Made by a program: the position numbers and the translations under genes
Notes under the pieces: generated by a model
Databases searched by the model: none
Told to the model about the DNA's origin: nothing
Seen by the model: only the letters and a program-made list of their open reading frames with translations
Shown here: in pieces, positions 1 to 62,521 of the stretch
Layout: each line of letters starts with the position of its first letter
Numbering within the stretch: position 1 is the first letter of the stretch
NCBI GenBank assembly: GCA_003599795.1
Contig: QZJQ01000003.1
Location: 1-62,521 of the forward strand
From: Nitrospiraceae bacterium
GTDB taxonomy: Bacteria > Nitrospirota > Thermodesulfovibrionia > Thermodesulfovibrionales > UBA1546
DNA length: 62,521 bases
Direction: 5' to 3'

Positions 1-53
1 ATCTTGTTGTGCTGAGAACATTTTCGAAGGCGTGGGGTTTAGCGGGAATTCGT

Positions 54-989
54 CTAGGCTTTTGTGCTGCTAATGAAGAAATAATAAAACTTCGGCTCTG
101 TATTTAAATCCTCTTTCAGCCGGAACACTCTCTTATTTTCTATGAGATAACGAATCTCGCTCTTTGGATCTAAAAGATTGCCGAATTTCCTTGCGCCAAC
201 CGGACATGCCTCAACACATGCAGGATATTTGCCCGCCCTTGTCCTCTGTATGCAGAACGTGCATTTTTCCACTACCCCTTTATATCTGGGACGGTTTCCA
301 AGATAATGGGTCTCTGTGTTTAACTCGTCCTGCGGGATGTTCGGCTTTGCCCAGTTAAACCGCCTTGCGCCGTACGGACATGCTGCCATGCAGTACCTGC
401 ACCCAATGCACCAGTTGTAATCAATAACTACAATGCCGTCGGCATCTTTCCATGTTGCCTGCGTGGGGCATGCCTTCACGCAGGGAGGGTTTTCACACTG
501 CTGGCACTGAACAGGCATATAAAAATGTCCTTCCTCAGGAACGAGCTTGGGATTATAATATTTTTCTGAATTCTCAAGGTCAATCCATTTCTCTCCTTTT
601 TTAAATCTCAGCACTGAAATCCACTGGACTTGAGGAGTCCGCGACTGGTTGTTCTCTCGCACACAGGCAGATACGCATTTCCTGCATCCGATACACCGCG
701 ACAGGTCAAGACCGTAGCCGAATTTGACGCCCGGCTTCGGCTTTGATGCGCTGATACGAATCTCTTTTCTCCATTCCAAAGAAGCTTCCTTTTCTAATCT
801 TCCTATAACCCTTTTTATCTCCTCATCAGTCATCTCTTTAAAGTGCTTTTGTAAAAAAGCCTCGCCGATGAATGCATCGGCATTTTCAAACGGGAGCGCG
901 GATGCAGCAATGCCTGTCAAGGCGCCTTGTAAAAATGTCCTTCTGTTAAGCTTAAGTCCTAATGGGTTGTTCCTTATTTTTTTTGACAT
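54..989 (-). CDS. Tat-exported 4Fe-4S ferredoxin-type subunit (NrfC/HybA/DmsB-like) of a membrane redox module
   Basis: 311-aa ORF; twin-arginine leader NRRTFLQG; four ferredoxin-type Cys clusters ([41 protein letters not shown]...CVEACP); directly downstream of a multihaem cytochrome gene. Confidence 0.85.
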
Positions 990-1002
990 AGTAATAGCCC
1001 CT

Positions 1003-1560
1003 TTATTTGATATCCGATGGTTTCATGGGAGGTTTTTCGGGTTCAAGCTGTTTAAATCTCGGTTGATGCGGGTCGTGGCAAGTTACACACATGCGATAAA
1101 CCTTTTCTCCGTCCCACATCCCTGTCAGCCTGCCATGAATTCCAACTTTCCAGTCTTTGTATACAGTCCCATGGCACTGTTTGCAGAGGACGTACGGCTT
1201 GTCATAATCGATCAACTGCCCGCTCGGCAGTTTTAATTTGTCTCCTTCGTGACAGTCTAAACACCACCTGTCTTCCGCATGCTTAAGCGTTATATTGGAG
1301 TGGCTTGCTGTCAGCTTTCTCTTTGTTTTATTCACCGAAAGATACTTGTGGCATTTGGAACATGGATAATTTTCAGAGGTTCTTGGCTTGGTTATAATTA
1401 GCTTGGGGACTCCCTCTTCTTTGGGGACTCCTTCTTGTGCTCCGCTTGAATGAAGGGAAACCATTCCACCAAAAAATACTACCGAGAAAATTACGGCTAA
1501 TTTACCCATTATCTTCATAATTACAGACTCCCATTTAAGAATTTTCATTAATATATACAA
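1003..1560 (-). CDS. periplasmic tetrahaem c-type cytochrome
   Basis: 185-aa ORF with hydrophobic signal-like N-terminus and four CxxCH motifs (CSKCH, CLDCH, CKQCH, CVTCH); true start probably an internal Met (MKIMGKL). Confidence 0.8.
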   Translation of the reverse strand: MYILMKILKWESVIMKIMGKLAVIFSVVFFGGMVSLHSSGAQEGVPKEEGVPKLIITKPRTSENYPCSKCHKYLSVNKTKRKLTASHSNITLKHAEDRWCLDCHEGDKLKLPSGQLIDYDKPYVLCKQCHGTVYKDWKVGIHGRLTGMWDGEKVYRMCVTCHDPHQPRFKQLEPEKPPMKPSDIK

Positions 1561-1633
1561 GAACGATGCCAGAAGCTGAATTGGTTTAAAAACAAGATAT
1601 TATTCTAAATATCAGTATATAAAGGCGTGTTGT

Positions 1634-1651
1634 GGTTGCAGTAATGCAACC
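1634..1651 (-). promoter_or_regulatory. candidate sigma-54 (-24/-12) promoter for the cytochrome/FeS operon
   Basis: Palindrome GGTTGCAGTAATGCAACC; on the minus strand it reads GG-N10-GC (aGGttgcattacTGCA), the spacing of TGGCAC-N5-TTGCA. It lies about 75 nt upstream of the cytochrome ORF and next to an NtrC-type activator gene. Because the site is palindromic, orientation is ambiguous. Confidence 0.35.
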
Positions 1652-1690
1652 TTAAAAAATAAGGACGTTGCAGGAATTTAACTTGATTGC

Positions 1691-3136
1691 TTAATCTTCT
1701 AAATCTGGCGTAGACATCGGAAAGCCGTGTTCTTTGAGTTTTCTCCAAAGGGTTTCTCTGCTGATTTTGAGTTTCTTTGCCGCCTCTTTCTTTCTGCCAC
1801 TGGTTTCTTCAAGGGTATTTGCTATTATCTCTCTTTCCAATGCCCTTACCCTCTCTGTCAATGAAATATCCTCACGGGTTAATATATCATCACTTTTATC
1901 TATCCCGTTACCCTTCAGTTCCGCAGGCAGGCAGTTGAACCCTATTATGTTTCCGCTACAGTAGGTCACGGCCATCTCAATTGCATGCCGTAATTCTCTT
2001 ACATTGCCCGGATACTCATATGTCATGATGCGATCCATAGCCGCAGGAGAAAGAGTAAGGTTCGTCTTTCCCGCCTTTTTGCTGAATACCTCTATGAAGT
2101 GTTCTGCAAGCAAAGGAATGTCTTCTTTTCTCTCACGCAAAGGAGGCAGGGTAACAGGCAAAACATTTACTCTGTAATAAAGGTCCTCTCTAAATTTATC
2201 TGCTTTTACTTCATCCTTTAAATTCTTTCTTGTAGCGCAGATAGTCCTTACATCTACAGTCAATGATTCATTTCCGCCAAGGCGTTCAAAGGTATGGCTT
2301 TCAAGAACCCTCAAAAGTTTTGCCTGCAAGGAAAGCGGCATGTCTCCGACCTCGTCAAAGAAGATTGTGCCTCCGTCTGCTGACTCAAATTTTCCTTTCC
2401 TCCTCTGGGCAGCGCCAGTAAATGCGCCTTTCTCATGCCCGAATAGTTCAGATTCAAGGAGAGTTTCAGGAATAGCCGCACAATTTATTTTAATAAAAGG
2501 GTTATCCTTTCTCGGACTCAGGTTATGAATGGCATTTGCCACTAATTCCTTGCCGGTTCCGCTTTCACCGTATATCATTACTGAGGAGTCTGTCTTTGCA
2601 ATAACGCTGATCTTTTCAAATATTGTCTGCATAACAGGACTGATTCCAATGATGCGCTCAAATTGTTTCTTATCTTTTACCTCTTCCTTTAGTCGTATAT
2701 TTTCAAGTTCAAGCCCCCTGTGCTTGATAAACCTGTCTAAAACGATGAGCAGCTCCGCAGGATCAAAGGGCTTTGAGATATAGTCATATGCGCCTTCTTT
2801 CATAGCTTCAACAGCAGTCTTAACATCTGCAAAGGCGGTGATTACTATTACTCCTGCATCATGAGAGATATTCCTTACGGATTTTAGTACCTCAATCCCA
2901 TCAGCCCCCGGCAGTTTAAGGTCTGTTATCACTATATCAAAATGCACCTTCTCAAAGAGCTTTATCCCCTCAATGCCGTTTTCTGCGCTCATTACCTTAT
3001 ATCCAGCGCCCTCAAGGGTACAGGAAATCCCAAACCTTACAGAAAACTCATCTTCTATTACAAGTATCTTCATCGGCATTGCTTTTGAAAAGCTCCGGTT
3101 CTTTAAGCCCTCTTCTTTAGTGTGCAGAGTTTTCAT
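1691..3136 (-). CDS. sigma-54-dependent response regulator (NtrC family: REC + AAA+ + Fis-type HTH)
   Basis: REC start MKILVIEDE..ITDLKLPG; Walker A GESGTGKE; GAFTGA sigma-54 contact motif; C-terminal HTH (AAKKLKISRETLWRKLK). Likely start is an internal Met near 3079. Confidence 0.9.
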   Translation of the reverse strand: MKTLHTKEEGLKNRSFSKAMPMKILVIEDEFSVRFGISCTLEGAGYKVMSAENGIEGIKLFEKVHFDIVITDLKLPGADGIEVLKSVRNISHDAGVIVITAFADVKTAVEAMKEGAYDYISKPFDPAELLIVLDRFIKHRGLELENIRLKEEVKDKKQFERIIGISPVMQTIFEKISVIAKTDSSVMIYGESGTGKELVANAIHNLSPRKDNPFIKINCAAIPETLLESELFGHEKGAFTGAAQRRKGKFESADGGTIFFDEVGDMPLSLQAKLLRVLESHTFERLGGNESLTVDVRTICATRKNLKDEVKADKFREDLYYRVNVLPVTLPPLRERKEDIPLLAEHFIEVFSKKAGKTNLTLSPAAMDRIMTYEYPGNVRELRHAIEMAVTYCSGNIIGFNCLPAELKGNGIDKSDDILTREDISLTERVRALEREIIANTLEETSGRKKEAAKKLKISRETLWRKLKEHGFPMSTPDLED

Positions 3137-3177
3137 CTATACCTCTTTCAATTTCCGTGCCATAATCCTACTATATA

Positions 3178-4671
3178 TTAAACAAGCGGCAATTTAATCC
3201 TAAATGTTGTCCCCGCACCGATTTCACTGTCCACTTCAATCATGCCTCCATGCTGTTCCACTATCCCTTTGCTGACAGAAAGGCCCAGCCCTGTGCCTTC
3301 TCCTATTCCCTTCGTAGTAAAAAAGGGGTCAAATATGTGTGACATTATGTCAGGAGCAATCCCGCCGCCAGTATCTTCAATAGAGACCACACAAAATCCG
3401 TCATCCGCCTTTGTCCTGATTGTCAGTCTGCCGCCGTCATCCATTGCCTGCACGGCATTTATCATAATATTCATAAATACCTGAGACATCTTGTTTTCAT
3501 CAATCAATATTTCAGAAATGTCCTCTGACAGGTCATTAATAATCTCAATATTCTTTTTTGATGCAGGATAATTAAGCAAAACAAGCAGGCGGTTTATGAG
3601 ATTGTTGAGGTTAACAGACGTCTTCTCAGTAACTGTCATTCTTGAGAAATCAAGGAGATGTCCTACGATATTCTTTATCTTTTGAAGGCCGTCATTAATT
3701 GCCATGACAAGCTTCTCTCTTGTTAAATTGTCCGCATCAGCTTCCATCAGGTTTTTAAAACACAGGGTCATGCCGCTCAACGGATTGTTTATCTCATGGG
3801 CAACACCGGCGGCAAGCCGTCCGATAGCAACCATCTTTTCAGTCTGGCTTAGAACCTCCACAGTCTTTTTATGCTCTCTGTCAGCTTCTCTAAGCCTCTG
3901 CAGCATCCATAGAAAACTCTTTTGCAGTTCTCCAATTTCGTCCCGTCTGTCTTTGAGTTCAACATATTGGGTTTCAACTTCAAGGTCGCCATGGCTCTTG
4001 ATGCCGTCCATAATCTTTGACAGTTTGATTACCGGCCTTGCAAGCACCTTTGCGCCGATACTTATGATTAAAAGCGAAATTATTGAAAAAAAGATGACGA
4101 GTTTGGCGATTTCATTTTTAAAAGAACTGATGGATTCCTGAGCCTTTTTTGTTGATAATCCAATCCTTATGCCGCCCCAGCTTTTAGTGCTTATGTTCAA
4201 GGGAGCTGCTATATTAATAATGGGCTCGCCCCGCCAGTTTGAATCAGTAATAATCGTTTCAAGAGATGAGATTGCCCTTAAAGTTGCTTCATCTTTACAT
4301 ATTTTGCCATATTCACCGCTATCGCTCTGGGAAATAATCAGTCCGTTGTTGTCAACAATCGCAACATACCTTATTCTTTTATCCCGCTCCATCAGATTCA
4401 GTATGAAATAGTCAAGATAGTCCGTAAGGTCAAGCTTGCTCATCATGCCGAGTTCTTTATATACCATGACATTGGTAAGCGTGAGCCTGCTTATTTCAGA
4501 AAGGACACTTCCTTGATTGAGTATATCCCGTTTATAGAGGCTCTCTTCTCTTGAGATAATAAGGAAACTGCCAACGCTCGTGAATATGAAAATACATGTG
4601 GATGCGACTATTATAAACTTCCCCTGAAGACTAAATACCCATTTCCTGAGTTTTTTAATTATTTGTTTCAT
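3178..4671 (-). CDS. membrane sensor histidine kinase (HAMP, HisKA, HATPase)
   Basis: 497-aa ORF; two TM segments flanking a periplasmic domain; H-box AHEINNPL; G-boxes DTGGGI and GTGLGLS. Confidence 0.9.
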   Translation of the reverse strand: MKQIIKKLRKWVFSLQGKFIIVASTCIFIFTSVGSFLIISREESLYKRDILNQGSVLSEISRLTLTNVMVYKELGMMSKLDLTDYLDYFILNLMERDKRIRYVAIVDNNGLIISQSDSGEYGKICKDEATLRAISSLETIITDSNWRGEPIINIAAPLNISTKSWGGIRIGLSTKKAQESISSFKNEIAKLVIFFSIISLLIISIGAKVLARPVIKLSKIMDGIKSHGDLEVETQYVELKDRRDEIGELQKSFLWMLQRLREADREHKKTVEVLSQTEKMVAIGRLAAGVAHEINNPLSGMTLCFKNLMEADADNLTREKLVMAINDGLQKIKNIVGHLLDFSRMTVTEKTSVNLNNLINRLLVLLNYPASKKNIEIINDLSEDISEILIDENKMSQVFMNIMINAVQAMDDGGRLTIRTKADDGFCVVSIEDTGGGIAPDIMSHIFDPFFTTKGIGEGTGLGLSVSKGIVEQHGGMIEVDSEIGAGTTFRIKLPLV

Positions 4672-4680
4672 CTGTTGGGC

Positions 4681-5589
4681 TTAGCGTGGTATTTTTACGC
4701 CTTCTTTAATCAAATAATCTACAATCGCTCTTATGGGATTATAATCAGAATCCTCTGCTTCAGCAAAGCCGTATTTGAACTCCTCATCCCATTGCTCCAT
4801 AATCTTGCGGTGCTCCGGATTATTGTAGTTTAAAGACAGGAGCGCTTTTTTTATTGCATTTACTATCTCCGGAGACAGATCCGCCCTTACCACCACCGGC
4901 AAGCCCGGAATAGGGTCGGAAAAAGCTATTATTTTAAGCCCTCTGTTTTCAAACCTGTTTGCAACAGCGTCTATAACTGCCCCTGCATCAAAGTTCCCTC
5001 GCAGAATTTCCCTTGCAACAGAATCGTGATATTTCAAGTTAACATGCTTTGAAAGGTCTCTCAAGGTTATTCCCCCTTTTGCATAGAGTTCATTAAGCGG
5101 GACAAGGTATCCGGAGGTTGACCTTTCAGACGCAAAGGCCACTGATTTCCCTTTCAGGTCAGAAAGTTTAGTTATTTTCTTATTATCTGCCCTTGCAATA
5201 AATACGCTCCTGTAATACGGCTTACCGTCATGCCCTAATGGTTTAAGTATAGGCACAAGATTAAACTGCTCTTTTGCCTCAAGATACGTTGCGCCGCCAA
5301 GCAAGGCAACCTGAACATCGTTGTTTTTGAGGAAATTTATTATGTTCCTGTAATCCTGGCTTAACTTTAATTCAAACTTGTACGGCGTATTTTTTGTAAG
5401 ATAGTCCATAAGCGGCTGGTATCTCTGGTACATTACGATAGGATGATAAAGGGTTATGGCGCTGAAATAAATAACCTCTTTTGAGGATACTTTACCTTTT
5501 TCGCTGCAAACTGCTGGTTGGGCATAAAGACTTACGGCTACAAACAGAGATATAAAGACATATCTCAACTTCATTCTCAATGATACCAT
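4681..5589 (-). CDS. PhnD-like (phosphate/phosphonate-type) periplasmic substrate-binding protein
   Basis: 302-aa ORF with signal peptide; SBP fold signatures (VALLGGATY, ERSTSGYLVP); upstream of the sensor kinase in the same operon direction. Confidence 0.65.
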   Translation of the reverse strand: MVSLRMKLRYVFISLFVAVSLYAQPAVCSEKGKVSSKEVIYFSAITLYHPIVMYQRYQPLMDYLTKNTPYKFELKLSQDYRNIINFLKNNDVQVALLGGATYLEAKEQFNLVPILKPLGHDGKPYYRSVFIARADNKKITKLSDLKGKSVAFASERSTSGYLVPLNELYAKGGITLRDLSKHVNLKYHDSVAREILRGNFDAGAVIDAVANRFENRGLKIIAFSDPIPGLPVVVRADLSPEIVNAIKKALLSLNYNNPEHRKIMEQWDEEFKYGFAEAEDSDYNPIRAIVDYLIKEGVKIPR

Positions 5590-5598
5590 TTTAATCTC

Positions 5599-6972
5599 CT
5601 AAAATTCATACCGCATCTGGAAATACACATTATCATTCTTATCCAGCTGCCCGAACTGGCTCCACCTCTCGCCTTCGCCGAAGATGTTCGCTCCGACTGC
5701 AGCCCAGATATGGTCTGAGAAATTATATTTAACTTCGGGGTTCAGCATGTAATCTCCGTCAGACGTGCTGTAGAAGGAGAAGAATGAAAGCTTTAACGTC
5801 TGGTGCATGAGCATCTGCGTTAATCTTATGGTTGCAAGCTGATAGAGCTTTCTGTCCTTTGGAAGTCCCCCGGGCTGATTCTTTTTATACTCAGAATAAT
5901 CATGCATATATTCGCTAAGAAACTGCACCCCTACTGTGAAATCCTCCCATAACTGCCTCTGATACCCGATAAGAAATTTTGTCTGCGAATTCGGGACAGT
6001 ATAATCCGTTCCTGAGCTGTCTTGCCTTGAGTCATAATATCCCCCTTCAAGACTCAGAACACCGTCCAAGGCCCTTCCCTGAAGGCTCGCGCCGTAAACA
6101 GAGAGCTTGGGATAATGATATGTAATCTTTGTAGTGCTATTTATATCGTCAGGTATCATATAAGGCTTGCGGTAGAATCCCCTGTATAAATATACCGACG
6201 CATCAAACCCTGCAACATCCCTGTAAGCCCTTAATGCAAATTCTGTGTTCTTAAAATTCGTAGCAGGGTCTGTTTCTTCCCTGTTCGTAACGCCCGGCAT
6301 GGGGTCGAACATATAGAATCTTCTTGCATCGGTATAGTTATTAGGCTCAAATATCGGTATGGCAATGAATTCAAATGAGGCAAATTCCGGATAGGCCCCA
6401 ATCTTTACCCCGTCAGCTCCCTTTTTCATATACTCCAGCGGCCTTCCTGAAAAGAACGCCTCATAGTCTTTCGGAAATACATCATTTATAAATATCAGGT
6501 CTCCAATCCCCCATGTAATTATCTGCCTGCCTGCCCTTATATCCCATTTCTTTTCAACATGGTCAATATAGCCTTCCCTTAACTCTATCTGTGCCTTCTC
6601 ATCAATATGGTCATAAAAGGCGTCTGTTTTCAGGAATAACCTGAACGGCTCCTTTGAGGCGTCAAGCTTTAACTGCAATCTCTCCTCAGCCCATTTAAAA
6701 TCTCCTCCGTCAGGGTTAGCCCTTGTGCCAAAAGAATAATTCCCTTGAAAGAAGCCGTGAATAGAGACATCGGCTGCGTATGAAGGGAAAATACAAGCGC
6801 AGCAGAGCAGTAGCGCAGTAGAACAGTAGCGCAGTAGAACAGTAGCGCAGTAGAACAGTAGCGCAGTAGAACAGGTGATTTGTTTGCCTGTTGCTCTGCT
6901 GCTTTGTTGCGCTGTTGCGCTGTTGCTCTGCTGCTCCGCTGTTCTGTTGCTCTGCTTTTTCACTCTATCCAC
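5599..6972 (-). CDS. outer-membrane beta-barrel protein (DUF1302/porin-like); N-terminus encoded by a tandem-repeat element
   Basis: 457-aa ORF ending in aromatic YEF; alternating beta-strand pattern; adjacent to a LolA-like protein. The first ~55 codons are low-complexity repeat translation. Confidence 0.6.
   Translation of the reverse strand: MDRVKKQSNRTAEQQSNSATAQQSSRATGKQITCSTALLFYCATVLLRYCSTALLLCCACIFPSYAADVSIHGFFQGNYSFGTRANPDGGDFKWAEERLQLKLDASKEPFRLFLKTDAFYDHIDEKAQIELREGYIDHVEKKWDIRAGRQIITWGIGDLIFINDVFPKDYEAFFSGRPLEYMKKGADGVKIGAYPEFASFEFIAIPIFEPNNYTDARRFYMFDPMPGVTNREETDPATNFKNTEFALRAYRDVAGFDASVYLYRGFYRKPYMIPDDINSTTKITYHYPKLSVYGASLQGRALDGVLSLEGGYYDSRQDSSGTDYTVPNSQTKFLIGYQRQLWEDFTVGVQFLSEYMHDYSEYKKNQPGGLPKDRKLYQLATIRLTQMLMHQTLKLSFFSFYSTSDGDYMLNPEVKYNFSDHIWAAVGANIFGEGERWSQFGQLDKNDNVYFQMRYEF
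6797..6955. repeat. STRR-like tandem octamer repeat element (two arrays flanking a spacer)
   Basis: Left array (GCGCAGTA/GAACAGTA)n at 6797-6874, spacer GGTGATTTGTTTGC, right array (CTGTTGCK/CTGCTGCT)n at 6888-6955. Confidence 0.85.
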
Positions 6973-7748
6973 TTCTTCGGCGGCTGCTTGAGAAACCGCT
7001 CTGAAAACAGGCTGTCCTCAATGCCAACGTTGTAATCAATCTTCGTATATGCAACCTCTGTCCTGTGCCCGCTCAGAAGATTTTTCATGGTCCTTTTTGT
7101 GATTGTTGAAAAGCCCTTTACATCCTTAATCTCATCAGCGGAGAATACCCTGCTAAGCTCTCCTTTTTTGTCATAATATTCTTCCTTAAGCGGCAGAAAA
7201 TTGACTTTATCAACCCATGAGAGTTTATGAGCGTAATCAACATCACCCTTCTTAGGGGTACTTTTTACTACATAACAATCCCTTGCTCCGAGTTTTTCTT
7301 CTTTCACCATTGTATGCGTATCGTCCTGAATATCCCTGCCGGAAACATCCTCATATGTGAAATCAGAGCCAACAAAGCTTGAGGTCTTATCCTGCGCCGC
7401 AATCCTCCTGACCATGTTTATTGCAGGAACAAAAAGCCATCTGTCGTCGTCCTTTGCAGGATATTTATAGACCATGAAGGTCATGTCCTTAACATCAGCA
7501 GGCTGAAAGAAATACATAAAGAACCTCTGGTCGCCGCCGGCCTCCCCGAAGTTCTTCCTGAGCATGCTGAGCTCCCTTACCCTTTCCGCACCGCCTTTGC
7601 TTATGAGCTTCATCATTACCCGTGCCTTAAAGTCCTTGCCCTGATAGTGAAAAGCAGCCTGAGACTTTTTCATCACATCTTCAGCGCTTATTGCCAGCGC
7701 TTCAATAGGCAGAAGCATAACCAATAAAACAAGCAAATATCTCATCAT
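6960..7748 (-). CDS. outer-membrane lipoprotein-sorting (LolA-like) family protein
   Basis: 262-aa secreted ORF; family resemblance (FMYFFQPADVKDMTFM, DRWLFVPA, SFVGSDFTYEDV). Confidence 0.7.
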   Translation of the reverse strand: MMRYLLVLLVMLLPIEALAISAEDVMKKSQAAFHYQGKDFKARVMMKLISKGGAERVRELSMLRKNFGEAGGDQRFFMYFFQPADVKDMTFMVYKYPAKDDDRWLFVPAINMVRRIAAQDKTSSFVGSDFTYEDVSGRDIQDDTHTMVKEEKLGARDCYVVKSTPKKGDVDYAHKLSWVDKVNFLPLKEEYYDKKGELSRVFSADEIKDVKGFSTITKRTMKNLLSGHRTEVAYTKIDYNVGIEDSLFSERFLKQPPKKWIE

Positions 7749-7766
7749 CCAAACCCTCCTTGTTTT

Positions 7767-7824
7767 CAGTGTCAGTTTTTAGTGACAGTGTCAGTAGCTG
7801 ACACTAATCACTTGCACTGTCACT
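7767..7824. repeat. STRR-like heptamer element with nested inverted repeats (terminator-like)
   Basis: AGTGACAGTG...CACTGTCACT (10-bp arms) enclosing GTGTCAG-TAG-CTGACAC; units of CAGTGTC/CTGACAC type; lies just downstream of the DUF2892 stop. Confidence 0.7.
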
Positions 7825-8011
7825 TATTTTTATCTATTCCCATGGCCCTGAGAATCGGCATCGTAGGGCACCAGTTTGTAAAAGCCGACTGCAAAAGATT
7901 CAGTCCCATAAAGGCAGTCAGTATCAGCCAATTGGGAGAATGAATCTGCGCCAAGCCAAGACTGACCAGGACAACTAAACCTGCCATGCCTCTTAATATT
8001 CTTTCCATCAT
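7820..8011 (-). CDS. DUF2892 (YgaP C-terminal-like) small membrane protein
   Basis: 63-aa ORF, two TM helices, conserved NWCP motif; overlaps the stop of the YeeE/YedE gene. Confidence 0.75.
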   Translation of the reverse strand: MMERILRGMAGLVVLVSLGLAQIHSPNWLILTAFMGLNLLQSAFTNWCPTMPILRAMGIDKNK

Positions 8012-9399
8012 TTTACACCTCCTGCATTTTCTTCGTGAAGTCCCTTTAAGAATATCTCATCTGTGGATTTTGTTATATATTCTTTTGGGGTTACCTTTGT
8101 AATCTGCGAACCCTTTTTTATGGCCCATATAAGAAGGGCTATGAGCATTGCGCTATAGAGAATTGCAAAACCATATTGTATATATGGATTGTCAGGCAGG
8201 AGTTCAAGCATATTCTTTTCCTTCATAAAACCCCTTGAGAAGAAGAACTCGTCTATCCTGTCCTGATACAATGAATACGGGAGATATCCGAGCATAAAGC
8301 CGGGCAGCGCCGTCAGCCCTGTAAGATATGCCATGCCCAGCCTTGAATAGGTCCTTATCTCACATCCTAACATGAGAACACTTCCAATCCCAAGCAATGG
8401 CCCTCCAATCAAATGCCCAAGATGAAATCCCCACTTATATCTTCCTGCCTCAACAACTACAGGCACATCCCACCCTAAGGCTATCCATGTGAAAAGTATT
8501 GTGAGGTTAAACATTATTATTGCAACAAGAAGCCCGGCAAAGGGCATCATCCCTGTAAACATGGTCTGCGTAATCTTTGCAACCTTCATTGCTTCAAAGT
8601 GCTTTGGTTTCATCAGAAGGGACTTTGGAGACATGACAGCGCACTCGGTCCCAAAGCCGGATTTGGCAATGCCAAAGCCTACAAGAAATCCGACAAGCCC
8701 TTTGAGAAAAATCTCAAACCACGGCAGTCCGCCAATGCTGTTCGCCGATTCTCCTTTAACCGCTGTCCAGAAAACTGAGGCAATCAACAAAAGAAAAAAC
8801 GCGGTAAAAATAAGCCGCACAGGGTCTTTGTAAGGCTTATGTTCAGGGTCATAGCTCAATGTCTCCGTATTGTATTCAAGCTCAAGACATTGATGGACTG
8901 TTGCCTTTACCTCATGGTGTTTCATGAATCCTCCGGCATTCATCTTTGCCATTAACATAAAGGCAAGATATGCAAAAGGAATGCTTACAATCGCTACAAC
9001 GATAGAGGTAAGGCTCATGCCCGGTATTCCTCCGAGATAATGCCATGCCGTGCATCCTTGAGCGAGCCTTGTGCCGAAACCAAAGATTATGCCTCCGATA
9101 AAGGCAAGTATAGCAACACGCAAAGGATATTTCACCCATGTTTTGCGTTCGCGCTCTATAAGCGCTACAGAACAGCCGCCGATAATTATTCCCATTACTA
9201 CCCAGTGGATATCAGCGCTGTAGGTCCTTGCGATAAAATCTGTCTTTGTAATATTTTCCTCAAGGGTGGCAAACATTTTTGCGAGTCCTGTTGTTATCGG
9301 TATCGGTGTGTCATACTTAAGGAAATACAATACCTCTGCAAGCCCGACCAGAAAGCCTCCCCAGATAAATGACCATGGTTTTGTAAGAATATTCCTCAT
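8008..9399 (-). CDS. YeeE/YedE family sulfur (thiosulfate) or selenium transporter, duplicated-domain form
   Basis: Polytopic membrane ORF with conserved Cys loops (LAQGCTAW, GTECAV, LGCEIRT). Start placed at Met 9399, preceded by GGTGGAGAA; the track ORF extends to 9444. Confidence 0.8.
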   Translation of the reverse strand: MRNILTKPWSFIWGGFLVGLAEVLYFLKYDTPIPITTGLAKMFATLEENITKTDFIARTYSADIHWVVMGIIIGGCSVALIERERKTWVKYPLRVAILAFIGGIIFGFGTRLAQGCTAWHYLGGIPGMSLTSIVVAIVSIPFAYLAFMLMAKMNAGGFMKHHEVKATVHQCLELEYNTETLSYDPEHKPYKDPVRLIFTAFFLLLIASVFWTAVKGESANSIGGLPWFEIFLKGLVGFLVGFGIAKSGFGTECAVMSPKSLLMKPKHFEAMKVAKITQTMFTGMMPFAGLLVAIIMFNLTILFTWIALGWDVPVVVEAGRYKWGFHLGHLIGGPLLGIGSVLMLGCEIRTYSRLGMAYLTGLTALPGFMLGYLPYSLYQDRIDEFFFSRGFMKEKNMLELLPDNPYIQYGFAILYSAMLIALLIWAIKKGSQITKVTPKEYITKSTDEIFLKGLHEENAGGVK

Positions 9400-9403
9400 C
9401 AGA

Positions 9404-9901
9404 TTACTTCTCCACCGGATAGTTTTTTGTTGCTGCCTTCTCAATTGCCTTTTTCATAGCCTCGCCGCCGCGATAATTTTTAATCCACGCTGCATGCCCG
9501 AAAGCCATCGTATATGCATCATAGCCAAGCACCCTCAGCGATACAACTGGAAGATTCTGCACCTGCCCCGTAACGCATACGAGAATTATCTTTTTGTCCT
9601 TTGGAAGTTTTCCAAGGTTTTCGGGCTTCAGAATCTCGTTATAGGATATGTGTATCGCCCCCGGAATATGACCTGCTTTGTATTCGCCTGGATTAGGCCT
9701 TACATCCACAACCAAGAAGTCTGTCTGCTTGGTCTTTATCCACATATAAACCTCGTCTGCAGTTACCTGCCAGTGTCCTTCTTCCAATCCCTTCATCAAC
9801 ACATCACTCATTTTTTTTGCAATGTCATCCTGCGCAAAAACAGGCACAGCCAGAGAAACAACAATAATAGCTATCATCAAATGCATCCCAATCTTTTTCA
9901 C
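9404..9901 (-). CDS. periplasmic rhodanese-domain sulfurtransferase
   Basis: 165-aa ORF, signal peptide ...VPVFAQDD; rhodanese motifs VVDVRP..GHIPGAIHI and active-site loop CVTGQ. Confidence 0.85.
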   Translation of the reverse strand: MKKIGMHLMIAIIVVSLAVPVFAQDDIAKKMSDVLMKGLEEGHWQVTADEVYMWIKTKQTDFLVVDVRPNPGEYKAGHIPGAIHISYNEILKPENLGKLPKDKKIILVCVTGQVQNLPVVSLRVLGYDAYTMAFGHAAWIKNYRGGEAMKKAIEKAATKNYPVEK

Positions 9902-9914
9902 CTTTTCTTCCTCC

Positions 9915-9954
9915 TAACTTTTAACTTGTAACTTTTAACTTGTAACTTTACTAA
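9915..9954. repeat. STRR-like heptamer array (TAACTTT/TAACTTG)x5 ending in TTTACTAA
   Basis: Five tandem heptamers read directly, followed by TCAGGGGTCACGCCCCCGAG; intergenic between the rhodanese start and the upstream gene stop. Confidence 0.85.
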
Positions 9955-9984
9955 TCAGGGGTCACGCCCCCGAGTGATTTAGTC

Positions 9985-10383
9985 TCAGCCTATCCCGCTT
10001 CTGAAATCCTTCACATCCTTAAGCACTTTTTTAAGTTTTACGCCCAGCTGTTCTGCTATAGCCTGCCACCCCTTTCCTGATTTCCTCATTGTTACAATGT
10101 CCTTATAAGGTTTCTTTGAGAGATTGGATATAACAATTATCGTAACCGCCTCTCCCGGTGAAAACTCCTTAAGCAGGGCCCCGATTGTTTCGGGCTTTTG
10201 AGTTTCAAAAAAATACGCCTTAGTCTTCTTCTCAAACATTTTGAGATTTCTTGACTGGCGTTCATTAATCTTTTTTATCACCTTATCCAGTTCTTCAGGC
10301 TCTGAAAGCCTGCCTGAAAAAGCAGTCATAGGCAATAAAAATGTAAATACGAGAAACAGGGTTAACACTCTTCTTGCAAACAT
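9985..10383 (-). CDS. hypothetical secreted protein
   Basis: 132-aa ORF with signal peptide, start overlaps the RND gene stop; no recognisable motif. Confidence 0.5.
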   Translation of the reverse strand: MFARRVLTLFLVFTFLLPMTAFSGRLSEPEELDKVIKKINERQSRNLKMFEKKTKAYFFETQKPETIGALLKEFSPGEAVTIIVISNLSKKPYKDIVTMRKSGKGWQAIAEQLGVKLKKVLKDVKDFRSGIG

Positions 10384-12728
10384 TATTTCACGCCTCCTTT
10401 AAACAGCCAGCCCTGCAATAAGACAATCAGGGCCGGGATATATATTATTGTCATCACTGCGCTCAGCAGCATCATGCTCACAATGAACGCTCCTACGGTG
10501 ATATAAGGCGTCAGCGGCGCAAAGAGCATAACAGAGAATGCCGACGCAAAAAGAACTGCATTGCGCATTATCCCCTTGCCGGGCCTTGCGGCAGTCCATA
10601 ATAAAGAATCAGTTATGAGTTCAGAGTTTGGAGTTTTAAGTTGTTCTGAACCTTTAACTTTTAACTCTAAACTTTCAACTAATCTTTGTTTAAACCTGCT
10701 TATGAAGTGAATTGCAAAGTCAACCGCCATGCCTAAAGATAACGTGGAAAGGACAGATATCGGCATGTCAAAGTCCTTGCCCATGAATCCGATTACGCCG
10801 TAGATGAGAATAACGGTGAACACAAGAGGGATATATCCCACAAAGGCCCACCTGAACGAATGGAAGTTAAAGCGCAGGATTACAAACACCACGATGAGCG
10901 CGATGGTGAAACCTGTGACCATATCCCACAGGACTTCCTCATTCCATACAAGGTTGAAATATGCCGTGCCCGCCGGTTTCAGGTTCATTGGCATGGGGTT
11001 CGCTTTTTTATATTCATTGACTGCGGCAATAACATCGCGCATTGCCTGAGCGTCCCATGTCTTGAGCTGCAGCCATATATTTGCCTTCGCAGCCTGATAG
11101 TCAATTACATTGTCCAGATCGGCAGGCTTTGCGGACATGCTGAACAAAAAAAGATACTGCCCGATTGCCGCTTTTGAATCCGGGATAGAGTCGTATTTTG
11201 GATCATCGTCATGGAGCACGAGGTTTATCCTCTTGACATAATCCACAACAGATGTGGTTTTCCCTACAACAGAAAGTTTTTCTATATGCCTTTGAAGCCC
11301 GTCTATGTATCGCATGGCTTCCGGTGTTTTTATGAAATTTTCTTCCTGAGCAGTTGCCACAATATAGCCAAGCGATGTGCCACCGAGGGCTTTGTTCATA
11401 ACGCTGTCGGCGACCCTGATGTCGCTCTTCTCCTTAAACCAATCCACCATATTGTTATTCACCACGGTCTTGCTTATGCCGAAGACGGCTATTACAAAAA
11501 GCACAACACCGGCAAAGACAACAGTTTTGGACTTATGCGCGCCGAGATGTGCAAGGCTTTTCAGGAATTGCGATGTCTTGCTTGAAGAAACATCTTCACC
11601 TTCGGAAGCTTTATCTAACTTTTCCTCTTTTACGAACATAAACATCGCAGGGATAAAGCTGAAGCTTAAAACCCTTAACATCACGGTCCCGAACGCAATA
11701 AGCCCGCCAAAGACCTTGACAGGGATAATGTTCATGAATAAAAGCACGGCAAAGCCTGCTGCGGTTGCCAGCGCCGTGTATCGCACAGGACGGCCTACAG
11801 CGTGCATCGTCTCAATTATCGCAGCCTTTTTGTCTCTCTTTTCTTTATAGCGGAAGTAAAACTCATTAAAAATGTGTATGCTGTCCGTAGCTATGGCCAT
11901 CAAAAACACAGGAGCCATGGAGCTCATTATGTGAATAGGGAATCCGAGCGCTATAAGCAGGCCCATGCTCCAGACAATGCTCATCATGGCATCCATCATC
12001 AGCGCAACAGAGAGAAAGAGATCTCTGAACATAAAATATCTGACAACAAGCATGACCATTCCTGCAATCGGGGCGAATATTGCCATGAGTTTGAACATGT
12101 CGGCGCCAAAGGTATCCCTTGCTACAGGGTCGCCTGCTATGTAGTATTTCTCATCGCCTTTTTCTTTCTTTACTGCCTCTCTGATTTTGTCTGCCACTTC
12201 TTTGCCGTTTGCGCCCTTTTCAAGCGGGACATATATGGCAGTGGTCTTCCCGTCTTTAGAGATAATCCGGTTAATAAACAGAGAATTTTCAAACAGCATT
12301 TTTCTTAAATGCTCAACCTCTTTATCTGTTTTAGGAACTTCGGTCATAAGAGGGGCTACCCTCAGCATTCCCTTTTCTGCCGTAACATTTGTGATGGTCG
12401 GAAAGCTGTTTACATCCCTTGCTGCAACGCCCTTGATCTTCAGTATCTCGTCTGTTATTCTCTGGACTTTGCCAAGCGTTTCTTTATTCAGAACACTTTT
12501 TTCGTTCACTATCCCTAAAACTATCATGTCCTCATAGAGCGCAAATGTCTTGTCAACTTCATCATTCCATACCCTTACATCGGATGTATCGGGGAGCATG
12601 TGTTTGGGATTAGTGTCTGTCTTCATCTTCGGAAACTGTGTCATGAAGGCAAGCGTAACGATTATTGAAAGGATCACGACCAGCTTTGGATGATTGACAG
12701 AAAACTCAACAAGTGAAAACTTTCGCAT
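10383..12728 (-). CDS. RND-superfamily exporter (MMPL/HpnN-like)
   Basis: 781-aa ORF with 12-TM, two-large-loop architecture typical of MMPL-type RND pumps. Confidence 0.8.
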   Translation of the reverse strand: MRKFSLVEFSVNHPKLVVILSIIVTLAFMTQFPKMKTDTNPKHMLPDTSDVRVWNDEVDKTFALYEDMIVLGIVNEKSVLNKETLGKVQRITDEILKIKGVAARDVNSFPTITNVTAEKGMLRVAPLMTEVPKTDKEVEHLRKMLFENSLFINRIISKDGKTTAIYVPLEKGANGKEVADKIREAVKKEKGDEKYYIAGDPVARDTFGADMFKLMAIFAPIAGMVMLVVRYFMFRDLFLSVALMMDAMMSIVWSMGLLIALGFPIHIMSSMAPVFLMAIATDSIHIFNEFYFRYKEKRDKKAAIIETMHAVGRPVRYTALATAAGFAVLLFMNIIPVKVFGGLIAFGTVMLRVLSFSFIPAMFMFVKEEKLDKASEGEDVSSSKTSQFLKSLAHLGAHKSKTVVFAGVVLFVIAVFGISKTVVNNNMVDWFKEKSDIRVADSVMNKALGGTSLGYIVATAQEENFIKTPEAMRYIDGLQRHIEKLSVVGKTTSVVDYVKRINLVLHDDDPKYDSIPDSKAAIGQYLFLFSMSAKPADLDNVIDYQAAKANIWLQLKTWDAQAMRDVIAAVNEYKKANPMPMNLKPAGTAYFNLVWNEEVLWDMVTGFTIALIVVFVILRFNFHSFRWAFVGYIPLVFTVILIYGVIGFMGKDFDMPISVLSTLSLGMAVDFAIHFISRFKQRLVESLELKVKGSEQLKTPNSELITDSLLWTAARPGKGIMRNAVLFASAFSVMLFAPLTPYITVGAFIVSMMLLSAVMTIIYIPALIVLLQGWLFKGGVK
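10624..10682. repeat. STRR-like heptamer element inserted in frame in the RND gene
   Basis: GAGTTTG GAGTTTT AAGTTGT - TCTGAACC - TTTAACT TTTAACT CTAAACT TTCAACT; translated as LVESLELKVKGSEQLKTPNSE within the ORF. Confidence 0.8.
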
Positions 12729-12786
12729 AATTCCTCCTCATGTGACTTTCAAATATTCTAAAGTCTGCAATTGCTAAATAAAAAAA

Positions 12787-13116
12787 TTATTTAGCGCCTG
12801 TAAATTTCTTTGCCATCTCCTGCCCCTCTGCAAGCCGTTCAAGCAATACTTCCCTCATGAGACTGCATGCTTTGATCACCTTAGAATTTGACACTCTATA
12901 ATAGATATTACTTCCTTCTCTTCTCGCTGTAAGTATTCCCTTCTGCCTCATAACTGCAAGATGCTGTGATACATTTGCAGCGGATATCCCGAGCGTGCCG
13001 GCAAGCTCCCCGACAGTTAATTCCTTGCTGTTTAGCGCATTAAGGATTTCTATCCTTTTAGCGTTGCCTAATGTCTTACATATCTCGGCATGAATCTCAT
13101 AAAGTTTTTTATTCAT
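12787..13116 (-). CDS. ArsR/SmtB-family transcriptional regulator
   Basis: 109-aa winged-helix protein (LGNAKRIEILNAL, ELAGTLGISAANVSQHL). Confidence 0.9.
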   Translation of the reverse strand: MNKKLYEIHAEICKTLGNAKRIEILNALNSKELTVGELAGTLGISAANVSQHLAVMRQKGILTARREGSNIYYRVSNSKVIKACSLMREVLLERLAEGQEMAKKFTGAK

Positions 13117-13138
13117 AATCTCCTCCGCAACAGGAAAA

Positions 13139-13459
13139 TCAAAATGTCACAACTCTATCGCTCTCCTTTACGATTGCATGCATATCCTTCATCGTAGATA
13201 AAGGGCAGATGTCGCTTGCAGCGGTATTCCTGATCTTAAGGCATGTCCCGCACGCAAATATTTTGCCTCCGCCGGAAACAAAATCCTTCATCTGCTGCGT
13301 AACTAAAAATTTTTCAGTATCAATGGATTCTGCCTCAACACCTTTCCCCGTCAAAAAAACCTTAACTTCATCGCCTTCCTTTATGGCAAAATTGCCGTAT
13401 CTGAATGCATTCCACACGGTCTCCGGATCATTTGAGTAAATAATAATTCCTATTTTCAT
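13139..13459 (-). CDS. DsrE/DsrF-like family protein (small, CGTC motif)
   Basis: 106-aa ORF MKIGIIIYSNDPE...FACGTCLK, typical stand-alone DsrE-family fold. Confidence 0.75.
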   Translation of the reverse strand: MKIGIIIYSNDPETVWNAFRYGNFAIKEGDEVKVFLTGKGVEAESIDTEKFLVTQQMKDFVSGGGKIFACGTCLKIRNTAASDICPLSTMKDMHAIVKESDRVVTF

Positions 13460-13511
13460 ATAGCCTCCTGTCTGTTAGATATACTGCCGTATAAAAAATT
13501 TACATATAACA

Positions 13512-13934
13512 TTAAAAAGTCAGGTTCATATCCGCCTGAACTACGACCTCTTTGTAATACGTTCCCGGATTGGCGAGTTCAACACCCTCGACAAAATCAG
13601 CCTTTGCCATGCCAAAAAGAGGAACATTGAGCGGGCATGCAAGCATTTGAGCGCCCTCTTTATACAGCATGAAGAGCAGTTCCTCGGCTGTGGGCAGTTC
13701 CATCTCTTCCATCCTTTTCATCACCGCATCCCCAGTCTCTTTCGGCTGGTCCGGCAGGCATTTCAGTTCTTTAACCTTGTCCTTATGGATCGCATTCACC
13801 CCGCGCGAACCGAAGAAAAGCGTGACCTTGGAGCCTTCCCTTAGCAGGCTCAATGCCGTCATGAGTGCATTGTAGACCTGGCAGAGCTCGTCGTGAAAAC
13901 ACATGATAGATACATTCTTAGTTATTTTTGCCAT
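13512..13934 (-). CDS. DsrE2/DrsE-like (peroxiredoxin-like) sulfur-carrier family protein
   Basis: 140-aa ORF; family resemblance (VSIMCFHD..., LFFGSRGV, MLACPLN). Confidence 0.65.
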   Translation of the reverse strand: MAKITKNVSIMCFHDELCQVYNALMTALSLLREGSKVTLFFGSRGVNAIHKDKVKELKCLPDQPKETGDAVMKRMEEMELPTAEELLFMLYKEGAQMLACPLNVPLFGMAKADFVEGVELANPGTYYKEVVVQADMNLTF

Positions 13935-13962
13935 CTTGCACCTCCGGTTTATATGCCCGATT

Positions 13963-15150
13963 TTAAGGCAGATTTGTCAAGCCGTGTTTTATCTTCCATA
14001 AGAAATATTTCTCAAATGCGATTTTGCCCCATTTATAAACGATGCCCTCTTTGAGCGCAGACTCCTGCCTTGGCGGAAGCAAGGGCTTTGCCCTCATCAA
14101 TGAAGCAGTATTCCCCATGTCCATAAGGCACAGGACATCCATCTCATAAGACGCCGGCGCAGGGCTTCCTGAAATCTCTGCGGCTATGCTGTAAGCGGCG
14201 GCCTTTGCCATCTTCACTGTCATAAAGCCTGTCTTTGGAACACCTGTCGGGATTACTGTTTGTTCAAGGGGAGCAATTGCAACTGCAACGCCGATTGTAA
14301 AAATATTCCTGTGCTTCTTGTGTCTCATATTGTCGTCAACAGGAATGAATCCCCTCGGATTTCCGAGATGCGCTACAGCAGGAACGCCTTTCATTGCAGG
14401 CGCAAACATTGCAAGTTTATGCGGTATCTTTGAGCCGTCCTTAAGCCTCGCCTCGCCGGGCACAAATTCTTCAACAGCAGTGTTTGTTATAACCTTTATG
14501 TCCCGCTTTGCAAATTCATCCTCCATTATTCTCTTTGAGTTTCTAAGCCCTCCGATGCCAAAATGCCCGATGTAAGGCTCTGAAGTCACAAAAACAATCG
14601 GAGCCTTATTCCTTATTTTTCTTTTGCGAAGTTCCGCGTCTGTCTCAAATGCGTATTCATACGCGGGCCCAAAGCAACTGACACCCTGAACAGCGCCAGT
14701 AATAATTGCGCCCGGATTTTCGAGGAATCTATTCCATGCCTTATTGGCCATTTCCGCTTGGTCAAGTGTAAAAATGCATTCGGTATTTCCTTTGTAAGGA
14801 CCAAGCCCCGGCACTTCTTCAAAGGCAAGATGGGGGCCTGTCGAGATTACAAGGTAGTCATAATGAATTTCATGCGTTCCCGTGATGACCTTAGAGGCAT
14901 CCGCGTCAATGCCTTTTGCTTCTCCGTGAATAAATGTTATGCCTTTTCTTTCAAGCATCGGCTTCAGCGGAGCAGTTATATCTTCTGCTTTTCTCCAGCC
15001 CATTGCAAGCCATGGAAGCGACGGTATAAATACAAACTTATCCATATCACTCAGGAGCGTTATGTCTGCTGTTTTGCCAAGAAGCCGTTTAAGTTCAAAA
15101 GCTGCTGTGAGGCCTCCGAATGAACCGCCCAGAACAACTATTTTTGACAT
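13963..15150 (-). CDS. sqr: sulfide:quinone oxidoreductase-type FAD-dependent pyridine nucleotide-disulfide oxidoreductase
   Basis: 395-aa ORF; N-terminal Rossmann IVVLGGSFGG; length and context (DsrE-family, rhodanese) match SQR-type flavoproteins. Confidence 0.75.
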   Translation of the reverse strand: MSKIVVLGGSFGGLTAAFELKRLLGKTADITLLSDMDKFVFIPSLPWLAMGWRKAEDITAPLKPMLERKGITFIHGEAKGIDADASKVITGTHEIHYDYLVISTGPHLAFEEVPGLGPYKGNTECIFTLDQAEMANKAWNRFLENPGAIITGAVQGVSCFGPAYEYAFETDAELRKRKIRNKAPIVFVTSEPYIGHFGIGGLRNSKRIMEDEFAKRDIKVITNTAVEEFVPGEARLKDGSKIPHKLAMFAPAMKGVPAVAHLGNPRGFIPVDDNMRHKKHRNIFTIGVAVAIAPLEQTVIPTGVPKTGFMTVKMAKAAAYSIAAEISGSPAPASYEMDVLCLMDMGNTASLMRAKPLLPPRQESALKEGIVYKWGKIAFEKYFLWKIKHGLTNLP

Positions 15151-15164
15151 GTTACCCTCCCCCT

Positions 15165-15446
15165 TTAAAACATTCCTGCTACTTTATCGTTATCAGCCAT
15201 AAGGTCCACAAGGCTGTCATAGCCTGTTTCCCTTATGCCCTTTCTTATCTCGGCGTCTTTGATTCCTCTTAATTTCAAGTCCTCTTTAAGAGCGTATGTA
15301 TTACCGCAAAAACCTTCAAGCCTTTCCCCCTGCGCAAAATAAACACCGTTCTGTATTAAGAAAAGGTCAGCAGCCATATCCTGAGCAAGCTTCACTCCTC
15401 TTTTCCCATCTGCTGTGTCAGGCCCGCTTTTAACTATTACAAGCAT
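15165..15446 (-). CDS. dsrH: DsrH/TusB-like sulfur relay protein
   Basis: 93-aa ORF MLVIVKSGP...LIQNGVYFA; last gene of an E-F-H triplet. Confidence 0.75.
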   Translation of the reverse strand: MLVIVKSGPDTADGKRGVKLAQDMAADLFLIQNGVYFAQGERLEGFCGNTYALKEDLKLRGIKDAEIRKGIRETGYDSLVDLMADNDKVAGMF

Positions 15447-15465
15447 ATTAACCTCCCGTTTTTTA

Positions 15466-15555
15466 GAGCAGTAGTGCAGCAGAGCAACAGAACAGCAGTT
15501 AAATATTTTTCTCCTAACTTCTGCTCTTCTGGGCTACTGCTTTGCCGCTCTGTTC
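15466..15555. repeat. STRR-like repeat element, intergenic between the dsrF-like and dsrH-like genes
   Basis: GCAGTAGT GCAGCAGA GCAACAGA ACAGCAG - AT-rich spacer - CTGCTCTT CTGGGCTA CTGCTTTG CCGCTCTG; the arms are partly complementary. Confidence 0.8.
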
Positions 15556-15909
15556 TTAAAAAATCATCGTTGTTTTTGCTTCTTTGACTGTTTCCGCTAT
15601 CTCTGCGCCGGCAACAATCTTAACGCCGTCAACCACATCTCCTGTCTCCACTTGCAGCTCTGTTAGTGAACCCTTATCCGCATAAACTTCGACTCCCATA
15701 TCAATACAATCCTTCAATGCCCCTTCCAGATTTGTAAACCCGGTTCCTGCATCATCCTGCCCTTTTCTGGCAAGCAGAACGCCGCCGTCAACCAAAAGAA
15801 GACTAACGGCAAGTTCATCTGCCGCACCGCCCATTGCATGTCTTACAGCCTCTGCTGCATTTATATCGCCATACGGCGCTTTCCTGAGTATCATTGCAAT
15901 TTTTGACAT
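15556..15909 (-). CDS. dsrF: DsrF/TusC-like sulfur relay protein
   Basis: 117-aa ORF MSKIAMILRKAPYG...LLLVDGGVLLA. Confidence 0.75.
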   Translation of the reverse strand: MSKIAMILRKAPYGDINAAEAVRHAMGGAADELAVSLLLVDGGVLLARKGQDDAGTGFTNLEGALKDCIDMGVEVYADKGSLTELQVETGDVVDGVKIVAGAEIAETVKEAKTTMIF

Positions 15910-15931
15910 CGCTACCTCCTTTCAAATCAGG

Positions 15932-15985
15932 GCAGCAGCTTCAGAACTACTGCTCTGTTGCTCTATTGCTCTATGCTCTTCATGC
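15932..15985. repeat. STRR-like repeat array at the 3' end of the dsrE-like gene
   Basis: GCAGCAG CTTCAGA ACTACTG CTCTGTT GCTCTAT TGCTCTA TGCTCTT; same unit family as 15466-15555 and 6797-6955. Confidence 0.7.
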
Positions 15986-16336
15986 TCCGATGTTAAGCCA
16001 GACATCGCTATCCCCCATTGTCTTAAAAAGCCCCTTCAGAGAGCCAATCTCTGCGCCCTCCAGATAATCATCTTTCGCTGCACGGCGAAAATTCACGCAG
16101 CCGCCTCAGAGATAAACCTTCAGCCCTTTCTGTATCAGCCTTGAGAATTCCTCTTCTGCGTTTGCTATCCCCTTTGCTTTTTGCCTTTGCAGAAAACAAT
16201 AAACTCCGTCTCCTGAAGCGATGAGATTTACAGTATGCCCTTTTGTTAATGCAGACTCCGCAATCCGCACTGCAGTTACAGTGTTTTCATACGAATAAGG
16301 TGACGTTGATAAAAGCAGCGTAAATATTTTTCCCAT
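15980..16336 (-). CDS. dsrE: DsrE/TusD-like sulfur relay protein with in-frame TGA (candidate selenocysteine) at the active-site position
   Basis: Start ATG at 16336 with RBS GAAGGAGG. The track ORF stops at TGA 16106-16108, but the frame stays open for 41 more codons: ...LKVYL-U-GGCVNFRRAAKDDYLEGAEIGSLKGLFKTMGDSDVWLNIGA. U sits where DsrE/TusD has its persulfide Cys. An 8-bp hairpin (16077-16101) starts 4 nt after the TGA. Confidence 0.7.
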
Positions 16337-16348
16337 ATACCCTCCTTC

Positions 16349-16384
16349 ATATTCAAATATAATGATATTTGAATATATTGTCAA
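16349..16384 (-). promoter_or_regulatory. sigma-70-type promoter overlapped by a perfect 12-4-12 inverted repeat (candidate ArsR-family operator) upstream of the dsrE-like operon
   Basis: Minus strand: TTGACA (16379-16384), 17 nt, TATATT (16356-16361). Palindrome ATATTCAAATAT-AATG-ATATTTGAATAT at 16349-16376. Confidence 0.6.
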
Positions 16385-16407
16385 GAAAAATATTTCCCCT
16401 CTATGGT

Positions 16408-17187
16408 TCAGAAAATATCAACCCAGACTTTTATTGCGGTGCCGGATATTATCAGCGCAAGCAGCCATCTTAAAAACCTGGTGTTTGTTTTTTTGCCTGC
16501 GATTGCGCCTAATCTCGCTGTTGGAATTGCGCCAGCAAGAAGCGCTATAGACATAAAGAAAGGCACCTGCCCTGTTGCGGCCTTGCCTATTAAGCCTGCG
16601 GATGCTGAAAACAGCCCGATGGCAAGCGTGCTTCCAAGGGCAACCCTCAAAGGAATCTTCAGCACGTATAAGAGTATCGGTATTGTTATAAAGGCCCCTC
16701 CCTGTCCCACAAGGCCTATTAAAAAACCGATGAAGATTCCAATGAGGATAGCTGCCGGTTTATTGAAAACAACATTCTCTTCCGTAAGCTCATCGCGCTC
16801 ATAATTCCTTGGCATAAGCATCATTGCCGCAGCAATAAGAGCAAGCGCGGCAAAGATAAAGAGTATCGGCTTGTCAGGGACCAGTTTTGATATAAGGGCG
16901 CCTGAAAGCGAGGATGCAAACAGCGAGGAGCCGAGCGTTAACACAAGCGGTTTATTGACGAGCCTGTTTTCGTGGTAATAGAACATTGCTGAAAGAGATG
17001 CAAAAAAACCCTGCATCATCGTAAGGCCTGTAATGCTTTTAACATCTATCTCTTGAAACCCCAGCAGGGGAGGCGCATAAAACAAGAGCGGAAACATTAT
17101 TATTCCGCCCCCTAATCCAAGGAGGCCTGAAAGAAATCCGACTCAAGCGCCGGCAAGAAAAAGGAAAATAAGGAATGTGAACGGCAT
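16408..17187 (-). CDS. TauE/SafE (DUF81) family anion permease with in-frame TGA near the N-terminus (candidate selenocysteine or readthrough)
   Basis: ATG at 17187 lies 1 nt after the selD stop (TAAAATG). It reads MPFTFLIFLFLAGA-U(17143-17145)-VGFLSGLLGLGGGIIMFPLL, restoring the family-typical first TM and GxxGxGGG motif that the 229-aa track ORF lacks. Hairpin GCCUCC-UUGGAUUA-GGGGGC at 17107-17126. Confidence 0.6.
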
Positions 17188-17188
17188 T

Positions 17189-18235
17189 TTATTTCTCTAC
17201 ATGTATTCTTTTATCGCCGCCAAGAGGTTTATCAATAACATCTCCGATATAAGCTGCTATTATTTTTTCTTTTTGAAGAGCGCTTATCAGCCTGCCTTTT
17301 TTTTCTGCCGGCACGAATATGAGCAGACCGCCTGATGTCTGGGCGTCGTTCATTAAAATCTTCTCCACTTCTTTAACTCCCTTGCCCCAGGTTACGTATG
17401 ATTCGTAATTTTTGACATTGGTCTTTGTCCCTCCCGGAACAATACCGGCATCGGCAAGCCTTATTGCGTCATCAAAATACGGCACGCTACCTGAATAAAT
17501 ACGCGCACTGCACTTGCTTGCAGAAAGGACTTCATGAAGATGCCCTATAAGGCCGAAGCCTGTTATGTCTGTTGCTGTGCTTACGCCGGTTTCAAGCATA
17601 ATCTCGCTGGCCCTTTTATTCAATGCTGTCATTGAGGCCGTGAATTCCTCAATGATAGGACTGCTGCATTTGTCTGCTTTCACGCCTGTGGAAATAATGC
17701 CGGTGCCTATCTTTTTTGTCAGTATAAGCGCATCTCCGGCACGGGCTTTTGAATTATCAAGAATCTTTGCCGGATGTATCACGCCCATAACGGCAAAGCC
17801 GAATTTCGGCTCTTTATCTCTGATGGTGTGGCCTCCTATGATAGAAACCCCGGCCTCGGACATCTTGTCTATGCCGCCCTTCATAATCTGTTTAAGCAAA
17901 GGGAAAAATTCAGGCTGATTCGGGAAGAGGGCGACATTCAAGGCAACAAGCGGCTTTGCTCCCATTGCGTATACATCCGAGAGCGCGTTTGCAGCAGCTA
18001 TAGCGCCGAACCAGTAAGGGTCGTCAACTATCGGCGTAAAGAAATCAGTTGTAAGAACAACCGCGACATCATCCGTAATGCGGTAAACCCCTGCGTCATC
18101 TGAATTGGCATGGCCAACCAGAACATTCGGGTCTGTTATGTCAGGCAGCTGCCCCAGCACGTGGGACAGGTCCGAAGGACTGAACTTTGCAGCTCAACCC
18201 GCGCAGCTTGAAAGGTTTGTCAGTTTGATGTCCAT
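17189..18235 (-). CDS. selD: selenide, water dikinase (selenophosphate synthetase), selenocysteine-containing form
   Basis: The track ORF lacks the N-terminus. Extension from ATG 18235 gives MDIKLTNLSSCAG-U-AAKFSPSDLSHVLGQLP, with TGA at 18194-18196 aligned to the Cys of the SelD GAGCGCK motif. Hairpin CAGUC-CUUCG-GAC(C)UG at 18167-18182 starts 11 nt after the TGA. The rest of the ORF is SelD/AIR-synthase-like. Confidence 0.85.
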
Positions 18236-18253
18236 CCTATCCTCTCCGTAAAG

Positions 18254-18595
18254 TTAATGTTTTCTTGTACCGGGATATTTCCCTTTTTTGGTGACCGGAC
18301 AACACGCAGGAGCAGGCAACTCCTTTATGTAATCCTTTTTCAGAATCTTTATTATGTCAGGAATTATCGGATCCCTGAGAAAATAACACTTGAGCCTGCC
18401 GTCCATGTAATAGTCAATCGCTCCGTATCGCCTGAGGAGCGAAAGGTGCTGCGATACATTAGGCTGGCTTATGCCAAGAAATCCTTCAATATCACTGACA
18501 CATTTCACGCCCTTCATAAGCTCTTCAAGTATTTTAATCCTTGCCGGATGGCCTATCGCCCTGAGGAGTTCAGCTCTTTTATCCAGTGAACGCAT
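18254..18595 (-). CDS. ArsR/SmtB-family transcriptional regulator with Cys-rich C-terminal tail
   Basis: 113-aa wHTH (HPARIKILEEL, FLGISQPNVSQHL); tail PAPACCPVTKKG. Confidence 0.9.
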   Translation of the reverse strand: MRSLDKRAELLRAIGHPARIKILEELMKGVKCVSDIEGFLGISQPNVSQHLSLLRRYGAIDYYMDGRLKCYFLRDPIIPDIIKILKKDYIKELPAPACCPVTKKGKYPGTRKH

Positions 18596-18628
18596 ATTAC
18601 CTCTCTTTTCTCTTATATACTAATCTAT

Positions 18629-18656
18629 ATATTAAAGTATTGGAATATATTGTCAA
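18629..18656 (-). promoter_or_regulatory. sigma-70-type promoter of the arsR-selD-tauE unit, sharing a 15-mer with the dsrE-operon promoter
   Basis: Minus strand: TTGACA (18651-18656), 16 nt, TAATAT (18629-18634). CTTGACAATATATTC is identical to the sequence at 16371-16385. Confidence 0.5.
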
Positions 18657-18717
18657 GCACATATTGCATTTACAGCCTTTAGACTTTTACTGCGCTAATC
18701 TTCTATAATTATTAACT

Positions 18718-20280
18718 ATGCTTAAAGATAAAATCCTGGTATTGGATTTCGGCTCGCAGTACACCCAGCTTATTGCAAGGCGCGTGAGAGAAAACAGCGT
18801 CTATTCCGAGATATTTCCGTATAATGCGCCTTTTGAAAAAATACTGGATTTTAAGCCGAAGGGGATTATTCTTTCAGGCGGGCCTTCAAGCGTTTACAGC
18901 AAGGGCTCCCCAATCCCTGATATAAAAATATTTAACCTTGGCATTCCGATTCTCGGCATATGTTACGGCATGCAGCTTATGGCTCATCTGCTTGGAGGCA
19001 AGGTTGCAAAAGCCGCAAAAAGGGAATACGGCAGGGCCGAGCTTATAATTGACGATGATTCAGACTTGTTCAGCGGCATAGCCGAACGCCCAACGCCCAA
19101 CGCCCAACGCCAGGCTGTTGTCTGGATGAGCCACGGAGACAGGATAGAAAAATATCCCGAAGGATTCATATCAATTGCCCATACTGACAATTCTCCTGTG
19201 GCGGCAATGGCAAATAAGAAGAAAAACTTCTATGCCCTTCAGTTCCATCCAGAAGTGGTCCATACGGAAAAAGGCAGGGAGATAATAAAGAATTTTATTT
19301 TCAACATCTGCGGCTCTAAACCAACCTGGACTATGAAATCCTTTATAGAGACTGCAAAGCATGAGATAAAGGAAAAGGTGGGGAATCAAAGGGTCGTATG
19401 CGGAATAAGCGGAGGCGTTGATTCATCTGTCACAGCAGTCCTTGTCCATGAGGCAATAGGCGATGCGCTTACCTGCATCTTTGTTGACAACGGTGTTCTA
19501 AGGCACGACGAGGCAAAAAAAGTTGAGCTCATGCTGAAGAAGAGTTTTCACATGAAGATAAAATACGTTGATGCCTCTGAAAGATTCCTTAAAAAACTCA
19601 AAGGCGTAAAAGACCCGGAAAGAAAAAGGAAGATTATCGGCAATGAATTCATAAGGGTGTTTGAAGACGAGGCCATGAAGATAATGAATGTCTCATTCCT
19701 TGCGCAGGGGACGTTGTATCCTGACGTGATTGAGAGCACATCATTCAAAGGCCCTTCAGCGACAATAAAAAGCCATCACAATGTCGGCGGCCTGCTTAAA
19801 AAGATGAAGCTGAAACTGATTGAGCCTCTGAGGGAATTGTTTAAAGACGAGGTCAGAGTGCTCGGGCGCGAATTAGGGATGCCTGATGAGACTATAAACC
19901 GCCATCCGTTTCCGGGGCCCGGGCTTGCGATAAGATGCATCAGCGATATTACAAAAGAACGGCTTGCTATTTTAAGAAAAGCGGATGTAATAGTTCTGGA
20001 TGAGATTAAAAAGGCGGGTCTATATAACAAAATCTGGCAGGTATTTGCAGTTCTCCTTCCTGTAAAAAGCGTCGGGGTAATGGGAGATGAAAGGACGTAT
20101 GACAATGTAATCGCTGTCCGGGCTGTTACGAGCGTTGACGGAATGACAGCTGACTGGGCGCAGATTCCCTATGAAGTTCTGGGAAGGATATCAAACAGGA
20201 TAATAAATGAAGTCAAAGGCGTAAACCGCGTTGTTTATGACATAAGCTCAAAACCCCCAAGCACTATTGAATGGGAATAA
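18718..20280 (+). CDS. guaA: GMP synthase (glutamine-hydrolysing)
   Basis: 520-aa ORF; GATase (GICYGMQ), ATP-PPase SGGVDSS, C-terminal ...KPPSTIEWE. Confidence 0.97.
19082..19111. repeat. heptamer array (CGCCCAA)x3-4 in frame inside guaA
   Basis: gccgaaCGCCCAACGCCCAACGCCCAACGCC, translated [10 protein letters not shown] in a surface-variable part of the GATase domain. Confidence 0.8.
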
Positions 20281-20283
20281 CCT

Positions 20284-21171
20284 ATGGACATCAAGGCATA
20301 TCTCAAAGAGAAAAAGGAACTTGTAGATTTATTTCTTAAAGAATACTTTTCTCCGAATTTTATTCCGCAGGCCTTAAAAGACTCTATGACCTATTCCCTG
20401 TCTGCCGGCGGGAAAAGGATAAGGCCCATCCTCTGCCTTGCAGCGCATGAGGCATGCGACGGGGATTCCGAAGACATACTTGCCTTTGCATCTTCAATAG
20501 AGCTCATTCACACCTATTCATTGATACACGATGACCTTCCTGCGATGGATAATGATGATTTAAGGCGCGGCAAGCCGACAAACCACAAGGTCTTTGGAGA
20601 GGGCATGGCAATACTTGCAGGAGACGGCCTTCTCACAGAGGCGTTTTACATGATGGCAAATTCGCTCTCAAACAGAAACATCAAAAACACGGCTTTGACA
20701 AGGGCTATAAAAGAGATTGCCTTCACGGCAGGCATTCACGGTATGGTCGGAGGACAGGCGCAGGACCTTCTCTCTGAAAATGCAGAGCCTGACAAAGACA
20801 CGCTCTCTTTCATCCACAAACATAAAACAGGAGCGCTTATATCAGGCTCTCTAAGGGCCGGCGCAATCCTCGCAAATTGCAGCAAGCCTTCGCTTAGCGC
20901 AATTACAAGATACGGAGAAAACATCGGCCTTGCCTTTCAGGTGATAGATGATATACTTGATATAGAAGGCAGCACTGATGAACTCGGCAAGACCACAGGC
21001 TCTGATGTAAGAAAAAAGAAGATGACCTATCCTTCAATATACGGCCTTGAATCTTCCAGAAAAAAGGCGGAGGAACTGATAGCGGAGGCAATATTTTCCA
21101 TCAAAGACTTCTCAGCTAAGGCAGAGCCTTTAAGAAAGATTGCAGGATACATGCTTGAGAGAAGAAGTTGA
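20284..21171 (+). CDS. ispA: polyprenyl (farnesyl/geranylgeranyl) diphosphate synthase
   Basis: 295-aa ORF; DDxxD motifs (IHDDLPAMDNDD, VIDDILD). Confidence 0.92.
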   Translation: MDIKAYLKEKKELVDLFLKEYFSPNFIPQALKDSMTYSLSAGGKRIRPILCLAAHEACDGDSEDILAFASSIELIHTYSLIHDDLPAMDNDDLRRGKPTNHKVFGEGMAILAGDGLLTEAFYMMANSLSNRNIKNTALTRAIKEIAFTAGIHGMVGGQAQDLLSENAEPDKDTLSFIHKHKTGALISGSLRAGAILANCSKPSLSAITRYGENIGLAFQVIDDILDIEGSTDELGKTTGSDVRKKKMTYPSIYGLESSRKKAEELIAEAIFSIKDFSAKAEPLRKIAGYMLERRS

Positions 21172-23084
21172 AGCTCATAAAAAAAATAAAGTCCCCTGAT
21201 GACCTGAAATCCCTGTCAGTTGAGGAGATGAACAGCCTCTCCGCAGAACTGAGGGAAATAATCGTGGAGCGCGTATCAATTAACGGCGGGCACCTTGCGC
21301 CGAACCTCGGCACCGTAGAGCTGACTCTGGCGCTTCATTATGTGTTCAATTCCCCTGTTGATAAGATTATATGGGACGTAGGACACCAGTCATATACGCA
21401 TAAGCTCATCACAGGGAGATATGAAAAATTTGAAACTATCAGAAAACATAAAGGCATCTCGGGATTTCCTAAGATAGAAGAGAGCGTCCACGACGCATTC
21501 GGTACAGGGCACAGCTCAACATCAATATCAGCGGCATTAGGAATCATAGCGGCGCGTGATAGAAAAAATGAAACGTTTAAAGTGCTTGCTGTTATAGGCG
21601 ACGGCGCAATGACTTCCGGGCTTGCGTTTGAAGGGCTGAACCACGCCGGGCATCTGAAAAAAGACCTTATCGTGGTGCTGAATGATAATGAGATGTCAAT
21701 TTCAAAAAACGTAGGGGCCTTGTCTGCGTATCTAAATAGAATACTTACAGGAGACCTCTACCAGCGGTTTAGAAAGCAAACCAAATCATTCCTTGAGGGT
21801 ATTCCAAAGTTTGGTGATCAGGTTTCAAAGCTTGCACAGAAGGCAGAAGAAACTTTGAAAGGGCTCTTTCTGCCGGGGATATTGTTTGAAGAACTCGGGA
21901 TTAATTATGTAGGCCCCATAGACGGGCATGACATCAAACTGATGATAGAGACCTTCAGGAATATCAAAAACTCAACAGAGCCTACATTAGTCCATGTCAT
22001 CACAAAAAAAGGCAAGGGATATGAGTTCTCTGAAAAAGACCCGTGTATATTTCACGGAGTAGGGCCGTTTGAAATAGAAACCGGCTCTTCTGTAAGCGAC
22101 ACCAGTGCTATTTCATACAGTGAAATATTCGGCATGGCGCTTACAGAGCTTGCTGAAAAAAACGAGAGGGTTATTGCCATCTCTGCTGCAATGAGGGAAG
22201 GAACAGGGCTTGAATGCTTTGAAAAAAAATATCCGGACAGATTTTATGACGTCGGCATAGCAGAGCCGCATGCAGTGACATTTGCGGCAGGGCTTGCAGT
22301 GCAGGGATTGAGGCCTGTGGTCGCAATATATTCCACCTTCCTTCAGCGCGGTTATGATGAGATAATCCATGACGTCTGCCTCCAGAACCTGCCTGTTGTC
22401 TTTGCGATTGACAGGGCAGGCATAGTCGGCGAGGACGGCCCGACACATCAGGGAGTCTTTGACATTTCTTATTTAAGGCATATTCCCAATCTTACTGTCA
22501 TGGCGCCGAAGGATGATATGGAACTCAAAGCCATGCTTGAACTCGCTTTAAAACACAACGGCCCCTCGGCAATCAGGTATCCGAGAGGGAAAGTAAGTCA
22601 GGGGTCAGGGGTTAGGGGTCTCGCCTCAGGCGAGTCGCCGAGGAGACAGGGGTTAGAGATTGAAATTGGAAAGGCAGAGATTTTAAAAGAAGGCTCTGAT
22701 GTTGCATTGATAGCAATAGGCAATGTTGTCCATCCCGCTCTTGCAGCAGCAGAGAGGCTTGAAAAAGACGGGATAAAGGCATCAGTCATAAATGCAAGAT
22801 TCATAAAACCGCTTGATAAGGAACTTATCCTGAAAATTGCATCAAAGACAAAAAGGATAATCACAATTGAAGAGAACATGATTGCCGGAGGATTCGGAAG
22901 CGCAGTCCTTGAATATCTGAACAGCACGGATATTCCTGATACAAAGATTAAAATCCTCGGCATACCTGATGAATTTGTAGAGCAGGGCGCGCAGGCTATA
23001 TTAAGGAAAAAGTACGGAATTGATGAAGAAGGGATTTATCAGTCCTGCAGGGCATTTCTCTTAACGCCTACGCAAGTTCGCTGA
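21168..23084 (+). CDS. dxs: 1-deoxy-D-xylulose-5-phosphate synthase
   Basis: 638-aa ORF; TPP motif GDGAMTSG...NDN; transketolase-like domains; ends in TGA. Confidence 0.97.
   Translation: MKLIKKIKSPDDLKSLSVEEMNSLSAELREIIVERVSINGGHLAPNLGTVELTLALHYVFNSPVDKIIWDVGHQSYTHKLITGRYEKFETIRKHKGISGFPKIEESVHDAFGTGHSSTSISAALGIIAARDRKNETFKVLAVIGDGAMTSGLAFEGLNHAGHLKKDLIVVLNDNEMSISKNVGALSAYLNRILTGDLYQRFRKQTKSFLEGIPKFGDQVSKLAQKAEETLKGLFLPGILFEELGINYVGPIDGHDIKLMIETFRNIKNSTEPTLVHVITKKGKGYEFSEKDPCIFHGVGPFEIETGSSVSDTSAISYSEIFGMALTELAEKNERVIAISAAMREGTGLECFEKKYPDRFYDVGIAEPHAVTFAAGLAVQGLRPVVAIYSTFLQRGYDEIIHDVCLQNLPVVFAIDRAGIVGEDGPTHQGVFDISYLRHIPNLTVMAPKDDMELKAMLELALKHNGPSAIRYPRGKVSQGSGVRGLASGESPRRQGLEIEIGKAEILKEGSDVALIAIGNVVHPALAAAERLEKDGIKASVINARFIKPLDKELILKIASKTKRIITIEENMIAGGFGSAVLEYLNSTDIPDTKIKILGIPDEFVEQGAQAILRKKYGIDEEGIYQSCRAFLLTPTQVR
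22597..22657. repeat. STRR-like heptamer/hairpin element in frame inside dxs
   Basis: GTCAGGG GTCAGGG GTTAGGG GT-CTCGCC-TCA-GGCGAG-...GACAGGGGTTAGAG; translated QGSGVRGLASGESPRRQGLE. Confidence 0.85.
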
Positions 23085-23111
23085 GATTGAGTTGAACATA
23101 TTAAAAAATAT

Positions 23112-23327
23112 TTATGCGTATATCAGCTTGTTACCTTTGGGTTCGGGGATTTCATCTCCGAATTCTTTTGCTGTGTCAATCCACAATTGAATCGCCTCTT
23201 TGGCATTTTTTAATGCCTTTTCAGGAGCTTCTCCATGAGCCATGCAGCCGGGAAGTTCAGGCACCTCTGCTATAAACGCATTGTCTTCATTGCTCCAGTA
23301 AATAATAATTTCATATTTATACATCAA
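23112..23327 (-). CDS. hicB: HicB-family antitoxin
   Basis: 71-aa ORF YEIIIYWSNEDNAFIAEVPELPGCMAHGE (UPF0150/HicB N-terminal fold); overlaps the hicA stop. Confidence 0.85.
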   Translation of the reverse strand: MMYKYEIIIYWSNEDNAFIAEVPELPGCMAHGEAPEKALKNAKEAIQLWIDTAKEFGDEIPEPKGNKLIYA

Positions 23328-23577
23328 TAGTCCCTCCGAGTTTATATTTCACAATAACGCTCCTTACTTGCTTAACCTGATAAGGTTTTGCCATATTACC
23401 ATCACGTTGCAGATTAATTTTTTCTATTATTGCTTCTTTTCTGAATATGTGATGGCTGCCTTTTATCCTCATATCAAAACCTAAATGTTTTAACAGGCCG
23501 CATAAATCTTCAAATTGAATATTTGCATCAGAAGCGCCATTTAAGATTTTTAGTAAAAGCTTTTCATGCTTGCCCAT
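23317..23577 (-). CDS. hicA: HicA-family mRNA interferase toxin
   Basis: 86-aa ORF ...LLKHLGFDMRIKGSHHIF (YcfA/HicA motif). Confidence 0.8.
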   Translation of the reverse strand: MGKHEKLLLKILNGASDANIQFEDLCGLLKHLGFDMRIKGSHHIFRKEAIIEKINLQRDGNMAKPYQVKQVRSVIVKYKLGGTIDV

Positions 23578-23662
23578 TGCTACAGTTTACCAAAAATAAG
23601 AGTTTTCTATCTCATTCAATATAATCTATGACTTATTATTGCAATTATTGATAATTTTGTAA

Positions 23663-23718
23663 ACCTAACGCTCGAACTGTGCGAGGCAGCGAAAAAGAGT
23701 CCGCACGAAATGTTAGGC
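23663..23718 (+). mobile_element. integron attC-like (59-base-element-like) site
   Basis: ACCTAAC (RYYYAAC) - GCTCGAACT - GTGCG ... CGCAC - GAAAT - GTTAGGC (GTTRRRY). The outer boxes are complementary and the total length is 56 bp. Confidence 0.55.
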
Positions 23719-23784
23719 TCTGATAGATATATTTATAAACTATTTTTAACGGTCGCTGTCCCTATTAATTTTCGGAGCGAGTCG

Positions 23785-24213
23785 TTATGTGTTTTTGTTC
23801 TTCGCTTTTTCCTTTATCTTCGCATCAAATTTTTCCTTATTGATTATGAATCTTTCGTGTTTGCCTTTTGAAATAAGGTCTACACCATCGTGTGCTTCAA
23901 CTTCGAATAACAGCCTCCGACCGTCAACTTCTGTCAATTTCACTTTTGCCGTTACCTCGAGACCCGGAGGAGTTGCAGCTACATGACTTATGTCGATGTG
24001 AGTACCTACGGTCTGTTCTTTTGGCCAATCTAAGTGCGGATTTATCGCCTTGATGCAAGTCCACTCCAGAAGACCAACCATAAAGCCCGTAGCGAACACC
24101 TCTGGCATCGCTAAAAATTCTTCTGATTCAGGGTAAAGCGCTGAAACTGTTTTTGTGGGTGGAACAACGAACTTATGTTCATATTCAATTCCGGGCTTCA
24201 GAGTATCTTTCAT
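23785..24213 (-). CDS. hotdog-fold thioesterase family protein
   Basis: 142-aa ORF; resembles fluoroacetyl-CoA-thioesterase-like hotdog proteins (FATGFMVGLLEW, GTHIDISHVAATP). Confidence 0.65.
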   Translation of the reverse strand: MKDTLKPGIEYEHKFVVPPTKTVSALYPESEEFLAMPEVFATGFMVGLLEWTCIKAINPHLDWPKEQTVGTHIDISHVAATPPGLEVTAKVKLTEVDGRRLLFEVEAHDGVDLISKGKHERFIINKEKFDAKIKEKAKNKNT

Positions 24214-24358
24214 TTGTTCCCCTTGTTGCGCGTAACATTATTTTTATAATGCTTACACATTTAGCATGATTATATAAAGCAGCGCATGGACTGTCAATAA
24301 TTCGCAATTTTTATCCCATCTATACAGTATAATTATTAAGGTAACTCACTATAAAACT

Positions 24359-25090
24359 ATGAAAGATCGTCTTGATAAGATAATGGTTGACAGGGCACTT
24401 GTTAAAAGCAGGGAGCGGGCAAGGGCTTTGATAATGGAGGGGAAGGTTTTCATTAACAGCATGCCTGCTGCAAAGGCCGGAATGATGGTTGATGCCAATG
24501 CGGTTATAGAGCTTAAAGGTGAAGACATCCCCTATGTGAGCAGGGGAGGGTTGAAACTCAAGGCTGCCATAGATTTTTTCAGCATAGACTTAAAAGATAA
24601 AACAGCAATGGACGTCGGTTCCTCAACAGGCGGTTTTACGGACTGCATGCTTCAGATGGGAGCAAAAAAAGTATATTGCATTGATGTGGGCTACGGACAA
24701 ATAGCATGGGCTTTAAGAAATGATCCAAGGATAATTCTTCTTGAAAGGACCAATATCAGGCATCTTGAAAGAGAAAGGATTCCTGATATTATTGATATTG
24801 CAACAATTGACGTCTCCTTCATATCTCTTACAAAGGTTATCCCCAAAGTGTTAGAATTCCTGAAGGAGAACGGCGAAATACTTGCGCTTGTAAAACCTCA
24901 GTTTGAAGTCGGCAAAGGCGAAGTAGGCAAGGGCGGAATTGTGAGAGAAGAAGGAAAAAGGCTTGCGACAGTTGATTCTGTGAGAGCAGAGGTTGAGACT
25001 TCAGGAATGCACACTGTCGGTGTGTTTGAGTCTCCTGTTGCAGGGCAGAAAGGCAATATAGAGTATTTCCTGTATTTGAAGAAGGAATAA
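24359..25090 (+). CDS. tlyA: TlyA-family rRNA 2'-O-methyltransferase
   Basis: 243-aa ORF; S4 domain (RLDKIMVDRALVKSRERA), FtsJ-like SAM site DVGSSTGGFTDC. Confidence 0.9.
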   Translation: MKDRLDKIMVDRALVKSRERARALIMEGKVFINSMPAAKAGMMVDANAVIELKGEDIPYVSRGGLKLKAAIDFFSIDLKDKTAMDVGSSTGGFTDCMLQMGAKKVYCIDVGYGQIAWALRNDPRIILLERTNIRHLERERIPDIIDIATIDVSFISLTKVIPKVLEFLKENGEILALVKPQFEVGKGEVGKGGIVREEGKRLATVDSVRAEVETSGMHTVGVFESPVAGQKGNIEYFLYLKKE

Positions 25091-25095
25091 GCGGA

Positions 25096-25773
25096 ATGGA
25101 CGAACATAAAGGCATAGGCGTTGACCTCTCCATAGCATCCAAAGAGATGATAGAGGCGCTGATTTCAGAGTCCGGAGAGCCGTCCTTGTTTGAAGATGTT
25201 TTAAAAGCAAATATGCAGAGACACGACATCCTGAAGGTGCTGGCTGAAAGCCCTTACACGCCTGAAAATATCAGGGAAGAGGCTGTAAAAATCTTACAGA
25301 TTCCCGTGGAAGTATCCGCTTTGCTTGAGGAAGAAACAGAAGAGGCCGCTGTACAGCGCACCCAGACCCTTCTTCAGAAGATACAGAACCTGACGGTAGC
25401 TGAGAAAAGACTGCTTGCAATGAGAGGCGGCCGCGAGGCCAGGTCCATTCTCATAAAAGACACAAACAAGCAGATAGTCATGGCGGTTCTTGACAACCCG
25501 AAGATAAAAGAGGCGGAGATAGAGATGTTTGCGCGTTCCCGCTCTATTCCTGACGAAGCGCTGAGGGCCATTACCCGCACAAAAGAATGGATGAAAAATT
25601 ACGGCGTGCTTCTTGCTGTTGTGAGCAATCCCAAAACGCCTGCTGGAGTGGCAATCCCGCTTTTGTTCAATCTAAAACTAAGAGACCTCATGTCTCTTGA
25701 AAAGAACAGGAATGTTGCAGAAGTGATACGCACGACAGCTAAAAAACTTGTCCAGTCCAGAAAAGGGCACTGA
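25096..25773 (+). CDS. hypothetical helical-repeat protein upstream of tol-pal
   Basis: 225-aa ORF; repeated (L/V)xNPK(I/T) helical-repeat-like motifs; no catalytic motif recognised. Confidence 0.5.
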   Translation: MDEHKGIGVDLSIASKEMIEALISESGEPSLFEDVLKANMQRHDILKVLAESPYTPENIREEAVKILQIPVEVSALLEEETEEAAVQRTQTLLQKIQNLTVAEKRLLAMRGGREARSILIKDTNKQIVMAVLDNPKIKEAEIEMFARSRSIPDEALRAITRTKEWMKNYGVLLAVVSNPKTPAGVAIPLLFNLKLRDLMSLEKNRNVAEVIRTTAKKLVQSRKGH

Positions 25774-25863
25774 ATCAAAATTGTGGAAGAAAGAAAGATT
25801 TTAATTTATAATAATGACGCTCGTTAATTTTTATTTTTTGTTTTTAACTTTAAACTAAGAGAG

Positions 25864-26496
25864 GTGCTTATGCAACACTCTGCCATTCAATTGATTCTTC
25901 AGGCAGGCTATGTGGTTAAAGTTGTATTGCTTATCCTGCTGTTTTTCTCTGTCGTATCATGGGCCATCATTTTTTATAAATACCGGTACCTTTCCAGGGC
26001 CAACAAAGAGACAGACGTATTCCTGCGCTCCTACAGGGCAGGCCGCGACCTGAAAGGGCTTTTAACTGCGTCACGTGCGCTTAACCTCAGCCCTCTTTCA
26101 AACATATTTAAATTTACCTCCTCGGAAAATATCGTTGATAAAGCTGAAATCAAACGCTCGCTCAGAAGGTTCTCAGCGCTTGAATCGGCAAAGCTTGAAA
26201 AATACCTCAGCTTCCTCGCAACCACAGGCTCAACCACGCCGTTCATCGGCCTATTCGGAACTGTCTGGGGAATAATGAATGCCTTCAGAGGCATAGGCGC
26301 GGCAGGCTCAGCATCATTGGCAGTCGTGGCCCCTGGCATTGCAGAGGCATTGATTACAACAGCAGCAGGACTTGCAGCGGCAATCCCCGCTGTTATTGCC
26401 TATAACTATTATCTGAGCAGGGCGCGGCAGTTGATTATAGAGATGGAGGACTTCTCAGAGGAACTCCTTGACTTCTTTACAAAGGAAACGCCATGA
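25864..26496 (+). CDS. tolQ: Tol-Pal system protein TolQ (MotA/TolQ/ExbB family)
   Basis: 210-aa, 3 TM, conserved APGIAEALITTAAGL; followed by tolR-tolA-tolB-pal. Confidence 0.92.
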   Translation: MLMQHSAIQLILQAGYVVKVVLLILLFFSVVSWAIIFYKYRYLSRANKETDVFLRSYRAGRDLKGLLTASRALNLSPLSNIFKFTSSENIVDKAEIKRSLRRFSALESAKLEKYLSFLATTGSTTPFIGLFGTVWGIMNAFRGIGAAGSASLAVVAPGIAEALITTAAGLAAAIPAVIAYNYYLSRARQLIIEMEDFSEELLDFFTKETP

Positions 26497-26900
26497 AGGC
26501 TGACAGAGACAGAGGCGTGCTTTCAGAGATAAATGTTACGCCCTTCGTGGACGTAATGCTCGTGCTGCTCATAATCTTTATGGTGACAGCGCCATTGCTC
26601 CAGCAGGGCATTGACGTAAATCTTCCTCAGGCAAAAGGCAAAGACCTGCCCCCGGAAGAAAGGATAACGCTTATTGTAAAAAAAGGCGGCGTTATTTTTA
26701 TGAATGACAAACCCACGTCTATGTCTGAGATGAAGGAGAAGCTGACTGCGATCAGCAAATTAAATCCGAATGTCTTTCTTAAGGCTGACAAGGATGTGCC
26801 CTACGGCTTTGTTGTTCAGGTGATGAGCGACATAAAGGAGGCAGGAATAGAGAAACTCGGAATGATAACCGAGCCGAAGATAAACATAGAAGGGAAATGA
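26493..26900 (+). CDS. tolR: Tol-Pal system protein TolR (ExbD family)
   Basis: 135-aa, INVTPFVDVMLVLLIIFM anchor. Confidence 0.92.
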   Translation: MKADRDRGVLSEINVTPFVDVMLVLLIIFMVTAPLLQQGIDVNLPQAKGKDLPPEERITLIVKKGGVIFMNDKPTSMSEMKEKLTAISKLNPNVFLKADKDVPYGFVVQVMSDIKEAGIEKLGMITEPKINIEGK

Positions 26901-27565
26901 AGGAACCAAGCCTTCCACTTACTGCATTCTTCTCTTTTTTGCTTCACCTGACTTTTATCTTTATAACACTGATAACAATTAAAAATGCAAACCGCTTCAC
27001 TCTGCCCTCTGCGTATGTTGTAAGCCTTGTCAGCACTGAAGTAAGCGGGCAATCCCGGGCGGCTCAGGACAAAGAAGGCACAGCGGCGCAGCCGGACGAG
27101 CCTGAACAAAAAATGAAACTGCCTTCTGAGCCTTCAAAAAGCAAAGCCTCAGAGGATGCAAAACAATACAGCGAGGACAGAATCGCGGCGCTGGCAGCAA
27201 CGAAAAAGGCAAAGCGCGTCGTTAAACTGAGAAATATAATTTCCATAAAAGGAACAGACAAGCAAGGGAAAGATATCGCTGCTCCTGCAAAGGGCAGCGC
27301 TGAAACTTCAACCTTAGAAAATTATTCTGAAAGGATTGGAGGAGAGATACGGCAGCGCTGGGCCTTTCCTGATGCATGGGGGAAAAACCTTGAGGCAATA
27401 ATATCGGTAACAATAATGTCGAACGGAACTGTTAAAATAAACAGGGTTGAAAAAAGCTCTGGCAATGTGCTTTTTGACCGCTCTGTTCTGAGAGCTATTA
27501 ATAAAGCAAGCCCTGTATCTCCTCCTCCGCATGAGATGGAAATGGGATTGGTATTTAAACCATGA
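26897..27565 (+). CDS. tolA: TolA/TonB-C-terminal-domain protein
   Basis: 222-aa; N-terminal TM, charged linker, C-terminal TonB_C-like domain; position between tolR and tolB. Confidence 0.8.
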   Translation: MKEPSLPLTAFFSFLLHLTFIFITLITIKNANRFTLPSAYVVSLVSTEVSGQSRAAQDKEGTAAQPDEPEQKMKLPSEPSKSKASEDAKQYSEDRIAALAATKKAKRVVKLRNIISIKGTDKQGKDIAAPAKGSAETSTLENYSERIGGEIRQRWAFPDAWGKNLEAIISVTIMSNGTVKINRVEKSSGNVLFDRSVLRAINKASPVSPPPHEMEMGLVFKP

Positions 27566-28854
27566 ACGAAAAGTTTAGAGTTAAAAGTTTAGAGTTAAAA
27601 GTTTTTATATTTTTCTTCTGTTTTTCATTTTTAACTTTTAACTTTCAACTTTCAACTTGCGAAGCAAAGATTTACATTGATATAACCTCTCCGGCGATAA
27701 AAAAACTCCCGATAGCTGTTCAGGAACTCAGCGGCACAGAGGGAAAGCAGCTTGCAGACATCATAAGGGAGGACCTTGAGTTCACGGGTTTTTTCCTCTC
27801 CATTGACAAGGCCGCCTACTTAGAGAAATCGGCTGAAGCGTTCAACCCTAAAAACTGGACTGTAATCGGCGCAGAGGCTGTTATAAAGGGAACTGTGCGC
27901 GGAGAACAAAACCTCACGGCAGTTGTATCGCTTTATGATACAAGCGAAGGCAGAGAGGTGTTAAAGAGAGAATACAAAGGAACAAAGGCATCTCTAAGGC
28001 ATCTGGGCCACACTATTGCAGGCGATATATACCAGCATATTACAGGAGAAAAAGGCATATTCGGGACCAAGGTGGCTTTTGTTGCGGAAGACGAGGGCAA
28101 AAAGGGGCTTTATATGATGTCATGGGACGGCACAGATATTAAACGGCTCGGAATTAAAGGGAATTTTGTCCTCAGGCCGCACTGGTCGCAGGACGGCAAG
28201 AGAATTGTTTACTCATCTGAAAGGGGTGGACAATGGGGTATATATTTGTTAGACTTTACGAAAATGACTGAAAAAAAAGTTTTTGCCTCCAGAGGGCTTA
28301 ATATCACAGGCAATTTTTCCCCTGACGGAGATGAGATTATGTTTTCATCATCGCAGGATGAAACGTATGGCCTTTATAACTTTAGGATTTCAGATTCAAA
28401 ACTTACACGCATAACTTCTGCAAGATGGATAGAGATTTCGCCTGCTGTCTCGCCTGACGGAAAACTTGTCGCCTTTGTATCAGACCGCGGCGGAACCCCC
28501 CAGATATATATAATGAGCAGGAACGGCCATGACACAAGAAGAGTGACTTTTGAAGGCTCGTATAATACCTCGCCAAGCTGGTCTCCTGACGGAAAAAAAA
28601 TCGTGTTTGTCGGGAGAGTCTCAGGCAAGCACCAGATTTTCATTATCTCTCCTGACAGCGCCTCTCTTACACAGCTGACAGACAAAGGCAACAATGAAGA
28701 CCCTTCATTTTCTCCTGACGGAAGATTTATAATATTCTCATCTGACAGAAACGAAGGAAATGGCATTTACATAATGAGGGCCAACGGAGAAGCACAAAAG
28801 AAAATAACCCCGCCGTGGTTACGGGCCTTTGGCCCAAGGTGGTCGCCAAATTAA
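27562..28854 (+). CDS. tolB: Tol-Pal system beta-propeller protein TolB
   Basis: 430-aa; repeated PxWSPDG(K/R) WD40-like blades. The N-terminal 32 codons are encoded by a repeat element. Confidence 0.95.
   Translation: MNEKFRVKSLELKVFIFFFCFSFLTFNFQLSTCEAKIYIDITSPAIKKLPIAVQELSGTEGKQLADIIREDLEFTGFFLSIDKAAYLEKSAEAFNPKNWTVIGAEAVIKGTVRGEQNLTAVVSLYDTSEGREVLKREYKGTKASLRHLGHTIAGDIYQHITGEKGIFGTKVAFVAEDEGKKGLYMMSWDGTDIKRLGIKGNFVLRPHWSQDGKRIVYSSERGGQWGIYLLDFTKMTEKKVFASRGLNITGNFSPDGDEIMFSSSQDETYGLYNFRISDSKLTRITSARWIEISPAVSPDGKLVAFVSDRGGTPQIYIMSRNGHDTRRVTFEGSYNTSPSWSPDGKKIVFVGRVSGKHQIFIISPDSASLTQLTDKGNNEDPSFSPDGRFIIFSSDRNEGNGIYIMRANGEAQKKITPPWLRAFGPRWSPN
27570..27658. repeat. STRR-like heptamer element encoding the TolB signal-peptide region
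   Basis: AGTTTAG AGTTAAA AGTTTAG AGTTAAA AGTTT - T-rich spacer - TTTTAAC TTTTAAC TTTCAAC TTTCAAC; translated KFRVKSLELKVFIFFFCFSFLTFNFQLSTCEA. Confidence 0.85.
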
Positions 28855-28874
28855 ATAGTGAAGGAGGAGGTTTT

Positions 28875-29438
28875 ATGAAAAAGTTTTTGTTGTTGTTCTT
28901 ATCTTTCGTGTTAGTTTTTGTTTTTGCCGGATGCGCAAAAAAAGCAGTAACCGCACCTGTTGAGCAGGAAGCTCCAAAAGAAACAGCCCAAAAAGCAGCT
29001 CCTGTTGAACAGAAGGCAGAAGCTCCGGTTATGGCAAAGGCAGAGCCTAAGAAGGTGGAAACCGTGCCGGTAAAGGAAGTCACAGAGGCAAAAACTTCCA
29101 TGTTCGGGAATATACTTTTTGATTTTGACAAATACACTATAAGGGAAGATGCAAAACCAACCCTCAAGTCAGTAGCAGACTGGATGATGAAAAATAAAGA
29201 TGCAAAGATGATTCTTGAGGGGCACTGCGATGACAGAGGCACAAATGAATACAACCTTGCGCTCGGAGAAAAAAGGGCCAAGTCCGCAAGGGATTACCTC
29301 GTATCATCAGGCGTGGCAAAAAGCAAGCTTGACACGATAAGCCTGGGCGAAGAAAAACCCCTCTGCAAAGAGCAGACCGATGACTGCTGGCAGAAAAACA
29401 GAAGAGTTCAGTTTATATCAGGAAAAGCAGGTAAATAA
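28875..29438 (+). CDS. pal: peptidoglycan-associated lipoprotein Pal (OmpA family)
   Basis: Start ATG 28875 after AAGGAGGAGG; lipobox LVFVFAGC; OmpA_C motifs (EGHCDDRGTNEYNLALGEKRA). Confidence 0.92.
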   Translation: MKKFLLLFLSFVLVFVFAGCAKKAVTAPVEQEAPKETAQKAAPVEQKAEAPVMAKAEPKKVETVPVKEVTEAKTSMFGNILFDFDKYTIREDAKPTLKSVADWMMKNKDAKMILEGHCDDRGTNEYNLALGEKRAKSARDYLVSSGVAKSKLDTISLGEEKPLCKEQTDDCWQKNRRVQFISGKAGK

Positions 29439-30329
29439 GTGAAAAGGTTTATTGTAATTTTTTTCTTGTTTCTTGCGGGCTGCCTGACTGATGAGCTTGA
29501 AGTTATGAAAGCTGATGTTAATCAGCTTAAAAAAGATTCCTATGATGTAAAGAAAGAGGCCTCAGAGACAAAGTCTGCATTTAAGACAGAGATTGCCGAT
29601 ATCAAAGAAAAATCAGCAAAAGAAGACTCGCTTAATGCGATGAGAGAAAGCATGGTGTCGCTGCGCTCAGAGGTCTCCGGAATCTCTAAAGACCTTCAGT
29701 CTTTGACAGGAAGGTTTGACGAGAATAAATATTTTATTGACAAGGCGCTGAAAGATAAATCTTCAGAAATGGATCTGTTGCGCTCCCAGATAACCGCACT
29801 TGAAACACAGTTGAAGGAGATACAGGCAAAGCTCTCTCCAAAAACAGAACCGGATGCCGCGGCAAAAGACAAGCCTGATGTAAAGGACGTAAAAAAAGAA
29901 AAGAAAACTGAGACTGAAGAGACAAAAACCTCCGAGATAAAAGATCCTGCAAAGGTTTATGAAGCAGCCTACGCCTCTTTCAAAACTAAAAAATACAAAG
30001 AGGCCCGGGAAAAATTTGATGCGTTCCAAAAAGAATTCCCGAAAGACAAGCTTGCCGGCAATGCCCAGTTCTGGATTGCTGAATCCTATTACGCTGAAGA
30101 AGACTACGCAGGAGCAATCGTTGAATATGATGCGCTTCTGAAAAATTATCCAAAAAGCGAAAAGGCTCCCGGCGCCCTTTTAAAACAGGGGTATTCATTT
30201 ATTGAGATGGGCGATAAGAAGGCAGCGAGGGGAATCCTTGAACAGCTTAAAGATAAATATCCGAAATCCAGGGAGGCTGTTCTCGCAAAGAAAAAACTGG
30301 AAGATATGACTAAAAAAGGCAAGAAGTAA
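29439..30329 (+). CDS. cpoB: Tol-Pal system protein CpoB/YbgF (coiled coil + TPR)
   Basis: 296-aa, GTG start, lipobox-like LAGC, C-terminal TPR (AQFWIAESYY..., YPKSEKAP). Confidence 0.85.
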   Translation: MKRFIVIFFLFLAGCLTDELEVMKADVNQLKKDSYDVKKEASETKSAFKTEIADIKEKSAKEDSLNAMRESMVSLRSEVSGISKDLQSLTGRFDENKYFIDKALKDKSSEMDLLRSQITALETQLKEIQAKLSPKTEPDAAAKDKPDVKDVKKEKKTETEETKTSEIKDPAKVYEAAYASFKTKKYKEAREKFDAFQKEFPKDKLAGNAQFWIAESYYAEEDYAGAIVEYDALLKNYPKSEKAPGALLKQGYSFIEMGDKKAARGILEQLKDKYPKSREAVLAKKKLEDMTKKGKK

Positions 30330-31316
30330 ATGGCGGAGCTGAGAGATAAATTTAACAGGACGATAGATTACATGCGCATATCCATAACCGACAGGTGCAA
30401 CCTGCGCTGTGTCTATTGCATGCCTTCTGACGGGCTGCGCCTGATAGAGCACAAAGAGATTCTGTCTTATGAAGAGATACTGAGAATAATAAGAATAGCC
30501 TCGGGGCTTGGCGTCAGAAAAATCAGGCTGACAGGCGGCGAGCCCCTGGCAAGAAAAAACATTACAAGCCTGACTTCCTCAATAAAAAATATCCCTGGCA
30601 TCGAAGACTTGAGCATTACGACAAACGGCATCCTGCTTGAAAAGTATGCTGAAAGGCTCATAGAGTCAGGCGTTGACAGGGTAAACGTAAGCCTTGATTC
30701 GCTCAGGCCTGAAAGATTCAAAGAAATTACGAGGGGCGGAGACCTGAATGTCGTCCTTCGCGGAATAGAAGCTGCAAGGAAAAGCGGGCTTCTTCCGGTA
30801 AAGATAAATATGATTCCGATAAAAGGGGTTAACGGAGATGAAATAATAGACTTTGCAAAATTAACCCTCAGCAGTGATTATCATGTCAGGTTTATAGAAT
30901 TCATGCCTTTTGGAAGCCGCGGGTTCTGGAGCGCGGATAAATATATATCCCGCGATGAAATAAAATCCATTGTTGAGACCTTGGGTCTGCTTACGCCTGT
31001 GCGCGTAAGAAAAAACGGGCCTTCAAAATATTTCAGGCTTGAAGGCGCGCAAGGCGTCATCGGCTTTATTAGCGCAATAACCCACCATTTCTGCGAAGAG
31101 TGCAACCGCCTGAGGCTGACTTCAAGCGGAAAACTCAAGCCGTGTTTATTCTCTGAAACAGAGATTGATTTAAAGCCCGCATTAAGAGGCGCTGCGCCTG
31201 ATGACGAAATAGAGAGGCTCCTCAGGCTTGCGATTGAGATAAAACCGGAACGGCACCATATCAGCGACAAAAGCGACCTTAATGTCTATCAGGCAATGTC
31301 ACGGATCGGCGGCTGA
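30330..31316 (+). CDS. moaA: GTP 3',8-cyclase (molybdenum cofactor biosynthesis protein A)
   Basis: 328-aa radical-SAM protein, CNLRCVYC cluster, C-terminal CEECNRLRLTSSGKLKPCL; ends in TGA. Confidence 0.95.
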   Translation: MAELRDKFNRTIDYMRISITDRCNLRCVYCMPSDGLRLIEHKEILSYEEILRIIRIASGLGVRKIRLTGGEPLARKNITSLTSSIKNIPGIEDLSITTNGILLEKYAERLIESGVDRVNVSLDSLRPERFKEITRGGDLNVVLRGIEAARKSGLLPVKINMIPIKGVNGDEIIDFAKLTLSSDYHVRFIEFMPFGSRGFWSADKYISRDEIKSIVETLGLLTPVRVRKNGPSKYFRLEGAQGVIGFISAITHHFCEECNRLRLTSSGKLKPCLFSETEIDLKPALRGAAPDDEIERLLRLAIEIKPERHHISDKSDLNVYQAMSRIGG

Positions 31317-31355
31317 TTATAAAACATAAGAGAGGGAAGACCATGTGCAAGTGCT

Positions 31356-31574
31356 GTGAAACGCATAAAAAGAAAAGCAAGAAGAAATAAGTTCCTTAGG
31401 AACAATGACATGGCGGCGGTGATTCTTTCTGCAGAGGAATACGAGCTTTTAAGACAGGCCGAGGACATCCTTGAGCATCTTGAGATTGCTGAAAAAGTAG
31501 AAAAAAGGCTGAAAGGTCATGACAGATCTAAGAACATCTCTTGGGAGAAGATAAAAAAGAGACATGGCCTATAA
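31356..31574 (+). pseudogene. Phd/YefM-RelB-type antitoxin, apparently 5'-truncated
   Basis: Only the ...AAVILSAEEYELLRQAED segment and the C-terminal tail are present. The usual ~30-aa N-terminal beta-strand region is missing and the gene abuts moaA. Confidence 0.45.
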
Positions 31575-31761
31575 GATTGAATTCATTCCCGATGCGGAAA
31601 ATGACCTTGAAAATCTTGATAAATCGTTAAAAAAAGAAGCCGGCAAAAAGATAGACGCCCTTTCTGAAAATCCATTCCCCGTGCCAACCATTAAGTCGTC
31701 TAATTTTATATTCTCCGCGCAACGAAATGCATCAGCCGACGCGCCACAAAGGCCTGAATAA
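31564..31761 (+). pseudogene. RelE/ParE-family toxin remnant (3'-truncated)
   Basis: N-terminus YKIEFIPDAENDLENLDKSLKKEAGKKIDALSENPF is ParE/RelE-like. Similarity ends at about 31690, where unrelated sequence including an attC-like site begins. Confidence 0.55.
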
Positions 31762-31808
31762 AAAACGCACCACGCTTACTCGCGGTCGGCTGGATGCCGG
31801 TGTTCGGT
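31717..31808 (+). mobile_element. integron attC-like site
   Basis: GCGCAAC - 9 nt - CAGCCGACGCG ... CGCGGTCGGCTG - 9 nt - GTTCGGT; long imperfect inverted repeat, 92 bp. Each terminal box deviates by one base from RYYYAAC / GTTRRRY. Confidence 0.5.
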
Positions 31809-31817
31809 GTACGTTAT

Positions 31818-32879
31818 TCATCTTTTCATATTCTTCTTTGCTGTCTTAATGAAGCGTCCGAATGCCCTGTCCTTTCTACGTTTATCCACATACGACATTT
31901 CGTGGTACTCAGATTCCTTCTTAAGCTTCATATAGCTGGAATAGCGCTCTTGACTCAACTCACCGTTTGTAATTGCAGTAAGAACTGCGCAGCCTGATTC
32001 CTGAGTATGGCTGCAATCAGCATAGCGACACGCCATGGAAAGCTCAATAATATCTTCAAACCCTTTGTTTACACCGTCACTGGCACCCAGAAGGCCTAGT
32101 TCTCTCATTCCAGGTGTATCAATGAACATCATTCCTTTATCAAGAACAATGAGTTGCCTACGCGCTGTTGTGTGTGTGCCTTCTCCTGTTCCACTGACAG
32201 CTTTAGTATCAAGAGCATCCCGTCCAATCAGGTGGTTGATCAGTGTAGTTTTGCCGACGCCAGATGATCCAAGCAGGCAATATGTGCGCCCCGGCATTAA
32301 CACCTGCTGAAATTCATCAAATCCGGAGCCAGTTATGTTGCTGAGGGCAATAACTCTGGTCGTGATGCCAGCATGTCTAATAGCCGCAAGCTTCTGTTGC
32401 AGCTCATCGTGGGTGATCAAGTCCGTTTTGGCAAGAATGACAATCGGCTCAACATGACCGTCAGCTGCCATTACTAAATACCGATTCATTCTATGTAGAT
32501 TAAAGTCAAAGTGACATGACTGAACAATGAAAGCAATGTCAATGTTAGCTGCAATCATCTGGTAGTCCACTTCTACGCCGGCACGTTTTCGGCGTAAAAA
32601 CGTTCTTCGTGGAAAGACCCCATGGATGATTGCCGAAGTGTCGTCATTGTGATACTGCACGGTGACCCAATCGCCAACACAAGGCAGCTCAAACGATGAC
32701 TCAACATGGAAATAGATCTTCCCCGCAAGTTCAGCAGGAATTTCTCCAAGTTCATTCCTGATAATGTAGGAATTGCGGTCAACTGCTGACACGCGAGCAA
32801 TGCCTTGATTTTCGTAGCGAATGGCATCGACATGTGCTTCAAACCATGGATCAAAACCTATGTCAATCAATTTCATCAT
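31818..32879 (-). CDS. rsgA: ribosome small-subunit-dependent GTPase A (RsgA/YjeQ)
   Basis: 353-aa; circularly permuted GTPase motifs (AKTDL, GSSGVGKTTLIN, DTPG) and zinc knuckle CRYADCSHTQESGC. Confidence 0.9.
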   Translation of the reverse strand: MMKLIDIGFDPWFEAHVDAIRYENQGIARVSAVDRNSYIIRNELGEIPAELAGKIYFHVESSFELPCVGDWVTVQYHNDDTSAIIHGVFPRRTFLRRKRAGVEVDYQMIAANIDIAFIVQSCHFDFNLHRMNRYLVMAADGHVEPIVILAKTDLITHDELQQKLAAIRHAGITTRVIALSNITGSGFDEFQQVLMPGRTYCLLGSSGVGKTTLINHLIGRDALDTKAVSGTGEGTHTTARRQLIVLDKGMMFIDTPGMRELGLLGASDGVNKGFEDIIELSMACRYADCSHTQESGCAVLTAITNGELSQERYSSYMKLKKESEYHEMSYVDKRRKDRAFGRFIKTAKKNMKR

Positions 32880-32993
32880 ATCTTGTCACCGAACATATAA
32901 TCTACTTCTACGGCAGATATAGATTATTTGCGTCATGATAGCATAATGTGTTCAATGCTCGCAATGCAGAAAAGCACTAGAGTAGGGTTTTTA

Positions 32994-33022
32994 TTGACAA
33001 GCATGATAAAATAAATTATCAT
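32994..33022 (+). promoter_or_regulatory. sigma-70-type promoter of the relE-like/HTH pair (near-leaderless)
   Basis: TTGACA (32994-32999), 17 nt, TATCAT (33017-33022), ATG at 33033. Confidence 0.5.
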
Positions 33023-33032
33023 TATACTAATC

Positions 33033-33314
33033 ATGGATAGTTTATATAAACCGCCATTTAAGAAGTTTGTTAAAAAGCAATCCAGGGCTTTTCAGTTGGC
33101 AATTGAGGATGAAGTTGAAGGGGTTATAAACAATCCTGATGCGGGAGAGGCTAAAAAAGGCGACTTATCCGGATTAAGGGTGCATAAATTTAAGTTTCAG
33201 AGACAGGAATATTTAATAGCCTATAAAACAGAAGGCCATACTATAGTATTTTACATGATAGGAACTCATGAAAATTTCTATCGTGAACTTAAGCAATATC
33301 TAAGGGAGGTTTAA
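33033..33314 (+). CDS. RelE/ParE-superfamily type II toxin
   Basis: 93-aa; KPPFKKFVKK...GEAKKGDLSGLRVHKFKFQRQEYLIAYK...IVFYMIGTHENFY, typical RelE-fold pattern. Confidence 0.75.
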   Translation: MDSLYKPPFKKFVKKQSRAFQLAIEDEVEGVINNPDAGEAKKGDLSGLRVHKFKFQRQEYLIAYKTEGHTIVFYMIGTHENFYRELKQYLREV

Positions 33315-33319
33315 TAACC

Positions 33320-33619
33320 ATGATAACAGCAAGAAAGGTTTATAAAGAAATCCTTGATATGCCTATAAGGGAAAGGGAAAGGCTCTTTTCTATTATTGCA
33401 AGGGTTGGTTTTGAAAAAGAACATTATACCCATGAAGACGTGTTCAGTGATATAAAGCAGTCTCCTTTTACTATCAAAGAGGCGTCAGAATATCTTGAAG
33501 TTGCTGAGATAACGATTAGAAGATGGGTCAGGGATGACATCCTGAAACACAATAGGATCGGCAAGAATATCGTGTTTGACCCTGATGCTTTAAAGACATT
33601 CAAGAAACTGCGGCAATAG
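33320..33619 (+). CDS. helix-turn-helix (excisionase/MerR-like HTH) protein, probable cognate antitoxin
   Basis: 99-aa; FTIKEASEYLEVAEITIRRWVRDDIL HTH; 5 nt downstream of the toxin gene. Confidence 0.6.
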   Translation: MITARKVYKEILDMPIRERERLFSIIARVGFEKEHYTHEDVFSDIKQSPFTIKEASEYLEVAEITIRRWVRDDILKHNRIGKNIVFDPDALKTFKKLRQ

Positions 33620-33666
33620 ATTGCTGATGAGAAAATAGAACGGACATGTGGTATTGGGATTAAAAA

Positions 33667-33741
33667 TGGTGGGCGATGAGGGTATCGAACCCACGGCCTT
33701 TCCCGTGTGAAGGGAACGCTCTACCACTGAGCTAATCGCCC
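33667..33741 (-). tRNA. tRNA-Val (anticodon CAC), CCA encoded
   Basis: Minus strand GGGCGAT-ta-GCTCagtggtaGAGC-g-TTCCC-ttCACac-GGGAA-aggcc-GTGGGttcgataCCCTC-ATCGCCC-a-CCA; cloverleaf with one T-stem mismatch. Confidence 0.85.
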
Positions 33742-33747
33742 TCTACT

Positions 33748-34989
33748 CTACTCTTCTTTTCTATCGGTAAGCGCAGCAATGCCGGGCAGTTCATTGCCCT
33801 CAAGAAGCTGGAGAGAGGCCCCGCCTCCTGTTGATATAAAGGATATCGCATCAGATACGCCTGCCCTGTGAACTGCGAGGTCAGTGTCTCCTCCTCCGAC
33901 TATCGTGAGGGCGTATGCATCAGCAACGGAATGGGCGATACCGAAAGTGCCCCTTGAAAATGCATCTATCTCAAAAACCCCCATAGGGCCGTTCCATATT
34001 ATTGTCTTTGCGTCCTGCAGAGCCTCCGAGAAAAGCTTTACAGACGCCGGGCCTATATCAAGCGCCCTCCAGCCTTTGGGAATCTCCTGCGTAGTAACCA
34101 GTTTTGTCTCTGAGCCTGCCTCCATGCTCTGCGCTACCACACTGTCAACAGGCAGATAAAATTTCACATTATTGGCTATAAGTTTTTTCCGTATCATCTC
34201 TGCAAATTCAAGCATCTCTGTTTCTACAAGCGAATCTCCGACTTCATATCCCATTGCCTTAATAAAGGTATAAGCCATTCCGCCGCCGACTATTACCTTG
34301 TCAACCTTATCAACAAGATTCTCAAGAACTCCTATCTTGCCTGAGACTTTCGCGCCTCCGAGTATAGCGACAAACGGCCTCACAGGATTATGAACCGTTC
34401 CCTTAAGATATTCTATTTCCTTTCTCATGAGAAAACCTGCGGCTGAAGGCAGAAACTTGGTGATGCCGACAATTGACGCATGCGTCCTGTGCGCCGCTCC
34501 AAAAGCATCATTCACATAATAGTCCGCAAGCTTTGAAAGAGCCCTGGCAAATTCTTCGTCGTTTCTTTCTTCTCCGGGATGGAACCTGAGATTTTCCAGA
34601 AGAAGGACATCTCCTTCCTTCATCTTTGAAACAATGCTTTCAACCTGCGGGCCTATGCAGTCAGGCGCAAAGATAACCTCTTTGCCGAGAAGCCTCTGCA
34701 GCCTCTTTGCAACAGGCGCAAGTGTAAATCTTGGGTCTGCCTTTCCTTTGGGCCTTCCGAGATGGGAAGCAAGTATAACCTTCGCCCCTTCGTCTATTGC
34801 ATAATCTATTGAAGGCAGGGTGGAACGAATCCTGCCGTCATCAGTTATGGTAAGGTTATCATCAAGAGGCACATTAAAGTCCGCCCTTATAAAAACTCTC
34901 TTGCTTTTAATGCTCAGCTCTTCAATTGTAAGTTTGTTCAGGACGTCTTTAATCGGGACATGACTATGATTATTGTTCTTCCTTGCCAT
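33748..34989 (-). CDS. pgk: phosphoglycerate kinase
   Basis: 413-aa; [24 protein letters not shown] motifs. Confidence 0.97.
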
Positions 34990-34995
34990 CGCAGG

Positions 34996-36021
<1,026 letters not shown>

Positions 36022-36025
36022 TTAA

Positions 36026-37288
36026 TTATTCCCTGAATTTATAAATAACCATTCCCGTTAAAAGCTTAGGGTAAAAATATGTGGATTTTGGCGGCATTCT
36101 TTCTCCTGAAAGGGCAACTCTCTCAACATCCGCAACCCCCGTAGGATTCAGGAAAAATGCAGCGTCATAAATTCCTTTTTTTACCATATCCCTTGTTTGT
36201 GCAGAATCCATCTCGTATGCCACCTCAGAGATATTCAGCAGTTTCTTAAATATTAGTTCATGTAGTATGGTAACATCAAGTCCTTTTAATGCAGGGCTTA
36301 TGTTTTCAAGCCCAGCGCCCTTATGCCTGAGCAAATACAGCTTATCACTATTGCGATGACAGAAGCCGATAGCATGTTCATATCCGGATAATGCCCCTGC
36401 AATGTCATCCTTTGAGGAGAGAATTTCTACTGCAAAATGTTGTGACAGGATATCAAGAGGATTTTCAGGCAGCTTTTTAACAAGCCTGTGCGCGGGAAGT
36501 ATTGTCAGCCCTTCATCCGACATATTGGCAAGGAACATAAGAACGTAGTCCCATGGTTTCGGTGAATCAGCGGAAATCTTCGCATCACTCTGTCTCTGAG
36601 TCTCTGCATCCATAATCTTCTTAAACTCAAGCGCTGTTTCATATCTGTGATGGCCGTCAGCAATGAATACGGGTTTTCCTTTCAGGTCCTTACCGATTAC
36701 TTCAATATCTTCTTTGGCTTCAATAATCCACAGCCTGTGGATTGCGCCGTCAGAATCTTTCGCCTCCATATAAGGCTTTTGCAGCATGGCCTTGTTTATT
36801 ATTTCTGATGCCTTTTTCTCAGGGCTGTTATAAAGAGAAAAAATCGGGCTTATATTGGCCTTGCAGGCTTTCATGAGGTTTAATCTGTCAGCTTTGGGCT
36901 TAGAGTGCGTGCATTCATGCGGATATACGCCCCTGCCAAGCTCCTCAAGTCGTACGAGGCTGAAGAAACCTCTGAGCCTTTTACGGCTGTCTTTACTCTT
37001 GTAATCTATCTCGTAGGCATAAAAAGCAGGCATTTTACTTCTATGCAGGATTTCTTCTTTCAGCCATGAGTTGAGACTGCCCACTGCCCTTGTGTACTTG
37101 TTCTGTAATTCGTTATCGCCCTCAAGTTCTTTGCCGAAATCAATTCTTACAATGTTATAAGGGCTTTTGCCGTAGAGTTTTTCTTTGTGTTCAGGCGTAA
37201 TGATATCGTAAGGAGGGGCAATTACATCCTCCCCGGAAACTTTTGACATATTGTAGAGGACCCCTTTGAAAGGGACAATTTCAGCCAT
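36026..37288 (-). CDS. DUF1015 domain-containing protein
   Basis: 420-aa; conserved start-of-family pattern (PFKGVLYN, IADGHHRYETA). Confidence 0.75.
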   Translation of the reverse strand: MAEIVPFKGVLYNMSKVSGEDVIAPPYDIITPEHKEKLYGKSPYNIVRIDFGKELEGDNELQNKYTRAVGSLNSWLKEEILHRSKMPAFYAYEIDYKSKDSRKRLRGFFSLVRLEELGRGVYPHECTHSKPKADRLNLMKACKANISPIFSLYNSPEKKASEIINKAMLQKPYMEAKDSDGAIHRLWIIEAKEDIEVIGKDLKGKPVFIADGHHRYETALEFKKIMDAETQRQSDAKISADSPKPWDYVLMFLANMSDEGLTILPAHRLVKKLPENPLDILSQHFAVEILSSKDDIAGALSGYEHAIGFCHRNSDKLYLLRHKGAGLENISPALKGLDVTILHELIFKKLLNISEVAYEMDSAQTRDMVKKGIYDAAFFLNPTGVADVERVALSGERMPPKSTYFYPKLLTGMVIYKFRE

Positions 37289-37378
37289 GTTCTTGGAAGA
37301 AAAATAAAAAAGATGAGATATGATACCACACAGGATTATTGAATTGCCATATTTCTCCTTTGGTATTAAACTTATTAC

Positions 37379-37906
37379 ATGAAGGGCTTTGTTTTGTGGA
37401 TGACAGGGCTTCCGGGAAGCGGCAAGAGCACGCTTGCAGATGAAATCAAGAAAATCTATCCAAAATTTATCATATTAAGGATGGATGAGTTCCGAAAGAT
37501 TGTCACGCCAAAGCCTGCTTATTCAGGCCTTGAGAGGGACCTTGTTTACCGCTCCCTCGTATATCTCGCAAAGATGATGACAGGGCAGGGGCATAACGTA
37601 ATAATAGATGCGACAGGAAACCTCAGAAAATGGAGGACCCTCGCAAGAAGATTGATTCCGAAATATGCGGAGATATATCTTAAATGCCCGCTTGAGGTCA
37701 CTATGAAAAGAGAGCGCAAAAGGGTCTATAGGCATAAGGCGCCGAAGGGCATCTATAAAAAAGGCGCGAAGGGCTGGCCTGTGCCCGGTATGAATGTGCC
37801 GTATGAAGAGCCGAAAAAACCGGAATTAATGATAGAAACCGATGTTGTATCCGTAAAAGAAAGTGCAGGGCTGGTCAAAAAGTTGCTATTCAGGCTCTCA
37901 CGGTAG
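37379..37906 (+). CDS. adenylylsulfate (APS) kinase-like P-loop kinase
   Basis: 175-aa; Walker A GLPGSGKST; APS-kinase-like size and layout. Confidence 0.6.
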   Translation: MKGFVLWMTGLPGSGKSTLADEIKKIYPKFIILRMDEFRKIVTPKPAYSGLERDLVYRSLVYLAKMMTGQGHNVIIDATGNLRKWRTLARRLIPKYAEIYLKCPLEVTMKRERKRVYRHKAPKGIYKKGAKGWPVPGMNVPYEEPKKPELMIETDVVSVKESAGLVKKLLFRLSR

Positions 37907-38051
37907 AAACTTTTTCTGTACTGCCATGATGTTGGCAGGGGAATGCGGGATGTTAAGCCTCATTATAGAGTTTCCCTGATTATCGTATTTTCTCTCTCTT
38001 GAAATTCCTGCGCTTGAAGGGGTATGATTGAGGGGAAAATTTGGAGGAATA

Positions 38052-38630
38052 ATGAAAGCACTGATTCCTGTCGAGATGATCGAAAAAAAGATTCTGATGA
38101 TCCGTGGAGAAAAGGTTATGCTGGATGCTGACCTGTCAGAGCTTTACGGGGTCACGACAAAGAGGCTCAACGAACAGGTGAAAAGGAACATGGATAGATT
38201 CCCGATGGATTTCGCTTTTCAGTTGACCACTGAAGAATGGGAAAACTTAAAGACACAAAAGGACGAATCGAACCAGTCGCAATTTGCGACCGGTTCACAG
38301 AAGCACCGCGACCCTCGTTTCTTGCCGTGGGTCTTTACCGAACACGGCGCGATTATGGCTGCCACTGTCTTGAACAGCAAGCAGGCAGTAGCAATGAGCG
38401 TTTATGTTGTCAGAACGTTCATTAGTCTTCGCCAGATGCTTGCAACACATAAAGACCTTGAGCGGAAACTGGAGGAGATGGAGAAAAAATATGACTCACA
38501 GTTCAATGTTGTATTCTATGCAATAAGAGGGCTCATGACACCGCCGGAGACGAAGAAAAGGAAGATAGGTTTTGAGGTCAGGGAGAGAATAGCACGTTAC
38601 GGGACGGCTGCGCGGAAAAGATCGCGTTAG
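38052..38630 (+). CDS. ORF6N (KilA-N-related) domain protein
   Basis: Start after GGAGG; LIPVEMIEKKILMIRGEKVMLDADLSELYGVTTKRLNEQVKRNMDRFP is the ORF6N signature. Confidence 0.8.
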   Translation: MKALIPVEMIEKKILMIRGEKVMLDADLSELYGVTTKRLNEQVKRNMDRFPMDFAFQLTTEEWENLKTQKDESNQSQFATGSQKHRDPRFLPWVFTEHGAIMAATVLNSKQAVAMSVYVVRTFISLRQMLATHKDLERKLEEMEKKYDSQFNVVFYAIRGLMTPPETKKRKIGFEVRERIARYGTAARKRSR

Positions 38631-38661
38631 CTCTTTAGCTTTCTAAGAGTTTATTCAAACT

Positions 38662-38886
38662 ATGGCGGTTCAACCTCTATGGATCTTGTACTTCGGAACT
38701 TTGCTTGCGCTGCGACAGAACTCCAAACCCTCTGTAGTCCTCTTTCGCTGCACCGATAAACGACCTCAATTACAGCTTGCGTTGCTGCTATCTCATCTTT
38801 CGGAAATAAAAGACGCCTTAATAGCCGGAAGTGTTGTAGTTTTTGAAGACAACAGGATACGAATCAGAACATTGCCGATTGGCTAA
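38662..38886 (+). pseudogene. C-terminal fragment of a DUF5615-type PIN-like protein
   Basis: Ends ...GSVVVFEDNRIRIRTLPIG, the characteristic C-terminus of DUF5615 proteins. The N-terminal nuclease half is absent. Confidence 0.4.
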
Positions 38887-39007
38887 GAATGGGGTAAGGA
38901 GAAAGTCAGCGGCTCTTCTAAGGGGATTTACAAAACCTGATGGACGTGCTACATTTAGGCAGTTTTCGGGGAATGGAATAATTCATCTATATGTTAGTCG
39001 AGAAAAT

Positions 39008-39619
39008 ATGGCGATAATCCTTAAATTGATTACAGCAATGACGTTAATTATGTTTGCATGGCCTTCTGACGCCTTAGCAAATGCAGGCTTACCTATGCTG
39101 GTCCTTGCTTGGCCGGGGATGTTCATATCGCTGATACCAATTGTAATTCTTGAATCATGGTATCTGCACAGTCGTCTCAAGATTCCTTTCAGTCGTTCCA
39201 CGAAGATAATGACAATTGCAAATTTAGAATCTACAATAATCGGCATTCCTCTTGCATGGGCTGCAATGTTAGCGCTTGAGATCGGAATGGGGTTAATTAT
39301 TTCTTCGTTACCATTTACACATACCTTGTATAACAATACGTTTGCGTCTGTAATAATGACTTTTTTCAGCGCTGCATGGATTGCACCTGATGATAAACAT
39401 GCATACTGGATGGTTCCCTTAGCATTTATTGTTTTGATGGTTCCGTTCTTTTTCGCAACGTGGTGGATAGAATACAGGAGCGTTAAAAAACAGATGAAGG
39501 ATGTGGATTTTAGTGAGATTAAGACAACAACAAGAAATCTAAATCTGCTTTCATATGGCTTATTAGTGCTGTTGCTATCTATTTGGCTTATTGTCGCATT
39601 GATAAAAGGACATAAGTAA
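39008..39619 (+). CDS. hypothetical polytopic membrane protein
   Basis: About 203 aa from Met 39008; signal/TM MAIILKLITAMTLIMFAWPSDALA plus 5-6 hydrophobic segments; no motif recognised. Confidence 0.5.
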   Translation: MAIILKLITAMTLIMFAWPSDALANAGLPMLVLAWPGMFISLIPIVILESWYLHSRLKIPFSRSTKIMTIANLESTIIGIPLAWAAMLALEIGMGLIISSLPFTHTLYNNTFASVIMTFFSAAWIAPDDKHAYWMVPLAFIVLMVPFFFATWWIEYRSVKKQMKDVDFSEIKTTTRNLNLLSYGLLVLLLSIWLIVALIKGHK

Positions 39620-39702
39620 TATACAGCAATGTGCCAAAAGGCGGCGCGTGGCGCGCGTGTTACCAAGCATATTCCAGCTCAGCAGCGGTGGAAAAGCGAT
39701 AT

Positions 39703-39726
39703 TCCTTATTAAAATCATATCCTCCC
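39703..39726 (+). repeat. left copy of a ~24-bp direct repeat flanking the phd-parE module
   Basis: TCCTTATTAAAATCATATCCTCCC versus TCCTGATTAAAATCATATTCTCTC at 40389-40412 (21/24 identical). Confidence 0.75.
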
Positions 39727-39811
39727 AGCAAAAAAAGCCGCTCCTAACTTTTCGCTAATTATGGTATTATATTTCATATTAAATTTAGTATTAGAAAGGA
39801 TGTGAGATAAG

Positions 39812-40096
39812 ATGCCTGTAAGCATTACCGAGGATATTAAAACCGTCTCTGATTTGAAGAGAAAAACTGGCGAGGTCTTTAAGCAGCTCCACCGCACCGG
39901 CAGGCCGATAATTGTTACGGTCAACGGCAAACCTGATGTTGTGTTGATTGATGTTGAGTCGTTTGAGAGAAAACTAAAAACACTTAACCTGCGCGCTTTA
40001 ATGGCAGAGGCTGAAAGGGATGTAAAAAAGGGCCATACCAGGCCTGCAAGGGATTTTTTGAGGGAGCTTAAGCGAAGTGCAACGATACAAGGTTGA
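39812..40096 (+). CDS. phd: Phd/YefM-family antitoxin
   Basis: 94-aa; VSDLKRKTGEVFKQLHRTGRPIIVTVNGKPDVVLIDVESFE. Confidence 0.85.
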   Translation: MPVSITEDIKTVSDLKRKTGEVFKQLHRTGRPIIVTVNGKPDVVLIDVESFERKLKTLNLRALMAEAERDVKKGHTRPARDFLRELKRSATIQG

Positions 40097-40388
40097 GATT
40101 ACCCGTGCAGCTGAAACTGATATTCAGGATATTTTTGATTATATTTCAAGAGACAGCAAGACAGCGGCTCTTCGATTGACAGAGGAAGTAGAACATCAGA
40201 TAGAAACGTTAGAAAGTTCTCCGCTGCGATGTGCTGTAATTCCTGAGGCACAGGAACTGGGAGAAAAATACCGCCATCTTATATTTGGTAATTACCGAAC
40301 TATTTTCAAGATTGAAGGGTCAACGGTAATTATAATGCGGGTTATACACGGCGCAAGGCTGCTTGACATGCAGATATTAGAGAAATAA
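40077..40388 (+). CDS. parE: ParE/RelE-family toxin
   Basis: 103-aa; YKVEITRAAETDIQDIFDYI...YRHLIFGNYRTIFKIEGSTVIIMRVIHGAR; overlaps the antitoxin stop. Confidence 0.85.
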   Translation: MQRYKVEITRAAETDIQDIFDYISRDSKTAALRLTEEVEHQIETLESSPLRCAVIPEAQELGEKYRHLIFGNYRTIFKIEGSTVIIMRVIHGARLLDMQILEK

Positions 40389-40412
40389 TCCTGATTAAAA
40401 TCATATTCTCTC
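40389..40412 (+). repeat. right copy of the direct repeat flanking phd-parE
   Basis: See 39703-39726. Starts immediately after the parE stop and lies ~25 nt upstream of the next gene. Confidence 0.75.
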
Positions 40413-40438
40413 CACAGAAAATCAGTTAATATTATTTC

Positions 40439-41461
40439 ATGGAAAAAATTGACCGCTCTTATCTGAGGTATCTAAGATATACAGTCCAGTGGGGTATTTT
40501 CTTCTTCCTCGTTTACGCGGGATACAAGTTCTACTTGTTTGTTGAGCATTTTACTTATGCTGAAACCTTAACTCCGGCGCCTGAAACCATTTTATCCATG
40601 CGCCCGCCCTCAGTTGAAGGGTTTCTGCCAATCGGCGCTTTGATGGCATTAAAGCTCTGGCTCACTACTGGCATCTTTGACCGCATTCATCCTGCCGGGC
40701 TTGTGATATTTACCGCTGCTGTTTCAATGGCTTTACTTCTGAAAAAAAGTTTTTGCGGATGGATATGTCCTGTAGGGGCTTTATCTGATACTGTCTGGAA
40801 ACTCGGCAGGAAAATATTCGGAAGAAATTTTATTCTAAAACCATACGCCGATTATCCCCTGCGGTCTTTAAAATATGCCCTGCTGTTATTTTTTGTTTAT
40901 GTGATTGTTATAAAAATGCCTCCTGATGCAATACTGCATTTTCTTGAAGGCGATTACTATAAGATTGCAGATGTGAAGATGCTGTATTTCTTCACAATGA
41001 TGACAACCACAACCCTTATCTCCCTATCGCTGCTCTTTATCTTCTCATTGTTTATTAAAAATTTCTGGTGCAGGTATCTCTGCCCTTACGGAGCGCTCCT
41101 CGGAATTCTGAGCCTGTGCAGCCCGCTGAAGATAACAAGGAATAAGGATGCGTGTATTGATTGCGGGAAGTGCGCAAAAAATTGTCCTTCGCTTCTTCCT
41201 GTTGACAGGAAGATTAGGATCCACTCTCCTGAATGCACAGGATGCCTTACCTGCGTAAGCCATTGCCCTGCAAAGGGAGCGCTTGATATGGCATTCACAA
41301 AAAACAGTATTATGAATCCGCTCGTTTTCGCAATATTAATTGCAGGATTGTTCTTTGGAGCAGTTGCCATAGGGAAAATTACAGACAGGTGGAATTCTGC
41401 AGTAACTTATGAAGAGTATAAACGCATAATCCCCCAGACATCAATGCTTGAGCATCCGTAG
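40439..41461 (+). CDS. membrane-bound 4Fe-4S polyferredoxin (NapH/YccM-like)
   Basis: 340-aa; CGWICPVGAL and CRYLCPYGAL motifs plus two ferredoxin clusters (CIDCGKCAKNCP, CTGCLTCVSHCP). Confidence 0.8.
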   Translation: MEKIDRSYLRYLRYTVQWGIFFFLVYAGYKFYLFVEHFTYAETLTPAPETILSMRPPSVEGFLPIGALMALKLWLTTGIFDRIHPAGLVIFTAAVSMALLLKKSFCGWICPVGALSDTVWKLGRKIFGRNFILKPYADYPLRSLKYALLLFFVYVIVIKMPPDAILHFLEGDYYKIADVKMLYFFTMMTTTTLISLSLLFIFSLFIKNFWCRYLCPYGALLGILSLCSPLKITRNKDACIDCGKCAKNCPSLLPVDRKIRIHSPECTGCLTCVSHCPAKGALDMAFTKNSIMNPLVFAILIAGLFFGAVAIGKITDRWNSAVTYEEYKRIIPQTSMLEHP

Positions 41462-41463
41462 TG

Positions 41464-41853
41464 TTATATCTTCTTAAACTGATGCGGAAGAAGTTCGGCA
41501 ATGGAGAATTTTTTTATTCCTTTTTCAGAGGCAAGATATAGCTCAATCTCAGGCGCAAATTCTGCAAGCATCTGCCTGCATGCTCCGCACGGGAAACAAT
41601 AATCTTTACTGCCTGATACGATTGCAAGCGCCTTAAACTCTTTTTCTCCTTCCACGAGGGCACTGATAAGCGCAGCCCTTTCAGCGCAAAAGCTCAGCAT
41701 CAATGAGGGATTTTCAATATTGCAGCCGTGATAGATTTTGCCGCCACTGGTCATCAGCGTAGCGCCGACAGTAAATTTGGAGTAGGGCGCAAGAGCCTTT
41801 TTTCTTGCCGCTTCTGCTTCCTTTATTAATCTTTCAATTTGCAAAGGGAGCAT
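41464..41853 (-). CDS. cdd: cytidine deaminase
   Basis: 129-aa; CAERAA and PCGACRQ zinc motifs. Confidence 0.92.
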   Translation of the reverse strand: MLPLQIERLIKEAEAARKKALAPYSKFTVGATLMTSGGKIYHGCNIENPSLMLSFCAERAALISALVEGEKEFKALAIVSGSKDYCFPCGACRQMLAEFAPEIELYLASEKGIKKFSIAELLPHQFKKI

Positions 41854-41854
41854 C

Positions 41855-42541
41855 TTAGCTGTTTTTCAGCAGTTTCTTAACGTTCTCGCTCATTTTTATC
41901 GGTGAGGTTGTTGCCTTAGGAAGGAATATTGTTGCCCCTGCATTTTTTGCCTGCTCAATCACCTCAGGTGTGTTCTTTGCAGCCCATGCTATTACAGGAA
42001 TGTCCACATACTGCGGCATCTGTCTGATATGGGATATCAGGTCAAGACCGTCTACCGGCATCATATAAATGTCAAGTATGGCCATATCTATCTGTTCTTC
42101 CTGAAGTATTTTTAATGCCTCTTCCGGGCTTTTTGCTTCAAGCACGCTAAACCCGTCTAAAACAAGCCTGCTCTTATTCATCCTTCTTGCTGATTCATTA
42201 GCGTCCGCAATAAGTATCTTCTTTTTGTCCGTGCCCCGCGCCTTTGCTTCTAATTCCGCTAAAATTATATTCAGCTGGTCTCTTTGGAAGTGGTCAATAT
42301 TAACAAACTCCATTCCCATTCCAACCCCTTCTTCGCAGTGTTTCACCTCTGCCTTAAGGCTTAATACCCGGCTTTTAACAGGTACGGATATTTCAAGCAC
42401 GCTTCCCTTGCTGAACATCCTGCCTGTATGCACATACAGGCCTTCCTCGCTTATATCCGTGGCATTGCCCATCACTAAATTATTTATCAGGATGCCGTGG
42501 TTGAAAGGTATTCTTTTTTGCTTTCTATGTTCAGTTTTCAT
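41855..42541 (-). CDS. PilZ domain - response-regulator receiver fusion protein
   Basis: 228-aa; N-terminal PilZ-like (RKQKRIPF...DISEEGLYV), C-terminal REC (ILIADANE...DMAILDIYMMPVDG...K). Confidence 0.7.
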   Translation of the reverse strand: MKTEHRKQKRIPFNHGILINNLVMGNATDISEEGLYVHTGRMFSKGSVLEISVPVKSRVLSLKAEVKHCEEGVGMGMEFVNIDHFQRDQLNIILAELEAKARGTDKKKILIADANESARRMNKSRLVLDGFSVLEAKSPEEALKILQEEQIDMAILDIYMMPVDGLDLISHIRQMPQYVDIPVIAWAAKNTPEVIEQAKNAGATIFLPKATTSPIKMSENVKKLLKNS

Positions 42542-43614
42542 TGTTTTGCTTGCGCCTCCTTAACATAGCGGGCTGCCATGGCGCCAACCTCTGTTGTAGA
42601 GTGTCCCATCTGCCCTGCTGCAAGGCTTTTTAGATGTTTTCCCGTTATTTTCATTACTGCGTTTTCTATGGCCCTGCCTGCCTTTTCTTCTCCGAGATGC
42701 TCAAGCATCATGCCGCCGGCGCATATTGCAGCCAGCGGATTGATAACATTCTTCCCTTTATATTTTGGCGCAGAGCCTCCGATGGGCTCAAACATTGAAA
42801 CGCCCTTGGGATTAATGTTTCCTCCTGCGGCAATACCCATTCCGCCCTGTATCATGGCGCCGAGGTCAGTGATGATATCTCCGAACATGTTGTCAGTTAC
42901 AATCACGTCAAACCATTCCGGGTTTTTAACAAACCACATTGTTATTGCATCAACATGCGCATAATCAGCCTTTATGTCAGGATATTCCTTTGCGATTTCA
43001 TAGAAGGTCCTCTCCCAAAGGTCAAATGCGAATGTCAGCACATTTGTCTTTCCGCAGAGCGTGAGCTTTTTCATCTTGTTTCTTTTTTTGCAGTATTCAA
43101 ACGCGTATCTTATGCACCGCTCAACGCCTTTCCGGGTGTTTATGGATTCCTGCACAGCAACCTCGTCAGGAGTGCCTTTTTTCAAAACTCCTCCTGCTCC
43201 TGCATATAATCCCTCCGTGTTTTCCCTGACAACTACGAAATCTATGTCTTCCGGTTTTTTATCCTTTAGCGGGCAGTCTACGCCTGGATAGAGCTTTACA
43301 GGACGGAGGTTGATATACTGGTCCAGTTCAAAACGCAATCTTAGAAGTATTCCTTTCTCAAGAATTCCGGGCTTTACATCAGGATGCCCTATTGCGCCGA
43401 GATATATTGCATTATGTTTTTTAAGCTCGGACACTGCATTCTCAGGCAGGACTTCTCCTGTCTTTAAATACCTGTCTCCGCCAAAATCATAATATGTGAG
43501 ATTAAGCTTGAACCCGAATTTTTCTTCTGCCGCGTTCAGGACTTTAATCCCTTCTGCTATGACCTCCGGGCCTGTTCCGTCACCGGGTATAACTGCAATG
43601 TTGTAAGATTTCAT
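42538..43614 (-). CDS. leuB: 3-isopropylmalate dehydrogenase (isocitrate/isopropylmalate dehydrogenase family)
   Basis: 358-aa; NMFGDIITDLGA, VRENTEGLY motifs; adjacent to leuD. Confidence 0.85.
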   Translation of the reverse strand: MKSYNIAVIPGDGTGPEVIAEGIKVLNAAEEKFGFKLNLTYYDFGGDRYLKTGEVLPENAVSELKKHNAIYLGAIGHPDVKPGILEKGILLRLRFELDQYINLRPVKLYPGVDCPLKDKKPEDIDFVVVRENTEGLYAGAGGVLKKGTPDEVAVQESINTRKGVERCIRYAFEYCKKRNKMKKLTLCGKTNVLTFAFDLWERTFYEIAKEYPDIKADYAHVDAITMWFVKNPEWFDVIVTDNMFGDIITDLGAMIQGGMGIAAGGNINPKGVSMFEPIGGSAPKYKGKNVINPLAAICAGGMMLEHLGEEKAGRAIENAVMKITGKHLKSLAAGQMGHSTTEVGAMAARYVKEAQAKQ

Positions 43615-43627
43615 ATTCTTTTATCCT

Positions 43628-44122
43628 TCAAATTTTTAATTTCTTCTTCGTCCATTCCACAAGCCCGCCAGATGCAATCAGCTCTTGCATGAACGGCGGT
43701 ATCGGATTTGCTTTATAAGTTTCGTCTTTCGTGATATTTTTTATGATTCCCTTATCCGCGTCTATCTCAATCTCATCGCCTTCTTTTATCTTTTCAGACG
43801 CTTCTTCAGATTCAAAGATGGGAAGCCCTATATTGAACGCATTCCTGTAAAATATCCTTGCAAAACTCTTTGCAATAACGGCCTGAATGCCTGCTGCCTT
43901 AATTGCAATCGGAGCATGCTCTCTTGATGAGCCGCATCCGAAATTCTTGCCCGCAACAATAACATCTCCTGCTTTTACCTTGTTTGGGAAATCCTTGTCA
44001 GCATCTTCCATTATGTGTTTTGCAAGTTCTTTGGGGTCGGAGGTATTAAGATACCGAGCAGGAATTATTGCATCAGTGTCAACGTCATTTCCGAATTTCC
44101 AGTTTTTCCCCTTGATTATCAT
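43628..44122 (-). CDS. leuD: 3-isopropylmalate dehydratase small subunit
   Basis: Start at Met 44122 ([11 protein letters not shown]); [13 protein letters not shown] motif. Confidence 0.88.
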
Positions 44123-44126
44123 GCGT

Positions 44127-45053
44127 CTATATTTCCATATCCCAGAGCCTGGGGTCAAGTGCGTCCCTCAGCCCTTCACCCACAAGATTATAACTAAGGA
44201 CGGTAATCAGGATGGCAAGCCCCGGAAAAACAGAAAGCCACCATGCAATTTCTATGTTGTCCTTTCCCAATGTGAGGATATTGCCCCAGCTTGGCGCCGG
44301 AGGCTGAACGCCTATGCCGAGGAAACTGAGCGCAGATTCCACAAGCACAGCGCCTGCTATCCCAAGAACGGCAGAGACAAACACAGGAGCCATGCTGTTT
44401 ATCATTATATGCCTGAAGATTATATTCATATCCCCTGTTCCCAGGGCCCTTGCTGCAAGGACAAATTCCCTTTCTTTTAATGAAAGGACTTCTGCCCTTA
44501 CAAGCCGCGCCACGCCCATCCATGACGTAAGCCCGATAACTATCATAATATTCATTATATTAGGGTCAATGAGTATTATTTTTAGGCTTTCCCGTATCCA
44601 GCCCGGTATCGCAGAAGAACTCCAGATGTTAGGGTCAATAAACGCAATAACAGCAAGGATGAGAAAAAAGGTCGGTATCGTGAGCATTATGTCAATGAAT
44701 CTCATGATTATGCTGTCAACCCATCTGCCGTAATATCCTGATATCGCACCGAGAAAAATGCCTATCAGTGTTGCTATGCCTACAGAAACAAAACCCACAG
44801 ACAATGATATTCGCGACCCTAAAATCATCCTGCTCAATACATCCCTGCCAAGGTCATCTGTGCCCAGCGGATGTCTGACGCTTGGAGCTTCAAGCACATG
44901 TTTTCTGTCAATGTCGTCAGGTTTATAAGGAGATATTAAAGGCGCAAAAACAGCGACAAAAAACATAAGAACCACAACAACCCCTCCGGCTGCTGCAAGC
45001 CTGTTTTTCCTGAATCTTCTCCAGAAAACGTCATTTAAAGAATGCTCTTTCAT
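44127..45053 (-). CDS. ABC transporter permease (oligopeptide/dipeptide DppC/OppC type)
   Basis: 308-aa, 6 TM, EAA-like loop (AARALGTGD). Confidence 0.88.
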
Positions 45054-46051
45054 TGCTTTGCCCGTATCCTCGGATCCGCAAGCATATAACCGATATCAGC
45101 AAGCAGGTTCCCTATCAACGTTAAAAAACCTCCGATTGTCAGAATGCACATCACCATAGGATAATCCCTTGTCATAACGCTCATGAAAAACAACTGCCCC
45201 ATGCCCGGAATGCCGAAAATACTCTCCAAAATTACGCTGCCGCCTATCATCCCGGGCACGGATAAACCAATTAAAGTAATAAGCGGAAGCAGGGCATTTC
45301 TTAGCGCATGTTTGTAGATGACCTTTTTCTCGGGCAGTCCTTTGGCCCGCGCAACAGTGACATAATCCTGCCTTATAACTTCAAGCATGCTGCTCCTCAT
45401 GAATCTTGAATCACCTGCAAGGCCGCCGAATGCCGAGATGAAAACAGGAAGAATAAGATGGCTTACCCTGTCCCATATCTTGCCGAGCAAAGGCAATGCA
45501 TCGTAATTCAGGGATTTCAAACCGGAAATCGGAAGCCAACCGAGATATACTCCGAAGAACATCATTAAAAGAAGCGCAAACCAGAAGGAGGGCATTGCGA
45601 ACCCGATGAAAACAGTTGTTGTCATTAACTTGTCATAAAGAGAATTCTGATGGGTTGCCGATGAGACGCCTATGGGTATTGAGATTGCAAGTATGATTGC
45701 AAACGTTATCAGATTTATCATCAATGTGATGAATAGCCTTCTGTCAAGCAGGGACTGTTTCTGGTCCCATATCTTCTGCATAACCGGCCTTCTGTCAGTT
45801 GAGAATGACTCGCCGAAATCAAGTTTTACAATTCTTTTCAGCCACAGGCCGTATTGGACTATCACCGGCTTATCAAGGTTATACATCTTTTCAAGCCTTT
45901 CCCTTGCCTCAGGCGTTATCTTCGGATTTAACTCTGTGAGAATGTCAGTGGGTTTTCCGGGAGCAAGATGGATTATAAAAAATGAAATTAAAGTTATCCC
46001 TGCGAGCGTGGGAATCATCTCAAACAGCCGTTTTATCAGATAACCGGTCAT
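45050..46051 (-). CDS. ABC transporter permease (DppB/OppB type)
   Basis: 333-aa; YLIKRL start, [13 protein letters not shown] loop. Confidence 0.88.
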
Positions 46052-47710
46052 CTATTGTTCCACCTTATGTTTTTGCATTTTTTGCGGCGCATACCATTTC
46101 GGAAGATTATAGGTTATGCCGATAGGCGCAGGCTTTATTCCTTTGAACCTTGCACTAACAACCGGCGTTGCATCAGGCACATATAAAAAAAGATACGGCA
46201 GTTCTTCAGCGAGTATCTCCTGAATCCTGAAATATGCCTTTTTGCGTTCCTCTATATTAAAGGTCCTTCTGCCTTTTTCAAGGAGTTCATCCACTTCAGG
46301 ATTGCCGTAGCTTATGAAATTAAATTCCTTCTGTTTTGTCTTGGATGAATGCCAGATGTCATACTGGTCAGGGTCCAGCCCTATGCTCCACCCGAGTATT
46401 ACAGCCTCAAAACGTTTCTTGTCTATAAATTCATTAATAAATGTGGACCATTCAAGCGCCCGTATCTCAACCTTTATCCCCACCTTTGCAAGCCTCCACT
46501 GGATAATCGTTGCAGCATTTTTTCTGAGCGTATTGCCCATATTGGTGAATATCGTGAACCTGAAGGGTATTCCGTCTTTATCCAGCAATCCGTCAGCATC
46601 CGTATCTTCCCATCCCGCCTCATTAAGAAGCTCTTTTGCTTTTTCAGGATTGTATTCGTATTTTTTTACATTGGGATTATACGGCCATGTATTCGGGACA
46701 TAAGGCCCTGTTGCAGGGCTTCCGAGGCCGAAAAGCACAACATCAATTATCTCGCTCTTGTCTATTGCGTAGGCTATTGCCTGCCTTACACGCTTGTCCT
46801 GAAAAAAAGGATGTTTAAGGTTAAATCCCATATAGGTGTACGCAAAAACAGGATAGCGGAATTTCTGAAAGTTATTTTTGAAAAAATCCGTATTTGTCTG
46901 CTTTGTATATTGTATCGGCGTCAGCCCCATCATATCTATGCTGCCTGCCTTAAGTTCAAGAAACATTGTTGCGAGGTCCGGGATTAACCTGTAAACATAC
47001 CTGTCTATATAAGGCCTGCCTTCAAAGTATTCTTTATATGAATCAAGGATCAGTTCCTGCCCCGAAGTCCATCTTTTGAGTTTGTAGGGCCCGAGGCCTA
47101 CGGGATTTCTTCCGAACTCGCTCTTTGTTATATCCTTTCCTTCAAGAAGGTGTTTCGGAAGAACAACTATGCCGCTCCATGAAGTAAGCGCAGGCGCAAA
47201 CGGCTTTTCATAGGTGGCCCTGAATGTATGCTTATCAACAACCTCTGCCTTTTTAACCTGAAGAAAATCTTCTTTATAAGCAGTCGGCGTTTTTTCATTT
47301 ACAATTGTGTCAAATCCGAATTTTACATCGTCCGCGGTGAACGGAACCCCATCAGCCCATTTCACGCCTTTTCTCAGGCGAAAGGTTATAACAAGGCCGT
47401 CTGATGAAATATCCCATGACTCCGCAAGGTCTCCGATAACGCTGAGGTCTGTATGGTATTTAACAAGCCCATTAAACATTAACCCTGCAATATCATGGGA
47501 TGCGCTGTCGCTTGCAAGCATGTATATAAGATTGCTCGGCTCTCCAATGGAGCCGACTATCAGTGCATCGCCGTACGCGGGCTCGTGAGAATTGCTTTCT
47601 GAGACGGTTGTGATTGTTTCAGCAGGTTTCTCTTTGCAGCCTATGATATTGACGGCAATTAAAAGACCCAGAAGAAAAAGAAGTGCTCTTTTTGTCATGC
47701 AAAAAAACAT
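46052..47710 (-). CDS. ABC transporter family-5 substrate-binding lipoprotein (peptide/nickel type)
   Basis: 552-aa; lipobox NIIGC; SBP_bac_5 features. Confidence 0.85.
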   Translation of the reverse strand: MFFCMTKRALLFLLGLLIAVNIIGCKEKPAETITTVSESNSHEPAYGDALIVGSIGEPSNLIYMLASDSASHDIAGLMFNGLVKYHTDLSVIGDLAESWDISSDGLVITFRLRKGVKWADGVPFTADDVKFGFDTIVNEKTPTAYKEDFLQVKKAEVVDKHTFRATYEKPFAPALTSWSGIVVLPKHLLEGKDITKSEFGRNPVGLGPYKLKRWTSGQELILDSYKEYFEGRPYIDRYVYRLIPDLATMFLELKAGSIDMMGLTPIQYTKQTNTDFFKNNFQKFRYPVFAYTYMGFNLKHPFFQDKRVRQAIAYAIDKSEIIDVVLFGLGSPATGPYVPNTWPYNPNVKKYEYNPEKAKELLNEAGWEDTDADGLLDKDGIPFRFTIFTNMGNTLRKNAATIIQWRLAKVGIKVEIRALEWSTFINEFIDKKRFEAVILGWSIGLDPDQYDIWHSSKTKQKEFNFISYGNPEVDELLEKGRRTFNIEERKKAYFRIQEILAEELPYLFLYVPDATPVVSARFKGIKPAPIGITYNLPKWYAPQKMQKHKVEQ

Positions 47711-47717
47711 AGTGTAG

Positions 47718-48131
47718 TTACTGCCAGCCTATGGGTTCGTAGCCTTTTTCCCTGAGGCAACGAGACACAAAATTTTTATAGACCTGGCTCGGCTTTGATG
47801 ATTTTGATATTCCCCGGACAAAGCCTCCGGCTGCTCCTGCTGCGCCTCCTATGCCAGCGCCTTTGCCTATGTTCCCTGTCACTGCTCCGACAGCTCCTCC
47901 GACAACTGCGCCTCCCGCACCTCCTGCTGCCGTGCTGCCGGCTACATCGCCGCCGGGATTTGTCTTGATATATTCATTGGCAAGGCGCTCGCACTCTCCA
48001 ACATCAATTTCTGCCTGTTCTTTGCCTACGGCCTTTAAATGAGCATTCGGATACAGCACCGGGCCTCCGCTACTTGCGCACCCTGCCAGAAAAATAAAAA
48101 ATACTGAAATTAAAAGCAAGATTTTAATCAT
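47718..48131 (-). CDS. glycine-zipper lipoprotein
   Basis: Start at Met 48131 (MIKILLLISVFFIFLAGC lipobox); GxxxG-rich segment GSTAAGGAGGAVVGGAVGAVTG. Confidence 0.7.
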   Translation of the reverse strand: MIKILLLISVFFIFLAGCASSGGPVLYPNAHLKAVGKEQAEIDVGECERLANEYIKTNPGGDVAGSTAAGGAGGAVVGGAVGAVTGNIGKGAGIGGAAGAAGGFVRGISKSSKPSQVYKNFVSRCLREKGYEPIGWQ

Positions 48132-48202
48132 GTTTTCACCTCTTATTTTTCCGTTATCTTCTGCCCGCTTCGCTTCGGCGCTCACTCAAAAAATTTTATG
48201 TT

Positions 48203-49993
48203 CTATCCAGTTACAGATATGACCTCTTCGTAAGTTGTAATACCTTCAAGCATTTTCTTTATGGCTGTTTGCCGCAGGTTAACCATGCCGTCTGCTTTTG
48301 CAGCATCATAAATCGTGGACAGTTCTGCTTTATCATTTAACAGTCTTTTTAGTTTATCAGTGAATTCCATCACCTCGAAAATGCCTGTTCTCCCTCTATA
48401 ACCCGTGCCGCGACATTCAAGGCAACCCTCGCCATAATATATTTTGTAAGGTTTTTTAACGAGCTGTAGATGGTCTGTTTCTTCTTCTGTAAGCGCCCCT
48501 TCTTTTTTGCAGTAAGGGCATATCTTTCTTACCAGTCTCTGCGCGACTATGCCTATTACAGTTGATGACAGAAGAAAAGCAGGCACCCCAATATCAAGAA
48601 GCCTGGTAACGGACGATGGCGCATCGTTTGTGTGCAATGTGCTCAGAACAAGATGTCCTGTAAGGGCGGATTGAACTGCGTTCTCTGCAGTTTCTTTATC
48701 GCGTATCTCACCAACCATTATAATGTCCGGGTCCTGCCGGAGGATGGTTCTCAGAATATTGGCAAACGTCACATTAATAGCGGGCTGAACCCCAACCTGA
48801 TTGAACTCTTCAACAATCATTTCAATCGGCTCTTCTATGGTAATAATATTCACATCAGGCGATGCCAGCGCCCTAAGCGTAGAATATAATGTGGTGGTTT
48901 TGCCGCTGCCTGTGGGACCTGTAACAAGTATGATTCCATTAGGTCTCCGGATAAAGGAATTGTAGAGCTGAAACTCGCGCGGATAGAATCCGAGATGGTC
49001 AATGTCCTGAAGAAGCACCTCAGGGTCGAATATTCTTATGACAACTTTTTCTCCGAATGCGACAGGAAGCGTTGACACTCTTATTTCTATATCTTTACCG
49101 TTATAATTTGTCTTTATTCTTCCGTCCTGTGGTCTTCTTTTTTCAGCTATATCCATTCTTGAAAGCATCTTTATTCTTGATATAATGGGGGCATGAATAA
49201 TTTTGGGGATTGTATGAATATAGTGTAATATTCCATCTATTCGCAATCTGACAAAAGCCTTTTCTTTTTTAGGTTCGATATGGATATCGCTGGCCCTCTG
49301 GTCAAATGCATAATGCAAGAGATATTCCACTGCATTTATTATATGCTGGTCTGTTGCCTCTATTTCACCCTGCCCTTTTAGATTGACATACTGCTCAAGA
49401 CTTCCAAGTTCAAAGATAGACGATGCCTCGGCCTCCGCTCCTTCAACCGACATACGGAATCCAAAGAACTCACGCACGATTTTAATTATGTCGCTCTTTG
49501 AACTGAGCACGATTTTCACCTTGATCTTCCTTGCGTTTTCCAGACTCTCAACAGGTTCAAGATTGAATGGATCGGCAATTGCCAATGTTACAATGCCGTC
49601 TTTTTCATCAACTGGAATAACAAGATATCTCATAGCAAATGGCCGGGACACATAAGAAGTAACTATATCAAGATTCAGTTTTAAGGGATCTATTTTTCTA
49701 TACTCTACCCCTGTTTCGTCTGCAATAACCTGTGTAATGGCATCTTCTGTAAGTATTCTGCCTTCTTTGCCGGGAATTTCGATATTAAAGGAAGATATTA
49801 CTTCAGCGGGTAAAATAGGGCATTGCTGCCTGTGGAGGTGTCTTGGATGCGCAGTATCCTGCAGTTTTTGAAGTCTGGCCTTCTGATCACTGCCCTTTAA
49901 TATTATATTTTTACACTGCTCCTCCGATATAACACCACGTTTGAGCAAAGCCTTTGCCGCAAATTCTACTGTGAACTGTTTGTTCTTAACCAT
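48203..49993 (-). CDS. GspE/PilB-family type II/IV secretion ATPase
   Basis: 596-aa; Walker A GPTGSGKTT, Asp box, Walker B IMVGEIRD, tetracysteine CPYC...CLEC. Confidence 0.9.
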   Translation of the reverse strand: MVKNKQFTVEFAAKALLKRGVISEEQCKNIILKGSDQKARLQKLQDTAHPRHLHRQQCPILPAEVISSFNIEIPGKEGRILTEDAITQVIADETGVEYRKIDPLKLNLDIVTSYVSRPFAMRYLVIPVDEKDGIVTLAIADPFNLEPVESLENARKIKVKIVLSSKSDIIKIVREFFGFRMSVEGAEAEASSIFELGSLEQYVNLKGQGEIEATDQHIINAVEYLLHYAFDQRASDIHIEPKKEKAFVRLRIDGILHYIHTIPKIIHAPIISRIKMLSRMDIAEKRRPQDGRIKTNYNGKDIEIRVSTLPVAFGEKVVIRIFDPEVLLQDIDHLGFYPREFQLYNSFIRRPNGIILVTGPTGSGKTTTLYSTLRALASPDVNIITIEEPIEMIVEEFNQVGVQPAINVTFANILRTILRQDPDIIMVGEIRDKETAENAVQSALTGHLVLSTLHTNDAPSSVTRLLDIGVPAFLLSSTVIGIVAQRLVRKICPYCKKEGALTEEETDHLQLVKKPYKIYYGEGCLECRGTGYRGRTGIFEVMEFTDKLKRLLNDKAELSTIYDAAKADGMVNLRQTAIKKMLEGITTYEEVISVTG

Positions 49994-50060
49994 TTCGTAT
50001 TATACAAAAATGTTGCAAGAAGTGGGGATTGCTATTTGTATTTTCTGCCGCTTTTTAATG

Positions 50061-52889
50061 CTACAAATAATACTCTTTCAGGTATTTTCCTGTATATGAT
50101 GTTTTTGATTTTATTATATCTTCGGGTTTTCCTTCAAATATTATCCTGCCTCCCCTTTCCCCGCCCTCAGGCCCCAAATCAATAATTTTGTCTGCTGCCC
50201 TGATGACATCAAGGTTATGCTCTATAACAAGAACTGTATTTCCTGTATCAACAAGCCTCTGAAGAACGTCAAGCAATGCCTTCACATCTTTGAAATGAAG
50301 CCCGACCGTAGGTTCGTCAAGAATGTATAGATAATGGGGGTTGGGGGTTGGGGATTGGTTTTTACTAACCCCTAATCCCCAGTCCCTAATCCCTGTCAGT
50401 TCGTTGCATATTTTTATCCTCTGCGACTCGCCTCCTGAAAAGGTTGTTGCCGGCTGTCCGAGCCTGAGATAACCGAGCCCGATGTCTTTCATTAATGACA
50501 GCCTGCCTTTAATCTGTGTGATACCTGAAAAGAAATCCGAAGCCTCATCAACCGTCATGTTCAGGATGTCATTAATATTTTTGCCTTGATATGAAATCCT
50601 CAATGCCTCAGGTTTATATCTCTTGCCTCCGCACTCTTCGCACGTCACATAAAGGTCTTCAAAAAAATACATCTCCATCTTCTGATACCCCTCGCCCCTG
50701 CATGTCTCACACCTGCCGCCGGGAACATTAAATGAAAAAAATCCCGGGCTGTATCCGTGCGCCTTTGCCTCGTGCTGTTCTGAAAAAAGCCTGCGGATAG
50801 GGTCAAACATTTTAAGATAGGTAAGTACATTTGAACGAGGGCTTTTGCCTATCGGAGCCTGGTCTATAAGTTTTACGTTTTTTATGTGCTCTGTTCCGCT
50901 TATGCCTTTATACGGCAGCGGCACATCAGGTTCAACCTTAAAATGTTTTGCCAGTGCCCTGTAAAATGTCTCAACCACAAGGCTGCTTTTGCCTGAGCCT
51001 GAAACTCCGGTTACTGCCGTAAGGGTCCCTATTGGTATTTTGAGGTCAACGGATTTAAGGTTATTGCCCGAGGCGCCGCTCAGTGATACAAAGTATTTAG
51101 GAGTTAGGGGCCGGGGTTTAGTTTTACTAACCCCTAATCCCAAATCCCTAATACCCGTTTTGTTGATGTATTGTGCCGTCAACGTGTCTGCTTTCAAAAA
51201 AATTTCCATTGCTCCTGAAAATACAACCGCTCCTCCATTACTGCCGCCTCCGGGGCCCAGCTCCACCACCCAGTCGGCAGTTTTGATAATATCTTTGTCG
51301 TGTTCAACAACAATTATCGTATTGCCAAGCCCTGAGAGTTCAGACATTATCTTTGCGATTCTTTCGGTATCCCTTGGATGAAGCCCGACTGTAGGCTCAT
51401 CAAGCACATAAAGCGTTCCGGTGAGCAGGGAACTGAGCTGGTTTGAAAGATTTACGCGCTGATATTCTCCTCCTGAAAGCGTCTTGCCCTGCCTGCTGAG
51501 GCTGAGATAATCAAGGCCGACTCTGCTGAGGAATTGAAGTTTCAGACTTATCTGTCTGAGAGGTTCCTTCGCAAGGTCTCTTTGAAATCGTGATATGTCA
51601 GCATCAGTGAAAAACTTTATAAGCCCTGAAACAGGAAGTTCGCAAATTTCGGCGATATCAAGATTGGAAACCTTATATGCAAGCGATTCCTTTTTCAGCC
51701 TTTTGCCCTTGCACGCGTGACATACAGCTGCCTTCCTGTGTCTGCTCAGAAATACCCTGACATGCAGTTTATATCTTTTGGTTTCAAGCTCCTCAAAAAA
51801 ATTGTCTATGCCGTAGAAATCATCTGTGCCTTTAAAGAGCTTGCCTTTTTCTTCCTTTGAAAGCTCATTGAAAGGTTTCTTTATATCAATGCCTGCTTTT
51901 TTAGCCCCTGCAATCATCTGTTTTTTCCACCACTTATATCCGGCTTTTTCCCATACGCCTATGGCGCCTTCTGAAAGGGAAAGATACTTATCCGGGATTA
52001 TAAGTTCTTCATCATAAACAAGAATATTTCCGAACCCTTTGCATTCAGGACACGCTCCAATAGGGTGATTAAAGGAGAACAGCAGCGGCGAAGGCTCAGG
52101 AAGAAAGATATTGCACTCATCGCATACATTCTCGGAAGAAAAACTGTGAACTGTGAACTGCGAACCGTGAACTGCATCAACGAGGATAACTTTCATGCTT
52201 CCGTTTCCCTCTTTCCATGCCATCTCTATGGAATCCGAAAGCCTCGGCTCATCTTTTATCACAAGCCGGTCAAGAACGATATCAAAGCGTTCAGCGTTCA
52301 GCGTTCGGCGTTCAGCGTTTTTTTCTGACAGCTGACGGCTGACAACTGACAACTCAAGTACTTCTCCATCAATCCATGCCCTGTGAAAACCCCTTTGTTT
52401 GAGGCTCTCAAGTGATTCCGAAGAATTGAAGATGATTATTGCCTTGCTTCCCGTATATTTTTCAGTTAATTCCTTGGCCACCTGAGAGGCATCCCATTTC
52501 CGTATCTCTTTCCCGCACCTGGGGCAGAATGGAGTTGCTATTTTTGAATAAAGAAGCCGCAGAAGGTCATAGATTTCCGTAAGAGTTCCCACTGTTGAGC
52601 GCGAGCCTTTGACAGGATTTTTCTGTTCAAGGGCTATGGCAGGACGTATATTGTGGATTGCGTCAACATCAGGCCTGTCAAGTTTTTCAAGGAAAAGCCG
52701 CGCATAAGTTGACAGGGATTCAATAAACCTCCACTGCCCTTCTGCAAAGATTGTGTCAAATGCAAGAGATGACTTGCCTGAGCCTGAAACTCCGGTTACT
52801 GCAATGACCTTGTCATGCGGAAGGCGGAGCGTGATATTTTTGAGGTTGTTCTGCCGCGCCCCCTCAATTATAAGCTCCCTGTTTGGCAT
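50061..52889 (-). CDS. uvrA: excinuclease ABC subunit A
   Basis: 942-aa; two ABC modules (GVSGSGKSS twice, LSGGE.QR, LDEPT.GLH twice), zinc modules. Contains four in-frame repeat insertions. Confidence 0.97.
50336..50394. repeat. STRR-like hairpin element (G-rich heptamers - TTTTACTAA - C-rich heptamers) in frame in uvrA
   Basis: GGGGGTT GGGGGTT GGGGATT GG-TTTTTACTAA-CCCCTAAT CCCCAGT CCCTAAT CCC; translated [19 protein letters not shown] between the ABC signature and Walker B of the second module. Confidence 0.9.
51100..51155. repeat. second copy of the same element in uvrA
   Basis: GGAGTTAGGGGCCGGGGTTTAG-TTTTACTAA-CCCCTAATCCCAAATCCCTAATACC. Shares the 20-mer TTTTACTAACCCCTAATCCC with 50336-50394; translated [19 protein letters not shown]. 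Confidence 0.9.
52144..52175. repeat. heptamer array (CTGTGAA)x4 in frame in uvrA
   Basis: CTGTGAA CTGTGAA CTGCGAA CCGTGAA CTGC; translated [10 protein letters not shown]. Confidence 0.85.
52287..52354. repeat. double heptamer array (GCGTTCA)x4 - T7 - (CTGACAR)x4 in frame in uvrA
   Basis: Read directly; translated [24 protein letters not shown]. Confidence 0.85.
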
Positions 52890-53239
52890 CCTGATATTTT
52901 AACATACGCATTTTATAACCGATGCCGTTTGAGCGTGCACGCAAGAGGCTGTATTTGGATAGAGGCAAGATTCACGGGTCGGTCAGAATAGGGGCTGAAG
53001 TCTCTGAGCGGATAGCCCCGCATAGCAACTTGCGACAGCCATGTATATCGCACTAAGACTTAAACAGGTGCAAAGGTAGTTTAATATTGCCGAAAGACAG
53101 GTACAGCCTCCTGCATAAATAGATTGTCAATCCAGACAAGTCGGGACTGCGGAAAGCGAAAAGGGGTTAGGCAGGGGGCATATAACTGTGATTAACCTTA
53201 TATTGCTATTTTGCATAACTTTTCAGATAATTAATATGA

Positions 53240-55945
53240 ATGGCTGACGATACAATACATAACCTATTTCTTAAAACTGCCGAAGAGCATAAGGACGGCA
53301 TTGCATTTAACTACTTTGACGGCGAGTGGAAGAAGATAACCTACGGCGCATTTGCTTCAGATTCAAAAGCCATCGCATCCTGCCTGATAAAAACAGGCAT
53401 CTGCAAGGCTGACAGAATTGCCGTATACTCGGAGAACAGGCCTGAATGGTGCGCCTCATACTTGGGAATCATGATTGCCGGAGCAATTGCTGTTCCGATT
53501 GATTCACAGCTCAATGCTGAATCTGTAAAAAATCTTCTTATTGATTCGGAATCAAGGGCTATCTTTTTCAGTTCAAAGACAGAAGCAAGTGTAAATGAAG
53601 CAACAAATGGGCTGGGGATAAGAAAAATAAGTTTTGATGCCCCTGATTTTAAGGAGATGTGCGGATTTGCTCCGGCAGAAGCTGCCCATTATCCTGAAAC
53701 ATCGCCTGATGACATTGCCTCCATCATCTATACATCGGGAACAACAGGGACGCCCAAAGGCGTGATGCTTACGCACAGAAATTTCTGCTCTGACGCAAAG
53801 GCTCTGATAAATGTAGGCATTATCACAAAATCCGACAATGTGCTTTCGCTTTTGCCTCTGCATCATACCTATCCTTTCATGTCCACTTTCCTTGTGCCTT
53901 TATTTTTAGGCGCGGCAATAACCTATTCCCCGAGTTTGAAGGGGCCTGAGATTACCGCATCAATGAGAGACAACGGCGTCACTATTCTTGTCGGCGTTCC
54001 TCAATTGCTTGAGATGATAAAAAACGGGATTATGGATAAGTTTAAAAAGCTTACCACGCCTCTGCCGCTGTTAATAAAAGCACTGTTGGAAATTTTCGGC
54101 AGCCTGAGAAAGAAAACAGGCATCAATATCAGCAAGGCAATATTAAAACCGGTTCACAGCGCGCTTGGAAGCAGATTCAGATTTTTTGCAAGCGGCGGCG
54201 CAAAGCTGGACCCTGCAGTGATGGCAGGACTTGAGGCGCTTGGCTTTACCGTGCTTGAGGGTTACGGGCTTACAGAGACATCTCCTGTTGTTACATTCAA
54301 CCCGATAAGCAAGCGGAAGCCCGGCTCTGCCGGAAAACCTCTGCCTTCGGCAGAGATAAAAATAATAAACCCTTCAGACGGAAGTGTATTAGATATTGGT
54401 AAGGAAGGGGAAATTGCAATCAGGGGCCCGATGGTGATGAAGGGCTATTATAAAAACCCCTCTGCAACAGAGCAGGCGATAAGAGATGACTATTTTTTCA
54501 GCGGAGACCTCGGCTATATTGACAGGGACGGCTATCTTTTCATCACAGGACGTATAAAGGAAGTCATTGTTCTCGGCTCAGGCAAGAATATTTATCCTGA
54601 AGAAGTGGAAAAGGAATATTCCGCTATTCCTCTGATTAAAGAAATCTGCGTGCTTGGCATTGAAGAAAAAGGCAGGATAGAAGCCCTTCATGCGATCATT
54701 GTCCCCGATTTTGAATATGCAAAAAAACAGCAGACAGGCAATATCCATGAGGCATTGGGGTGGGACCTAAGCCGCATCTCAGGCAAGCTGCCGCCTTACA
54801 TGAGGATTAAAGGTTTTACGCTGTCTTCCGAGCCTCTGCCGAGGACTCCTCTCGGGAAATTAAGAAGATTCATGATTAAAGATTTGATAAAAGAAAAGTT
54901 CCAGCCTCGGGCGGGTTCGCCTGTGGCGAAAAGGGTTAAGAGTGAAGATAAAGAACTTATGGCAGATGAAACAGGCAGAAATGTGGTTGAATGCGTAAAG
55001 CCTTTTCTCAAAGAACCGGCGGCGGTTCAATCTAAAGACAACCTTGAACTGGACCTCGGCCTTGATTCATTGCAAAGGATAGAACTTGTTGTAAGCCTTG
55101 AAAATAAATTTTCCATAAAACTTCCCGAAACATTTGCATCAGATATTCAGACAGTCGGAGAGATAGTGGAGAAGATAAAACAGTCCGCAGTCCATAGTCC
55201 GCAGTCAGCAGTCCGCTATCAGCAAGCGGAAAAAGGGCTTTTGAATATTTTCTCGCAAGAGCCTTCTGATGAGGAGAAGAAAAAAATCGGGCTTAAGCAA
55301 GGCGCAATAGAATGGTTTTTTGTGTCACTCCTGATGGGGCTTATCAAAACGTTTTTCAGAATATTTTTCAGGCTTGAAGTTAAAGGCGTAGAAAATATAC
55401 CCCCTGTCCCGTTTATCATCGCCCCAAACCACTGCAGCAATCTGGACGGTTTTGCAGTCGCTGCTGCTCTTCCTTTAAAAATTTACAGGACGCTTTATTT
55501 TCAGGGATTTCAGAAATATTTCACAAGCAGGCTGACTGCATTTTTTGCAGGGCTTGCTCACGTTATCCCCATAGACCCTGAGACCTTTCTTGGAAAAGCG
55601 CTCCAGCTCTCTGCCTATGTACTGAAAAATAACAAGGCGCTCTGCATATTTCCCGAAGGCGGAAGGTCCTATGACGGAACTCTGATGGAATTCAAAAAAG
55701 GCATCGGTATCCTTGCCTTGGAGCTCAACGTGCCTGTGGTCCCTGCAATGATAAGAGGAAGTTTTGAGGCCTTGCCAAAAGGCGCATTCCTGCCGAAATT
55801 TAAAAAGATAACAATACGTTTTGCTAAACCTTTATATCCTTCATTGCCGGATATAACCGGAGAACAGACCGGCAGAGACAAATATCAGCTGTTTGCTGAT
55901 GAACTACGGGAAAAAGTGGCAGAGCTATCCGCAAGACCTTTCTGA
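53240..55945 (+). CDS. tri-domain fusion: AMP-dependent acyl-CoA/ACP synthetase - acyl-carrier domain - 1-acyl-sn-glycerol-3-phosphate acyltransferase (Aas-like)
   Basis: 901-aa; AMP-binding motif YTSGTTGTPKGV and GDLGYIDRDGYLFITGR; phosphopantetheine site LGLDSLQRIEL; PlsC HxxxxD motif NHCSNLD and FPEGGRS. Confidence 0.85.
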   Translation: MADDTIHNLFLKTAEEHKDGIAFNYFDGEWKKITYGAFASDSKAIASCLIKTGICKADRIAVYSENRPEWCASYLGIMIAGAIAVPIDSQLNAESVKNLLIDSESRAIFFSSKTEASVNEATNGLGIRKISFDAPDFKEMCGFAPAEAAHYPETSPDDIASIIYTSGTTGTPKGVMLTHRNFCSDAKALINVGIITKSDNVLSLLPLHHTYPFMSTFLVPLFLGAAITYSPSLKGPEITASMRDNGVTILVGVPQLLEMIKNGIMDKFKKLTTPLPLLIKALLEIFGSLRKKTGINISKAILKPVHSALGSRFRFFASGGAKLDPAVMAGLEALGFTVLEGYGLTETSPVVTFNPISKRKPGSAGKPLPSAEIKIINPSDGSVLDIGKEGEIAIRGPMVMKGYYKNPSATEQAIRDDYFFSGDLGYIDRDGYLFITGRIKEVIVLGSGKNIYPEEVEKEYSAIPLIKEICVLGIEEKGRIEALHAIIVPDFEYAKKQQTGNIHEALGWDLSRISGKLPPYMRIKGFTLSSEPLPRTPLGKLRRFMIKDLIKEKFQPRAGSPVAKRVKSEDKELMADETGRNVVECVKPFLKEPAAVQSKDNLELDLGLDSLQRIELVVSLENKFSIKLPETFASDIQTVGEIVEKIKQSAVHSPQSAVRYQQAEKGLLNIFSQEPSDEEKKKIGLKQGAIEWFFVSLLMGLIKTFFRIFFRLEVKGVENIPPVPFIIAPNHCSNLDGFAVAAALPLKIYRTLYFQGFQKYFTSRLTAFFAGLAHVIPIDPETFLGKALQLSAYVLKNNKALCIFPEGGRSYDGTLMEFKKGIGILALELNVPVVPAMIRGSFEALPKGAFLPKFKKITIRFAKPLYPSLPDITGEQTGRDKYQLFADELREKVAELSARPF
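55181..55222. repeat. heptamer array (CAGTCCG-type) in frame in the Aas-like gene
   Basis: CAGTCCG CAGTCCA TAGTCCG CAGTCAG CAGTCCG CTATCAG; translated QSAVHSPQSAVRYQ in the linker between the carrier and acyltransferase domains. Confidence 0.85.
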
Positions 55946-55977
55946 GAAGACGCGCCAATTAAACCAATAAAAACTCT

Positions 55978-56769
55978 TTAAAAATACCCGGTTACAGGCC
56001 CGACTTCGTATATCTCTTCCGGCAACGCGCCTTCTTCTTTGGAAACCTTTAATGCCGGTGTTGATGCCTGATTTGACCTTGCCATTGCAACAAACTCCCC
56101 TGCCTTTGAAACAGCGCCTATGTCAACAACAAATGCCTTGTCAGGCCCCACGCCTATATAGCTGTCTCCTATTCTTCCGAAAACAGGAACATCAAAAACC
56201 AGATTGGCATTTTTGCCGTCAAAATAGATTCCTGTAACATCGTAGACTCTTAAAACAAGCGTTCCCTTAACCTTTGACAGTGTATTTTCCTTTACTTCCC
56301 AGTAGGCAAAAAGTTTCCACGGATCAACTGTCATTAATGTAATCCTGTCCTCTCCATATTCAACAGGAAGAGCTTTTTTTGCTGTAACTGCAACACCGTA
56401 CTCTTGCGCGGGGGCAAATCCCTTAACTTCTTTTTCTATCTTTTCTATAGTCCTGTGCGGTATGTGCGCTATCTTTTTCGCAGGCAGAGCAATTTTTTTA
56501 GGCTCTTTTTTTACTGTTTTTTCTACCGCCTTCTTCCTGCCGGCTGGTTTTTTCTCTTTCTCTGCTTTTCTGAGCGTTGGTTTTTTTGAGGCCGGTTTTT
56601 TCTGTTCTTTAATCTCTTTCTTTGATTTTATTGGCTTTTTTGCCTTTGCCTTCCCTTTTACAACAGCCGTCTTCTGTGTTTTTTTAGCAGGCTTTTTATC
56701 CTTTATTTTTTCCGTCTTTTTTGCCGGTTTTGCGGTCTTTTTGGCCGTGCTTTTAACCCTTATTTTCAT
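55978..56769 (-). CDS. DUF4912 domain protein with lysine-rich N-terminal tail
   Basis: 263-aa; the N-terminal 110 aa are K/A/P-rich; C-terminal LMTVDPWKLFAYWEV... matches the DUF4912 pattern. Confidence 0.65.
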   Translation of the reverse strand: MKIRVKSTAKKTAKPAKKTEKIKDKKPAKKTQKTAVVKGKAKAKKPIKSKKEIKEQKKPASKKPTLRKAEKEKKPAGRKKAVEKTVKKEPKKIALPAKKIAHIPHRTIEKIEKEVKGFAPAQEYGVAVTAKKALPVEYGEDRITLMTVDPWKLFAYWEVKENTLSKVKGTLVLRVYDVTGIYFDGKNANLVFDVPVFGRIGDSYIGVGPDKAFVVDIGAVSKAGEFVAMARSNQASTPALKVSKEEGALPEEIYEVGPVTGYF

Positions 56770-56816
56770 CTCCCCCTCCTCTCATTGAATACATTGTAGC
56801 AGGTTTGTCAAAAATA

Positions 56817-59459
56817 TCAATGCGCTTCTGCCCAATTTCTTCCATGCCCGATATCAACCCTCAGGGGGACCAATAGTTTTACAGCGCCTTCCATCTCTCT
56901 TTTAACCACATCCTTTACAAAATTAAGCTCAGATTCAGGGGCTTCAAATAAAAGCTCGTCATGCACCTGAAGGATCATCCTTGCCCTGAGATTTTCTTCC
57001 CTCAGCTTCTTTCTGATATTTATCATCGCTATTTTTATTATGTCTGCTGCGCTGCCCTGTATCGGCGAATTTACGGCAAGCCTTTCCCCTTGAGACCTGA
57101 TGTTTGAATTCTGGCTGAGCATCTCAGGTATCTGCCTGCGCCTGCCTGCCAATGTGGCTGTATATCCTTTCTGCCTTGCCTCAGCCATCGCTGCCTCTAT
57201 GTATTGCTTCACTCCCGGATGCCTCTCAAAATATCTTTCTATATACTTCTTTGCCTCATCCTGCGGTATGGACAGCGCCTCAGAAAGCCCGAATGCTGAC
57301 ATGCCGTAGATAACGCCAAAGTTCACTGTCTTTGCAGTGCGCCTCATTTCATCTGTAACTTTATCAACCACAACCCCGAATATCTCTGATGCTGTCTTTG
57401 CATGAACATCAATTCCCTTGCTGAATGCGTCAACCAATACTTCGTCTTTGCTCAGATGTGCAAGTATCCTGAGTTCCACCTGAGAATAATCGGCAGACAG
57501 AAGAATATTACCCTTGTCAGCTATAAAAGTTTCCCTTATTCTCTTGCCCCATTCCCCTTTTATCGGAATATTCTGCATATTCGGATCGCTGCTGCTTAAT
57601 CTACCTGTTGCTGTGGCAGTTTGATTGAACGAGGTATGCACACGGCCTGTTTTGGAATTTATGAGCACAGGAAGCGCATCCACATAAGTCGCTTTAAGCT
57701 TGCTAAGGCTTCTCCAGTTAAGTATCTCGCGCGGAAGCTCATGCGACATCGCAAGCTCTTCAAGCACGCTGACGTCTGTTGAAAAGCCTGTCTTTGTTTT
57801 TTTGCCGGGTTTAAGCCCGAGGTTGTGGAACAGAACTTTTGCAAGCTGTTTCGGCGAGTTTATGTTAAATTCCTCTCCTGAAAGGAAATAAACCCTTCTC
57901 TGAATAGAGTCCAGCTCTTTGGCGAGTTCTTTTGAAATATCATTCAGCTTATCCGCATCTATCTTAACCCCTGCCTCTTCCATGTCTGAAAGCACAGGAA
58001 TCAGGGGAGCCTCTATATCAAAATATACGCCTTCAAGGCCGGCCTCATTCAGCTTTTCAAACAAAATATCCTTAAGCTCAAACGCGAGGAGCGCGTCTTC
58101 AGCCGAATACCTTGTCGCTTCCTCAACAAATACATCCGCAAATGAGTTCTTTTTATTCAGAACCTCTGCAAATGTCCTTTTCCTTCGTGAGAGATATTCA
58201 AAGCCGACATCTTCAAGGCTGTGATTGGGTTTATTCGGATTTATAAGATATGACGCAAGCATTGTGTCGTAAAGCCTGCCATTCACGGCAATGCCTTCCT
58301 GTTTGAGCATCATGCTGTCATATTTAAGATTATGCCCTATCTTCGCTATGTCCGGATTTTTTAAAACCGGCGCAAGTATATCAAGGGCTTCTTTCATGCT
58401 TATCTGTTTCGGCGCGCCGAGATAGGAATGCCGGAAAGGAATGTAATACCCTGTTTCTTTTTCAGCGCTGACAGAAAACCCTACCATGCTGTCAGCCATC
58501 GGATTTTTGCCTGTTGCCTCAACATCAAACGCAAACTCACCTTTAATAGATGACACTATTTCCTTAAGCTTATCAACAGAAAGCACTGTCTCGTAATTCT
58601 TCTCTGCTGAAGCTATTGAAGGCACCATTTTCTTCAGGCCGGTGAATTCAAATTCGCTGAACAAAGACAAAAGCTTCTGCCAGTCAGGCTCTTTCAGCCT
58701 GAATTTCTTTAAATCAAACTCAATCGGCACATCTATGTCTATTGTCGCAAGCTTTTTGCTCAGCCTTGCAATATCGGCATTTTCCGAAACAAGGCTCCTC
58801 AGCCTTTCTTTTTTTATCATCTCAGGGTGAGAAAGCAGTTCATCAAGCCCCTTAAATGCTGTCAGCAGTTCTTTTGCAGTCTTTTCTCCAATGCCCTTAA
58901 TGCCCGGGATGTTGTCAGCGGCATCTCCTGTTAATGCCATAAATTCAGGGACTCTCTCCGGGTCAAGCCCGAATTTTTCTTTTACATATCCAGCGTCAAG
59001 TATGCGGTCTTTAACAGGGTCGTAAATCTTTATATTTTCATCAACAAGCTGAAGCATGTCTTTGTCGGCAGTGACAATAAAAACCGCTGACCGTTTTTTG
59101 CCTGCTTCTTTTGCAATTGTGCCGATTAGGTCATCAGCCTCATATCCCGGCATCTCAAAAATACTGATATTAAAAGCCTTTATCATTTCTCTTATGCTCG
59201 GCAGCTGCTGAACAAGTTCATTGGGCGTTTCAGGACGGTGAGCCTTATATTCCTTAAAAATCCTGTGCCGCTCAGTCAGCTCAGGCGTATCAAAAAAAAC
59301 AGCAACGCCGTCAGGCTTTTTCTCTCTTATGATCTTAAGCAGAGTGGTGGTAAACCCGTAGATTGCGTTTGTCGGAAAGCCCTTGGAATTTGTCAGTCCC
59401 TTAATCGCATAAAATGCGCGGTAGACATACGAATTGCCGTCAATGAGATAAAGATTCAT
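56817..59459 (-). CDS. polA: DNA polymerase I
   Basis: 5'-nuclease, 3'-5' exo-like and polymerase domains (motif A DYSQVELR, motif B RRTAKTVNFGVIYG, motif C QVHDE). Start taken at MNLYLIDG; the track ORF extends to 59474. Confidence 0.97.
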   Translation of the reverse strand: MNLYLIDGNSYVYRAFYAIKGLTNSKGFPTNAIYGFTTTLLKIIREKKPDGVAVFFDTPELTERHRIFKEYKAHRPETPNELVQQLPSIREMIKAFNISIFEMPGYEADDLIGTIAKEAGKKRSAVFIVTADKDMLQLVDENIKIYDPVKDRILDAGYVKEKFGLDPERVPEFMALTGDAADNIPGIKGIGEKTAKELLTAFKGLDELLSHPEMIKKERLRSLVSENADIARLSKKLATIDIDVPIEFDLKKFRLKEPDWQKLLSLFSEFEFTGLKKMVPSIASAEKNYETVLSVDKLKEIVSSIKGEFAFDVEATGKNPMADSMVGFSVSAEKETGYYIPFRHSYLGAPKQISMKEALDILAPVLKNPDIAKIGHNLKYDSMMLKQEGIAVNGRLYDTMLASYLINPNKPNHSLEDVGFEYLSRRKRTFAEVLNKKNSFADVFVEEATRYSAEDALLAFELKDILFEKLNEAGLEGVYFDIEAPLIPVLSDMEEAGVKIDADKLNDISKELAKELDSIQRRVYFLSGEEFNINSPKQLAKVLFHNLGLKPGKKTKTGFSTDVSVLEELAMSHELPREILNWRSLSKLKATYVDALPVLINSKTGRVHTSFNQTATATGRLSSSDPNMQNIPIKGEWGKRIRETFIADKGNILLSADYSQVELRILAHLSKDEVLVDAFSKGIDVHAKTASEIFGVVVDKVTDEMRRTAKTVNFGVIYGMSAFGLSEALSIPQDEAKKYIERYFERHPGVKQYIEAAMAEARQKGYTATLAGRRRQIPEMLSQNSNIRSQGERLAVNSPIQGSAADIIKIAMINIRKKLREENLRARMILQVHDELLFEAPESELNFVKDVVKREMEGAVKLLVPLRVDIGHGRNWAEAH

Positions 59460-59592
59460 GAAGGAATTATACATGTATGGTTAGAAGCATGTAAATCACG
59501 AGCGGAACGGGAATTAGCAGGCGAGAACTCTATTTGCCCCACATCTTGATTTTTACTACATCTTGTTCTAAGATGTATAAGGAGGTGATGTC

Positions 59593-59811
59593 ATGCATAG
59601 AACCCAGATTCTTTTTGAAGAGAAACAATATAATTATTTGAAGGATATTTCAAATCATCAGAAAAAAAGCATCTCACAGGTATTAAGGGAAATCCTTGAC
59701 AGTTATGCAGCAAAGACCGGCGCTTTCTCCGTCTCTGAGATTGAGGGCGTTGCCGAAGACCGCGAGGCCTATGGCAGAGACCATGACAAGTGGCTCTACG
59801 GGAAGAAATGA
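59593..59811 (+). CDS. vapB: ribbon-helix-helix (CopG/VapB-like) antitoxin
   Basis: 72-aa; MHRTQILFEEKQYNYLKDIS...SISQVLREILD; ATGA overlap with the toxin start. Confidence 0.75.
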   Translation: MHRTQILFEEKQYNYLKDISNHQKKSISQVLREILDSYAAKTGAFSVSEIEGVAEDREAYGRDHDKWLYGKK

Positions 59812-60203
59812 CAGAAAAAATATTTTTTGATACAAGCGCAATCTATGCATACATCAACCGCAAAGACCCGGACCACAGGAAAATAAAAAATATCGTTGCC
59901 GCATTCAAGGGCACGCTTGTTATTACAAATTACATCTTTGATGAAATCATCACTCTCGTATCAGCACGCCTTGGTCATGAAACAGCCCTCTTTGTTGGAA
60001 GCATTCTGCGCAACTCACCTCAGATTGAAACCATCTGGGTGACACAGAATGATGAAATTGAGACATGGAAGCTTTTTGTTGAGCGAAAAGACAAGGAGTA
60101 CAGTTTTACAGACTGCACGAGCTTTGTCATAATGCGAAGAATTGGGATTAAAAAGAGTCTCGCGCTTGACGGGCACTTTAAGCAGGAGGGATTTGAGGAG
60201 TAA
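59808..60203 (+). CDS. vapC: PIN-domain (VapC-type) toxin
   Basis: IFFDTSAIYAYINRKDPDH (first acidic residue), ...FTDCTSFVIM (later acidic residue); about 131 aa. Confidence 0.8.
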   Translation: MTEKIFFDTSAIYAYINRKDPDHRKIKNIVAAFKGTLVITNYIFDEIITLVSARLGHETALFVGSILRNSPQIETIWVTQNDEIETWKLFVERKDKEYSFTDCTSFVIMRRIGIKKSLALDGHFKQEGFEE

Positions 60204-60278
60204 GGGCATTGTTTCTATTGACTAATTAATAAATCGCCTTCTATAATCACAACAAATGCCGCAGCAGTAGAAAACATA

Positions 60279-60560
60279 ATGTTATACGATAGGAAAATGA
60301 AGAATCTACAAAATTTTATCGAATGTCTCAGAAAGTACGAATCTGGGGAAATTAGTCTTGAGAAAATTAAAGCTGCTTTTGAGGGCTTAGACAGGTTTCA
60401 TGATTTCTGGCATTACATTTCTGATTCTGACATCCGAGAAAAAAATGCTGAGTATGCGGAAATGCAAAATAATGAATTAAAGAGATTTATCTCAGCTCTT
60501 GAGAACAAGGACTATGATCTTGCGCAACGTATCACATTTCTTGGCAATAGTGGCGTATAA
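60279..60560 (+). CDS. hypothetical small protein in a cassette-like unit
   Basis: 93-aa ORF (alternative start at Met 60297); no recognisable motif; bounded by GTTATACG / CGTATAAC. Confidence 0.45.
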   Translation: MLYDRKMKNLQNFIECLRKYESGEISLEKIKAAFEGLDRFHDFWHYISDSDIREKNAEYAEMQNNELKRFISALENKDYDLAQRITFLGNSGV

Positions 60561-60598
60561 CAAGTCATTCAAGTACGCCCCTTCGGGGCCGGATGCGC
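60554..60598 (+). mobile_element. attC-like left half with GC hairpin (degenerate attC or terminator)
   Basis: CGTATAAC-AAGTCATTCAAG-TAC-GCCCC-TTCG-GGGC-CGGATGCGC. The TAACAA.TC.TTCAAG pattern resembles the left half of classical 59-base elements as I recall them. No GTTRRRY box follows. Confidence 0.4.
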
Positions 60599-60865
60599 TA
60601 TCTTTCATGATTTTTGCTTTCGGAATTAAAGCCCACAACTTCCATGTCTTCCTCAACACCCTCTCCTAAAGCAACCCGTAGTAACCTTCTGCCATCAAAC
60701 ACTTAAGATCCCTTATTGCAAAATAATACAGAGTTAGCTCTTCACAAGCTCCTCAAAGATTTTCAGAAAGCCTTTTTCATCTGAGCAAAGCCATCCCTCA
60801 AATTGACTAAGTTTCCATATTATTTTATATTAAATGAATCACGTGATTTGCCTAAGGAGGATATT

Positions 60866-62116
60866 TTGCTTAAAGCAGTAGAGGACATCAGCTCAACAAA
60901 AAAGCGTCTGAAGATAGAGATACCTACAGATGCCATTGAAAAAAAGATTAAAGGCTCGCTTGAAAAGGCGCGGCAGAAGGCAAAGATTCCCGGCTTCAGG
61001 CCCGGAAAAACGCCCCTGAATATTATTGAGAAGCATTACGGAAAGAGCGCAGAGGCGGAGGCGTTGGAAGAAATAATCCCTGAGTTCTACGGCATGGCAT
61101 TAAAAGAAGCTGCTATCGTGCCTGTTACAAGGCCTGAGCTTGAGGGAGGAGTAAACTTTGAGCGCAACAATCCGCTTTCGCTTTCTTTCACCCTTGAGAT
61201 ACGGCCGAAGATTGAAAACCTGAAATACGAAGGCATCAAAACAAAAGCTCTTCCCGTGACTGTCTCTGAGGAAGAGGTTGAGAACTCCTTAAAAAGGCTT
61301 CAGGAAGGCAAGGCCACCTATGAGCTTGCAGACAAAGCAATAGAGGCCGGAGATTTATTGACCATTGACTATGAGATGAAATACGACGACCAGACAACCA
61401 CTGCAAAAGATCAGGTTTTTATGGTGGGCTTCACAGGACTGCCAAAAGAAATCTCAGACAGCCTCATCGGCAAAAAGGCAGGCGACGTTGCTGAGGTTGA
61501 GGCGCAATTCCCTCAGGATTTCCACGCAAAGGCCATTGCAGGGAAAAAGGTGCTGATAAAAAATATTGTTAAGGCTGTAAAGAAAAAAATCCTTCCTGCC
61601 ATAGACGACGAGCTTGCAAAAGACCTCGGGTTTGAAAACCTTGCTGCTCTTAAGACAGGCGCTAAGGAAGAGATTGAAAAGGCAAAAAAAGCGCAGATAC
61701 AAAAAATACAGAAGGATGAAATACTTGAATCTCTCGCGGGTTCACATAATTTTGACATTCCTGAATCAATGCTTGAAAGGGAGCTGACAGCAATGGTTCA
61801 TGAGGCAAAGACATTAAAGAAATCCGACAAGGATGAAGCTGCGCTCCGTGACGAATTAAAGCCTGATGCAATAAAAAACGTAAGGGCGATGATTCTTCTC
61901 TCAGTTATCGGAGAAAAAGAAGGAGTAACAGTAACAGACGACGAGCTTAAAGAAAAAATCCTTGAACTTTCACAGCAGCTTTCCATGACGCCGGAATCTC
62001 TTATAAAGATATATGCGCAGAGAGACGGCTCGCTGGAAGGGCTCAGAAATAACATACACGAACAAAAAGTCTTAGACCTCCTGCTTTCCAAGGCAGTTGT
62101 AGAGAAAGGAGAATAA
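60866..62116 (+). CDS. tig: trigger factor
   Basis: TTG start 5 nt after AAGGAGG; N-terminal ribosome-binding GFRPGK motif, PPIase and C-terminal domains; followed by clpP. Confidence 0.93.
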
Positions 62117-62117
62117 T

Positions 62118-62521
62118 GTGAGCATAATCCCATTTGTAATTGAGCAGACAGGAAGAACAGAGCGGGCTTACGACATATATTCCAGGCTTCTTAAGGACAG
62201 GATAATTTTCCTGGGAACGGCGATTGATGACAGCGTTGCAAATGCAGTAATAGCCCAGCTTCTATTCCTTCAGTCTGATGACCCTGACAAGGATATTCAC
62301 GTCTATGTTAATTCTCCGGGCGGCATTGTATCCTCAGGCCTTGCAATCTACGATACAATGCAGTATGTAAAACCCGATATTGCGACTTACTGCATCGGAC
62401 AGGCGGCAAGCATGGGCGCCCTTCTGCTTACGGCAGGCGCCAAAGGCAAGAGGTTTGCGCTTCCTCATTCAAGGATCATGCTTCATCAGCCCATGGGAGG
62501 ATTTCACGGGCAGGCTACAGA
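62118..62521 (+). CDS. clpP: ATP-dependent Clp protease proteolytic subunit (5' part; runs off the window)
   Basis: GTG start; translation [33 protein letters not shown]...INSPGG...GQAASMGA...HQP; not in the ORF track because the frame is open-ended. Confidence 0.93.

Follow-up and report, generated by a model that had tools for sequence, protein, structure and literature searches.

Described repeats that resemble those analysed here are the STRR of cyanobacteria, whose hairpins lie between hupS and hupL and were proposed to stabilise the transcript (PMC2670836), and two sets of repeats reported just ahead of the Shine-Dalgarno site or start codon, namely the TAACTGA repeats of the Beggiatoaceae (PMC4679880) and the heptamers of Nostoc (bioRxiv 10.1101/2022.06.06.494920). 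Our window, the whole 62,521-nt stretch of DNA that was analysed, belongs to a Thermodesulfovibrionales bacterium (Nitrospirota) from groundwater, and its elements share with STRR the 7-bp units and the hairpins between cistrons. An earlier note on this DNA had drawn the comparison with STRR while regarding the host as non-cyanobacterial. The host assignment is borne out, since the relatives identified by UvrA and KdsB are all Thermodesulfovibrionales/Nitrospirota, and the likeness holds for the architecture; in sequence, agreement with an STRR variant at 6 or more of 7 positions is seen in 5 of 12 window units, against 8.4% of random heptamers, but three of these five come from one family and the resemblance is therefore only modest. 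Rfam gave zero family matches to any element. The in-gene copies also recall the Rickettsia palindromic elements, as they appear to be tolerated wherever the gene product allows.

Arrays were detected with Tandem Repeats Finder (TRF) over the whole window, and 14 period-7 arrays were observed against a mean of 1.27 and a maximum of 5 in 40 third-order Markov simulations; for period 8, the same simulations gave a mean of 1.9 against 5 observed. Period-7/8 arrays are found at 6796-6954, 9915-9949, 10649-10680, 15465-15498, 15947-15979, 19081-19111, 22597-22620, 27569-27658, 50335-50394, 51127-51152, 52142-52174, 52286-52351 and 55181-55224, which confirms the dispersed heptamer/octamer arrays of the earlier note at essentially all of its coordinates, although it spoke of at least 15 loci and listed 14. 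At 7767-7824 TRF scores only a weak period-13 array, yet CAGTGTC/GACACTG units form a clear hairpin there. A typical array has 3-5 copies of a 7-nt unit, less often of an 8-nt unit. In a comparison set of 80 related Nitrospirota loci (1.29 Mb in total) we counted 199 arrays of period 7, 84 of period 8, 78 of period 9 and 19 of period 6, and among those scoring at least 50 there were 52 of period 7, 18 of period 8, two of period 12 and none of 6, 9 or 10. The 147 arrays in the lineage comprise 85 distinct heptamer units, and conserved ends cannot be recognised in most of the arrays. The elements are neither confined to this contig nor coincident with assembly joins; the same elements are carried at orthologous sites of independently assembled genomes, which excludes an assembly artefact.

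Five of the 14 window loci lie outside genes, either between genes or upstream of one:

6796..6954, minus strand: two-arm hairpin of 8/16-nt units (TRF scores 144 and 79-90)
7762..7824, minus strand: CAGTGTC/GACACTG hairpin in the 5' leader of the LolA-like gene (inverted repeat I15)
9915..9954, minus strand: single array (TAACTTT/TAACTTG)x5 (TRF score 56-70)
15465..15555, minus strand: two-arm octamer hairpin AGAGCAGC.. / ..CTGCTCTT (TRF; RNA z -4.2)
15932..15985, minus strand: octamer array (CTATTGCT)x4 and short stem, DsrE-like gene leader (TRF score 45)

The first of these, placed between the LolA-like gene (6960-7748) and a DUF1302-like gene, reads on the plus strand (AGCGCAGTAGAACAGT)x4.9, spacer GTGATTTGT, then (TTGCTCTG)x9, and folds at -59.2 kcal/mol as RNA (z -3.9) and with a z of -3.0 as DNA. 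It falls within the only open frame beginning at GTG 6972, and judging from the reading frame its translation into a long N-terminal signal sequence is possible. Of the five intergenic elements, four terminate 0-15 nt ahead of a Shine-Dalgarno site: the LolA-like leader hairpin (RNA z -5.6, DNA z -4.0) stops 9 nt short of AAGGAGG, the array at 9915, with no hairpin by RNA fold (z 0.0), adjoins the GGAGGA of the rhodanese gene (9404-9901) with no gap, the hairpin at 15465, which separates the DsrE-like gene (15556-15909) from the DsrH-like gene (15165-15446), ends about 10 nt upstream of GGGAGG, and the weakly folding element at 15932 (RNA z -0.9) ends about 12 nt upstream of AAGGAGG.

This placement would suit a role as cis-regulatory RNA, in which leader and inter-cistronic arrays or hairpins would bind a protein or fold, controlling translation or mRNA decay, and the in-gene copies would be by-products. 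In the same direction, a Shine-Dalgarno site and open frame lie within 30 nt of 12% of those arrays, across loci, that are not in long open frames, against 3% of random positions, members of the GGGATTA family (below) stand immediately ahead of start codons in relatives L150 and L184, the TAACTGA repeats and the Nostoc heptamers are reported at matching positions, and the hupS-hupL hairpins were proposed to stabilise transcripts. Even so, we regard this explanation as doubtful, given that the majority of strong arrays sit within genes, that the units vary too much to be bound by a single protein, that close relatives gain and lose elements at the same gene and that mismatches on the sense strand are A.C and not G.U.

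The arms were said to be partly complementary and the two-arm build to be usual. Across 25 adjacent array pairs the units are complementary at 4.76 of 7 positions, against 3.54 in random pairs (P<2e-4), with perfect 7/7 complementarity in none of the 25; the two-arm architecture is thus real but imperfect, and arrays are often paired, whereas those at 9915, 19082, 52144 and 15932 are single and have no convincing hairpin. The weight given earlier to the TTTACTAA spacer was overstated: 4 copies were counted against 2.3 expected, the sequence forms the loop in just one family (uvrA, 50336 and 51100) and recurs at the end of the 9915 array, and the 85 units in 147 arrays do not form a single TTTACTAA-defined family. 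Folding as RNA and single-stranded DNA, which the earlier note had suggested, gave stable structures for part of the set, namely three intergenic elements (z -3.9, -5.6 and -4.2 for RNA at 6796, 7762 and 15465) and those in the MMPL (-3.2), tolB (-2.7) and aas-like (-3.2) genes, whereas three uvrA elements reach only about -1.1. The DNA folds give a similar picture, and several in-gene hairpins are not significantly stable (E2 z -0.5, E4 z +0.2). Arm mismatches on the sense strand are A.C in 12 cases and G.U in 2, which fits removal of stop codons from an originally better palindrome.

What had been described as generic dispersed repeats turn out, at nine of the 14 loci, to lie in frame within conserved protein-coding genes, with Pfam domains on both sides of every in-gene element. 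Four lie in uvrA and the others in guaA, dxs, the tolB signal peptide, an MMPL transporter gene and an aas-like gene:

10624..10682, minus strand: two-arm hairpin GAGTTTG.. / ..AACTTTT (TRF; RNA z as above, DNA z -2.4)
19081..19111, plus strand: single array (GCCCAAC)x4.4 (TRF, 95% matches)
22597..22657, plus strand: array (GTCAGGG)x3.4 split by a nested GC-rich palindrome GTCTCGCCTCAGGCGAG..GAGAC (TRF, inner stem folded)
27569..27658, plus strand: two-arm hairpin of (AAAAGTTTAGAGTT)x2.6, a T-rich spacer and (TTTCAAC)x4.3 (TRF, RNA fold)
55181..55224, plus strand: array (CAGTCCG)x5 (TRF, RNA fold)

The first, in the MMPL/RND-like transporter gene (10383-12728), encodes the peptide RLVESLELKVKGSEQLKTPNSEL in the C-terminal part of the product. 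The second encodes 10 residues in the glutamine amidotransferase domain (Pfam) of guaA (18718-20280), where alignment to the solved homologue 5tw7 shows a loop longer by 4 residues; with so small a net gain, the array overwrites the loop in part instead of purely adding to it. In dxs (21168-23084) the element lies in the linker joining domains II and III and adds 11 residues relative to E. coli Dxs (alignment to 2o1s). The tolB element, whose inverted repeats I1-I3 are 81-88% complementary, codes for the entire TolB signal peptide (MNEKFRVKSLELKVFIFFFCFSFLTFNFQLST/CEA), with an ortholog in relative L004, and the last encodes QSAVHSPQSAVRYQ in the linker between the acyl-carrier and acyltransferase domains of the aas-like gene (53240-55945). 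Small palindromes are nested within arrays both in dxs and at uvrA site E3 of relative L003.

Coding sequence shows no depletion of strong arrays: with uvrA excluded, 37 of 57 (65%) lie within long open frames, as do 21 of 26 (81%) of those scoring at least 50, against 60% of random positions. All 14 in-frame stops of the idealised arrays are broken by substitution, compared with a mismatch rate of 4.3% elsewhere in the arrays, in a test that is partly circular because intact open frames had been selected. As every would-be stop is removed by a point change, the arrays appear to be read through as extra, fast-evolving protein loops.

It could be argued that selection acts on the protein, with flexible low-complexity linkers and signal peptides being useful and the DNA periodicity a side effect. 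The elements do occupy linkers and loops and supply the TolB signal peptide, and their orientation suits the context, A-rich sense strands in soluble loops and T-rich ones in signal peptides. We find this very unlikely, as a 7-nt period offers a protein no advantage over 6 or 9, the peptide sequences are unconserved among close relatives and non-coding DNA holds the same arrays; moreover, the purity of the arrays is as high as the frame permits, which argues for a force at the DNA level.

Aligned over its full length with T. maritima UvrA (3pih; E 1.6e-257), the window UvrA shows the elements as extra loops:

50335..50394, minus strand: E1, GGGATTA family (TRF, alignment)
51100..51155, minus strand: E2, second GGGATTA-family copy (TRF, alignment)
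52142..52175, minus strand: E3, single array, sense (GTTCACA)x4.7 (TRF)
52286..52354, minus strand: E4, sense (GTTGTCA)x4, GAAAAAAA, (CGCTGAA)x4 (TRF)

On the sense strand E1 reads (GGGATTA GGGACTG GGGATTA GGGG)-TTAGTAAAAAC-(CAATCCCC AACCCCC AACCCCC) and encodes 19 residues in the second ATPase half, between the ABC signature and Walker B motifs; E2 encodes 20 residues in the linker joining the two ATPase halves, E3 encodes 11 and E4 encodes 23, the second right-arm unit of E4 being CGCcGAA, by which an in-frame TGA is lost. In the AlphaFold model pLDDT falls below 50 exactly at E1 (residues 835-849), E2 (579-594) and E4 (191-199), and the elements are predicted to lie at the surface.

These sites are hypervariable, and the comparison with sister genomes that the earlier note had proposed showed differences in presence and absence at the uvrA sites and for a hairpin between tolB and pal. 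At about 85% UvrA identity the four sites carry differing units, differing families or none, some close relatives having E3 and others not, and in clusters above 90% identity indels are concentrated at E4. One KdsB loop in the same order, Thermodesulfovibrionales, holds equally varied inserts (protein lengths 252-284 residues), so that in both proteins the same loops carry different arrays in close relatives. Each 7-nt copy gained or lost changes the frame and arrays also adjoin start codons, as would suit contingency loci in which slippage toggles genes (phase variation). We give this hardly any credence: the affected genes are single-copy housekeeping genes (guaA, dxs, uvrA, tolB, kdsB), the arrays are short, and 80 of the 81 UvrA orthologs examined are intact and in frame, the exception, in L003, ending in a C-run palindrome and not in a heptamer array.

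In light of these data, the elements are probably repeat DNA of the STRR kind that slippage, conversion and dispersal have spread and that survives where the product tolerates it. Short 7-nt (less often 8-nt) arrays, frequently paired with an array of roughly complementary units across an A/T-rich spacer, would be generated and homogenised at the DNA level, likely through replication slippage or template switching, conversion between arms and between copies, the dispersal of some families to other places in the genome, and homologous recombination among strains. Such a process would be blind to reading frame, and selection would then purge harmful copies, a filter seen in part here. Survivors would be of two kinds, those in leaders and inter-cistronic spacers, often directly before the ribosome-binding site, and those at in-frame, stop-free spots in tolerant regions of proteins (signal peptides, linkers between domains, loops at the surface), where translation yields peptide segments of low complexity that change rapidly. 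On this view the copies inside genes are passengers that the host tolerates, and we infer that the peptide inserts are neutral. An added effect of the intergenic hairpins on the stability or translation of mRNA is possible, as was proposed for cyanobacterial STRR and the Beggiatoaceae repeats. Several points count against this reading: slippage by one 7-nt unit shifts the frame and would be expected to pass through lethal intermediates, yet arrays in essential genes change quickly in unit sequence and copy number; the reading does not account for periods of 7 and 8 in place of the frame-neutral 6 or 9; and the density of strong arrays in uvrA is about 5 times that of its flanks, which pure neutrality does not predict.

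Dispersal is clearest for the family (GGGATTA)n-TTAGTAAAA-(CCCCAAC)n, found in several Nitrospirota at three UvrA sites, in KdsB and in a NagA-like gene, in frame in each, and before start codons; the CAGTGTC hairpin family likewise occupies two different places, 7767 in the window and the tolB-pal spacer of L004. The conserved ends (AGGGRTTA...TAACCCCT) and loop of the GGGATTA family, in unrelated genes and intergenic sites, would also suit discrete miniature mobile elements (MITE/REPIN/SDR-like), hairpin families that would be copied by an enzyme of their own from another part of the genome (a RAYT/IS200-type hairpin transposase or reverse transcriptase, for example), with existing hairpins as preferred targets and hence reuse of the same sites. 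Clean presence/absence differences speak for this too, the 61-nt tolB-pal hairpin of the CAGTGTC family being present in L004 only and absent from that place in the window, and a 19-residue C/G-palindrome peptide beside an array differing within a cluster above 90% identity, as do the nested palindromes in dxs and E3 of L003. Small dispersed repeats of Nostoc are said to nest inside arrays likewise, reportedly in work by Elhai et al. in 2008. We consider mobile elements of this kind possible but unlikely. Target-site duplications were not found, and the annotated part of the window (up to 41.9 kb and 50-56 kb) holds no gene for a transposase, reverse transcriptase or other candidate mobilising enzyme, both of which also weigh against the preferred slippage-and-conversion reading. 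The diversity of units and the mostly unrecognisable ends fit mobile elements poorly, as does the partial overwriting of loops such as that of GuaA. Some arrays, finally, look like local expansions of pre-existing sequence, which speaks for the preferred reading: (GGAGATAC)x2 and (GATTCACC)x3 in L003 resemble expansions of the single L002 motifs GAGATAC and ATTTCACC, and by this comparison they look like growth in situ.

The earlier note listed 14 loci with short arrays of 7-8-nt units, and TRF called a period of 7 or 8 at essentially all of them, with sequences that match the description. Period-7 calls were obtained at 11 of the 14, and the remaining three have 8/16-nt units or a weak period-13 score. 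The sole locus without a period-7 or period-8 call is 7767-7824, in the 5' leader of a LolA-like gene, which forms a strong CAGTGTC/GACACTG hairpin (RNA z of −5.6). The window holds 14 period-7 arrays compared with a mean of 1.27 and a maximum of 5 in 40 third-order Markov simulations, and 5 period-8 arrays compared with a simulated mean of 1.9; these counts were taken from TRF and the simulations, since a stricter period counter (mismatch −3) was too stringent and returned 5 arrays only.

The layout proposed for the elements, one array, an A/T-rich spacer and a second array, is real, but four loci are single arrays and no arm pair is perfect. Across 25 adjacent pairs from the window and related loci, arm units are complementary at 4.76 of 7 positions against 3.54 for random pairs (P<2e-4), 5/7 being typical and 7/7 occurring in none. 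Hairpins of the intergenic elements were significant (RNA z of −3.9, −5.6 and −4.2; DNA z of −3.0, −4.0 and −2.1), as were the folds of the MMPL, tolB and aas-like elements, and three uvrA elements were marginal. The spacer core TTTACTAA had to be abandoned as a family-wide feature; its 4 occurrences against 2.3 expected are no enrichment and it is confined to one family. A covariance-model search of Rfam 15 gave no match to any repeat element at the gathering score, and the only Rfam or ARAGORN match in the window is a tRNA-Val (CAC) at 33667-33741 on the minus strand.

Nine of the 14 loci, a point missed on first reading, lie in frame within conserved genes:

50061-52889, minus strand, uvrA; elements at 50336, 51100, 52144 and 52287, in four loops or linkers
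18718-20280, plus strand, guaA; element at 19082, in the amidotransferase domain
21168-23084, plus strand, dxs; element at 22597, in the linker of domains II/III
27562-28854, plus strand, tolB; element at 27570, forming the entire signal peptide
10383-12728, minus strand, MMPL transporter; element at 10624, in the C-terminal part
53240-55945, plus strand, aas-like acyl-ACP synthetase/acyltransferase; element at 55181, in the linker after the carrier domain

Residues 4-939 of the 942-residue UvrA align to T. maritima UvrA (3pih, E of 1.6e-257), and the repeat elements appear in this alignment as additional loop residues. In an AlphaFold model of UvrA (43 orthologs) the mean pLDDT is 76, and the stretches below 50, residues 191-199, 579-594 and 835-849, are three of the four elements, with the fourth within a loop. 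By alignment, Dxs has 11 more residues than E. coli 2o1s, its element encoding the peptide VSQGSGVRGLASGESPRR, and GuaA has a net gain of 4 residues over 5tw7; the guaA array overwrites part of a pre-existing loop and is not a pure insertion. The occupied sites are predicted surface loops, linkers or signal peptides. In TolB (27562-27665) the signal peptide begins with charged residues encoded by the purine-rich arm, and its hydrophobic core comes from the complementary T-rich arm (MNEKFRVKSLELKVFIFFFCFSFLTFNFQLST/CEA). The TolB leader of L004, a related locus from another assembly, is longer and holds a nested C6/G6 palindrome (L004 11400-11570).

The other five loci lie in leaders or inter-cistronic spacers of minus-strand operons (LolA-like/DUF1302-like, rhodanese, DsrE/DsrH-like), and four of these five elements finish 0-15 nt upstream of a clear Shine-Dalgarno site. 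Across loci, such adjacency within 30 nt is found for 12% of arrays outside long open frames against 3% of random positions; the enrichment is weak, the numbers are small and the underlying gene model is crude. Downstream of its hairpin (6796-6972) the DUF1302-like gene offers no in-frame start, and it may therefore be translated from GTG 6972 across both hairpin arms (...STALLLCCACIFPSYA/AD).

Only frame-preserving, stop-free versions of the in-gene arrays were observed. When the consensus unit of each UvrA-internal array was used to rebuild that array without mismatches, 14 in-frame stops were predicted, and all 14 are broken by substitution in the real sequence, compared with a mismatch rate of 4.3% elsewhere; intact frames had been selected, hence this is no independent proof of translation. 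Examples from three of the four uvrA repeat sites (E1-E4, with E3 at 52142-52175) are:

E1, 50335-50394, arm (GGGATTA)n, deviant unit GGGActg, which removes TAG
E2, 51100-51155, arm (GGGATTA)n, deviant unit GGGATTt, which removes TAG
E4, 52286-52354, arm (CGCTGAA)n, deviant unit CGCcGAA, which removes TGA

The arrays reach whatever purity the reading frame permits, as expected where a DNA-level force homogenises them and selection on the protein works against it. Mismatches between arms, read on the sense strand, are A.C in 12 cases and G.U in 2. This excess fits T-to-C stop removal from a formerly better palindrome and argues against selection for a sense-strand RNA hairpin; G.U wobble as a sign of such a hairpin was discarded, the asymmetry running the opposite way. 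In the related locus L003 the UvrA frame ends within the C7 run of a C/G palindrome at E1 (L003 7770-7808; protein end ...TPPSRPP), either through a homopolymer frameshift or through an assembly error at the repeat.

A scan of 185,579 species genomes returned as best UvrA matches only Thermodesulfovibrionales/Nitrospirota MAGs, at 83-86% identity (e.g. Nitrospirae bacterium GWF2_44_13), and the closest KdsB relatives have the same affiliation, in agreement with the earlier view that the host is not a cyanobacterium. A Beggiatoaceae origin was likewise dismissed, since every UvrA relative in the genome scan is from Nitrospirota. The gene content of the window, with cytochromes, DsrE/F/H-like proteins, Tol-Pal, glycolysis genes and toxin-antitoxin pairs, is typical of a sulfur-cycling anaerobe, and no transposase or reverse transcriptase was seen among the 50 ORFs scanned, out of about 63 in the window.

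The arrays are not confined to the window contig. In 80 UvrA-centred loci (1.29 Mb) TRF found 199 arrays of period 7, the counts for periods 6, 8, 9 and 10 being 19, 84, 78 and 49; strong arrays (score of at least 50) comprise 52 of period 7, 18 of period 8 and two of period 12, and none of period 6, 9 or 10. Array density is patchy, with more than 5 arrays per 10 kb in some genomes and zero in many. The units are diverse, 85 canonical heptamers in 147 arrays, and one unit is frequently present at multiple non-orthologous sites within a genome. No unit motif hinting at a sequence-specific enzyme was apparent among them, only mild trinucleotide skews (ACT 2.4x, TCA 1.8x). Genes seldom harbour repeats whose unit length is not divisible by three, which makes the pattern of this lineage unusual. 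Here, taking a frame open for at least 50 codons on both sides of the array as long, 37 of 57 strong period-7 arrays outside uvrA (65%), and 21 of 26 scoring at least 50 (81%), lie within long open frames, compared with 60% of random positions; strong arrays do not avoid coding sequence. Within uvrA itself strong arrays are about 5x as dense as in its flanks, 56 of them lying in 81 genes (50061-52889 of the window and 80 orthologous loci), which makes this gene a hot spot.

Comparison of orthologous loci, which the earlier note had called for, revealed presence/absence polymorphism, and the recurrence of the same elements at orthologous sites of independent assemblies rules out an assembly artefact. 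The content of E1-E4 differs markedly between relatives at ~85% identity. An element is present at E3 in the window, L001 and L003, and the site is empty in L002, L004, L005 and L050; E1 carries three unrelated elements across six close relatives. At E2, the window and L004 have a two-arm element of the GGGATTA family, L001 has (CGTAATC)4-loop-(CATCACG)4, L003 has (GGAGATAC)2...(GATTCACC)3 and L010 has (AGTTTCA)4...(AAAACTC)5; in L002, L005 and L050 the site is a non-repetitive stretch with single GAGATAC and ATTTCACC motifs, of which the L003 arrays look like expansions. The four sites have mutually discordant sharing patterns and flanks that vary together with the element, which points to recombination between lineages. 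Within UvrA clusters of >90% identity, indels are concentrated at E4: one form lacks the left arm only, and some but not all have the 19-residue C/G-palindrome peptide ELINTKNPPIPPLPKGGEGGFF beside the array. Outside uvrA, L004 has a 61-nt CAGTGAA/CTGACAC hairpin between tolB and the ribosome-binding site of pal; this hairpin is of the same family as the element at 7767 and is absent from that site in the window.

Members of the GGGATTA family consist of (AGGGRTTA)3-4, then a loop of TTAGTAAAA(A) and then (CCCCAAC/CCCCTAA)3-4. Across genomes they occupy three different UvrA sites, and one UvrA (P0017) has as many as three copies. In-frame members are also found in KdsB (L130, L176) and a NagA-like protein (L145), with constant orientation and reading frame in all three proteins (GIRDWGLG[VI]SK), and others lie immediately 5' of start codons (L150, L184). 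No target-site duplications were found flanking 18 copies. A metagenome search with the pattern GGGGN{3,8}TTTTACTAAYCCC was too loose, most of the 120 loci being chance matches and only about 13 true family members; on metagenome contigs L192, L117 and L124 the neighbouring genes are 67-79% identical to genes of the Nitrospirota loci. Four tracts of G3-4 lie in the G-rich arm, read on the sense strand of uvrA (50330-50400), and this arm could form a G-quadruplex in uvrA mRNA; the hairpin there is more stable antisense (DNA z of −2.1) than as sense RNA (z of −1.1).

The KdsB search returned Nitrospirota proteins only, of 252-284 residues, and their length varies at one loop that contains the same variety of repeat-derived peptides, which gives an independent second gene with in-frame repeat inserts. 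A second in-frame class in relatives consists of C5-7...G5-7 palindromes encoding PPSRPPLARGGWGG- or NPPIPPLPKGGEGGF-type peptides, often within or beside heptamer arrays and variable in presence even among proteins that share more than 90% identity; the window has none. Their sites are:

UvrA E1 of L001, L004 and L050
UvrA cluster 6, E4
L004 11443-11500
KdsB proteins P0184, P0193 and P0257

Site content turns over fast, and at least two heptamer families have spread to new sites.

Short tandemly repeated repetitive (STRR) heptamers of cyanobacteria, reportedly described by Mazel et al. in 1990, have the unit consensuses CCCCA(A/G)T, TT(G/T)GTCA and CAACAGT. The likeness to STRR put forward earlier stands for the heptamer architecture, with short tandem arrays of 7-nt units, many unit types per genome and inter-cistronic hairpin pairs, and in this respect the window elements are STRR-type repeats. 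Window units CCCCAGT/CCCTAAT resemble CCCCA(A/G)T and CTGACAA resembles TT(G/T)GTCA, and 5 of 12 window units match the STRR consensuses at 6/7 positions or better, compared with 8.4% of random heptamers (P of 0.002), three of the five being from one family. The majority of units have no such match. The resemblance is above chance but modest, and the host, Nitrospirota and not a cyanobacterium, and the intragenic habit do not fit. STRR and the GGGGA(C/T)T arrays, G-rich heptamers of Nostoc and Xanthomonas, are over-represented in non-coding and under-represented in coding sequence (PMC4692102), whereas 9 of 14 window loci are in frame in genes and 65-81% of related strong arrays lie in long open frames; copy numbers are 3-5 in the window but up to 26 in Nostoc (PMC4692102; PMC2670836).

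TAACTGA repeats of Beggiatoaceae, cyanobacteria and Bacteroidetes form 2-6-copy arrays directly 5' of start codons (MacGregor 2015, PMC4679880), with occasional in-frame copies that encode LSVISYQ-type peptides (PMC4679880). The window elements resemble them in having in-frame copies and perhaps in array position, four of five intergenic elements lying just upstream of genes; the lineage units GCTATCA and GTTGTCA are one base off the TAACTGA complement and encode LSAISYQ and LSVVSRQ in UvrA. The Guaymas Beggiatoa genome, however, has one dominant unit and related heptamers are rare (PMC4679880), compared with 85 units in the Nitrospirota lineage, and just one indirect (inverted) repeat is reported there (PMC4679880), whereas hairpin pairing is common in the lineage. 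Within genes, TAACTGA copies are scarce, sit at the periphery and belong mainly to hypothetical proteins, unlike the Nitrospirota copies, which are internal to conserved enzymes, and TRF found no TAACTGA array in the window.

The Rickettsia palindromic element (RPE) is said to have been described by Ogata et al. in 2000 as palindromic repeat DNA in frame in unrelated housekeeping genes. RPEs are translated as extra surface segments without loss of function and keep a constant orientation and frame per host gene; they are 100-150 bp long with a fixed consensus and no tandem heptamers, belong to obligate intracellular alphaproteobacteria, and their insertions are old and fairly stable. The in-gene elements behave like RPEs in being palindromic and in frame in conserved genes whose frame is kept (UvrA, Dxs and GuaA aligned to solved structures), with constant orientation and frame of the GGGATTA family in each host gene. 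They are not RPEs, being 30-160 nt long, built of heptamers with diverse units, from a Nitrospirota host and at sites that turn over between close relatives. RPEs are mentioned in PMC10969869. GC-rich palindromes interrupt arrays in dxs of the window, L003 E3, L004 tolB and UvrA cluster 6 E4. They recall the small dispersed repeats of Nostoc, reportedly described by Elhai et al. in 2008 as tiny palindromes inside tandem heptamer arrays, but the Nitrospirota palindromes are C5-7...G5-7, encode PPxPPLxKGGxGG peptides and lie in frame in genes, the comparison being with the Nostoc repeats by description only. REP/BIME and REPIN-RAYT are also short dispersed hairpin-forming repeats, intergenic, possible mRNA stabilisers and reused as insertion targets (PMC3116915). 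REP and REPIN-RAYT have a fixed consensus and a RAYT transposase and are extragenic by definition, whereas the window elements have no fixed consensus and are mostly intragenic, and no RAYT gene was found among the 50 ORFs scanned.

Taken together, arrays of 7- or 8-nt period arise and stay homogeneous regardless of coding status, and paired arms are related as complements. We propose that small seeds would grow into arrays through slippage or template switching, that the second arm would be made by snap-back duplication, and that homogenisation would proceed via conversion and exchange via homologous recombination, with selection filtering on frame, stop codons and hydropathy. An A-rich sense strand would then yield K/N/E/T/S/Q loops in soluble proteins, and a T-rich one an F/L/I-rich signal-peptide core. 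By analogy with STRR (PMC2670836), TAACTGA (PMC4679880) and Nostoc heptamers (bioRxiv 10.1101/2022.06.06.494920), intergenic hairpins may also stabilise or couple transcripts. It is a more speculative idea, and one we consider improbable, that a dedicated sequence-independent process with an intrinsic 7-nt step, blind to coding status, writes the arrays, is shared by vertical descent or transfer among heptamer-rich lineages, and in Nitrospirota continually rewrites tolerant loops of essential proteins and supplies signal peptides. Candidates would be a templated polymerase, a reverse transcriptase or a hairpin-directed repair pathway, and the lineages sharing it would be heterocystous cyanobacteria, Beggiatoaceae, some Bacteroidetes, Xanthomonas and Thermodesulfovibrionales.

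Heptamer tandem repeats have for 35 years been an unexplained trait of a few bacterial groups, treated as intergenic and possibly regulatory. The window and its relatives extend them to Nitrospirota, and full-text searches found no literature linking Thermodesulfovibrio or Nitrospir* to heptamer or heptanucleotide repeats. Essential genes here house repeats of a period not divisible by three as often as the sequence outside them does; such repeats are read through, with editing only at would-be stops, and are replaced between close relatives. The lineage offers a natural experiment in how selfish DNA, or DNA driven by slippage, gives rise to new peptide segments (loops, linkers, signal peptides) and in which parts of a protein can accommodate them, and is material for finding what sets the 7-nt period. 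The segments also make sequences look more diverged than they are, disrupt assemblies and gene calls, and can misguide phylogeny of marker genes based on alignments in these genomes.

Two other indels between close relatives are not heptamer-based. A 53-nt AT-rich intergenic segment in L002 (15140) and L003 (8526) is absent at window position 47710, and a 69-nt segment at 44554-44622 is absent from L004. In the otherwise collinear L002, 77 nt stand in place of the 3.6 kb at 37864-41464, which look like a small variable island; a Phd/ParE toxin-antitoxin pair lies there together with genes for an ORF6N-domain protein and a 4Fe-4S protein and one unknown ORF. HicA (23317-23577) and ParE-like plus HTH (33033-33619) are two more genes of toxin-antitoxin type.

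Follow-up and report, generated by a model that had tools for sequence, protein, structure and literature searches.

In Thermodesulfovibrionia-type Nitrospirota, the locus described here is conserved as a chromosomal operon, and its DsrE subunit, judged from sequence, is an obligate selenoprotein with selenocysteine (Sec77) in the catalytic Cys78 position. We lean toward reading the operon as a thiol-sensor-controlled unit that combines sulfide oxidation with a sulfane-sulfur relay in which Sec serves as the catalytic nucleophile.

We analyzed a 62,521-nucleotide stretch of DNA (the window) from a groundwater Nitrospirota bacterium. As listed in Table 1, 15 genes at 7820-18595 lie on the minus strand, with short spacers or overlaps throughout; the content, order and single strand given in the initial annotation were borne out, and Pfam matches back each assignment. 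Its gene positions also held, but not its end at 7820: the LolA-like and DUF1302-like genes belong with the MMPL pump, so the unit runs on to about 5599. The true start of the barrel gene is uncertain because tandem repeats occupy 6796-6954. The term "island" did not hold by composition, since the GC content (0.43-0.46) equals that of the housekeeping flanks. As had been noted, dsrAB, dsrC, and tusA are absent from the whole window. No RNA runs containing cluster sequence were found.

Table 1. Features of the operon in the window, from the 5′ to the 3′ end of the unit.
Feature	Position	Strand	Support or detail
Promoter-like site 5′ of arsR1	18629..18656	-	TTGACA-16-TAATAT
ArsR1, ArsR/SmtB repressor, 113 aa	18254..18595	-	HTH_5
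SelD, selenophosphate synthetase	17189..18235	-	TIGR00476, 371 bits vs cut-off 125 (computed with U as C)
TauE/SafE-family permease, 259 aa	16408..17187	-	PF01925, 149 bits
dsrE promoter and palindrome	16349..16384	-	TTGACA 16379-16384, TATATT 16356-16361
DsrE(U), 118 aa	15980..16336	-	Pfam; Sec77, motif VYLUGGC
DsrF-like subunit, 117 aa	15556..15909	-	Pfam
DsrH-like subunit, 93 aa	15165..15446	-	Pfam
Type I sulfide:quinone oxidoreductase (SQR), 395 aa	13963..15150	-	Pfam
DsrE2-like protein (DrsE_2, PF13686), 140 aa, C-terminal motif ACPLN	13512..13934	-	Pfam
Small DsrE-family protein, 106 aa	13139..13459	-	Pfam
ArsR2, second ArsR/SmtB regulator, 109 aa	12787..13116	-	Pfam
MMPL/HAE3-type RND inner-membrane transporter, 781 aa	10383..12728	-	Pfam
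Small secreted protein, 132 aa, without family match	9985..10383	-	
Single-domain rhodanese, signal peptide (periplasmic), loop CVTGQVQ	9404..9901	-	Pfam
YeeE/YedE-family (Sulf_transp) membrane protein, 463 aa	8008..9399	-	Pfam
DUF2892/YgaP-like transmembrane protein, 63 aa	7820..8011	-	Pfam
LolA-like periplasmic protein	6960..7748	-	PF17131, 211 bits; also DUF1329
DUF1302-like outer-membrane beta-barrel protein	5599..6972	-	

Among 80 species-representative Nitrospirota genomes sampled for synteny, the core order was arsR, dsrE(U), dsrF, dsrH, and sqr, often with a DsrE2-like gene, and then the HAE3/MMPL RND pump, the LolA-like gene, and the outer-membrane barrel gene. dsrF adjoined dsrE(U) in 76/76 loci, dsrH was present in 76 of 78 and sqr in 56 of 65, arsR1 lay no more than 3.2 kb away in 59 of 64, and the RND pump, LolA-like, and barrel genes were found in 40/54, 30/44, and 29/44 loci, respectively. 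The neighborhood-conservation check proposed in the initial annotation thus returned strong synteny in related genomes rather than the lack of it. SelD, TauE, rhodanese, and YeeE are accessory, at about 10 to 30% of loci.

All three in-frame UGA codons proposed to encode Sec, in selD, tauE, and dsrE, were confirmed; the three genes are packed into 2.3 kb. In dsrE, the codon lies at 16106-16108 and corresponds to Sec77, which aligned with Cys78 of both DsrE (A. vinosum) and TusD (E. coli), in an invariant column. TGA occupies this site (motif UxxC) in 77/77 readable dsrE copies, including four with a mere 41-45% identity, and the reading frame is kept beyond it. A SECIS hairpin (UUUCGC-CGUGCA-GCGAAA, 16073-16090) follows 3′ of the UGA, 19-36 nt downstream; its synonymous sites are frozen (CGC in 73/73, CGU in 68/73, and GCG in 70/73), the Gly codons beside them vary freely, and the divergent dsrE group has a hairpin of another sequence in the same place. 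Public gene calls end dsrE at 76 aa. Because the in-frame UGA leads annotation to shorten the gene, dsrE seems to be missing from these bacteria, and the shortened calls probably account for the published claim that Thermodesulfovibrionia have "dsrFH, but no dsrE." A DsrE-like selenoprotein family with UxxC was reported by Zhang and Gladyshev (PMC1088965, PMC1794560) and appears in the list of PMC13188914. It shares PF02635, Sec in UxxC, and a SECIS directly 3′ with the protein studied here, but is a bare list entry in those papers, whereas here it is the E subunit of an E-F-H trio, obligately Sec-containing across about 80 genomes and part of a fixed SQR operon.

With DsrEFH type I of A. vinosum (2HY5) and TusBCD of E. 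coli (2D1P), the trio shares adjacent genes for the three folds DsrE, DsrF, and DsrH and a nucleophile in the Cys78 column. It differs in carrying Sec for Cys and an added resolving Cys (UxxC), in its linkage to sqr, arsR, and RND genes instead of dsrABC or tusA/tusE, and in scoring below the curated TusBCD/DsrEFH cut-offs with all three subunits (21 vs 89, 38 vs 94, and 42 vs 49 bits). Some sources label these proteins "tRNA 2-thiouridine synthesizing protein D," and there are weak TusB, TusC, and TusD model matches, which would fit tRNA 2-thiouridine synthesis through a relay of the TusBCD type. PDB searches, however, matched the F subunit to A. vinosum DsrF (profile E 2.6e-12) and the H subunit to TM0979 and A. 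vinosum DsrH (the latter at E 2e-3), with no TusC or TusB match for either. Given also that tusA, tusE, and mnmA were not found near the cluster and that the sqr linkage is constant, we conclude that the trio is not TusBCD, the refuting outcome that the initial annotation had named, and hold the tRNA reading to be extremely improbable.

A second comparison is with the type II DsrEFH found in cable bacteria and sulfate reducers (PMC13293266, 2026), which is likewise a non-canonical DsrEFH of organisms with reductive-type dsrAB, including Nitrospirota, in a proposed SQR to YeeE to DsrEFH to DsrC context. Type II has Cys67 in 99.3% of sequences and lies beside tusA and yeeE (PMC13293266), whereas the trio here has Sec77, no tusA, and YeeE in a minority of loci. 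Type II is also described as invisible to sequence annotation (PMC13293266), whereas Pfam detects all three subunits here, and that paper makes no mention of selenocysteine.

The sqr gene starts 14 nt past dsrH. Its product aligns full-length with the enzymes of known structure from A. ferrooxidans and A. aeolicus (E 1e-99) and keeps the Cys160-type (SCFGPAYEYA) and Cys356-type (LCLMDMG) catalytic motifs; on these alignments, we class the flavoprotein as orthodox type I SQR. Of the smaller DsrE-family proteins, the 106-aa one carries CGTC, the all-Cys counterpart of UGGC. The UxxC motif of DsrE(U), lacking in classical DsrE/TusD, hints at redox (reductase) activity over plain sulfur carriage, and the best solved relative of DsrE(U) is YchN, not DsrE. 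The operon could on this basis serve the acquisition or reduction of zero-valent sulfur or polysulfide, in disproportionation or respiration, with the barrel, LolA-like, and RND proteins handling S8 and DsrE(U) acting as a polysulfide or persulfide reductase. This would suit the invariance of the UxxC redox motif, the YchN-type CxxC proteins that are its nearest family members by sequence, the sulfur disproportionators in the host clade, and the discussion of YeeE/DsrE-like clusters as disproportionation markers (PMC13293266). SQR, the most constant partner, oxidizes sulfide, however, and the sole Dissulfurispiraceae-labelled MAG among the 80 loci (L039) carries dsrE(U)-dsrF alone, with no other cluster gene. 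RND pumps, moreover, operate outward, and we consider a role in sulfur acquisition or reduction quite improbable.

The other two selenoprotein genes lie between arsR1 and dsrE. The selD UGA (18194-18196, motif SSCAGU) is TGA in 8/8 orthologues and has a hairpin at 18149-18169. tauE starts one base past the selD stop, and its UGA (17143-17145) is codon 15, within the first transmembrane helix and 5′ of a conserved GFLSGLLGLGGG motif with no intervening start codon; its hairpin is at 17107-17126. TauE(U) forms a genuine Sec clade whose gene invariably comes after selD; we found no description of it in the literature. The initial annotation had proposed a dedicated route for delivering or detoxifying selenium, alone or mixed with sulfur. 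On this reading, TauE or YeeE would import selenium, SQR and DsrE(U)FH would handle selenide or perselenide and either pass it to SelD or detoxify it, and ArsR1 would sense selenium. Consistent with this, selD(U)-tauE(U) lies within the operon in this genome and its close relatives, ArsR-selD-tauE modules have arrived at at least three positions in or beside the cluster (L033, L036, L040, L048, L075), with an ArsR1-type paralogue immediately before selD-tauE in L048, and three selenoproteins fall within 2.3 kb; in addition, no bacterial selenium-sensing regulator has so far been characterized, a LysR-type one being only predicted (PMC5322559). However, of the 38 loci whose flanks are complete, only 5 have SelD and 11 the TauE partner, set against the constant SQR and RND module; the pair sits at several differing positions and also outside the cluster (L084, L088); SQR is an ordinary sulfide enzyme; and the YeeE-like protein, found in just 4/44 loci, falls short of the YedE/FdhT model that is linked to selenium (37 bits, cut-off 350). 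Because Sec stands exactly at the catalytic Cys78 position, it reads as the usual Cys/Sec exchange and is no evidence for a selenium cargo, and Cys versions of this trio also occur (P0198, P0229, L081). The dedicated selenium route is thus not supported, and we regard it as unlikely.

Control by an ArsR repressor, and a promoter/operator before dsrE, had also been proposed, and both gained support. The dsrE promoter (TTGACA-17-TATATT) scores 11/12, the top score in the region, and is overlapped by a perfect 12-4-12 palindrome, ATATTCAAATAT-N4-ATATTTGAATAT (16349-16376; chance expectation 0), which we presume to be the ArsR operator. Promoter and palindrome recur 5′ of arsR1 in most related loci; in the window, the arsR1 promoter-like site holds a degenerate operator half-site, cTTGACAATATATTCcAATAc. 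ArsR1 keeps Cys32, Cys70, Cys98, and Cys99 in 52/52 orthologues, with the C-terminal motif LPAPACCPVTKKG, and scores 38-56 bits against the BigR model (cut-off 155); in ArsR2, Cys13 and Cys84 are invariant. We take the ArsR1 pattern, a CVC-position Cys plus a C-terminal CC, to be at least as metalloid-ArsR-like as BigR/SqrR-like. The ArsR-type sulfane-sulfur sensors BigR, SqrR, and Hyphomicrobium sHdrR and SoxR govern sulfur-oxidation genes (PMC7315123, PMC12423496, PMC10451225). Shared features are a conserved-Cys ArsR/SmtB repressor beside sulfur-oxidation, TauE/DUF81, and YeeE-type genes and a palindromic putative operator over the promoter, but the Cys sites of ArsR1 (Cys32 at the CVC-type position, Cys70, and the C-terminal CC) differ from theirs.

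These Cys residues bear on a role in resistance to thiophilic metals or metalloids (As, Sb, Hg, Cd), in which ArsR1 would sense metalloids, the Sec and Cys proteins would bind the toxic element, perhaps as thio-species formed with SQR sulfur, and the RND pump would export it. The four invariant Cys, which include the C-terminal CC and one residue at the ELCVCDL-type position, resemble As(III) sites. The RND exporter and its outer-membrane partners are core genes, 8 loci have a SAM methyltransferase gene after the barrel gene, and reviews tie many transporter-linked selenoproteins to metalloid resistance (PMC13188914). We nevertheless judge this quite unlikely: neither the window nor the loci yielded arsB/acr3, arsC, arsM-type, or mer genes, the known substrates of HAE3 pumps are hydrophobic compounds rather than ions (PMC6394551), and the enzymes that stay constant are SQR and a relay of the DsrEFH type.

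HAE3 RND pumps that work with DUF1302 and DUF1329 proteins are exporters of apolar compounds (PMC6394551), and the LolA-like protein is a conserved partner of the pump here. Like AmeABCD of Castellaniella defragrans (PMC6394551), the module comprises an HAE3/MMPL pump, a periplasmic protein of the LolA superfamily, and a DUF1302-like outer-membrane protein; unlike it, it has no AmeC (BNR/COG4447) partner, its HAE3 and DUF1302 scores are under cut-off, and it lies inside a sulfur operon, whereas AmeABCD lies in a terpene island (PMC6394551).

Under the sulfide-oxidation and sulfane-sulfur relay reading that we favor, ArsR1 would keep the operon repressed until its Cys residues are modified by sulfane sulfur from sulfide or by some other thiophilic effector. 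SQR would convert sulfide to enzyme-bound polysulfide and pass electrons to quinone, and the Sec of DsrE(U)FH would take up sulfane sulfur as a selenenyl-persulfide, which the neighboring Cys80 could resolve. As dsrC, dsrAB, and tusA were not found within 10 kb of any locus, the sulfur acceptor is a guess, most plausibly a DsrC/Dsr system encoded elsewhere, or else the small DsrE-type carriers; a route proposed for cable bacteria takes sulfur from SQR via YeeE, TusA, and DsrEFH to DsrC (PMC13293266). A hydrophobic product, conceivably zero-valent sulfur, might then be removed by the RND/LolA-like/barrel module. The lineage of this genome appears to have gained two accessory modules. selD(U)-tauE(U) would supply the Sec enzyme with selenophosphate and might also serve selenium uptake, and the secreted protein, periplasmic rhodanese, YeeE, and DUF2892 proteins may move periplasmic sulfane sulfur or thiosulfate. 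The YeeE-like protein carries the Cys motifs AQGCT, GTECAV, and LGCEI, and the gene for the small secreted protein co-occurs with the rhodanese and YeeE genes.

The cluster comprises fifteen minus-strand genes arranged head to tail from 18595 to 7820, with spacers that range from overlaps to 109 nt. Pfam and NCBIfam searches bore out every gene family named in the initial annotation and confirmed its description of the cluster, except for the limit set at 7820; genes for a LolA-like protein and an outer-membrane barrel extend the unit to ∼5599. Elsewhere, the window carries housekeeping genes (guaA, ispA, dxs, tol-pal, moaA, pgk, gap, polA, uvrA, and tig). We considered and rejected the idea of a horizontally acquired island: GC content is uniform across the window, matching the flanks, and the guaA-adjacent position is common to relatives. 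The source organism is of the Thermodesulfovibrionia type within the Nitrospirota, and related sequence comes mainly from groundwater metagenomes. A search for RNA-seq runs with related sequence returned none, the matches being groundwater and hot-spring DNA runs that shared at most 25% of words. The genes that come after the barrel gene on the same strand (1691-5589) encode a PhnD-like periplasmic binding protein, a histidine kinase, and a sigma-54 response regulator; only in the related loci L003 and L006 do they recur there. At the left edge of the window (54-1560, minus strand), a multihaem cytochrome c with NapC/NirT-like and c7-like matches and a 4Fe-4S dicluster protein are encoded, which may form part of a membrane redox complex extending beyond the window.

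Features of the cluster and their occurrence among related loci with enough flanking sequence
Feature	Position	Strand	Basis of assignment	Loci
ArsR1	18254-18595	minus	Pfam, NCBIfam	59/64 (within 3.2 kb)
SelD		minus	Pfam, NCBIfam	5/38
TauE/SafE permease, TauE(U)	16408-17187; UGA 17143-17145	minus	Pfam, NCBIfam; putative Sec at codon 15, first transmembrane helix	11/38 (TauE family)
DsrE-like, DsrE(U)	15980-16336; UGA 16106-16108	minus	Pfam, NCBIfam	76/76 (directly upstream of dsrF)
DsrF-like		minus	Pfam, NCBIfam	
DsrH-like		minus	Pfam, NCBIfam	76/78
Pyridine-nucleotide-disulfide flavoprotein (sqr)		minus	Pfam, NCBIfam	56/65
DrsE_2 (DsrE2-like) protein, 140 aa		minus	Pfam, NCBIfam	31/60
DsrE protein, 106 aa		minus	Pfam, NCBIfam	
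ArsR2	12787-13116	minus		
MMPL/HAE3 RND pump		minus		40/54
Small secreted protein		minus		
Rhodanese with signal peptide		minus	Pfam, NCBIfam	
YeeE/YedE-type Sulf_transp		minus	Pfam, NCBIfam	4/44 (window type)
DUF2892/YgaP-like membrane protein		minus	Pfam, NCBIfam	
LolA-like protein	6960-7748	minus	LolA_like 211 bits, DUF1329 33 bits	30/44
DUF1302-like outer-membrane barrel	5599-6972	minus	DUF1302 21.5 vs 23.2 bits cut-off	29/44

To assess conservation, all window proteins were compared by tblastn with 80 species-representative loci fetched via a DsrF alignment, 78 of which carry Nitrospirota-type labels; counts are limited to loci with enough flanking sequence. The invariant core consists of an ArsR repressor, a selenocysteine (Sec)-dependent DsrEFH-type trio, and a sulfide:quinone oxidoreductase (SQR), and the export module usually follows. 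The secreted-protein, rhodanese, YeeE, and DUF2892 genes occur jointly in six loci, and the one Dissulfurispiraceae-labelled MAG of the set has dsrE(U)-dsrF only. Other loci carry passengers of their own. Five have a second type of YeeE upstream of dsrE, 15 have a second type of TauE, and in 8 the barrel gene is followed by a SAM methyltransferase; a thioredoxin-like protein of 62 to 67 aa just before dsrE, multihaem cytochromes c, and a DUF5714 protein also occur. Examples of such accessory genes lie at L021 2429-3376, L071 15889-16557, L031 8411-9562, and L082 1344-1532. Decay of the system is possible in L015, where a short deletion right behind the dsrE UGA disrupts the frame (4446-4480), and in L086 and L087, where sqr is cut to a 126-aa gene call (L086 5788-6302), with a transposase-like gene slightly downstream in L086.

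The window dsrE reads VYL-UGA-GGC, and its frame stays open for 41 codons past the UGA. The aligned codon is TGA in all 77 readable copies, including four at 41 to 45% identity that read VDI-U-TGC. In an alignment with the solved structures of Allochromatium vinosum DsrE and Escherichia coli TusD, the Sec lines up with the catalytic Cys78 in an invariant column, to which the 106-aa paralogue contributes the leading Cys of its CGTC motif. In the main dsrE group, a hairpin (UUUCGC-CGUGCR-GCGAAA) lies 19 to 36 nt past the UGA, where Arg-Arg-Ala-Ala codons are synonymously frozen (CGC in 73/73 copies, CGU in 68/73, and GCG in 70/73), while all four synonyms occur at the Gly codons just 5′ of this stretch. 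In the divergent group, the hairpin at an equal distance from the UGA differs in sequence (UCCGCG-GUCU-UGCGGA). The Cys-form homologues P0198 and P0229 read VYLCGGC at 51 to 54% identity, and P0229 also lies within an E-F-H trio. The protein thus has the features by which UxxC selenoproteins are recognized, namely a PF02635 domain, an in-frame UGA in a UxxC motif, a downstream SECIS hairpin, and Cys homologues. From the TGA conservation, the hairpin, the Cys78 alignment, and the Cys-form homologues, we conclude that DsrE(U) truly belongs to the DsrE-like family of UxxC selenoproteins. Rfam gave no SECIS match at the gathering score or at E values up to 10, so that the SECIS evidence rests on comparative analysis; folding of the single sequence was no better than that of shuffled sequence (z = +1.0), and the hairpin became clear only after the 77 copies were aligned.

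The DsrE-like UxxC family has been listed since 2005 (PMC1088965, PMC13188914). In the literature searched, such proteins were found as list entries only, and we found no account of a UxxC DsrE as the E subunit of DsrEFH or tied to SQR, ArsR, or RND genes. In ∼400 database proteins, the dsrE gene call stops at the UGA, and the resulting product of 76 aa is named "DsrE family protein" or TusD. According to a 2024 survey of aquifer Nitrospirota, the majority of Thermodesulfovibrionia carrying reductive dsrAB "possess dsrFH, but no dsrE" (PMC11033732); since public gene calls end at the UGA, this missing dsrE is probably an annotation artefact.

We asked which known relay the trio most resembles. 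All three proteins exceeded their Pfam cut-offs (DsrE, 66 bits for the DsrE-like and 54 bits for the DsrF-like protein; DsrH, 41.5 bits). The DsrF-like profile matched A. vinosum DsrF (2HY5_B, E = 2.6e-12) and the DsrH-like protein matched TM0979 and A. vinosum DsrH (2HY5_C, E = 2e-3), with no match to TusC or TusB in either search. For DsrE(U), the CxxC protein YchN was the nearest match (E = 0.0035), and the similarity to A. vinosum DsrE was marginal. Scores against the curated TusBCD/DsrEFH models fell below the cut-offs (TIGR03012, 21.3 vs 89 bits; TIGR03010, 38.3 vs 94 bits; TIGR03011, 42.2 vs 49 bits). The trio is like DsrEFH type I and TusBCD in having three adjacent genes with DsrE, DsrF, and DsrH folds and a nucleophile at the Cys78 position; however, this nucleophile is Sec rather than Cys in 77/77 copies, and the linkage to dsrAB/dsrC or to tusA/tusE/mnmA is missing. 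None of these genes was found in the window or among recurrent neighbours within 10 kb in the 80 loci. An identity as TusBCD was accordingly rejected, given the unreached cut-offs, the lack of TusC and TusB matches, and the lack of Tus gene linkage. The trio also differs from DsrEFH type II as published (PMC13293266), whose DsrE has Cys67 where every copy here has Sec77 (TGA), and whose synteny includes tusA and yeeE/yedE, whereas tusA is absent here and YeeE is restricted to the 4/44 loci with the window type and the 5 loci with the second type. In the 2026 type II paper, which makes no mention of Sec, 99.3% of sequences carry the functional Cys (PMC13293266), and the Sec form of DsrE was probably absent from its sequence set.

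Along its whole length, the flavoprotein aligned with the SQRs solved from Acidithiobacillus ferrooxidans and Aquifex aeolicus (3T2Y and 3HYV, E = 1e-99). Its motifs SCFGPAYEYA and LCLMDMG align with those around Cys160 and Cys356, so that both catalytic Cys are kept, and it is an ordinary type I SQR. The YeeE-like protein passed the general Sulf_transp Pfam model only, failing both the YedE/FdhT selenium model (NF033796, 36.9 vs 350 bits) and the TsuA thiosulfate transporter model (40.5 vs 400 bits). The RND pump scored 179 bits against the HAE3 model (cut-off, 352 bits). With its LolA-like and DUF1302-like partners, it bears some resemblance to AmeABCD-type systems, which expel apolar compounds (PMC6394551); an AmeC-type gene is lacking here.

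Regulatory sequences were examined around both arsR1 and dsrE. The best sigma-70-like site of the region (TTGACA-17-TATATT) lies directly before dsrE and is overlapped by a perfect 12-4-12 palindrome, ATATTCAAATAT-N4-ATATTTGAATAT, a putative ArsR1 operator. The second-best promoter-like site, 5′ of arsR1, carries a near-identical left half of the palindrome. In most other genomes, dsrE stands directly behind arsR1, and the promoter and palindrome lie upstream of arsR1 in the form TTGACA followed by ATAT(G/T)CAAATAT-N4-5-ATATTTG(C/A)ATAT. The window lineage thus appears to have duplicated the promoter upon insertion of selD-tauE. A search of the cluster for sigma-54 promoters, prompted by the downstream sigma-54 regulator, found no site. 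ArsR1 retains Cys32, Cys70, Cys98, and Cys99 in 52/52 orthologues, as ArsR2 does Cys13 and Cys84 in 22/22. Both fell well below the equivalog cut-offs of BigR (38 and 56 bits, respectively, vs 155) and TsoR, and their invariant Cys presumably sit elsewhere than the alpha2/alpha5 Cys pair of BigR/SqrR. Sulfane sulfur, a metalloid, and a selenium species are all candidates for the ArsR effector.

The window also encodes SelD in its usual Sec form (SSCAG-UGA-AAKF, motif SSCAGU; TIGR00476, 371 bits vs a cut-off of 125), with TGA in 8/8 orthologues, and tauE carries a further in-frame UGA just before the family motif GFLSGLLGLGGG, with no start codon in between. In more distant TauE orthologues, this position is occupied by Ser, Ala, Ile, Val, Leu, or Phe and never by Cys. 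Because of the Ser, Ala, Ile, Val, and Phe orthologues and the lack of tauE in the close relatives L002 and L012, we suspected that the UGA was a pseudogene lesion. Three observations spoke against this idea, and we rejected it. Five distinct sequences (the window, L003, L084/85, L086/87, and L088) share the TGA, the frame, and a conserved N-terminus, MPFTF.IFLF..GA-U-VGFLSG. Between the window and L003, dN/dS is 0.079 at a dS of 0.50, the same value as in neighbouring genes, so that selection has persisted since the UGA arose. Finally, a 7-bp hairpin 3′ of the UGA (GGCCUCC-UUGGAUU-AGGRGGY) has undergone only pair-preserving changes (G to A opposite U, and C to U opposite G) and is more stable than in orthologues without the UGA. 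Given this purifying selection, the shared N-terminus and frame, and the kept hairpin, the simplest reading of TauE(U) is a selenoprotein of recent origin whose Sec does not replace a Cys. Public gene calls of the TauE(U) clade are N-terminally truncated (229 to 244 aa), and the 2026 selenoproteome review and the other papers searched name neither TauE nor DUF81.

selD and tauE adjoin wherever both are found, and selD stands alone in L002 and L012. In the window, the tauE ATG lies one base past the selD stop (17185-17191), and the pair was also located in L033, L036, L040, L048, L075, and L084-L089. It lies between arsR1 and dsrE only in the close relatives of the window; elsewhere it follows sqr, dsrH, or the barrel gene, or lies outside the DsrE cluster beside a molybdopterin oxidoreductase gene (L084) or guaA (L088). 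Given the analogy between selenite and sulfite, the TauE(U) permease is a candidate selenium transporter. We found no paper on the pair or on the permease in this role; TauE(U) is an undescribed candidate selenoprotein, and the conserved selD-tauE pair represents a new candidate for bacterial selenium transport.

Anatomy, conservation, Sec decoding signals, and family assignments are observed here, whereas we infer every transfer step and the RND substrate; the most parsimonious mechanism would be the following. Sulfide or its product would lift ArsR1 repression, and SQR would oxidise sulfide, yielding bound polysulfide. Sec77, a strong nucleophile, would take up sulfane sulfur, with Cys80 able to resolve the Se-S bond, and sulfur would pass onward to DsrC and a Dsr system whose genes lie elsewhere, or to small carriers of the DsrE type, while the RND system would clear a hydrophobic product such as S0. 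Parallels exist in the SQR-YeeE-TusA-DsrEFH type II-DsrC route proposed for cable bacteria (PMC13293266) and in the ArsR-type control of sulfur oxidation by sulfane sulfur (PMC12423496, PMC10451225). The initial annotation had read the cluster as an ArsR-controlled, Sec-containing trafficking operon, a reading upheld here together with its synteny, and had suggested a dedicated selenium or mixed S/Se route. The accessory status of selD, tauE, and yeeE weakens the latter, which is not supported in its selenium-specific form and keeps a low probability because ArsR-selD-tauE modules have been inserted repeatedly in the cluster. A more ambitious version of the sulfur-relay model, to which we give little credence, would make the operon a selenium-gated sulfide-oxidising and sulfur-exporting machine: ArsR1, through its invariant Cys and CC site, would sense Se, Se-S species, or sulfane sulfur and co-regulate selD-tauE and DsrE(U)FH-SQR, and it would possess, in the RND/LolA-like/barrel module, the first exporter dedicated to carrying hydrophobic zero-valent sulfur (or Se0) through a Gram-negative envelope.

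What is new here is an obligately Sec-dependent DsrEFH-type relay hard-wired to SQR. DsrEFH serves as a genomic marker that separates sulfur oxidisers from sulfate reducers, and the finding has a practical bearing on the sulfur metabolism assigned to Nitrospirota from their genomes. If the dsrFH genes of the aquifer survey (PMC11033732) are those described here, dsrE is present as a selenoprotein gene called only to 76 aa, and common groundwater Thermodesulfovibrionia would own a complete Sec-dependent DsrEFH in one operon with SQR. This would offer a testable sulfide-oxidation route for organisms presently scored as sulfate reducers and link selenium supply to aquifer sulfur cycling, and the Sec form could represent a third form of the relay beside the recently described type II (PMC13293266).

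We note two sets of tandem repeats in the cluster. Where the lolA-like gene meets the barrel gene (6796-6954), arrays of a 16-nt unit (4.9 copies) and an 8-nt unit (9 copies) are translated as an odd N-terminus of the 457-aa barrel ORF, so that the real start of this gene is uncertain. The 8-nt array belongs to the same octamer family as repeats of the GAGCAACA/GAGCAGCA type that fill the dsrF-dsrH and dsrE-dsrF spacers in opposite orientation (15465-15498 and 15947-15979), forming 29-nt arms, 83% complementary, on either side of dsrF. The dsrF-dsrH spacer contains an additional local 20-nt hairpin, and the lengths of both spacers vary widely between genomes. The repeats flanking dsrF could represent an mRNA processing or stability element, or a small repeat element.

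Follow-up and report, generated by a model that had tools for sequence, protein, structure and literature searches.

Three neighboring genes of a Nitrospiraceae bacterium, namely selD, tauE, and a dsrE-like gene, contain internal TGA codons that are almost certainly read as selenocysteine (Sec). They lie consecutively on the minus strand of the window, which is the entire 62,521-nucleotide stretch of DNA analyzed here, and their translations each display a single in-frame TGA. Reading through that codon restores a family-typical, full-length protein in all three cases, and the translations and family matches thereby bear out what the original prediction had proposed. On the basis of the sequences, the probable explanation for all three genes is a local recoding of UGA to Sec by a SelB-type mechanism employing a downstream hairpin within the coding region. 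The TGA codons are conserved, the sequences flanking them on either side are under purifying selection, and the hairpins are conserved as well, with covariation in selD. The block ArsR-selD-tauE-dsrE-dsrF-dsrH of this Thermodesulfovibrionales (Nitrospirota) genome would accordingly be read as harboring three consecutive selenoprotein genes, in each of which the UGA would be decoded with the aid of a hairpin positioned 14-24 nt downstream. The SelD and DsrE-like (UxxC) selenoprotein families are already known; the novelty is confined to the case of TauE and to the close linkage of selD and tauE. Relevant coordinates are provided in Table 1.

Table 1 Features of the selD-tauE-dsrE block and its neighbors (positions in the window)
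Feature	Position	Strand	Remarks
ArsR/SmtB-family regulator	18254..18595	-	PF01022 and NF033788 matches; directly upstream of selD
selD, selenophosphate synthetase	17189..18235	-	348 codons, predicted Sec at codon 14; TIGR00476
selD Sec codon TGA (predicted)	18194..18196	-	TGA column in 69/69 distinct Nitrospirota selD sequences
selD SECIS hairpin (predicted)	18149..18169	-	CUGUCCCA / CGUGC / UGGGGCAG; starts 24 nt past UGA
tauE, TauE/SafE (TSUP, PF01925) permease	16408..17187	-	259 codons, candidate Sec at codon 15
tauE in-frame TGA, candidate Sec codon	17143..17145	-	residue in homologues not Cys
tauE SECIS-like hairpin	17107..17126	-	GCCUCCU / UGGAUU / AGGGGGC; starts 16 nt past UGA
dsrE-like gene, predicted selenoprotein	15980..16336	-	PF02635, 118 codons, U77-G-G-C80 motif
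dsrE-like Sec codon TGA (predicted)	16106..16108	-	TGA in 12/12 distinct orthologous DNA sequences
dsrE-like SECIS hairpin (predicted)	16072..16091	-	UUUUCGC / CGUGCA / GCGAAAG; starts 14 nt past UGA
DsrF/TusC-like subunit	15556..15909	-	PF02635 match; TIGR03010 38 bits, below cutoff
DsrH/TusB-like subunit	15165..15446	-	PF04077 match; TIGR03011 42 bits vs cutoff 49
SQR-like FAD/pyridine-nucleotide-disulfide oxidoreductase	13963..15150	-	PF07992 match

SelD and its SECIS hairpin

The read-through junction of SelD consists of MDIKLTNLSSCAG, the TGA codon, and AAKFSP. With the codon read as Sec, the protein scores 371.5 bits against TIGR00476 (cutoff 125) and 327.9 bits against NF002098 (cutoff 299), and both the AIRS and AIRS_C domains are present (PF00586 and PF02769). 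In an alignment with Escherichia coli SelD (3U0O), U14 coincides with C17 and K17 with K20, and U14 also aligns with the Sec-to-Cys site of the Aquifex aeolicus enzyme (2ZOD/2YYE; SSGCAAK). The proposal that the TGA falls on the catalytic Cys/Sec position is thus upheld by its placement in the Cys 17 column and by its occurrence in every one of the Nitrospirota sequences compared. As judged from these alignments, selD is a known selenoprotein gene with a predicted Sec at the position equivalent to the catalytic Cys 17. The domain architecture is like that of the Sec-containing SelD proteins from Haemophilus influenzae and A. aeolicus (TIGR00476). Likewise shared are the location of the Sec in an N-terminal glycine-rich loop, the lysine three residues further on, and a SECIS element within the coding sequence; nothing essential differs. 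The local motif in the protein described here is C-A-G-U-A-A-K rather than G-A-G-C-G-C-K, and the apical hairpin of its SECIS element begins 24 nt after the UGA. A gene of the ArsR/SmtB family precedes selD in the relatives L085-L089 also.

A bacterial SECIS element was taken to be a stem-loop just 3' of the UGA that lies in the coding region and whose small apical loop includes a G (PMC1088965). Folding of the 70 nt after each TGA as single sequences gave z-scores of -1.1, -1.7, and +0.6 for the three genes. These values are unimpressive, and single-sequence folding does not discriminate, so that a comparative analysis was needed. In selD, that analysis revealed a hairpin of 8 bp with covariation, for which 97% of the cells are paired across 69 sequences. 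Indeed, pair 40/54 is observed as UG, UA, CG, GU, and AU, whereas a G and a U of the loop are invariant in all 69. Each of the three genes had been predicted to carry a stem-loop at a given location. The one in tauE (17107-17126) proved to be the conserved one, whereas in selD and in the dsrE-like gene the conserved hairpins lie elsewhere. The stem-loop placed at about 18170-18180 in selD is weakly supported, the covarying element being that at 18149-18169. The pairing proposed for the dsrE-like gene (16077-16101, GCUGC/GCAGC) is the minimum free energy choice for the window sequence, but one of its pairs fails in five of eight orthologues.

The DsrE-like protein and its neighbors

Read-through of the dsrE-like gene adds 41 codons across the junction KVYL-(TGA)-GGCVNFRRA, and the resulting protein matches PF02635 with 66 bits over profile positions 1-114 of 116. 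The corresponding segment reads VYLCGGC in P0198 and P0229, both full-length homologues with Cys, and LCKTC in YchN (1JX7). The U accordingly occupies the column of the active site cysteine, as had been claimed. At least 110 of the best 120 database homologues are 76-residue truncations that end at the TGA codon.

The predicted hairpin is paired in 8/8 group-A and 4/4 group-B sequences, with loops of CGUGC(N) and GGUCUU, and it agrees with the alifold consensus. Its six core pairs are invariant in sequence in group A, save for one mismatch (L004), and therefore show no covariation. The invariance extends to two arginine codons, which are six-fold degenerate. The loop sequence CGUGC is identical in the dsrE-like and selD hairpins.

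A DsrE-like UxxC selenoprotein family has been published (PMC1088965; PMC13188914); it was described in the Sargasso Sea selenoproteome of 2005 and is included in a 2026 review (PMC13188914). By its sequence, the gene described here is a member of that family. The fold and the UxxC motif are common to both, and the Cys homologues carry CxxC in those columns. The gene differs from the family in being the first of a dsrE-dsrF-dsrH-like triplet that adjoins selD. The protein is closer to YchN (1JX7) than to bona fide DsrE or TusD, and it has a parallel in YedF, a SelD-associated protein with a CGxC DsrE-like domain (PMC5322559).

A DsrF/TusC-like gene follows at every locus that carries the Sec-type dsrE. 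In the window the triplet displays the E-F-H order and the expected Pfam domains. The scores lie below the equivalog cutoffs, however, with values of 21 versus 89 for TIGR03012, 38 versus 94 for TIGR03010, and 42 versus 49 for TIGR03011. The triplet may nonetheless work like a relay, albeit outside the characterized TusBCD/DsrEFH equivalogs. The U-x-x-C center, situated at the position of the DsrE/YchN active site cysteine, would probably act together with the neighboring DsrF- and DsrH-like subunits in the relay of persulfide or perselenide. The SQR-like protein encoded beyond them shows weak matches, both far below cutoff, to NF049943 (SQR_III_seleno) and TIGR03169 (Nterm_to_SelD).

The in-frame TGA of the tauE gene

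The start codon of tauE is located 1 nt past the selD stop codon, and the read-through junction of its product consists of MPFTFLIFLFLAGA, the TGA codon, and VGFLSGLLGLGGG. When the TGA is read through, and only then, residues 9-253 match positions 1-236 of the 237 in PF01925 with 149 bits (cutoff 32.6); the full match requires the 14-codon N-terminal piece upstream of the TGA. The protein contains a duplicated G-x-x-x-G-x-x-G-x-G-G motif in TM1 and TM5. The gain of a missing first transmembrane helix and its motif, as originally predicted, is thus borne out. Both the full-length match and the glycine motif are shared with the TauE/SafE/YfcA anion permeases (TSUP, TC 2.A.102).

The TGA is carried by six lineages of a small Thermodesulfovibrionales clade (the window, L001, L069, L081-84, L085-88, and L090). 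A metagenome scan yielded three loci, one of which represents a new lineage with the TGA. Elsewhere, in about 70 species, the column is occupied by Ser, Ile, Val, Ala, Leu, Phe, or Thr. Cys is found in only two of ∼120 homologous proteins (P0092 and P0108). The original prediction had named a U that does not align with Cys as grounds for its rejection, and in TauE the column is indeed not Cys. The Sec/Cys pair by which bacterial selenoproteins are recognized was therefore not observed for this protein.

Within the TGA clade, codons 21-25 show no variation at synonymous sites. The 5' arm and loop of the hairpin that starts 16 nt past the UGA are frozen, whereas 72% of the four-fold sites elsewhere in the gene vary. 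Two substitutions in the 3' arm leave the stem paired (G-C to G-U and U-G to U-A), these being the only informative ones among six closely related lineages. The hairpin folds with -11.8 to -19.3 kcal/mol in members of the TGA clade, as compared to a median of -6.6 for 67 homologues without the TGA (Mann-Whitney p = 1.7e-4). One homologue lacking the TGA, L056, displays an almost identical hairpin, and the loop, UGGAUU, is devoid of the GU dinucleotide common to the selD and dsrE loops.

Such a hairpin, specific to the clade and conserved at the distance of a SECIS element, bears on how the codon is decoded. The tauE UGA, and under selenium limitation possibly all three, might be read as a residue other than Sec, either by a SelB-delivered tRNA-Cys(UCA) of the selC* type, as Cys, or by leaky near-cognate read-through. 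Genes for selC* tRNA-Cys have been reported in Thermodesulfovibrio and Nitrospirae (PMC5389517), and position 15 of TauE tolerates many residues, including the Cys of P0092 and P0108. We regard this as unlikely. Simple leaky read-through needs no hairpin of this kind, and a tRNA of the selC* type was not found in the window or in the retrieved loci. Moreover, the Cys route shares the SelB/SECIS mechanism and would thus be a variant of Sec recoding rather than a contradiction of it. Genes for selA, selB, and selC were likewise not found in the window or in the retrieved loci, nor did ARAGORN detect a tRNA-Sec in the window or in loci L001-L089. Rfam searches for bacterial SECIS elements or tRNA-Sec returned only noise (gathering thresholds for the whole window and E-value mode for 15900-18300). 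Thermodesulfovibrio genomes have been reported to contain selA, selB, selC, and selD (PMC5389517). From that report, a recent review (PMC13188914), and the two neighboring selenoprotein genes, we infer that selA, selB, and selC are present in the source genome.

Constraint on either side of the codon addresses whether it is decoded at all. For five TGA lineages (dS of 0.27-1.2), dN/dS is 0.03-0.28 over codons 1-14 and 0.06-0.12 over codons 16-259, which indicates that the parts before and after the TGA are translated in the same frame. Codons 16-30 display many synonymous changes and no nonsynonymous ones, yet five of the six lineages lack a start codon in the interval from the TGA to Met 31. 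These observations are difficult to reconcile with a true stop, whereby a 14-residue leader would be followed by a truncated TauE beginning at Met 31 (or at a GTG in L081), or the gene would be a young pseudogene. A true stop is in keeping with the truncated products of 229-244 residues annotated by gene callers and NCBI, with the lack of Cys in the U column, and with the GTG directly after the TGA in L081. The ratios of about 0.1 on either side, at dS values of up to 1.2, speak against it, however. The product starting at Met 31 would lack TM1 and the most conserved motif of the family, and the 14 codons ahead of the TGA correspond by homology to TM1 of the full-length homologues. We consider termination at this codon somewhat less likely still than its decoding as another residue. 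Were it a true stop, the selenoproteins of the block would be SelD and the DsrE-like protein only.

The low dN/dS ratios and the hairpin evidence, in our assessment, override the failure of the U column to align with Cys. From a conserved TGA flanked on either side by sequence under coding constraint, and from a 7-bp SECIS-like stem-loop, we conclude that the tauE codon is a site of genuine recoding, and TauE appears to be an unrecognized, recently evolved selenoprotein. That Sec, and not another residue, is inserted is something we infer, and the substrate of the permease and the role of Sec 15 as discussed below have the same standing. The family (PF01925) is absent from the selenoprotein catalogues searched. 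A literature search revealed no paper in which SelD or selenocysteine was linked to TauE, DUF81, or "sulfite exporter", and no TSUP member was described there as selenium-linked or Sec-containing.

The local nature of the recoding, as opposed to a changed genetic code, is likewise supported by the conserved TGAs, the two-sided purifying selection, the hairpins, and the use of TGA as a stop. Apart from the raw presence of in-frame stops, nothing suggests sequencing or assembly errors or a genome-wide TGA sense codon, and both can be dismissed since dozens of independent assemblies show the TGAs at the same sites (69 distinct sequences for selD, 12 for dsrE, and six independent lineages on 14 contigs, including the window, for tauE) and since TGA terminates 15 of the 44 long open reading frames in the window, tauE itself among them.

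A scan of the window for further TGA-interrupted genes produced 53 mechanical candidates; among the plausible ones, none is a Sec site. Those rejected include a TGA upstream of a YeeE/YedE-like gene at 9456 and extensions at 32888, 45098, 56784, and 60782.

The selD-tauE pair and selenium

In 65 of 74 species genomes tauE is located directly downstream of selD, with a median gap of 0 nt. This arrangement, which sets the orthogroup apart from the TSUP members in the literature searched, suggests a role in selenium transport. Throughout the phylum, TauE would be coupled to SelD at the level of translation, and it would presumably carry selenium or sulfur in some inorganic form to the enzyme or away from it.

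Residue 15 is the final position of TM1 ahead of the conserved VGFLSGLLGxGGG motif. Helical periodicity places it on the hydrophobic side of TM1, and its location with respect to the pore was assigned with periodicity and column variability as the sole guides; a PDB profile search with TauE retrieved no TSUP structure. Given this hydrophobic face and a column that is not Cys, no catalytic rationale is evident. Sister lineages of the TGA clade carry TCA at codon 15. Most parsimoniously, the variable residue would have changed from Ser (TCA) to TGA in one small clade, and the hairpin-prone coding sequence for GLLGxGGG would have become fixed as the tauE SECIS element. Tentatively, the UGA may serve as a translational selenium gate rather than in catalysis, such that the permease would be produced in full length only when Sec-tRNA(Sec) is charged and SelB is loaded; we put this forward as a possibility that is, on balance, doubtful.

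Comparison with YeeE/YedE (GUxSG) and the ABC permease SaoP is instructive. These, too, are membrane transporters of sulfur, selenium, or metal chemistry with Sec in a transmembrane segment, and they are usually mis-annotated as truncated. In them, Sec takes the place of a conserved Cys or gating residue at a functional position, and forms with Cys also occur. The candidate Sec of TauE, in contrast, occupies a variable Ser/aliphatic site in one young clade of a protein with no other Cys, and its family (PF01925) is unrelated to either.

The dsrE-like and selD genes are ordinary, known selenoprotein genes, yet they are systematically mis-annotated. Prokaryotic selenoprotein catalogues are compiled, for the most part, by requiring that Sec be matched by Cys in homologues. 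TauE departs from this requirement alone, and recoding of its class is consequently missed by standard pipelines and by NCBI annotation. If the present reading is correct, TauE would be the first selenoprotein of the TSUP family, and its Sec would have evolved from a residue other than Cys, a class invisible to pipelines built on Sec/Cys homology. If the selenium gate exists, Sec would have replaced a chemically unimportant, variable residue of TM1, thereby making the permease dependent upon available selenium. The route by which selenium reaches SelD is poorly resolved in bacteria without a characterized YedE system. The near-universal, zero-spacer selD-tauE pair nominates the TSUP permease as a candidate selenium transporter and, if this holds true, it would be the missing one that feeds SelD in the Nitrospirota.

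Architecture of the gene block

The nearest database relatives place the window in the Nitrospirota, order Thermodesulfovibrionales. As originally predicted, selD, tauE, and the dsrE-like gene each contain exactly one in-frame TGA, and upon read-through the three proteins fit their family models end to end (371 bits against TIGR00476 for SelD; profile positions 1-114 of 116 for the DsrE-like protein). TGA is the normal terminator for 15 of the 44 long ORFs in the window, tauE itself among them, and thus the genetic code is standard, in keeping with the proposal of local recoding rather than reassignment.

Features of the gene block and hairpins following the in-frame TGA codons
Feature	Position	Strand	Details
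ArsR regulator	18595-18254	-	first gene of co-oriented block 18595-13963
selD	18235-17189	-	in-frame TGA 18196-18194
selD hairpin	18169-18149	-	CUGUCCCA / CGUGC / UGGGGCAG; 8 bp; comparative support
TauE/SafE (PF01925) permease gene	17187-16408	-	in-frame TGA 17145-17143
tauE hairpin	17126-17107	-	GCCUCCU / UGGAUU / AGGGGGC; begins 16 nt after UGA
DsrE-like gene	16336-15980	-	in-frame TGA 16108-16106
dsrE-like hairpin	16091-16072	-	U-UUUCGC / CGUGCA / GCGAAA-G; conserved
DsrF/TusC-like	15909-15556	-	
DsrH/TusB-like	15446-15165	-	
SQR-like flavoprotein	15150-13963	-	

Further sulfur-relay and export genes lie 3' of the SQR-like gene (10383-13934, minus strand), namely a DrsE_2/DsrE2-like gene (13934-13512), a second DsrE-family gene (13459-13139), a second ArsR regulator (13116-12787), and an MMPL/HAE3 RND transporter (12728-10383). 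A 478-residue membrane protein of the YeeE/YedE/TsuA family (PF04143), with Cys-type motifs RLAQGCTAW, GTECAV, and LGCEIR, is encoded at 8008-9444 (minus strand); its weak similarity to the selenium-metabolism proteins YedE/FdhT falls under every curated cutoff. The in-frame TGA at 9456, upstream of this gene, is not a Sec site.

For comparison, 80 species-representative genome loci of relatives (L-numbers) were fetched with the TauE homologue as the anchor, and nine contigs from exact-protein look-ups and three metagenome loci were added. The codon aligned with each U position was read by tblastn. In one lineage with a TGA in tauE (L085, 5788-6302; L086; L087), the SQR-like gene is present as 126- and 51-residue fragments versus 395 residues in the window, which looks like deletion or decay.

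SelD and the DsrE-like protein

The selD gene encodes a textbook Sec-containing SelD, a known selenoprotein family. Its U column is TGA in all loci containing the selD N-terminus (69 distinct sequences, excluding one divergent paralogue). The predicted catalytic Cys/Sec position was confirmed in that U14 aligns with Cys 17 of Escherichia coli SelD (3U0O), and also with the position at which Sec was engineered to Cys in A. aeolicus SelD. The selD hairpin is paired in 97% of cells. One pair occurs as U-G (35), U-A (17), C-G (8), G-U (6), or A-U (1), another as C-G, U-A, and U-G variants, and loop bases 2 and 3 (G and U) are invariant. Shifting the partner strand by 1-3 columns lowers the whole tested structure from 93.5% to 29-47% paired. 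The stem-loop originally suggested for selD (~18180-18170) fared less well, being 86% paired, without covariation, and differently paired in one subclade. There, FSPAEL (AGCCCUGCUGAA) takes the place of FSPSDL (columns 24-39 of the selD alignment, A2; window 18182-18167), the small first hairpin gives way to a UUCAG/CCCUG/CUGAA pairing, and the selD SECIS may thus be remodelled in its lower part.

Each of the 12 distinct orthologous DNA sequences retains the dsrE-like TGA. Of the 120 best-ranking homologues in the protein database, at least 110 are 76-residue stubs ending at the TGA codon. The rare full-length homologues (proteins P0198 and P0229) carry VYL-C-GG-C, and E. coli YchN (1JX7) has L-C-KT-C in the U-G-G-C columns, which bears out the assignment of U77 to a Cys position. 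U-G-G-C is the UxxC motif of a known DsrE-like selenoprotein family, originally described from the Sargasso Sea (PMC1088965) and still listed in a 2026 review (PMC13188914). A functional parallel is provided by the SelD-associated protein YedF, with its CGxC DsrE-like domain (PMC5322559). The hairpin is present in eight of eight group-A sequences, is frozen even across two six-fold-degenerate Arg codons, and shares an identical loop core, CGUGC, with that of selD. The outer stem first proposed (16101-16077) did not hold, as one position pairs in just three of the eight sequences.

A second DsrE-like selenoprotein subfamily, ∼41% identical, displays VDI-U-TGC (also given as VDI-U-TGCMKTRGLAGED) in L024, L047, L054, and L089; it has its own hairpin, CCCGC / GGUCUU / GCGGG, and dsrF and dsrH come next. 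The three DsrE/F/H-like subunit genes of the window score under the TusBCD/DsrEFH equivalog cutoffs and are therefore called a DsrEFH-like relay without being assigned to the characterised system.

The TGA codon of tauE

A TGA at codon 15 of tauE was observed only in the window and five lineages (L001, L069, L081-84, L085-88, and L090), from independent assemblies with 14 contigs altogether. In ∼70 other species the codon is ATA/ATC/ATT, TCN, GTN, GCN, TTA/TTG/CTN, TTC, or ACA, and Cys occurs in only 2 of 120 homologous proteins; the putative U15 therefore does not lie on a conserved Cys. With residue 15 the variable stretch ends, and the invariant TM1 motif VGF(L/F)SGLLGxGGG follows. The first transmembrane helix was predicted to be gained by read-through, and indeed the upstream piece and the TM1 glycine motif restore the match to profile positions 1-236 of 237.

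Judged from the substitution patterns, the TGA clearly appears to be translated. Pairwise Nei-Gojobori dN/dS values among five of the TGA lineages are 0.03-0.28 for the 14 codons upstream and 0.06-0.12 for codons 16-259, at dS values of 0.27-1.2, and the differences in codons 16-30 are synonymous only. ATG, GTG, and TTG are absent between the TGA and Met 31 in five of six lineages, and the upstream piece is clear of selD, the TAA of which ends 1 nt ahead of the tauE ATG. Given this two-sided constraint, the missing start codons, and the lack of overlap, a pseudogene, a leader peptide followed by reinitiation, and an error are all disfavoured. Database calls for the TGA-clade TauE proteins (P0004-P0009) are 229-244 residues long with invented starts (MSGLLG..., VGFLSG...); the mis-annotation is systematic, extending to the DsrE-like stubs (among P0122-P0240).

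The stem-loop predicted after this TGA is conserved across the six close lineages on which its support rests. All of them rank near the top in stability when 72 distinct homologous segments are compared (-11.8 to -19.3 kcal/mol, the median being -6.6; Mann-Whitney p = 1.7e-4). Of the four-fold sites in the clade, 72% vary; codons 21-25, which make up the 5' arm and the loop, show no change, and the 3' arm contains just two substitutions, G-C to G-U and U-G to U-A. Nearly the same hairpin (GCCUUCU/UGGAAU/AGGGGGC, -15.6 kcal/mol) is found in L056 (∼6043-6090), where the focal codon is TCG, and thus the GLLGxGGG coding sequence is intrinsically SECIS-like. The motif is hairpin-prone by nature in that CUN-CUN can pair with GGN-GGN-GGN, and together these observations suggest that the tauE SECIS was pre-adapted.

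In a neighbor-joining tree the TGA lineages form one clade; its neighbors carry TCA, and so a Ser TCA to TGA change would be the simplest origin of codon 15. Only one non-TGA tauE, that of L089 (the P0002 lineage), is nested within the clade. Over its first ∼180 nt it matches a distant non-TGA allele, L049 (TTC, no hairpin), at 93-100% identity, and past that point it is 84-94% identical to the TGA clade. This gene is a recombinant in which TGA and hairpin were swapped out together. The segment compared with L049 and L069 is 4001-4831 of L089, an error-ridden contig (ERZ1286166) with selD and guaA split in pieces.

Decoding and the putative role of Sec 15

Each of the three conserved UGAs is followed, 14-24 nt away, by a conserved hairpin with a G in a small apical loop, and such a hairpin near a UGA is the published bacterial SECIS signature (PMC1088965). 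Rfam offers no bacterial SECIS model for scoring these hairpins. We infer that the UGAs are decoded by SelB and tRNA-Sec. The selA, selB, and selC machinery was not found in the window or fetched loci; Thermodesulfovibrio genomes are reported with selA, selB, selC, selD, and a selC* tRNA-Cys (PMC5389517), and Nitrospirae are noted for selC embedded in selB (PMC13188914).

Neither the 2026 selenoproteome review nor the 2022 Haft preprint nor the 2015 selenium-gene survey lists TauE, PF01925, YfcA, or DUF81, and nothing in the literature searched connects these names with SelD or Sec. For the TauE/SafE family, NCBIfam contains no selenoprotein model. From sequence comparisons we rate TauE as a putative new selenoprotein family employing the standard bacterial mechanism, unusual in that Sec would have arisen from a non-Cys residue.

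The TauE orthologue is immediately preceded by selD in the same orientation in 65 of 74 Nitrospirota species genomes, and the spacer between them has a median length of 0 nt (junction at 17187-17191 in the window and around position 6001 in L001-L080). On the basis of this arrangement, the TSUP permease probably handles the selenium or sulfur species on which SelD draws; a link between SelD and a TSUP permease was not found in the literature searched. A PDB profile search returned no TSUP structure. Helical periodicity puts residue 15 on the hydrophobic face and the glycine stripe on the opposite one, and the protein has no Cys partner. For the putative Sec 15, a substrate-binding selenol and a regulatory selenium gate are equally plausible; with a gate, full-length permease would plausibly form only when Sec-tRNA is available.
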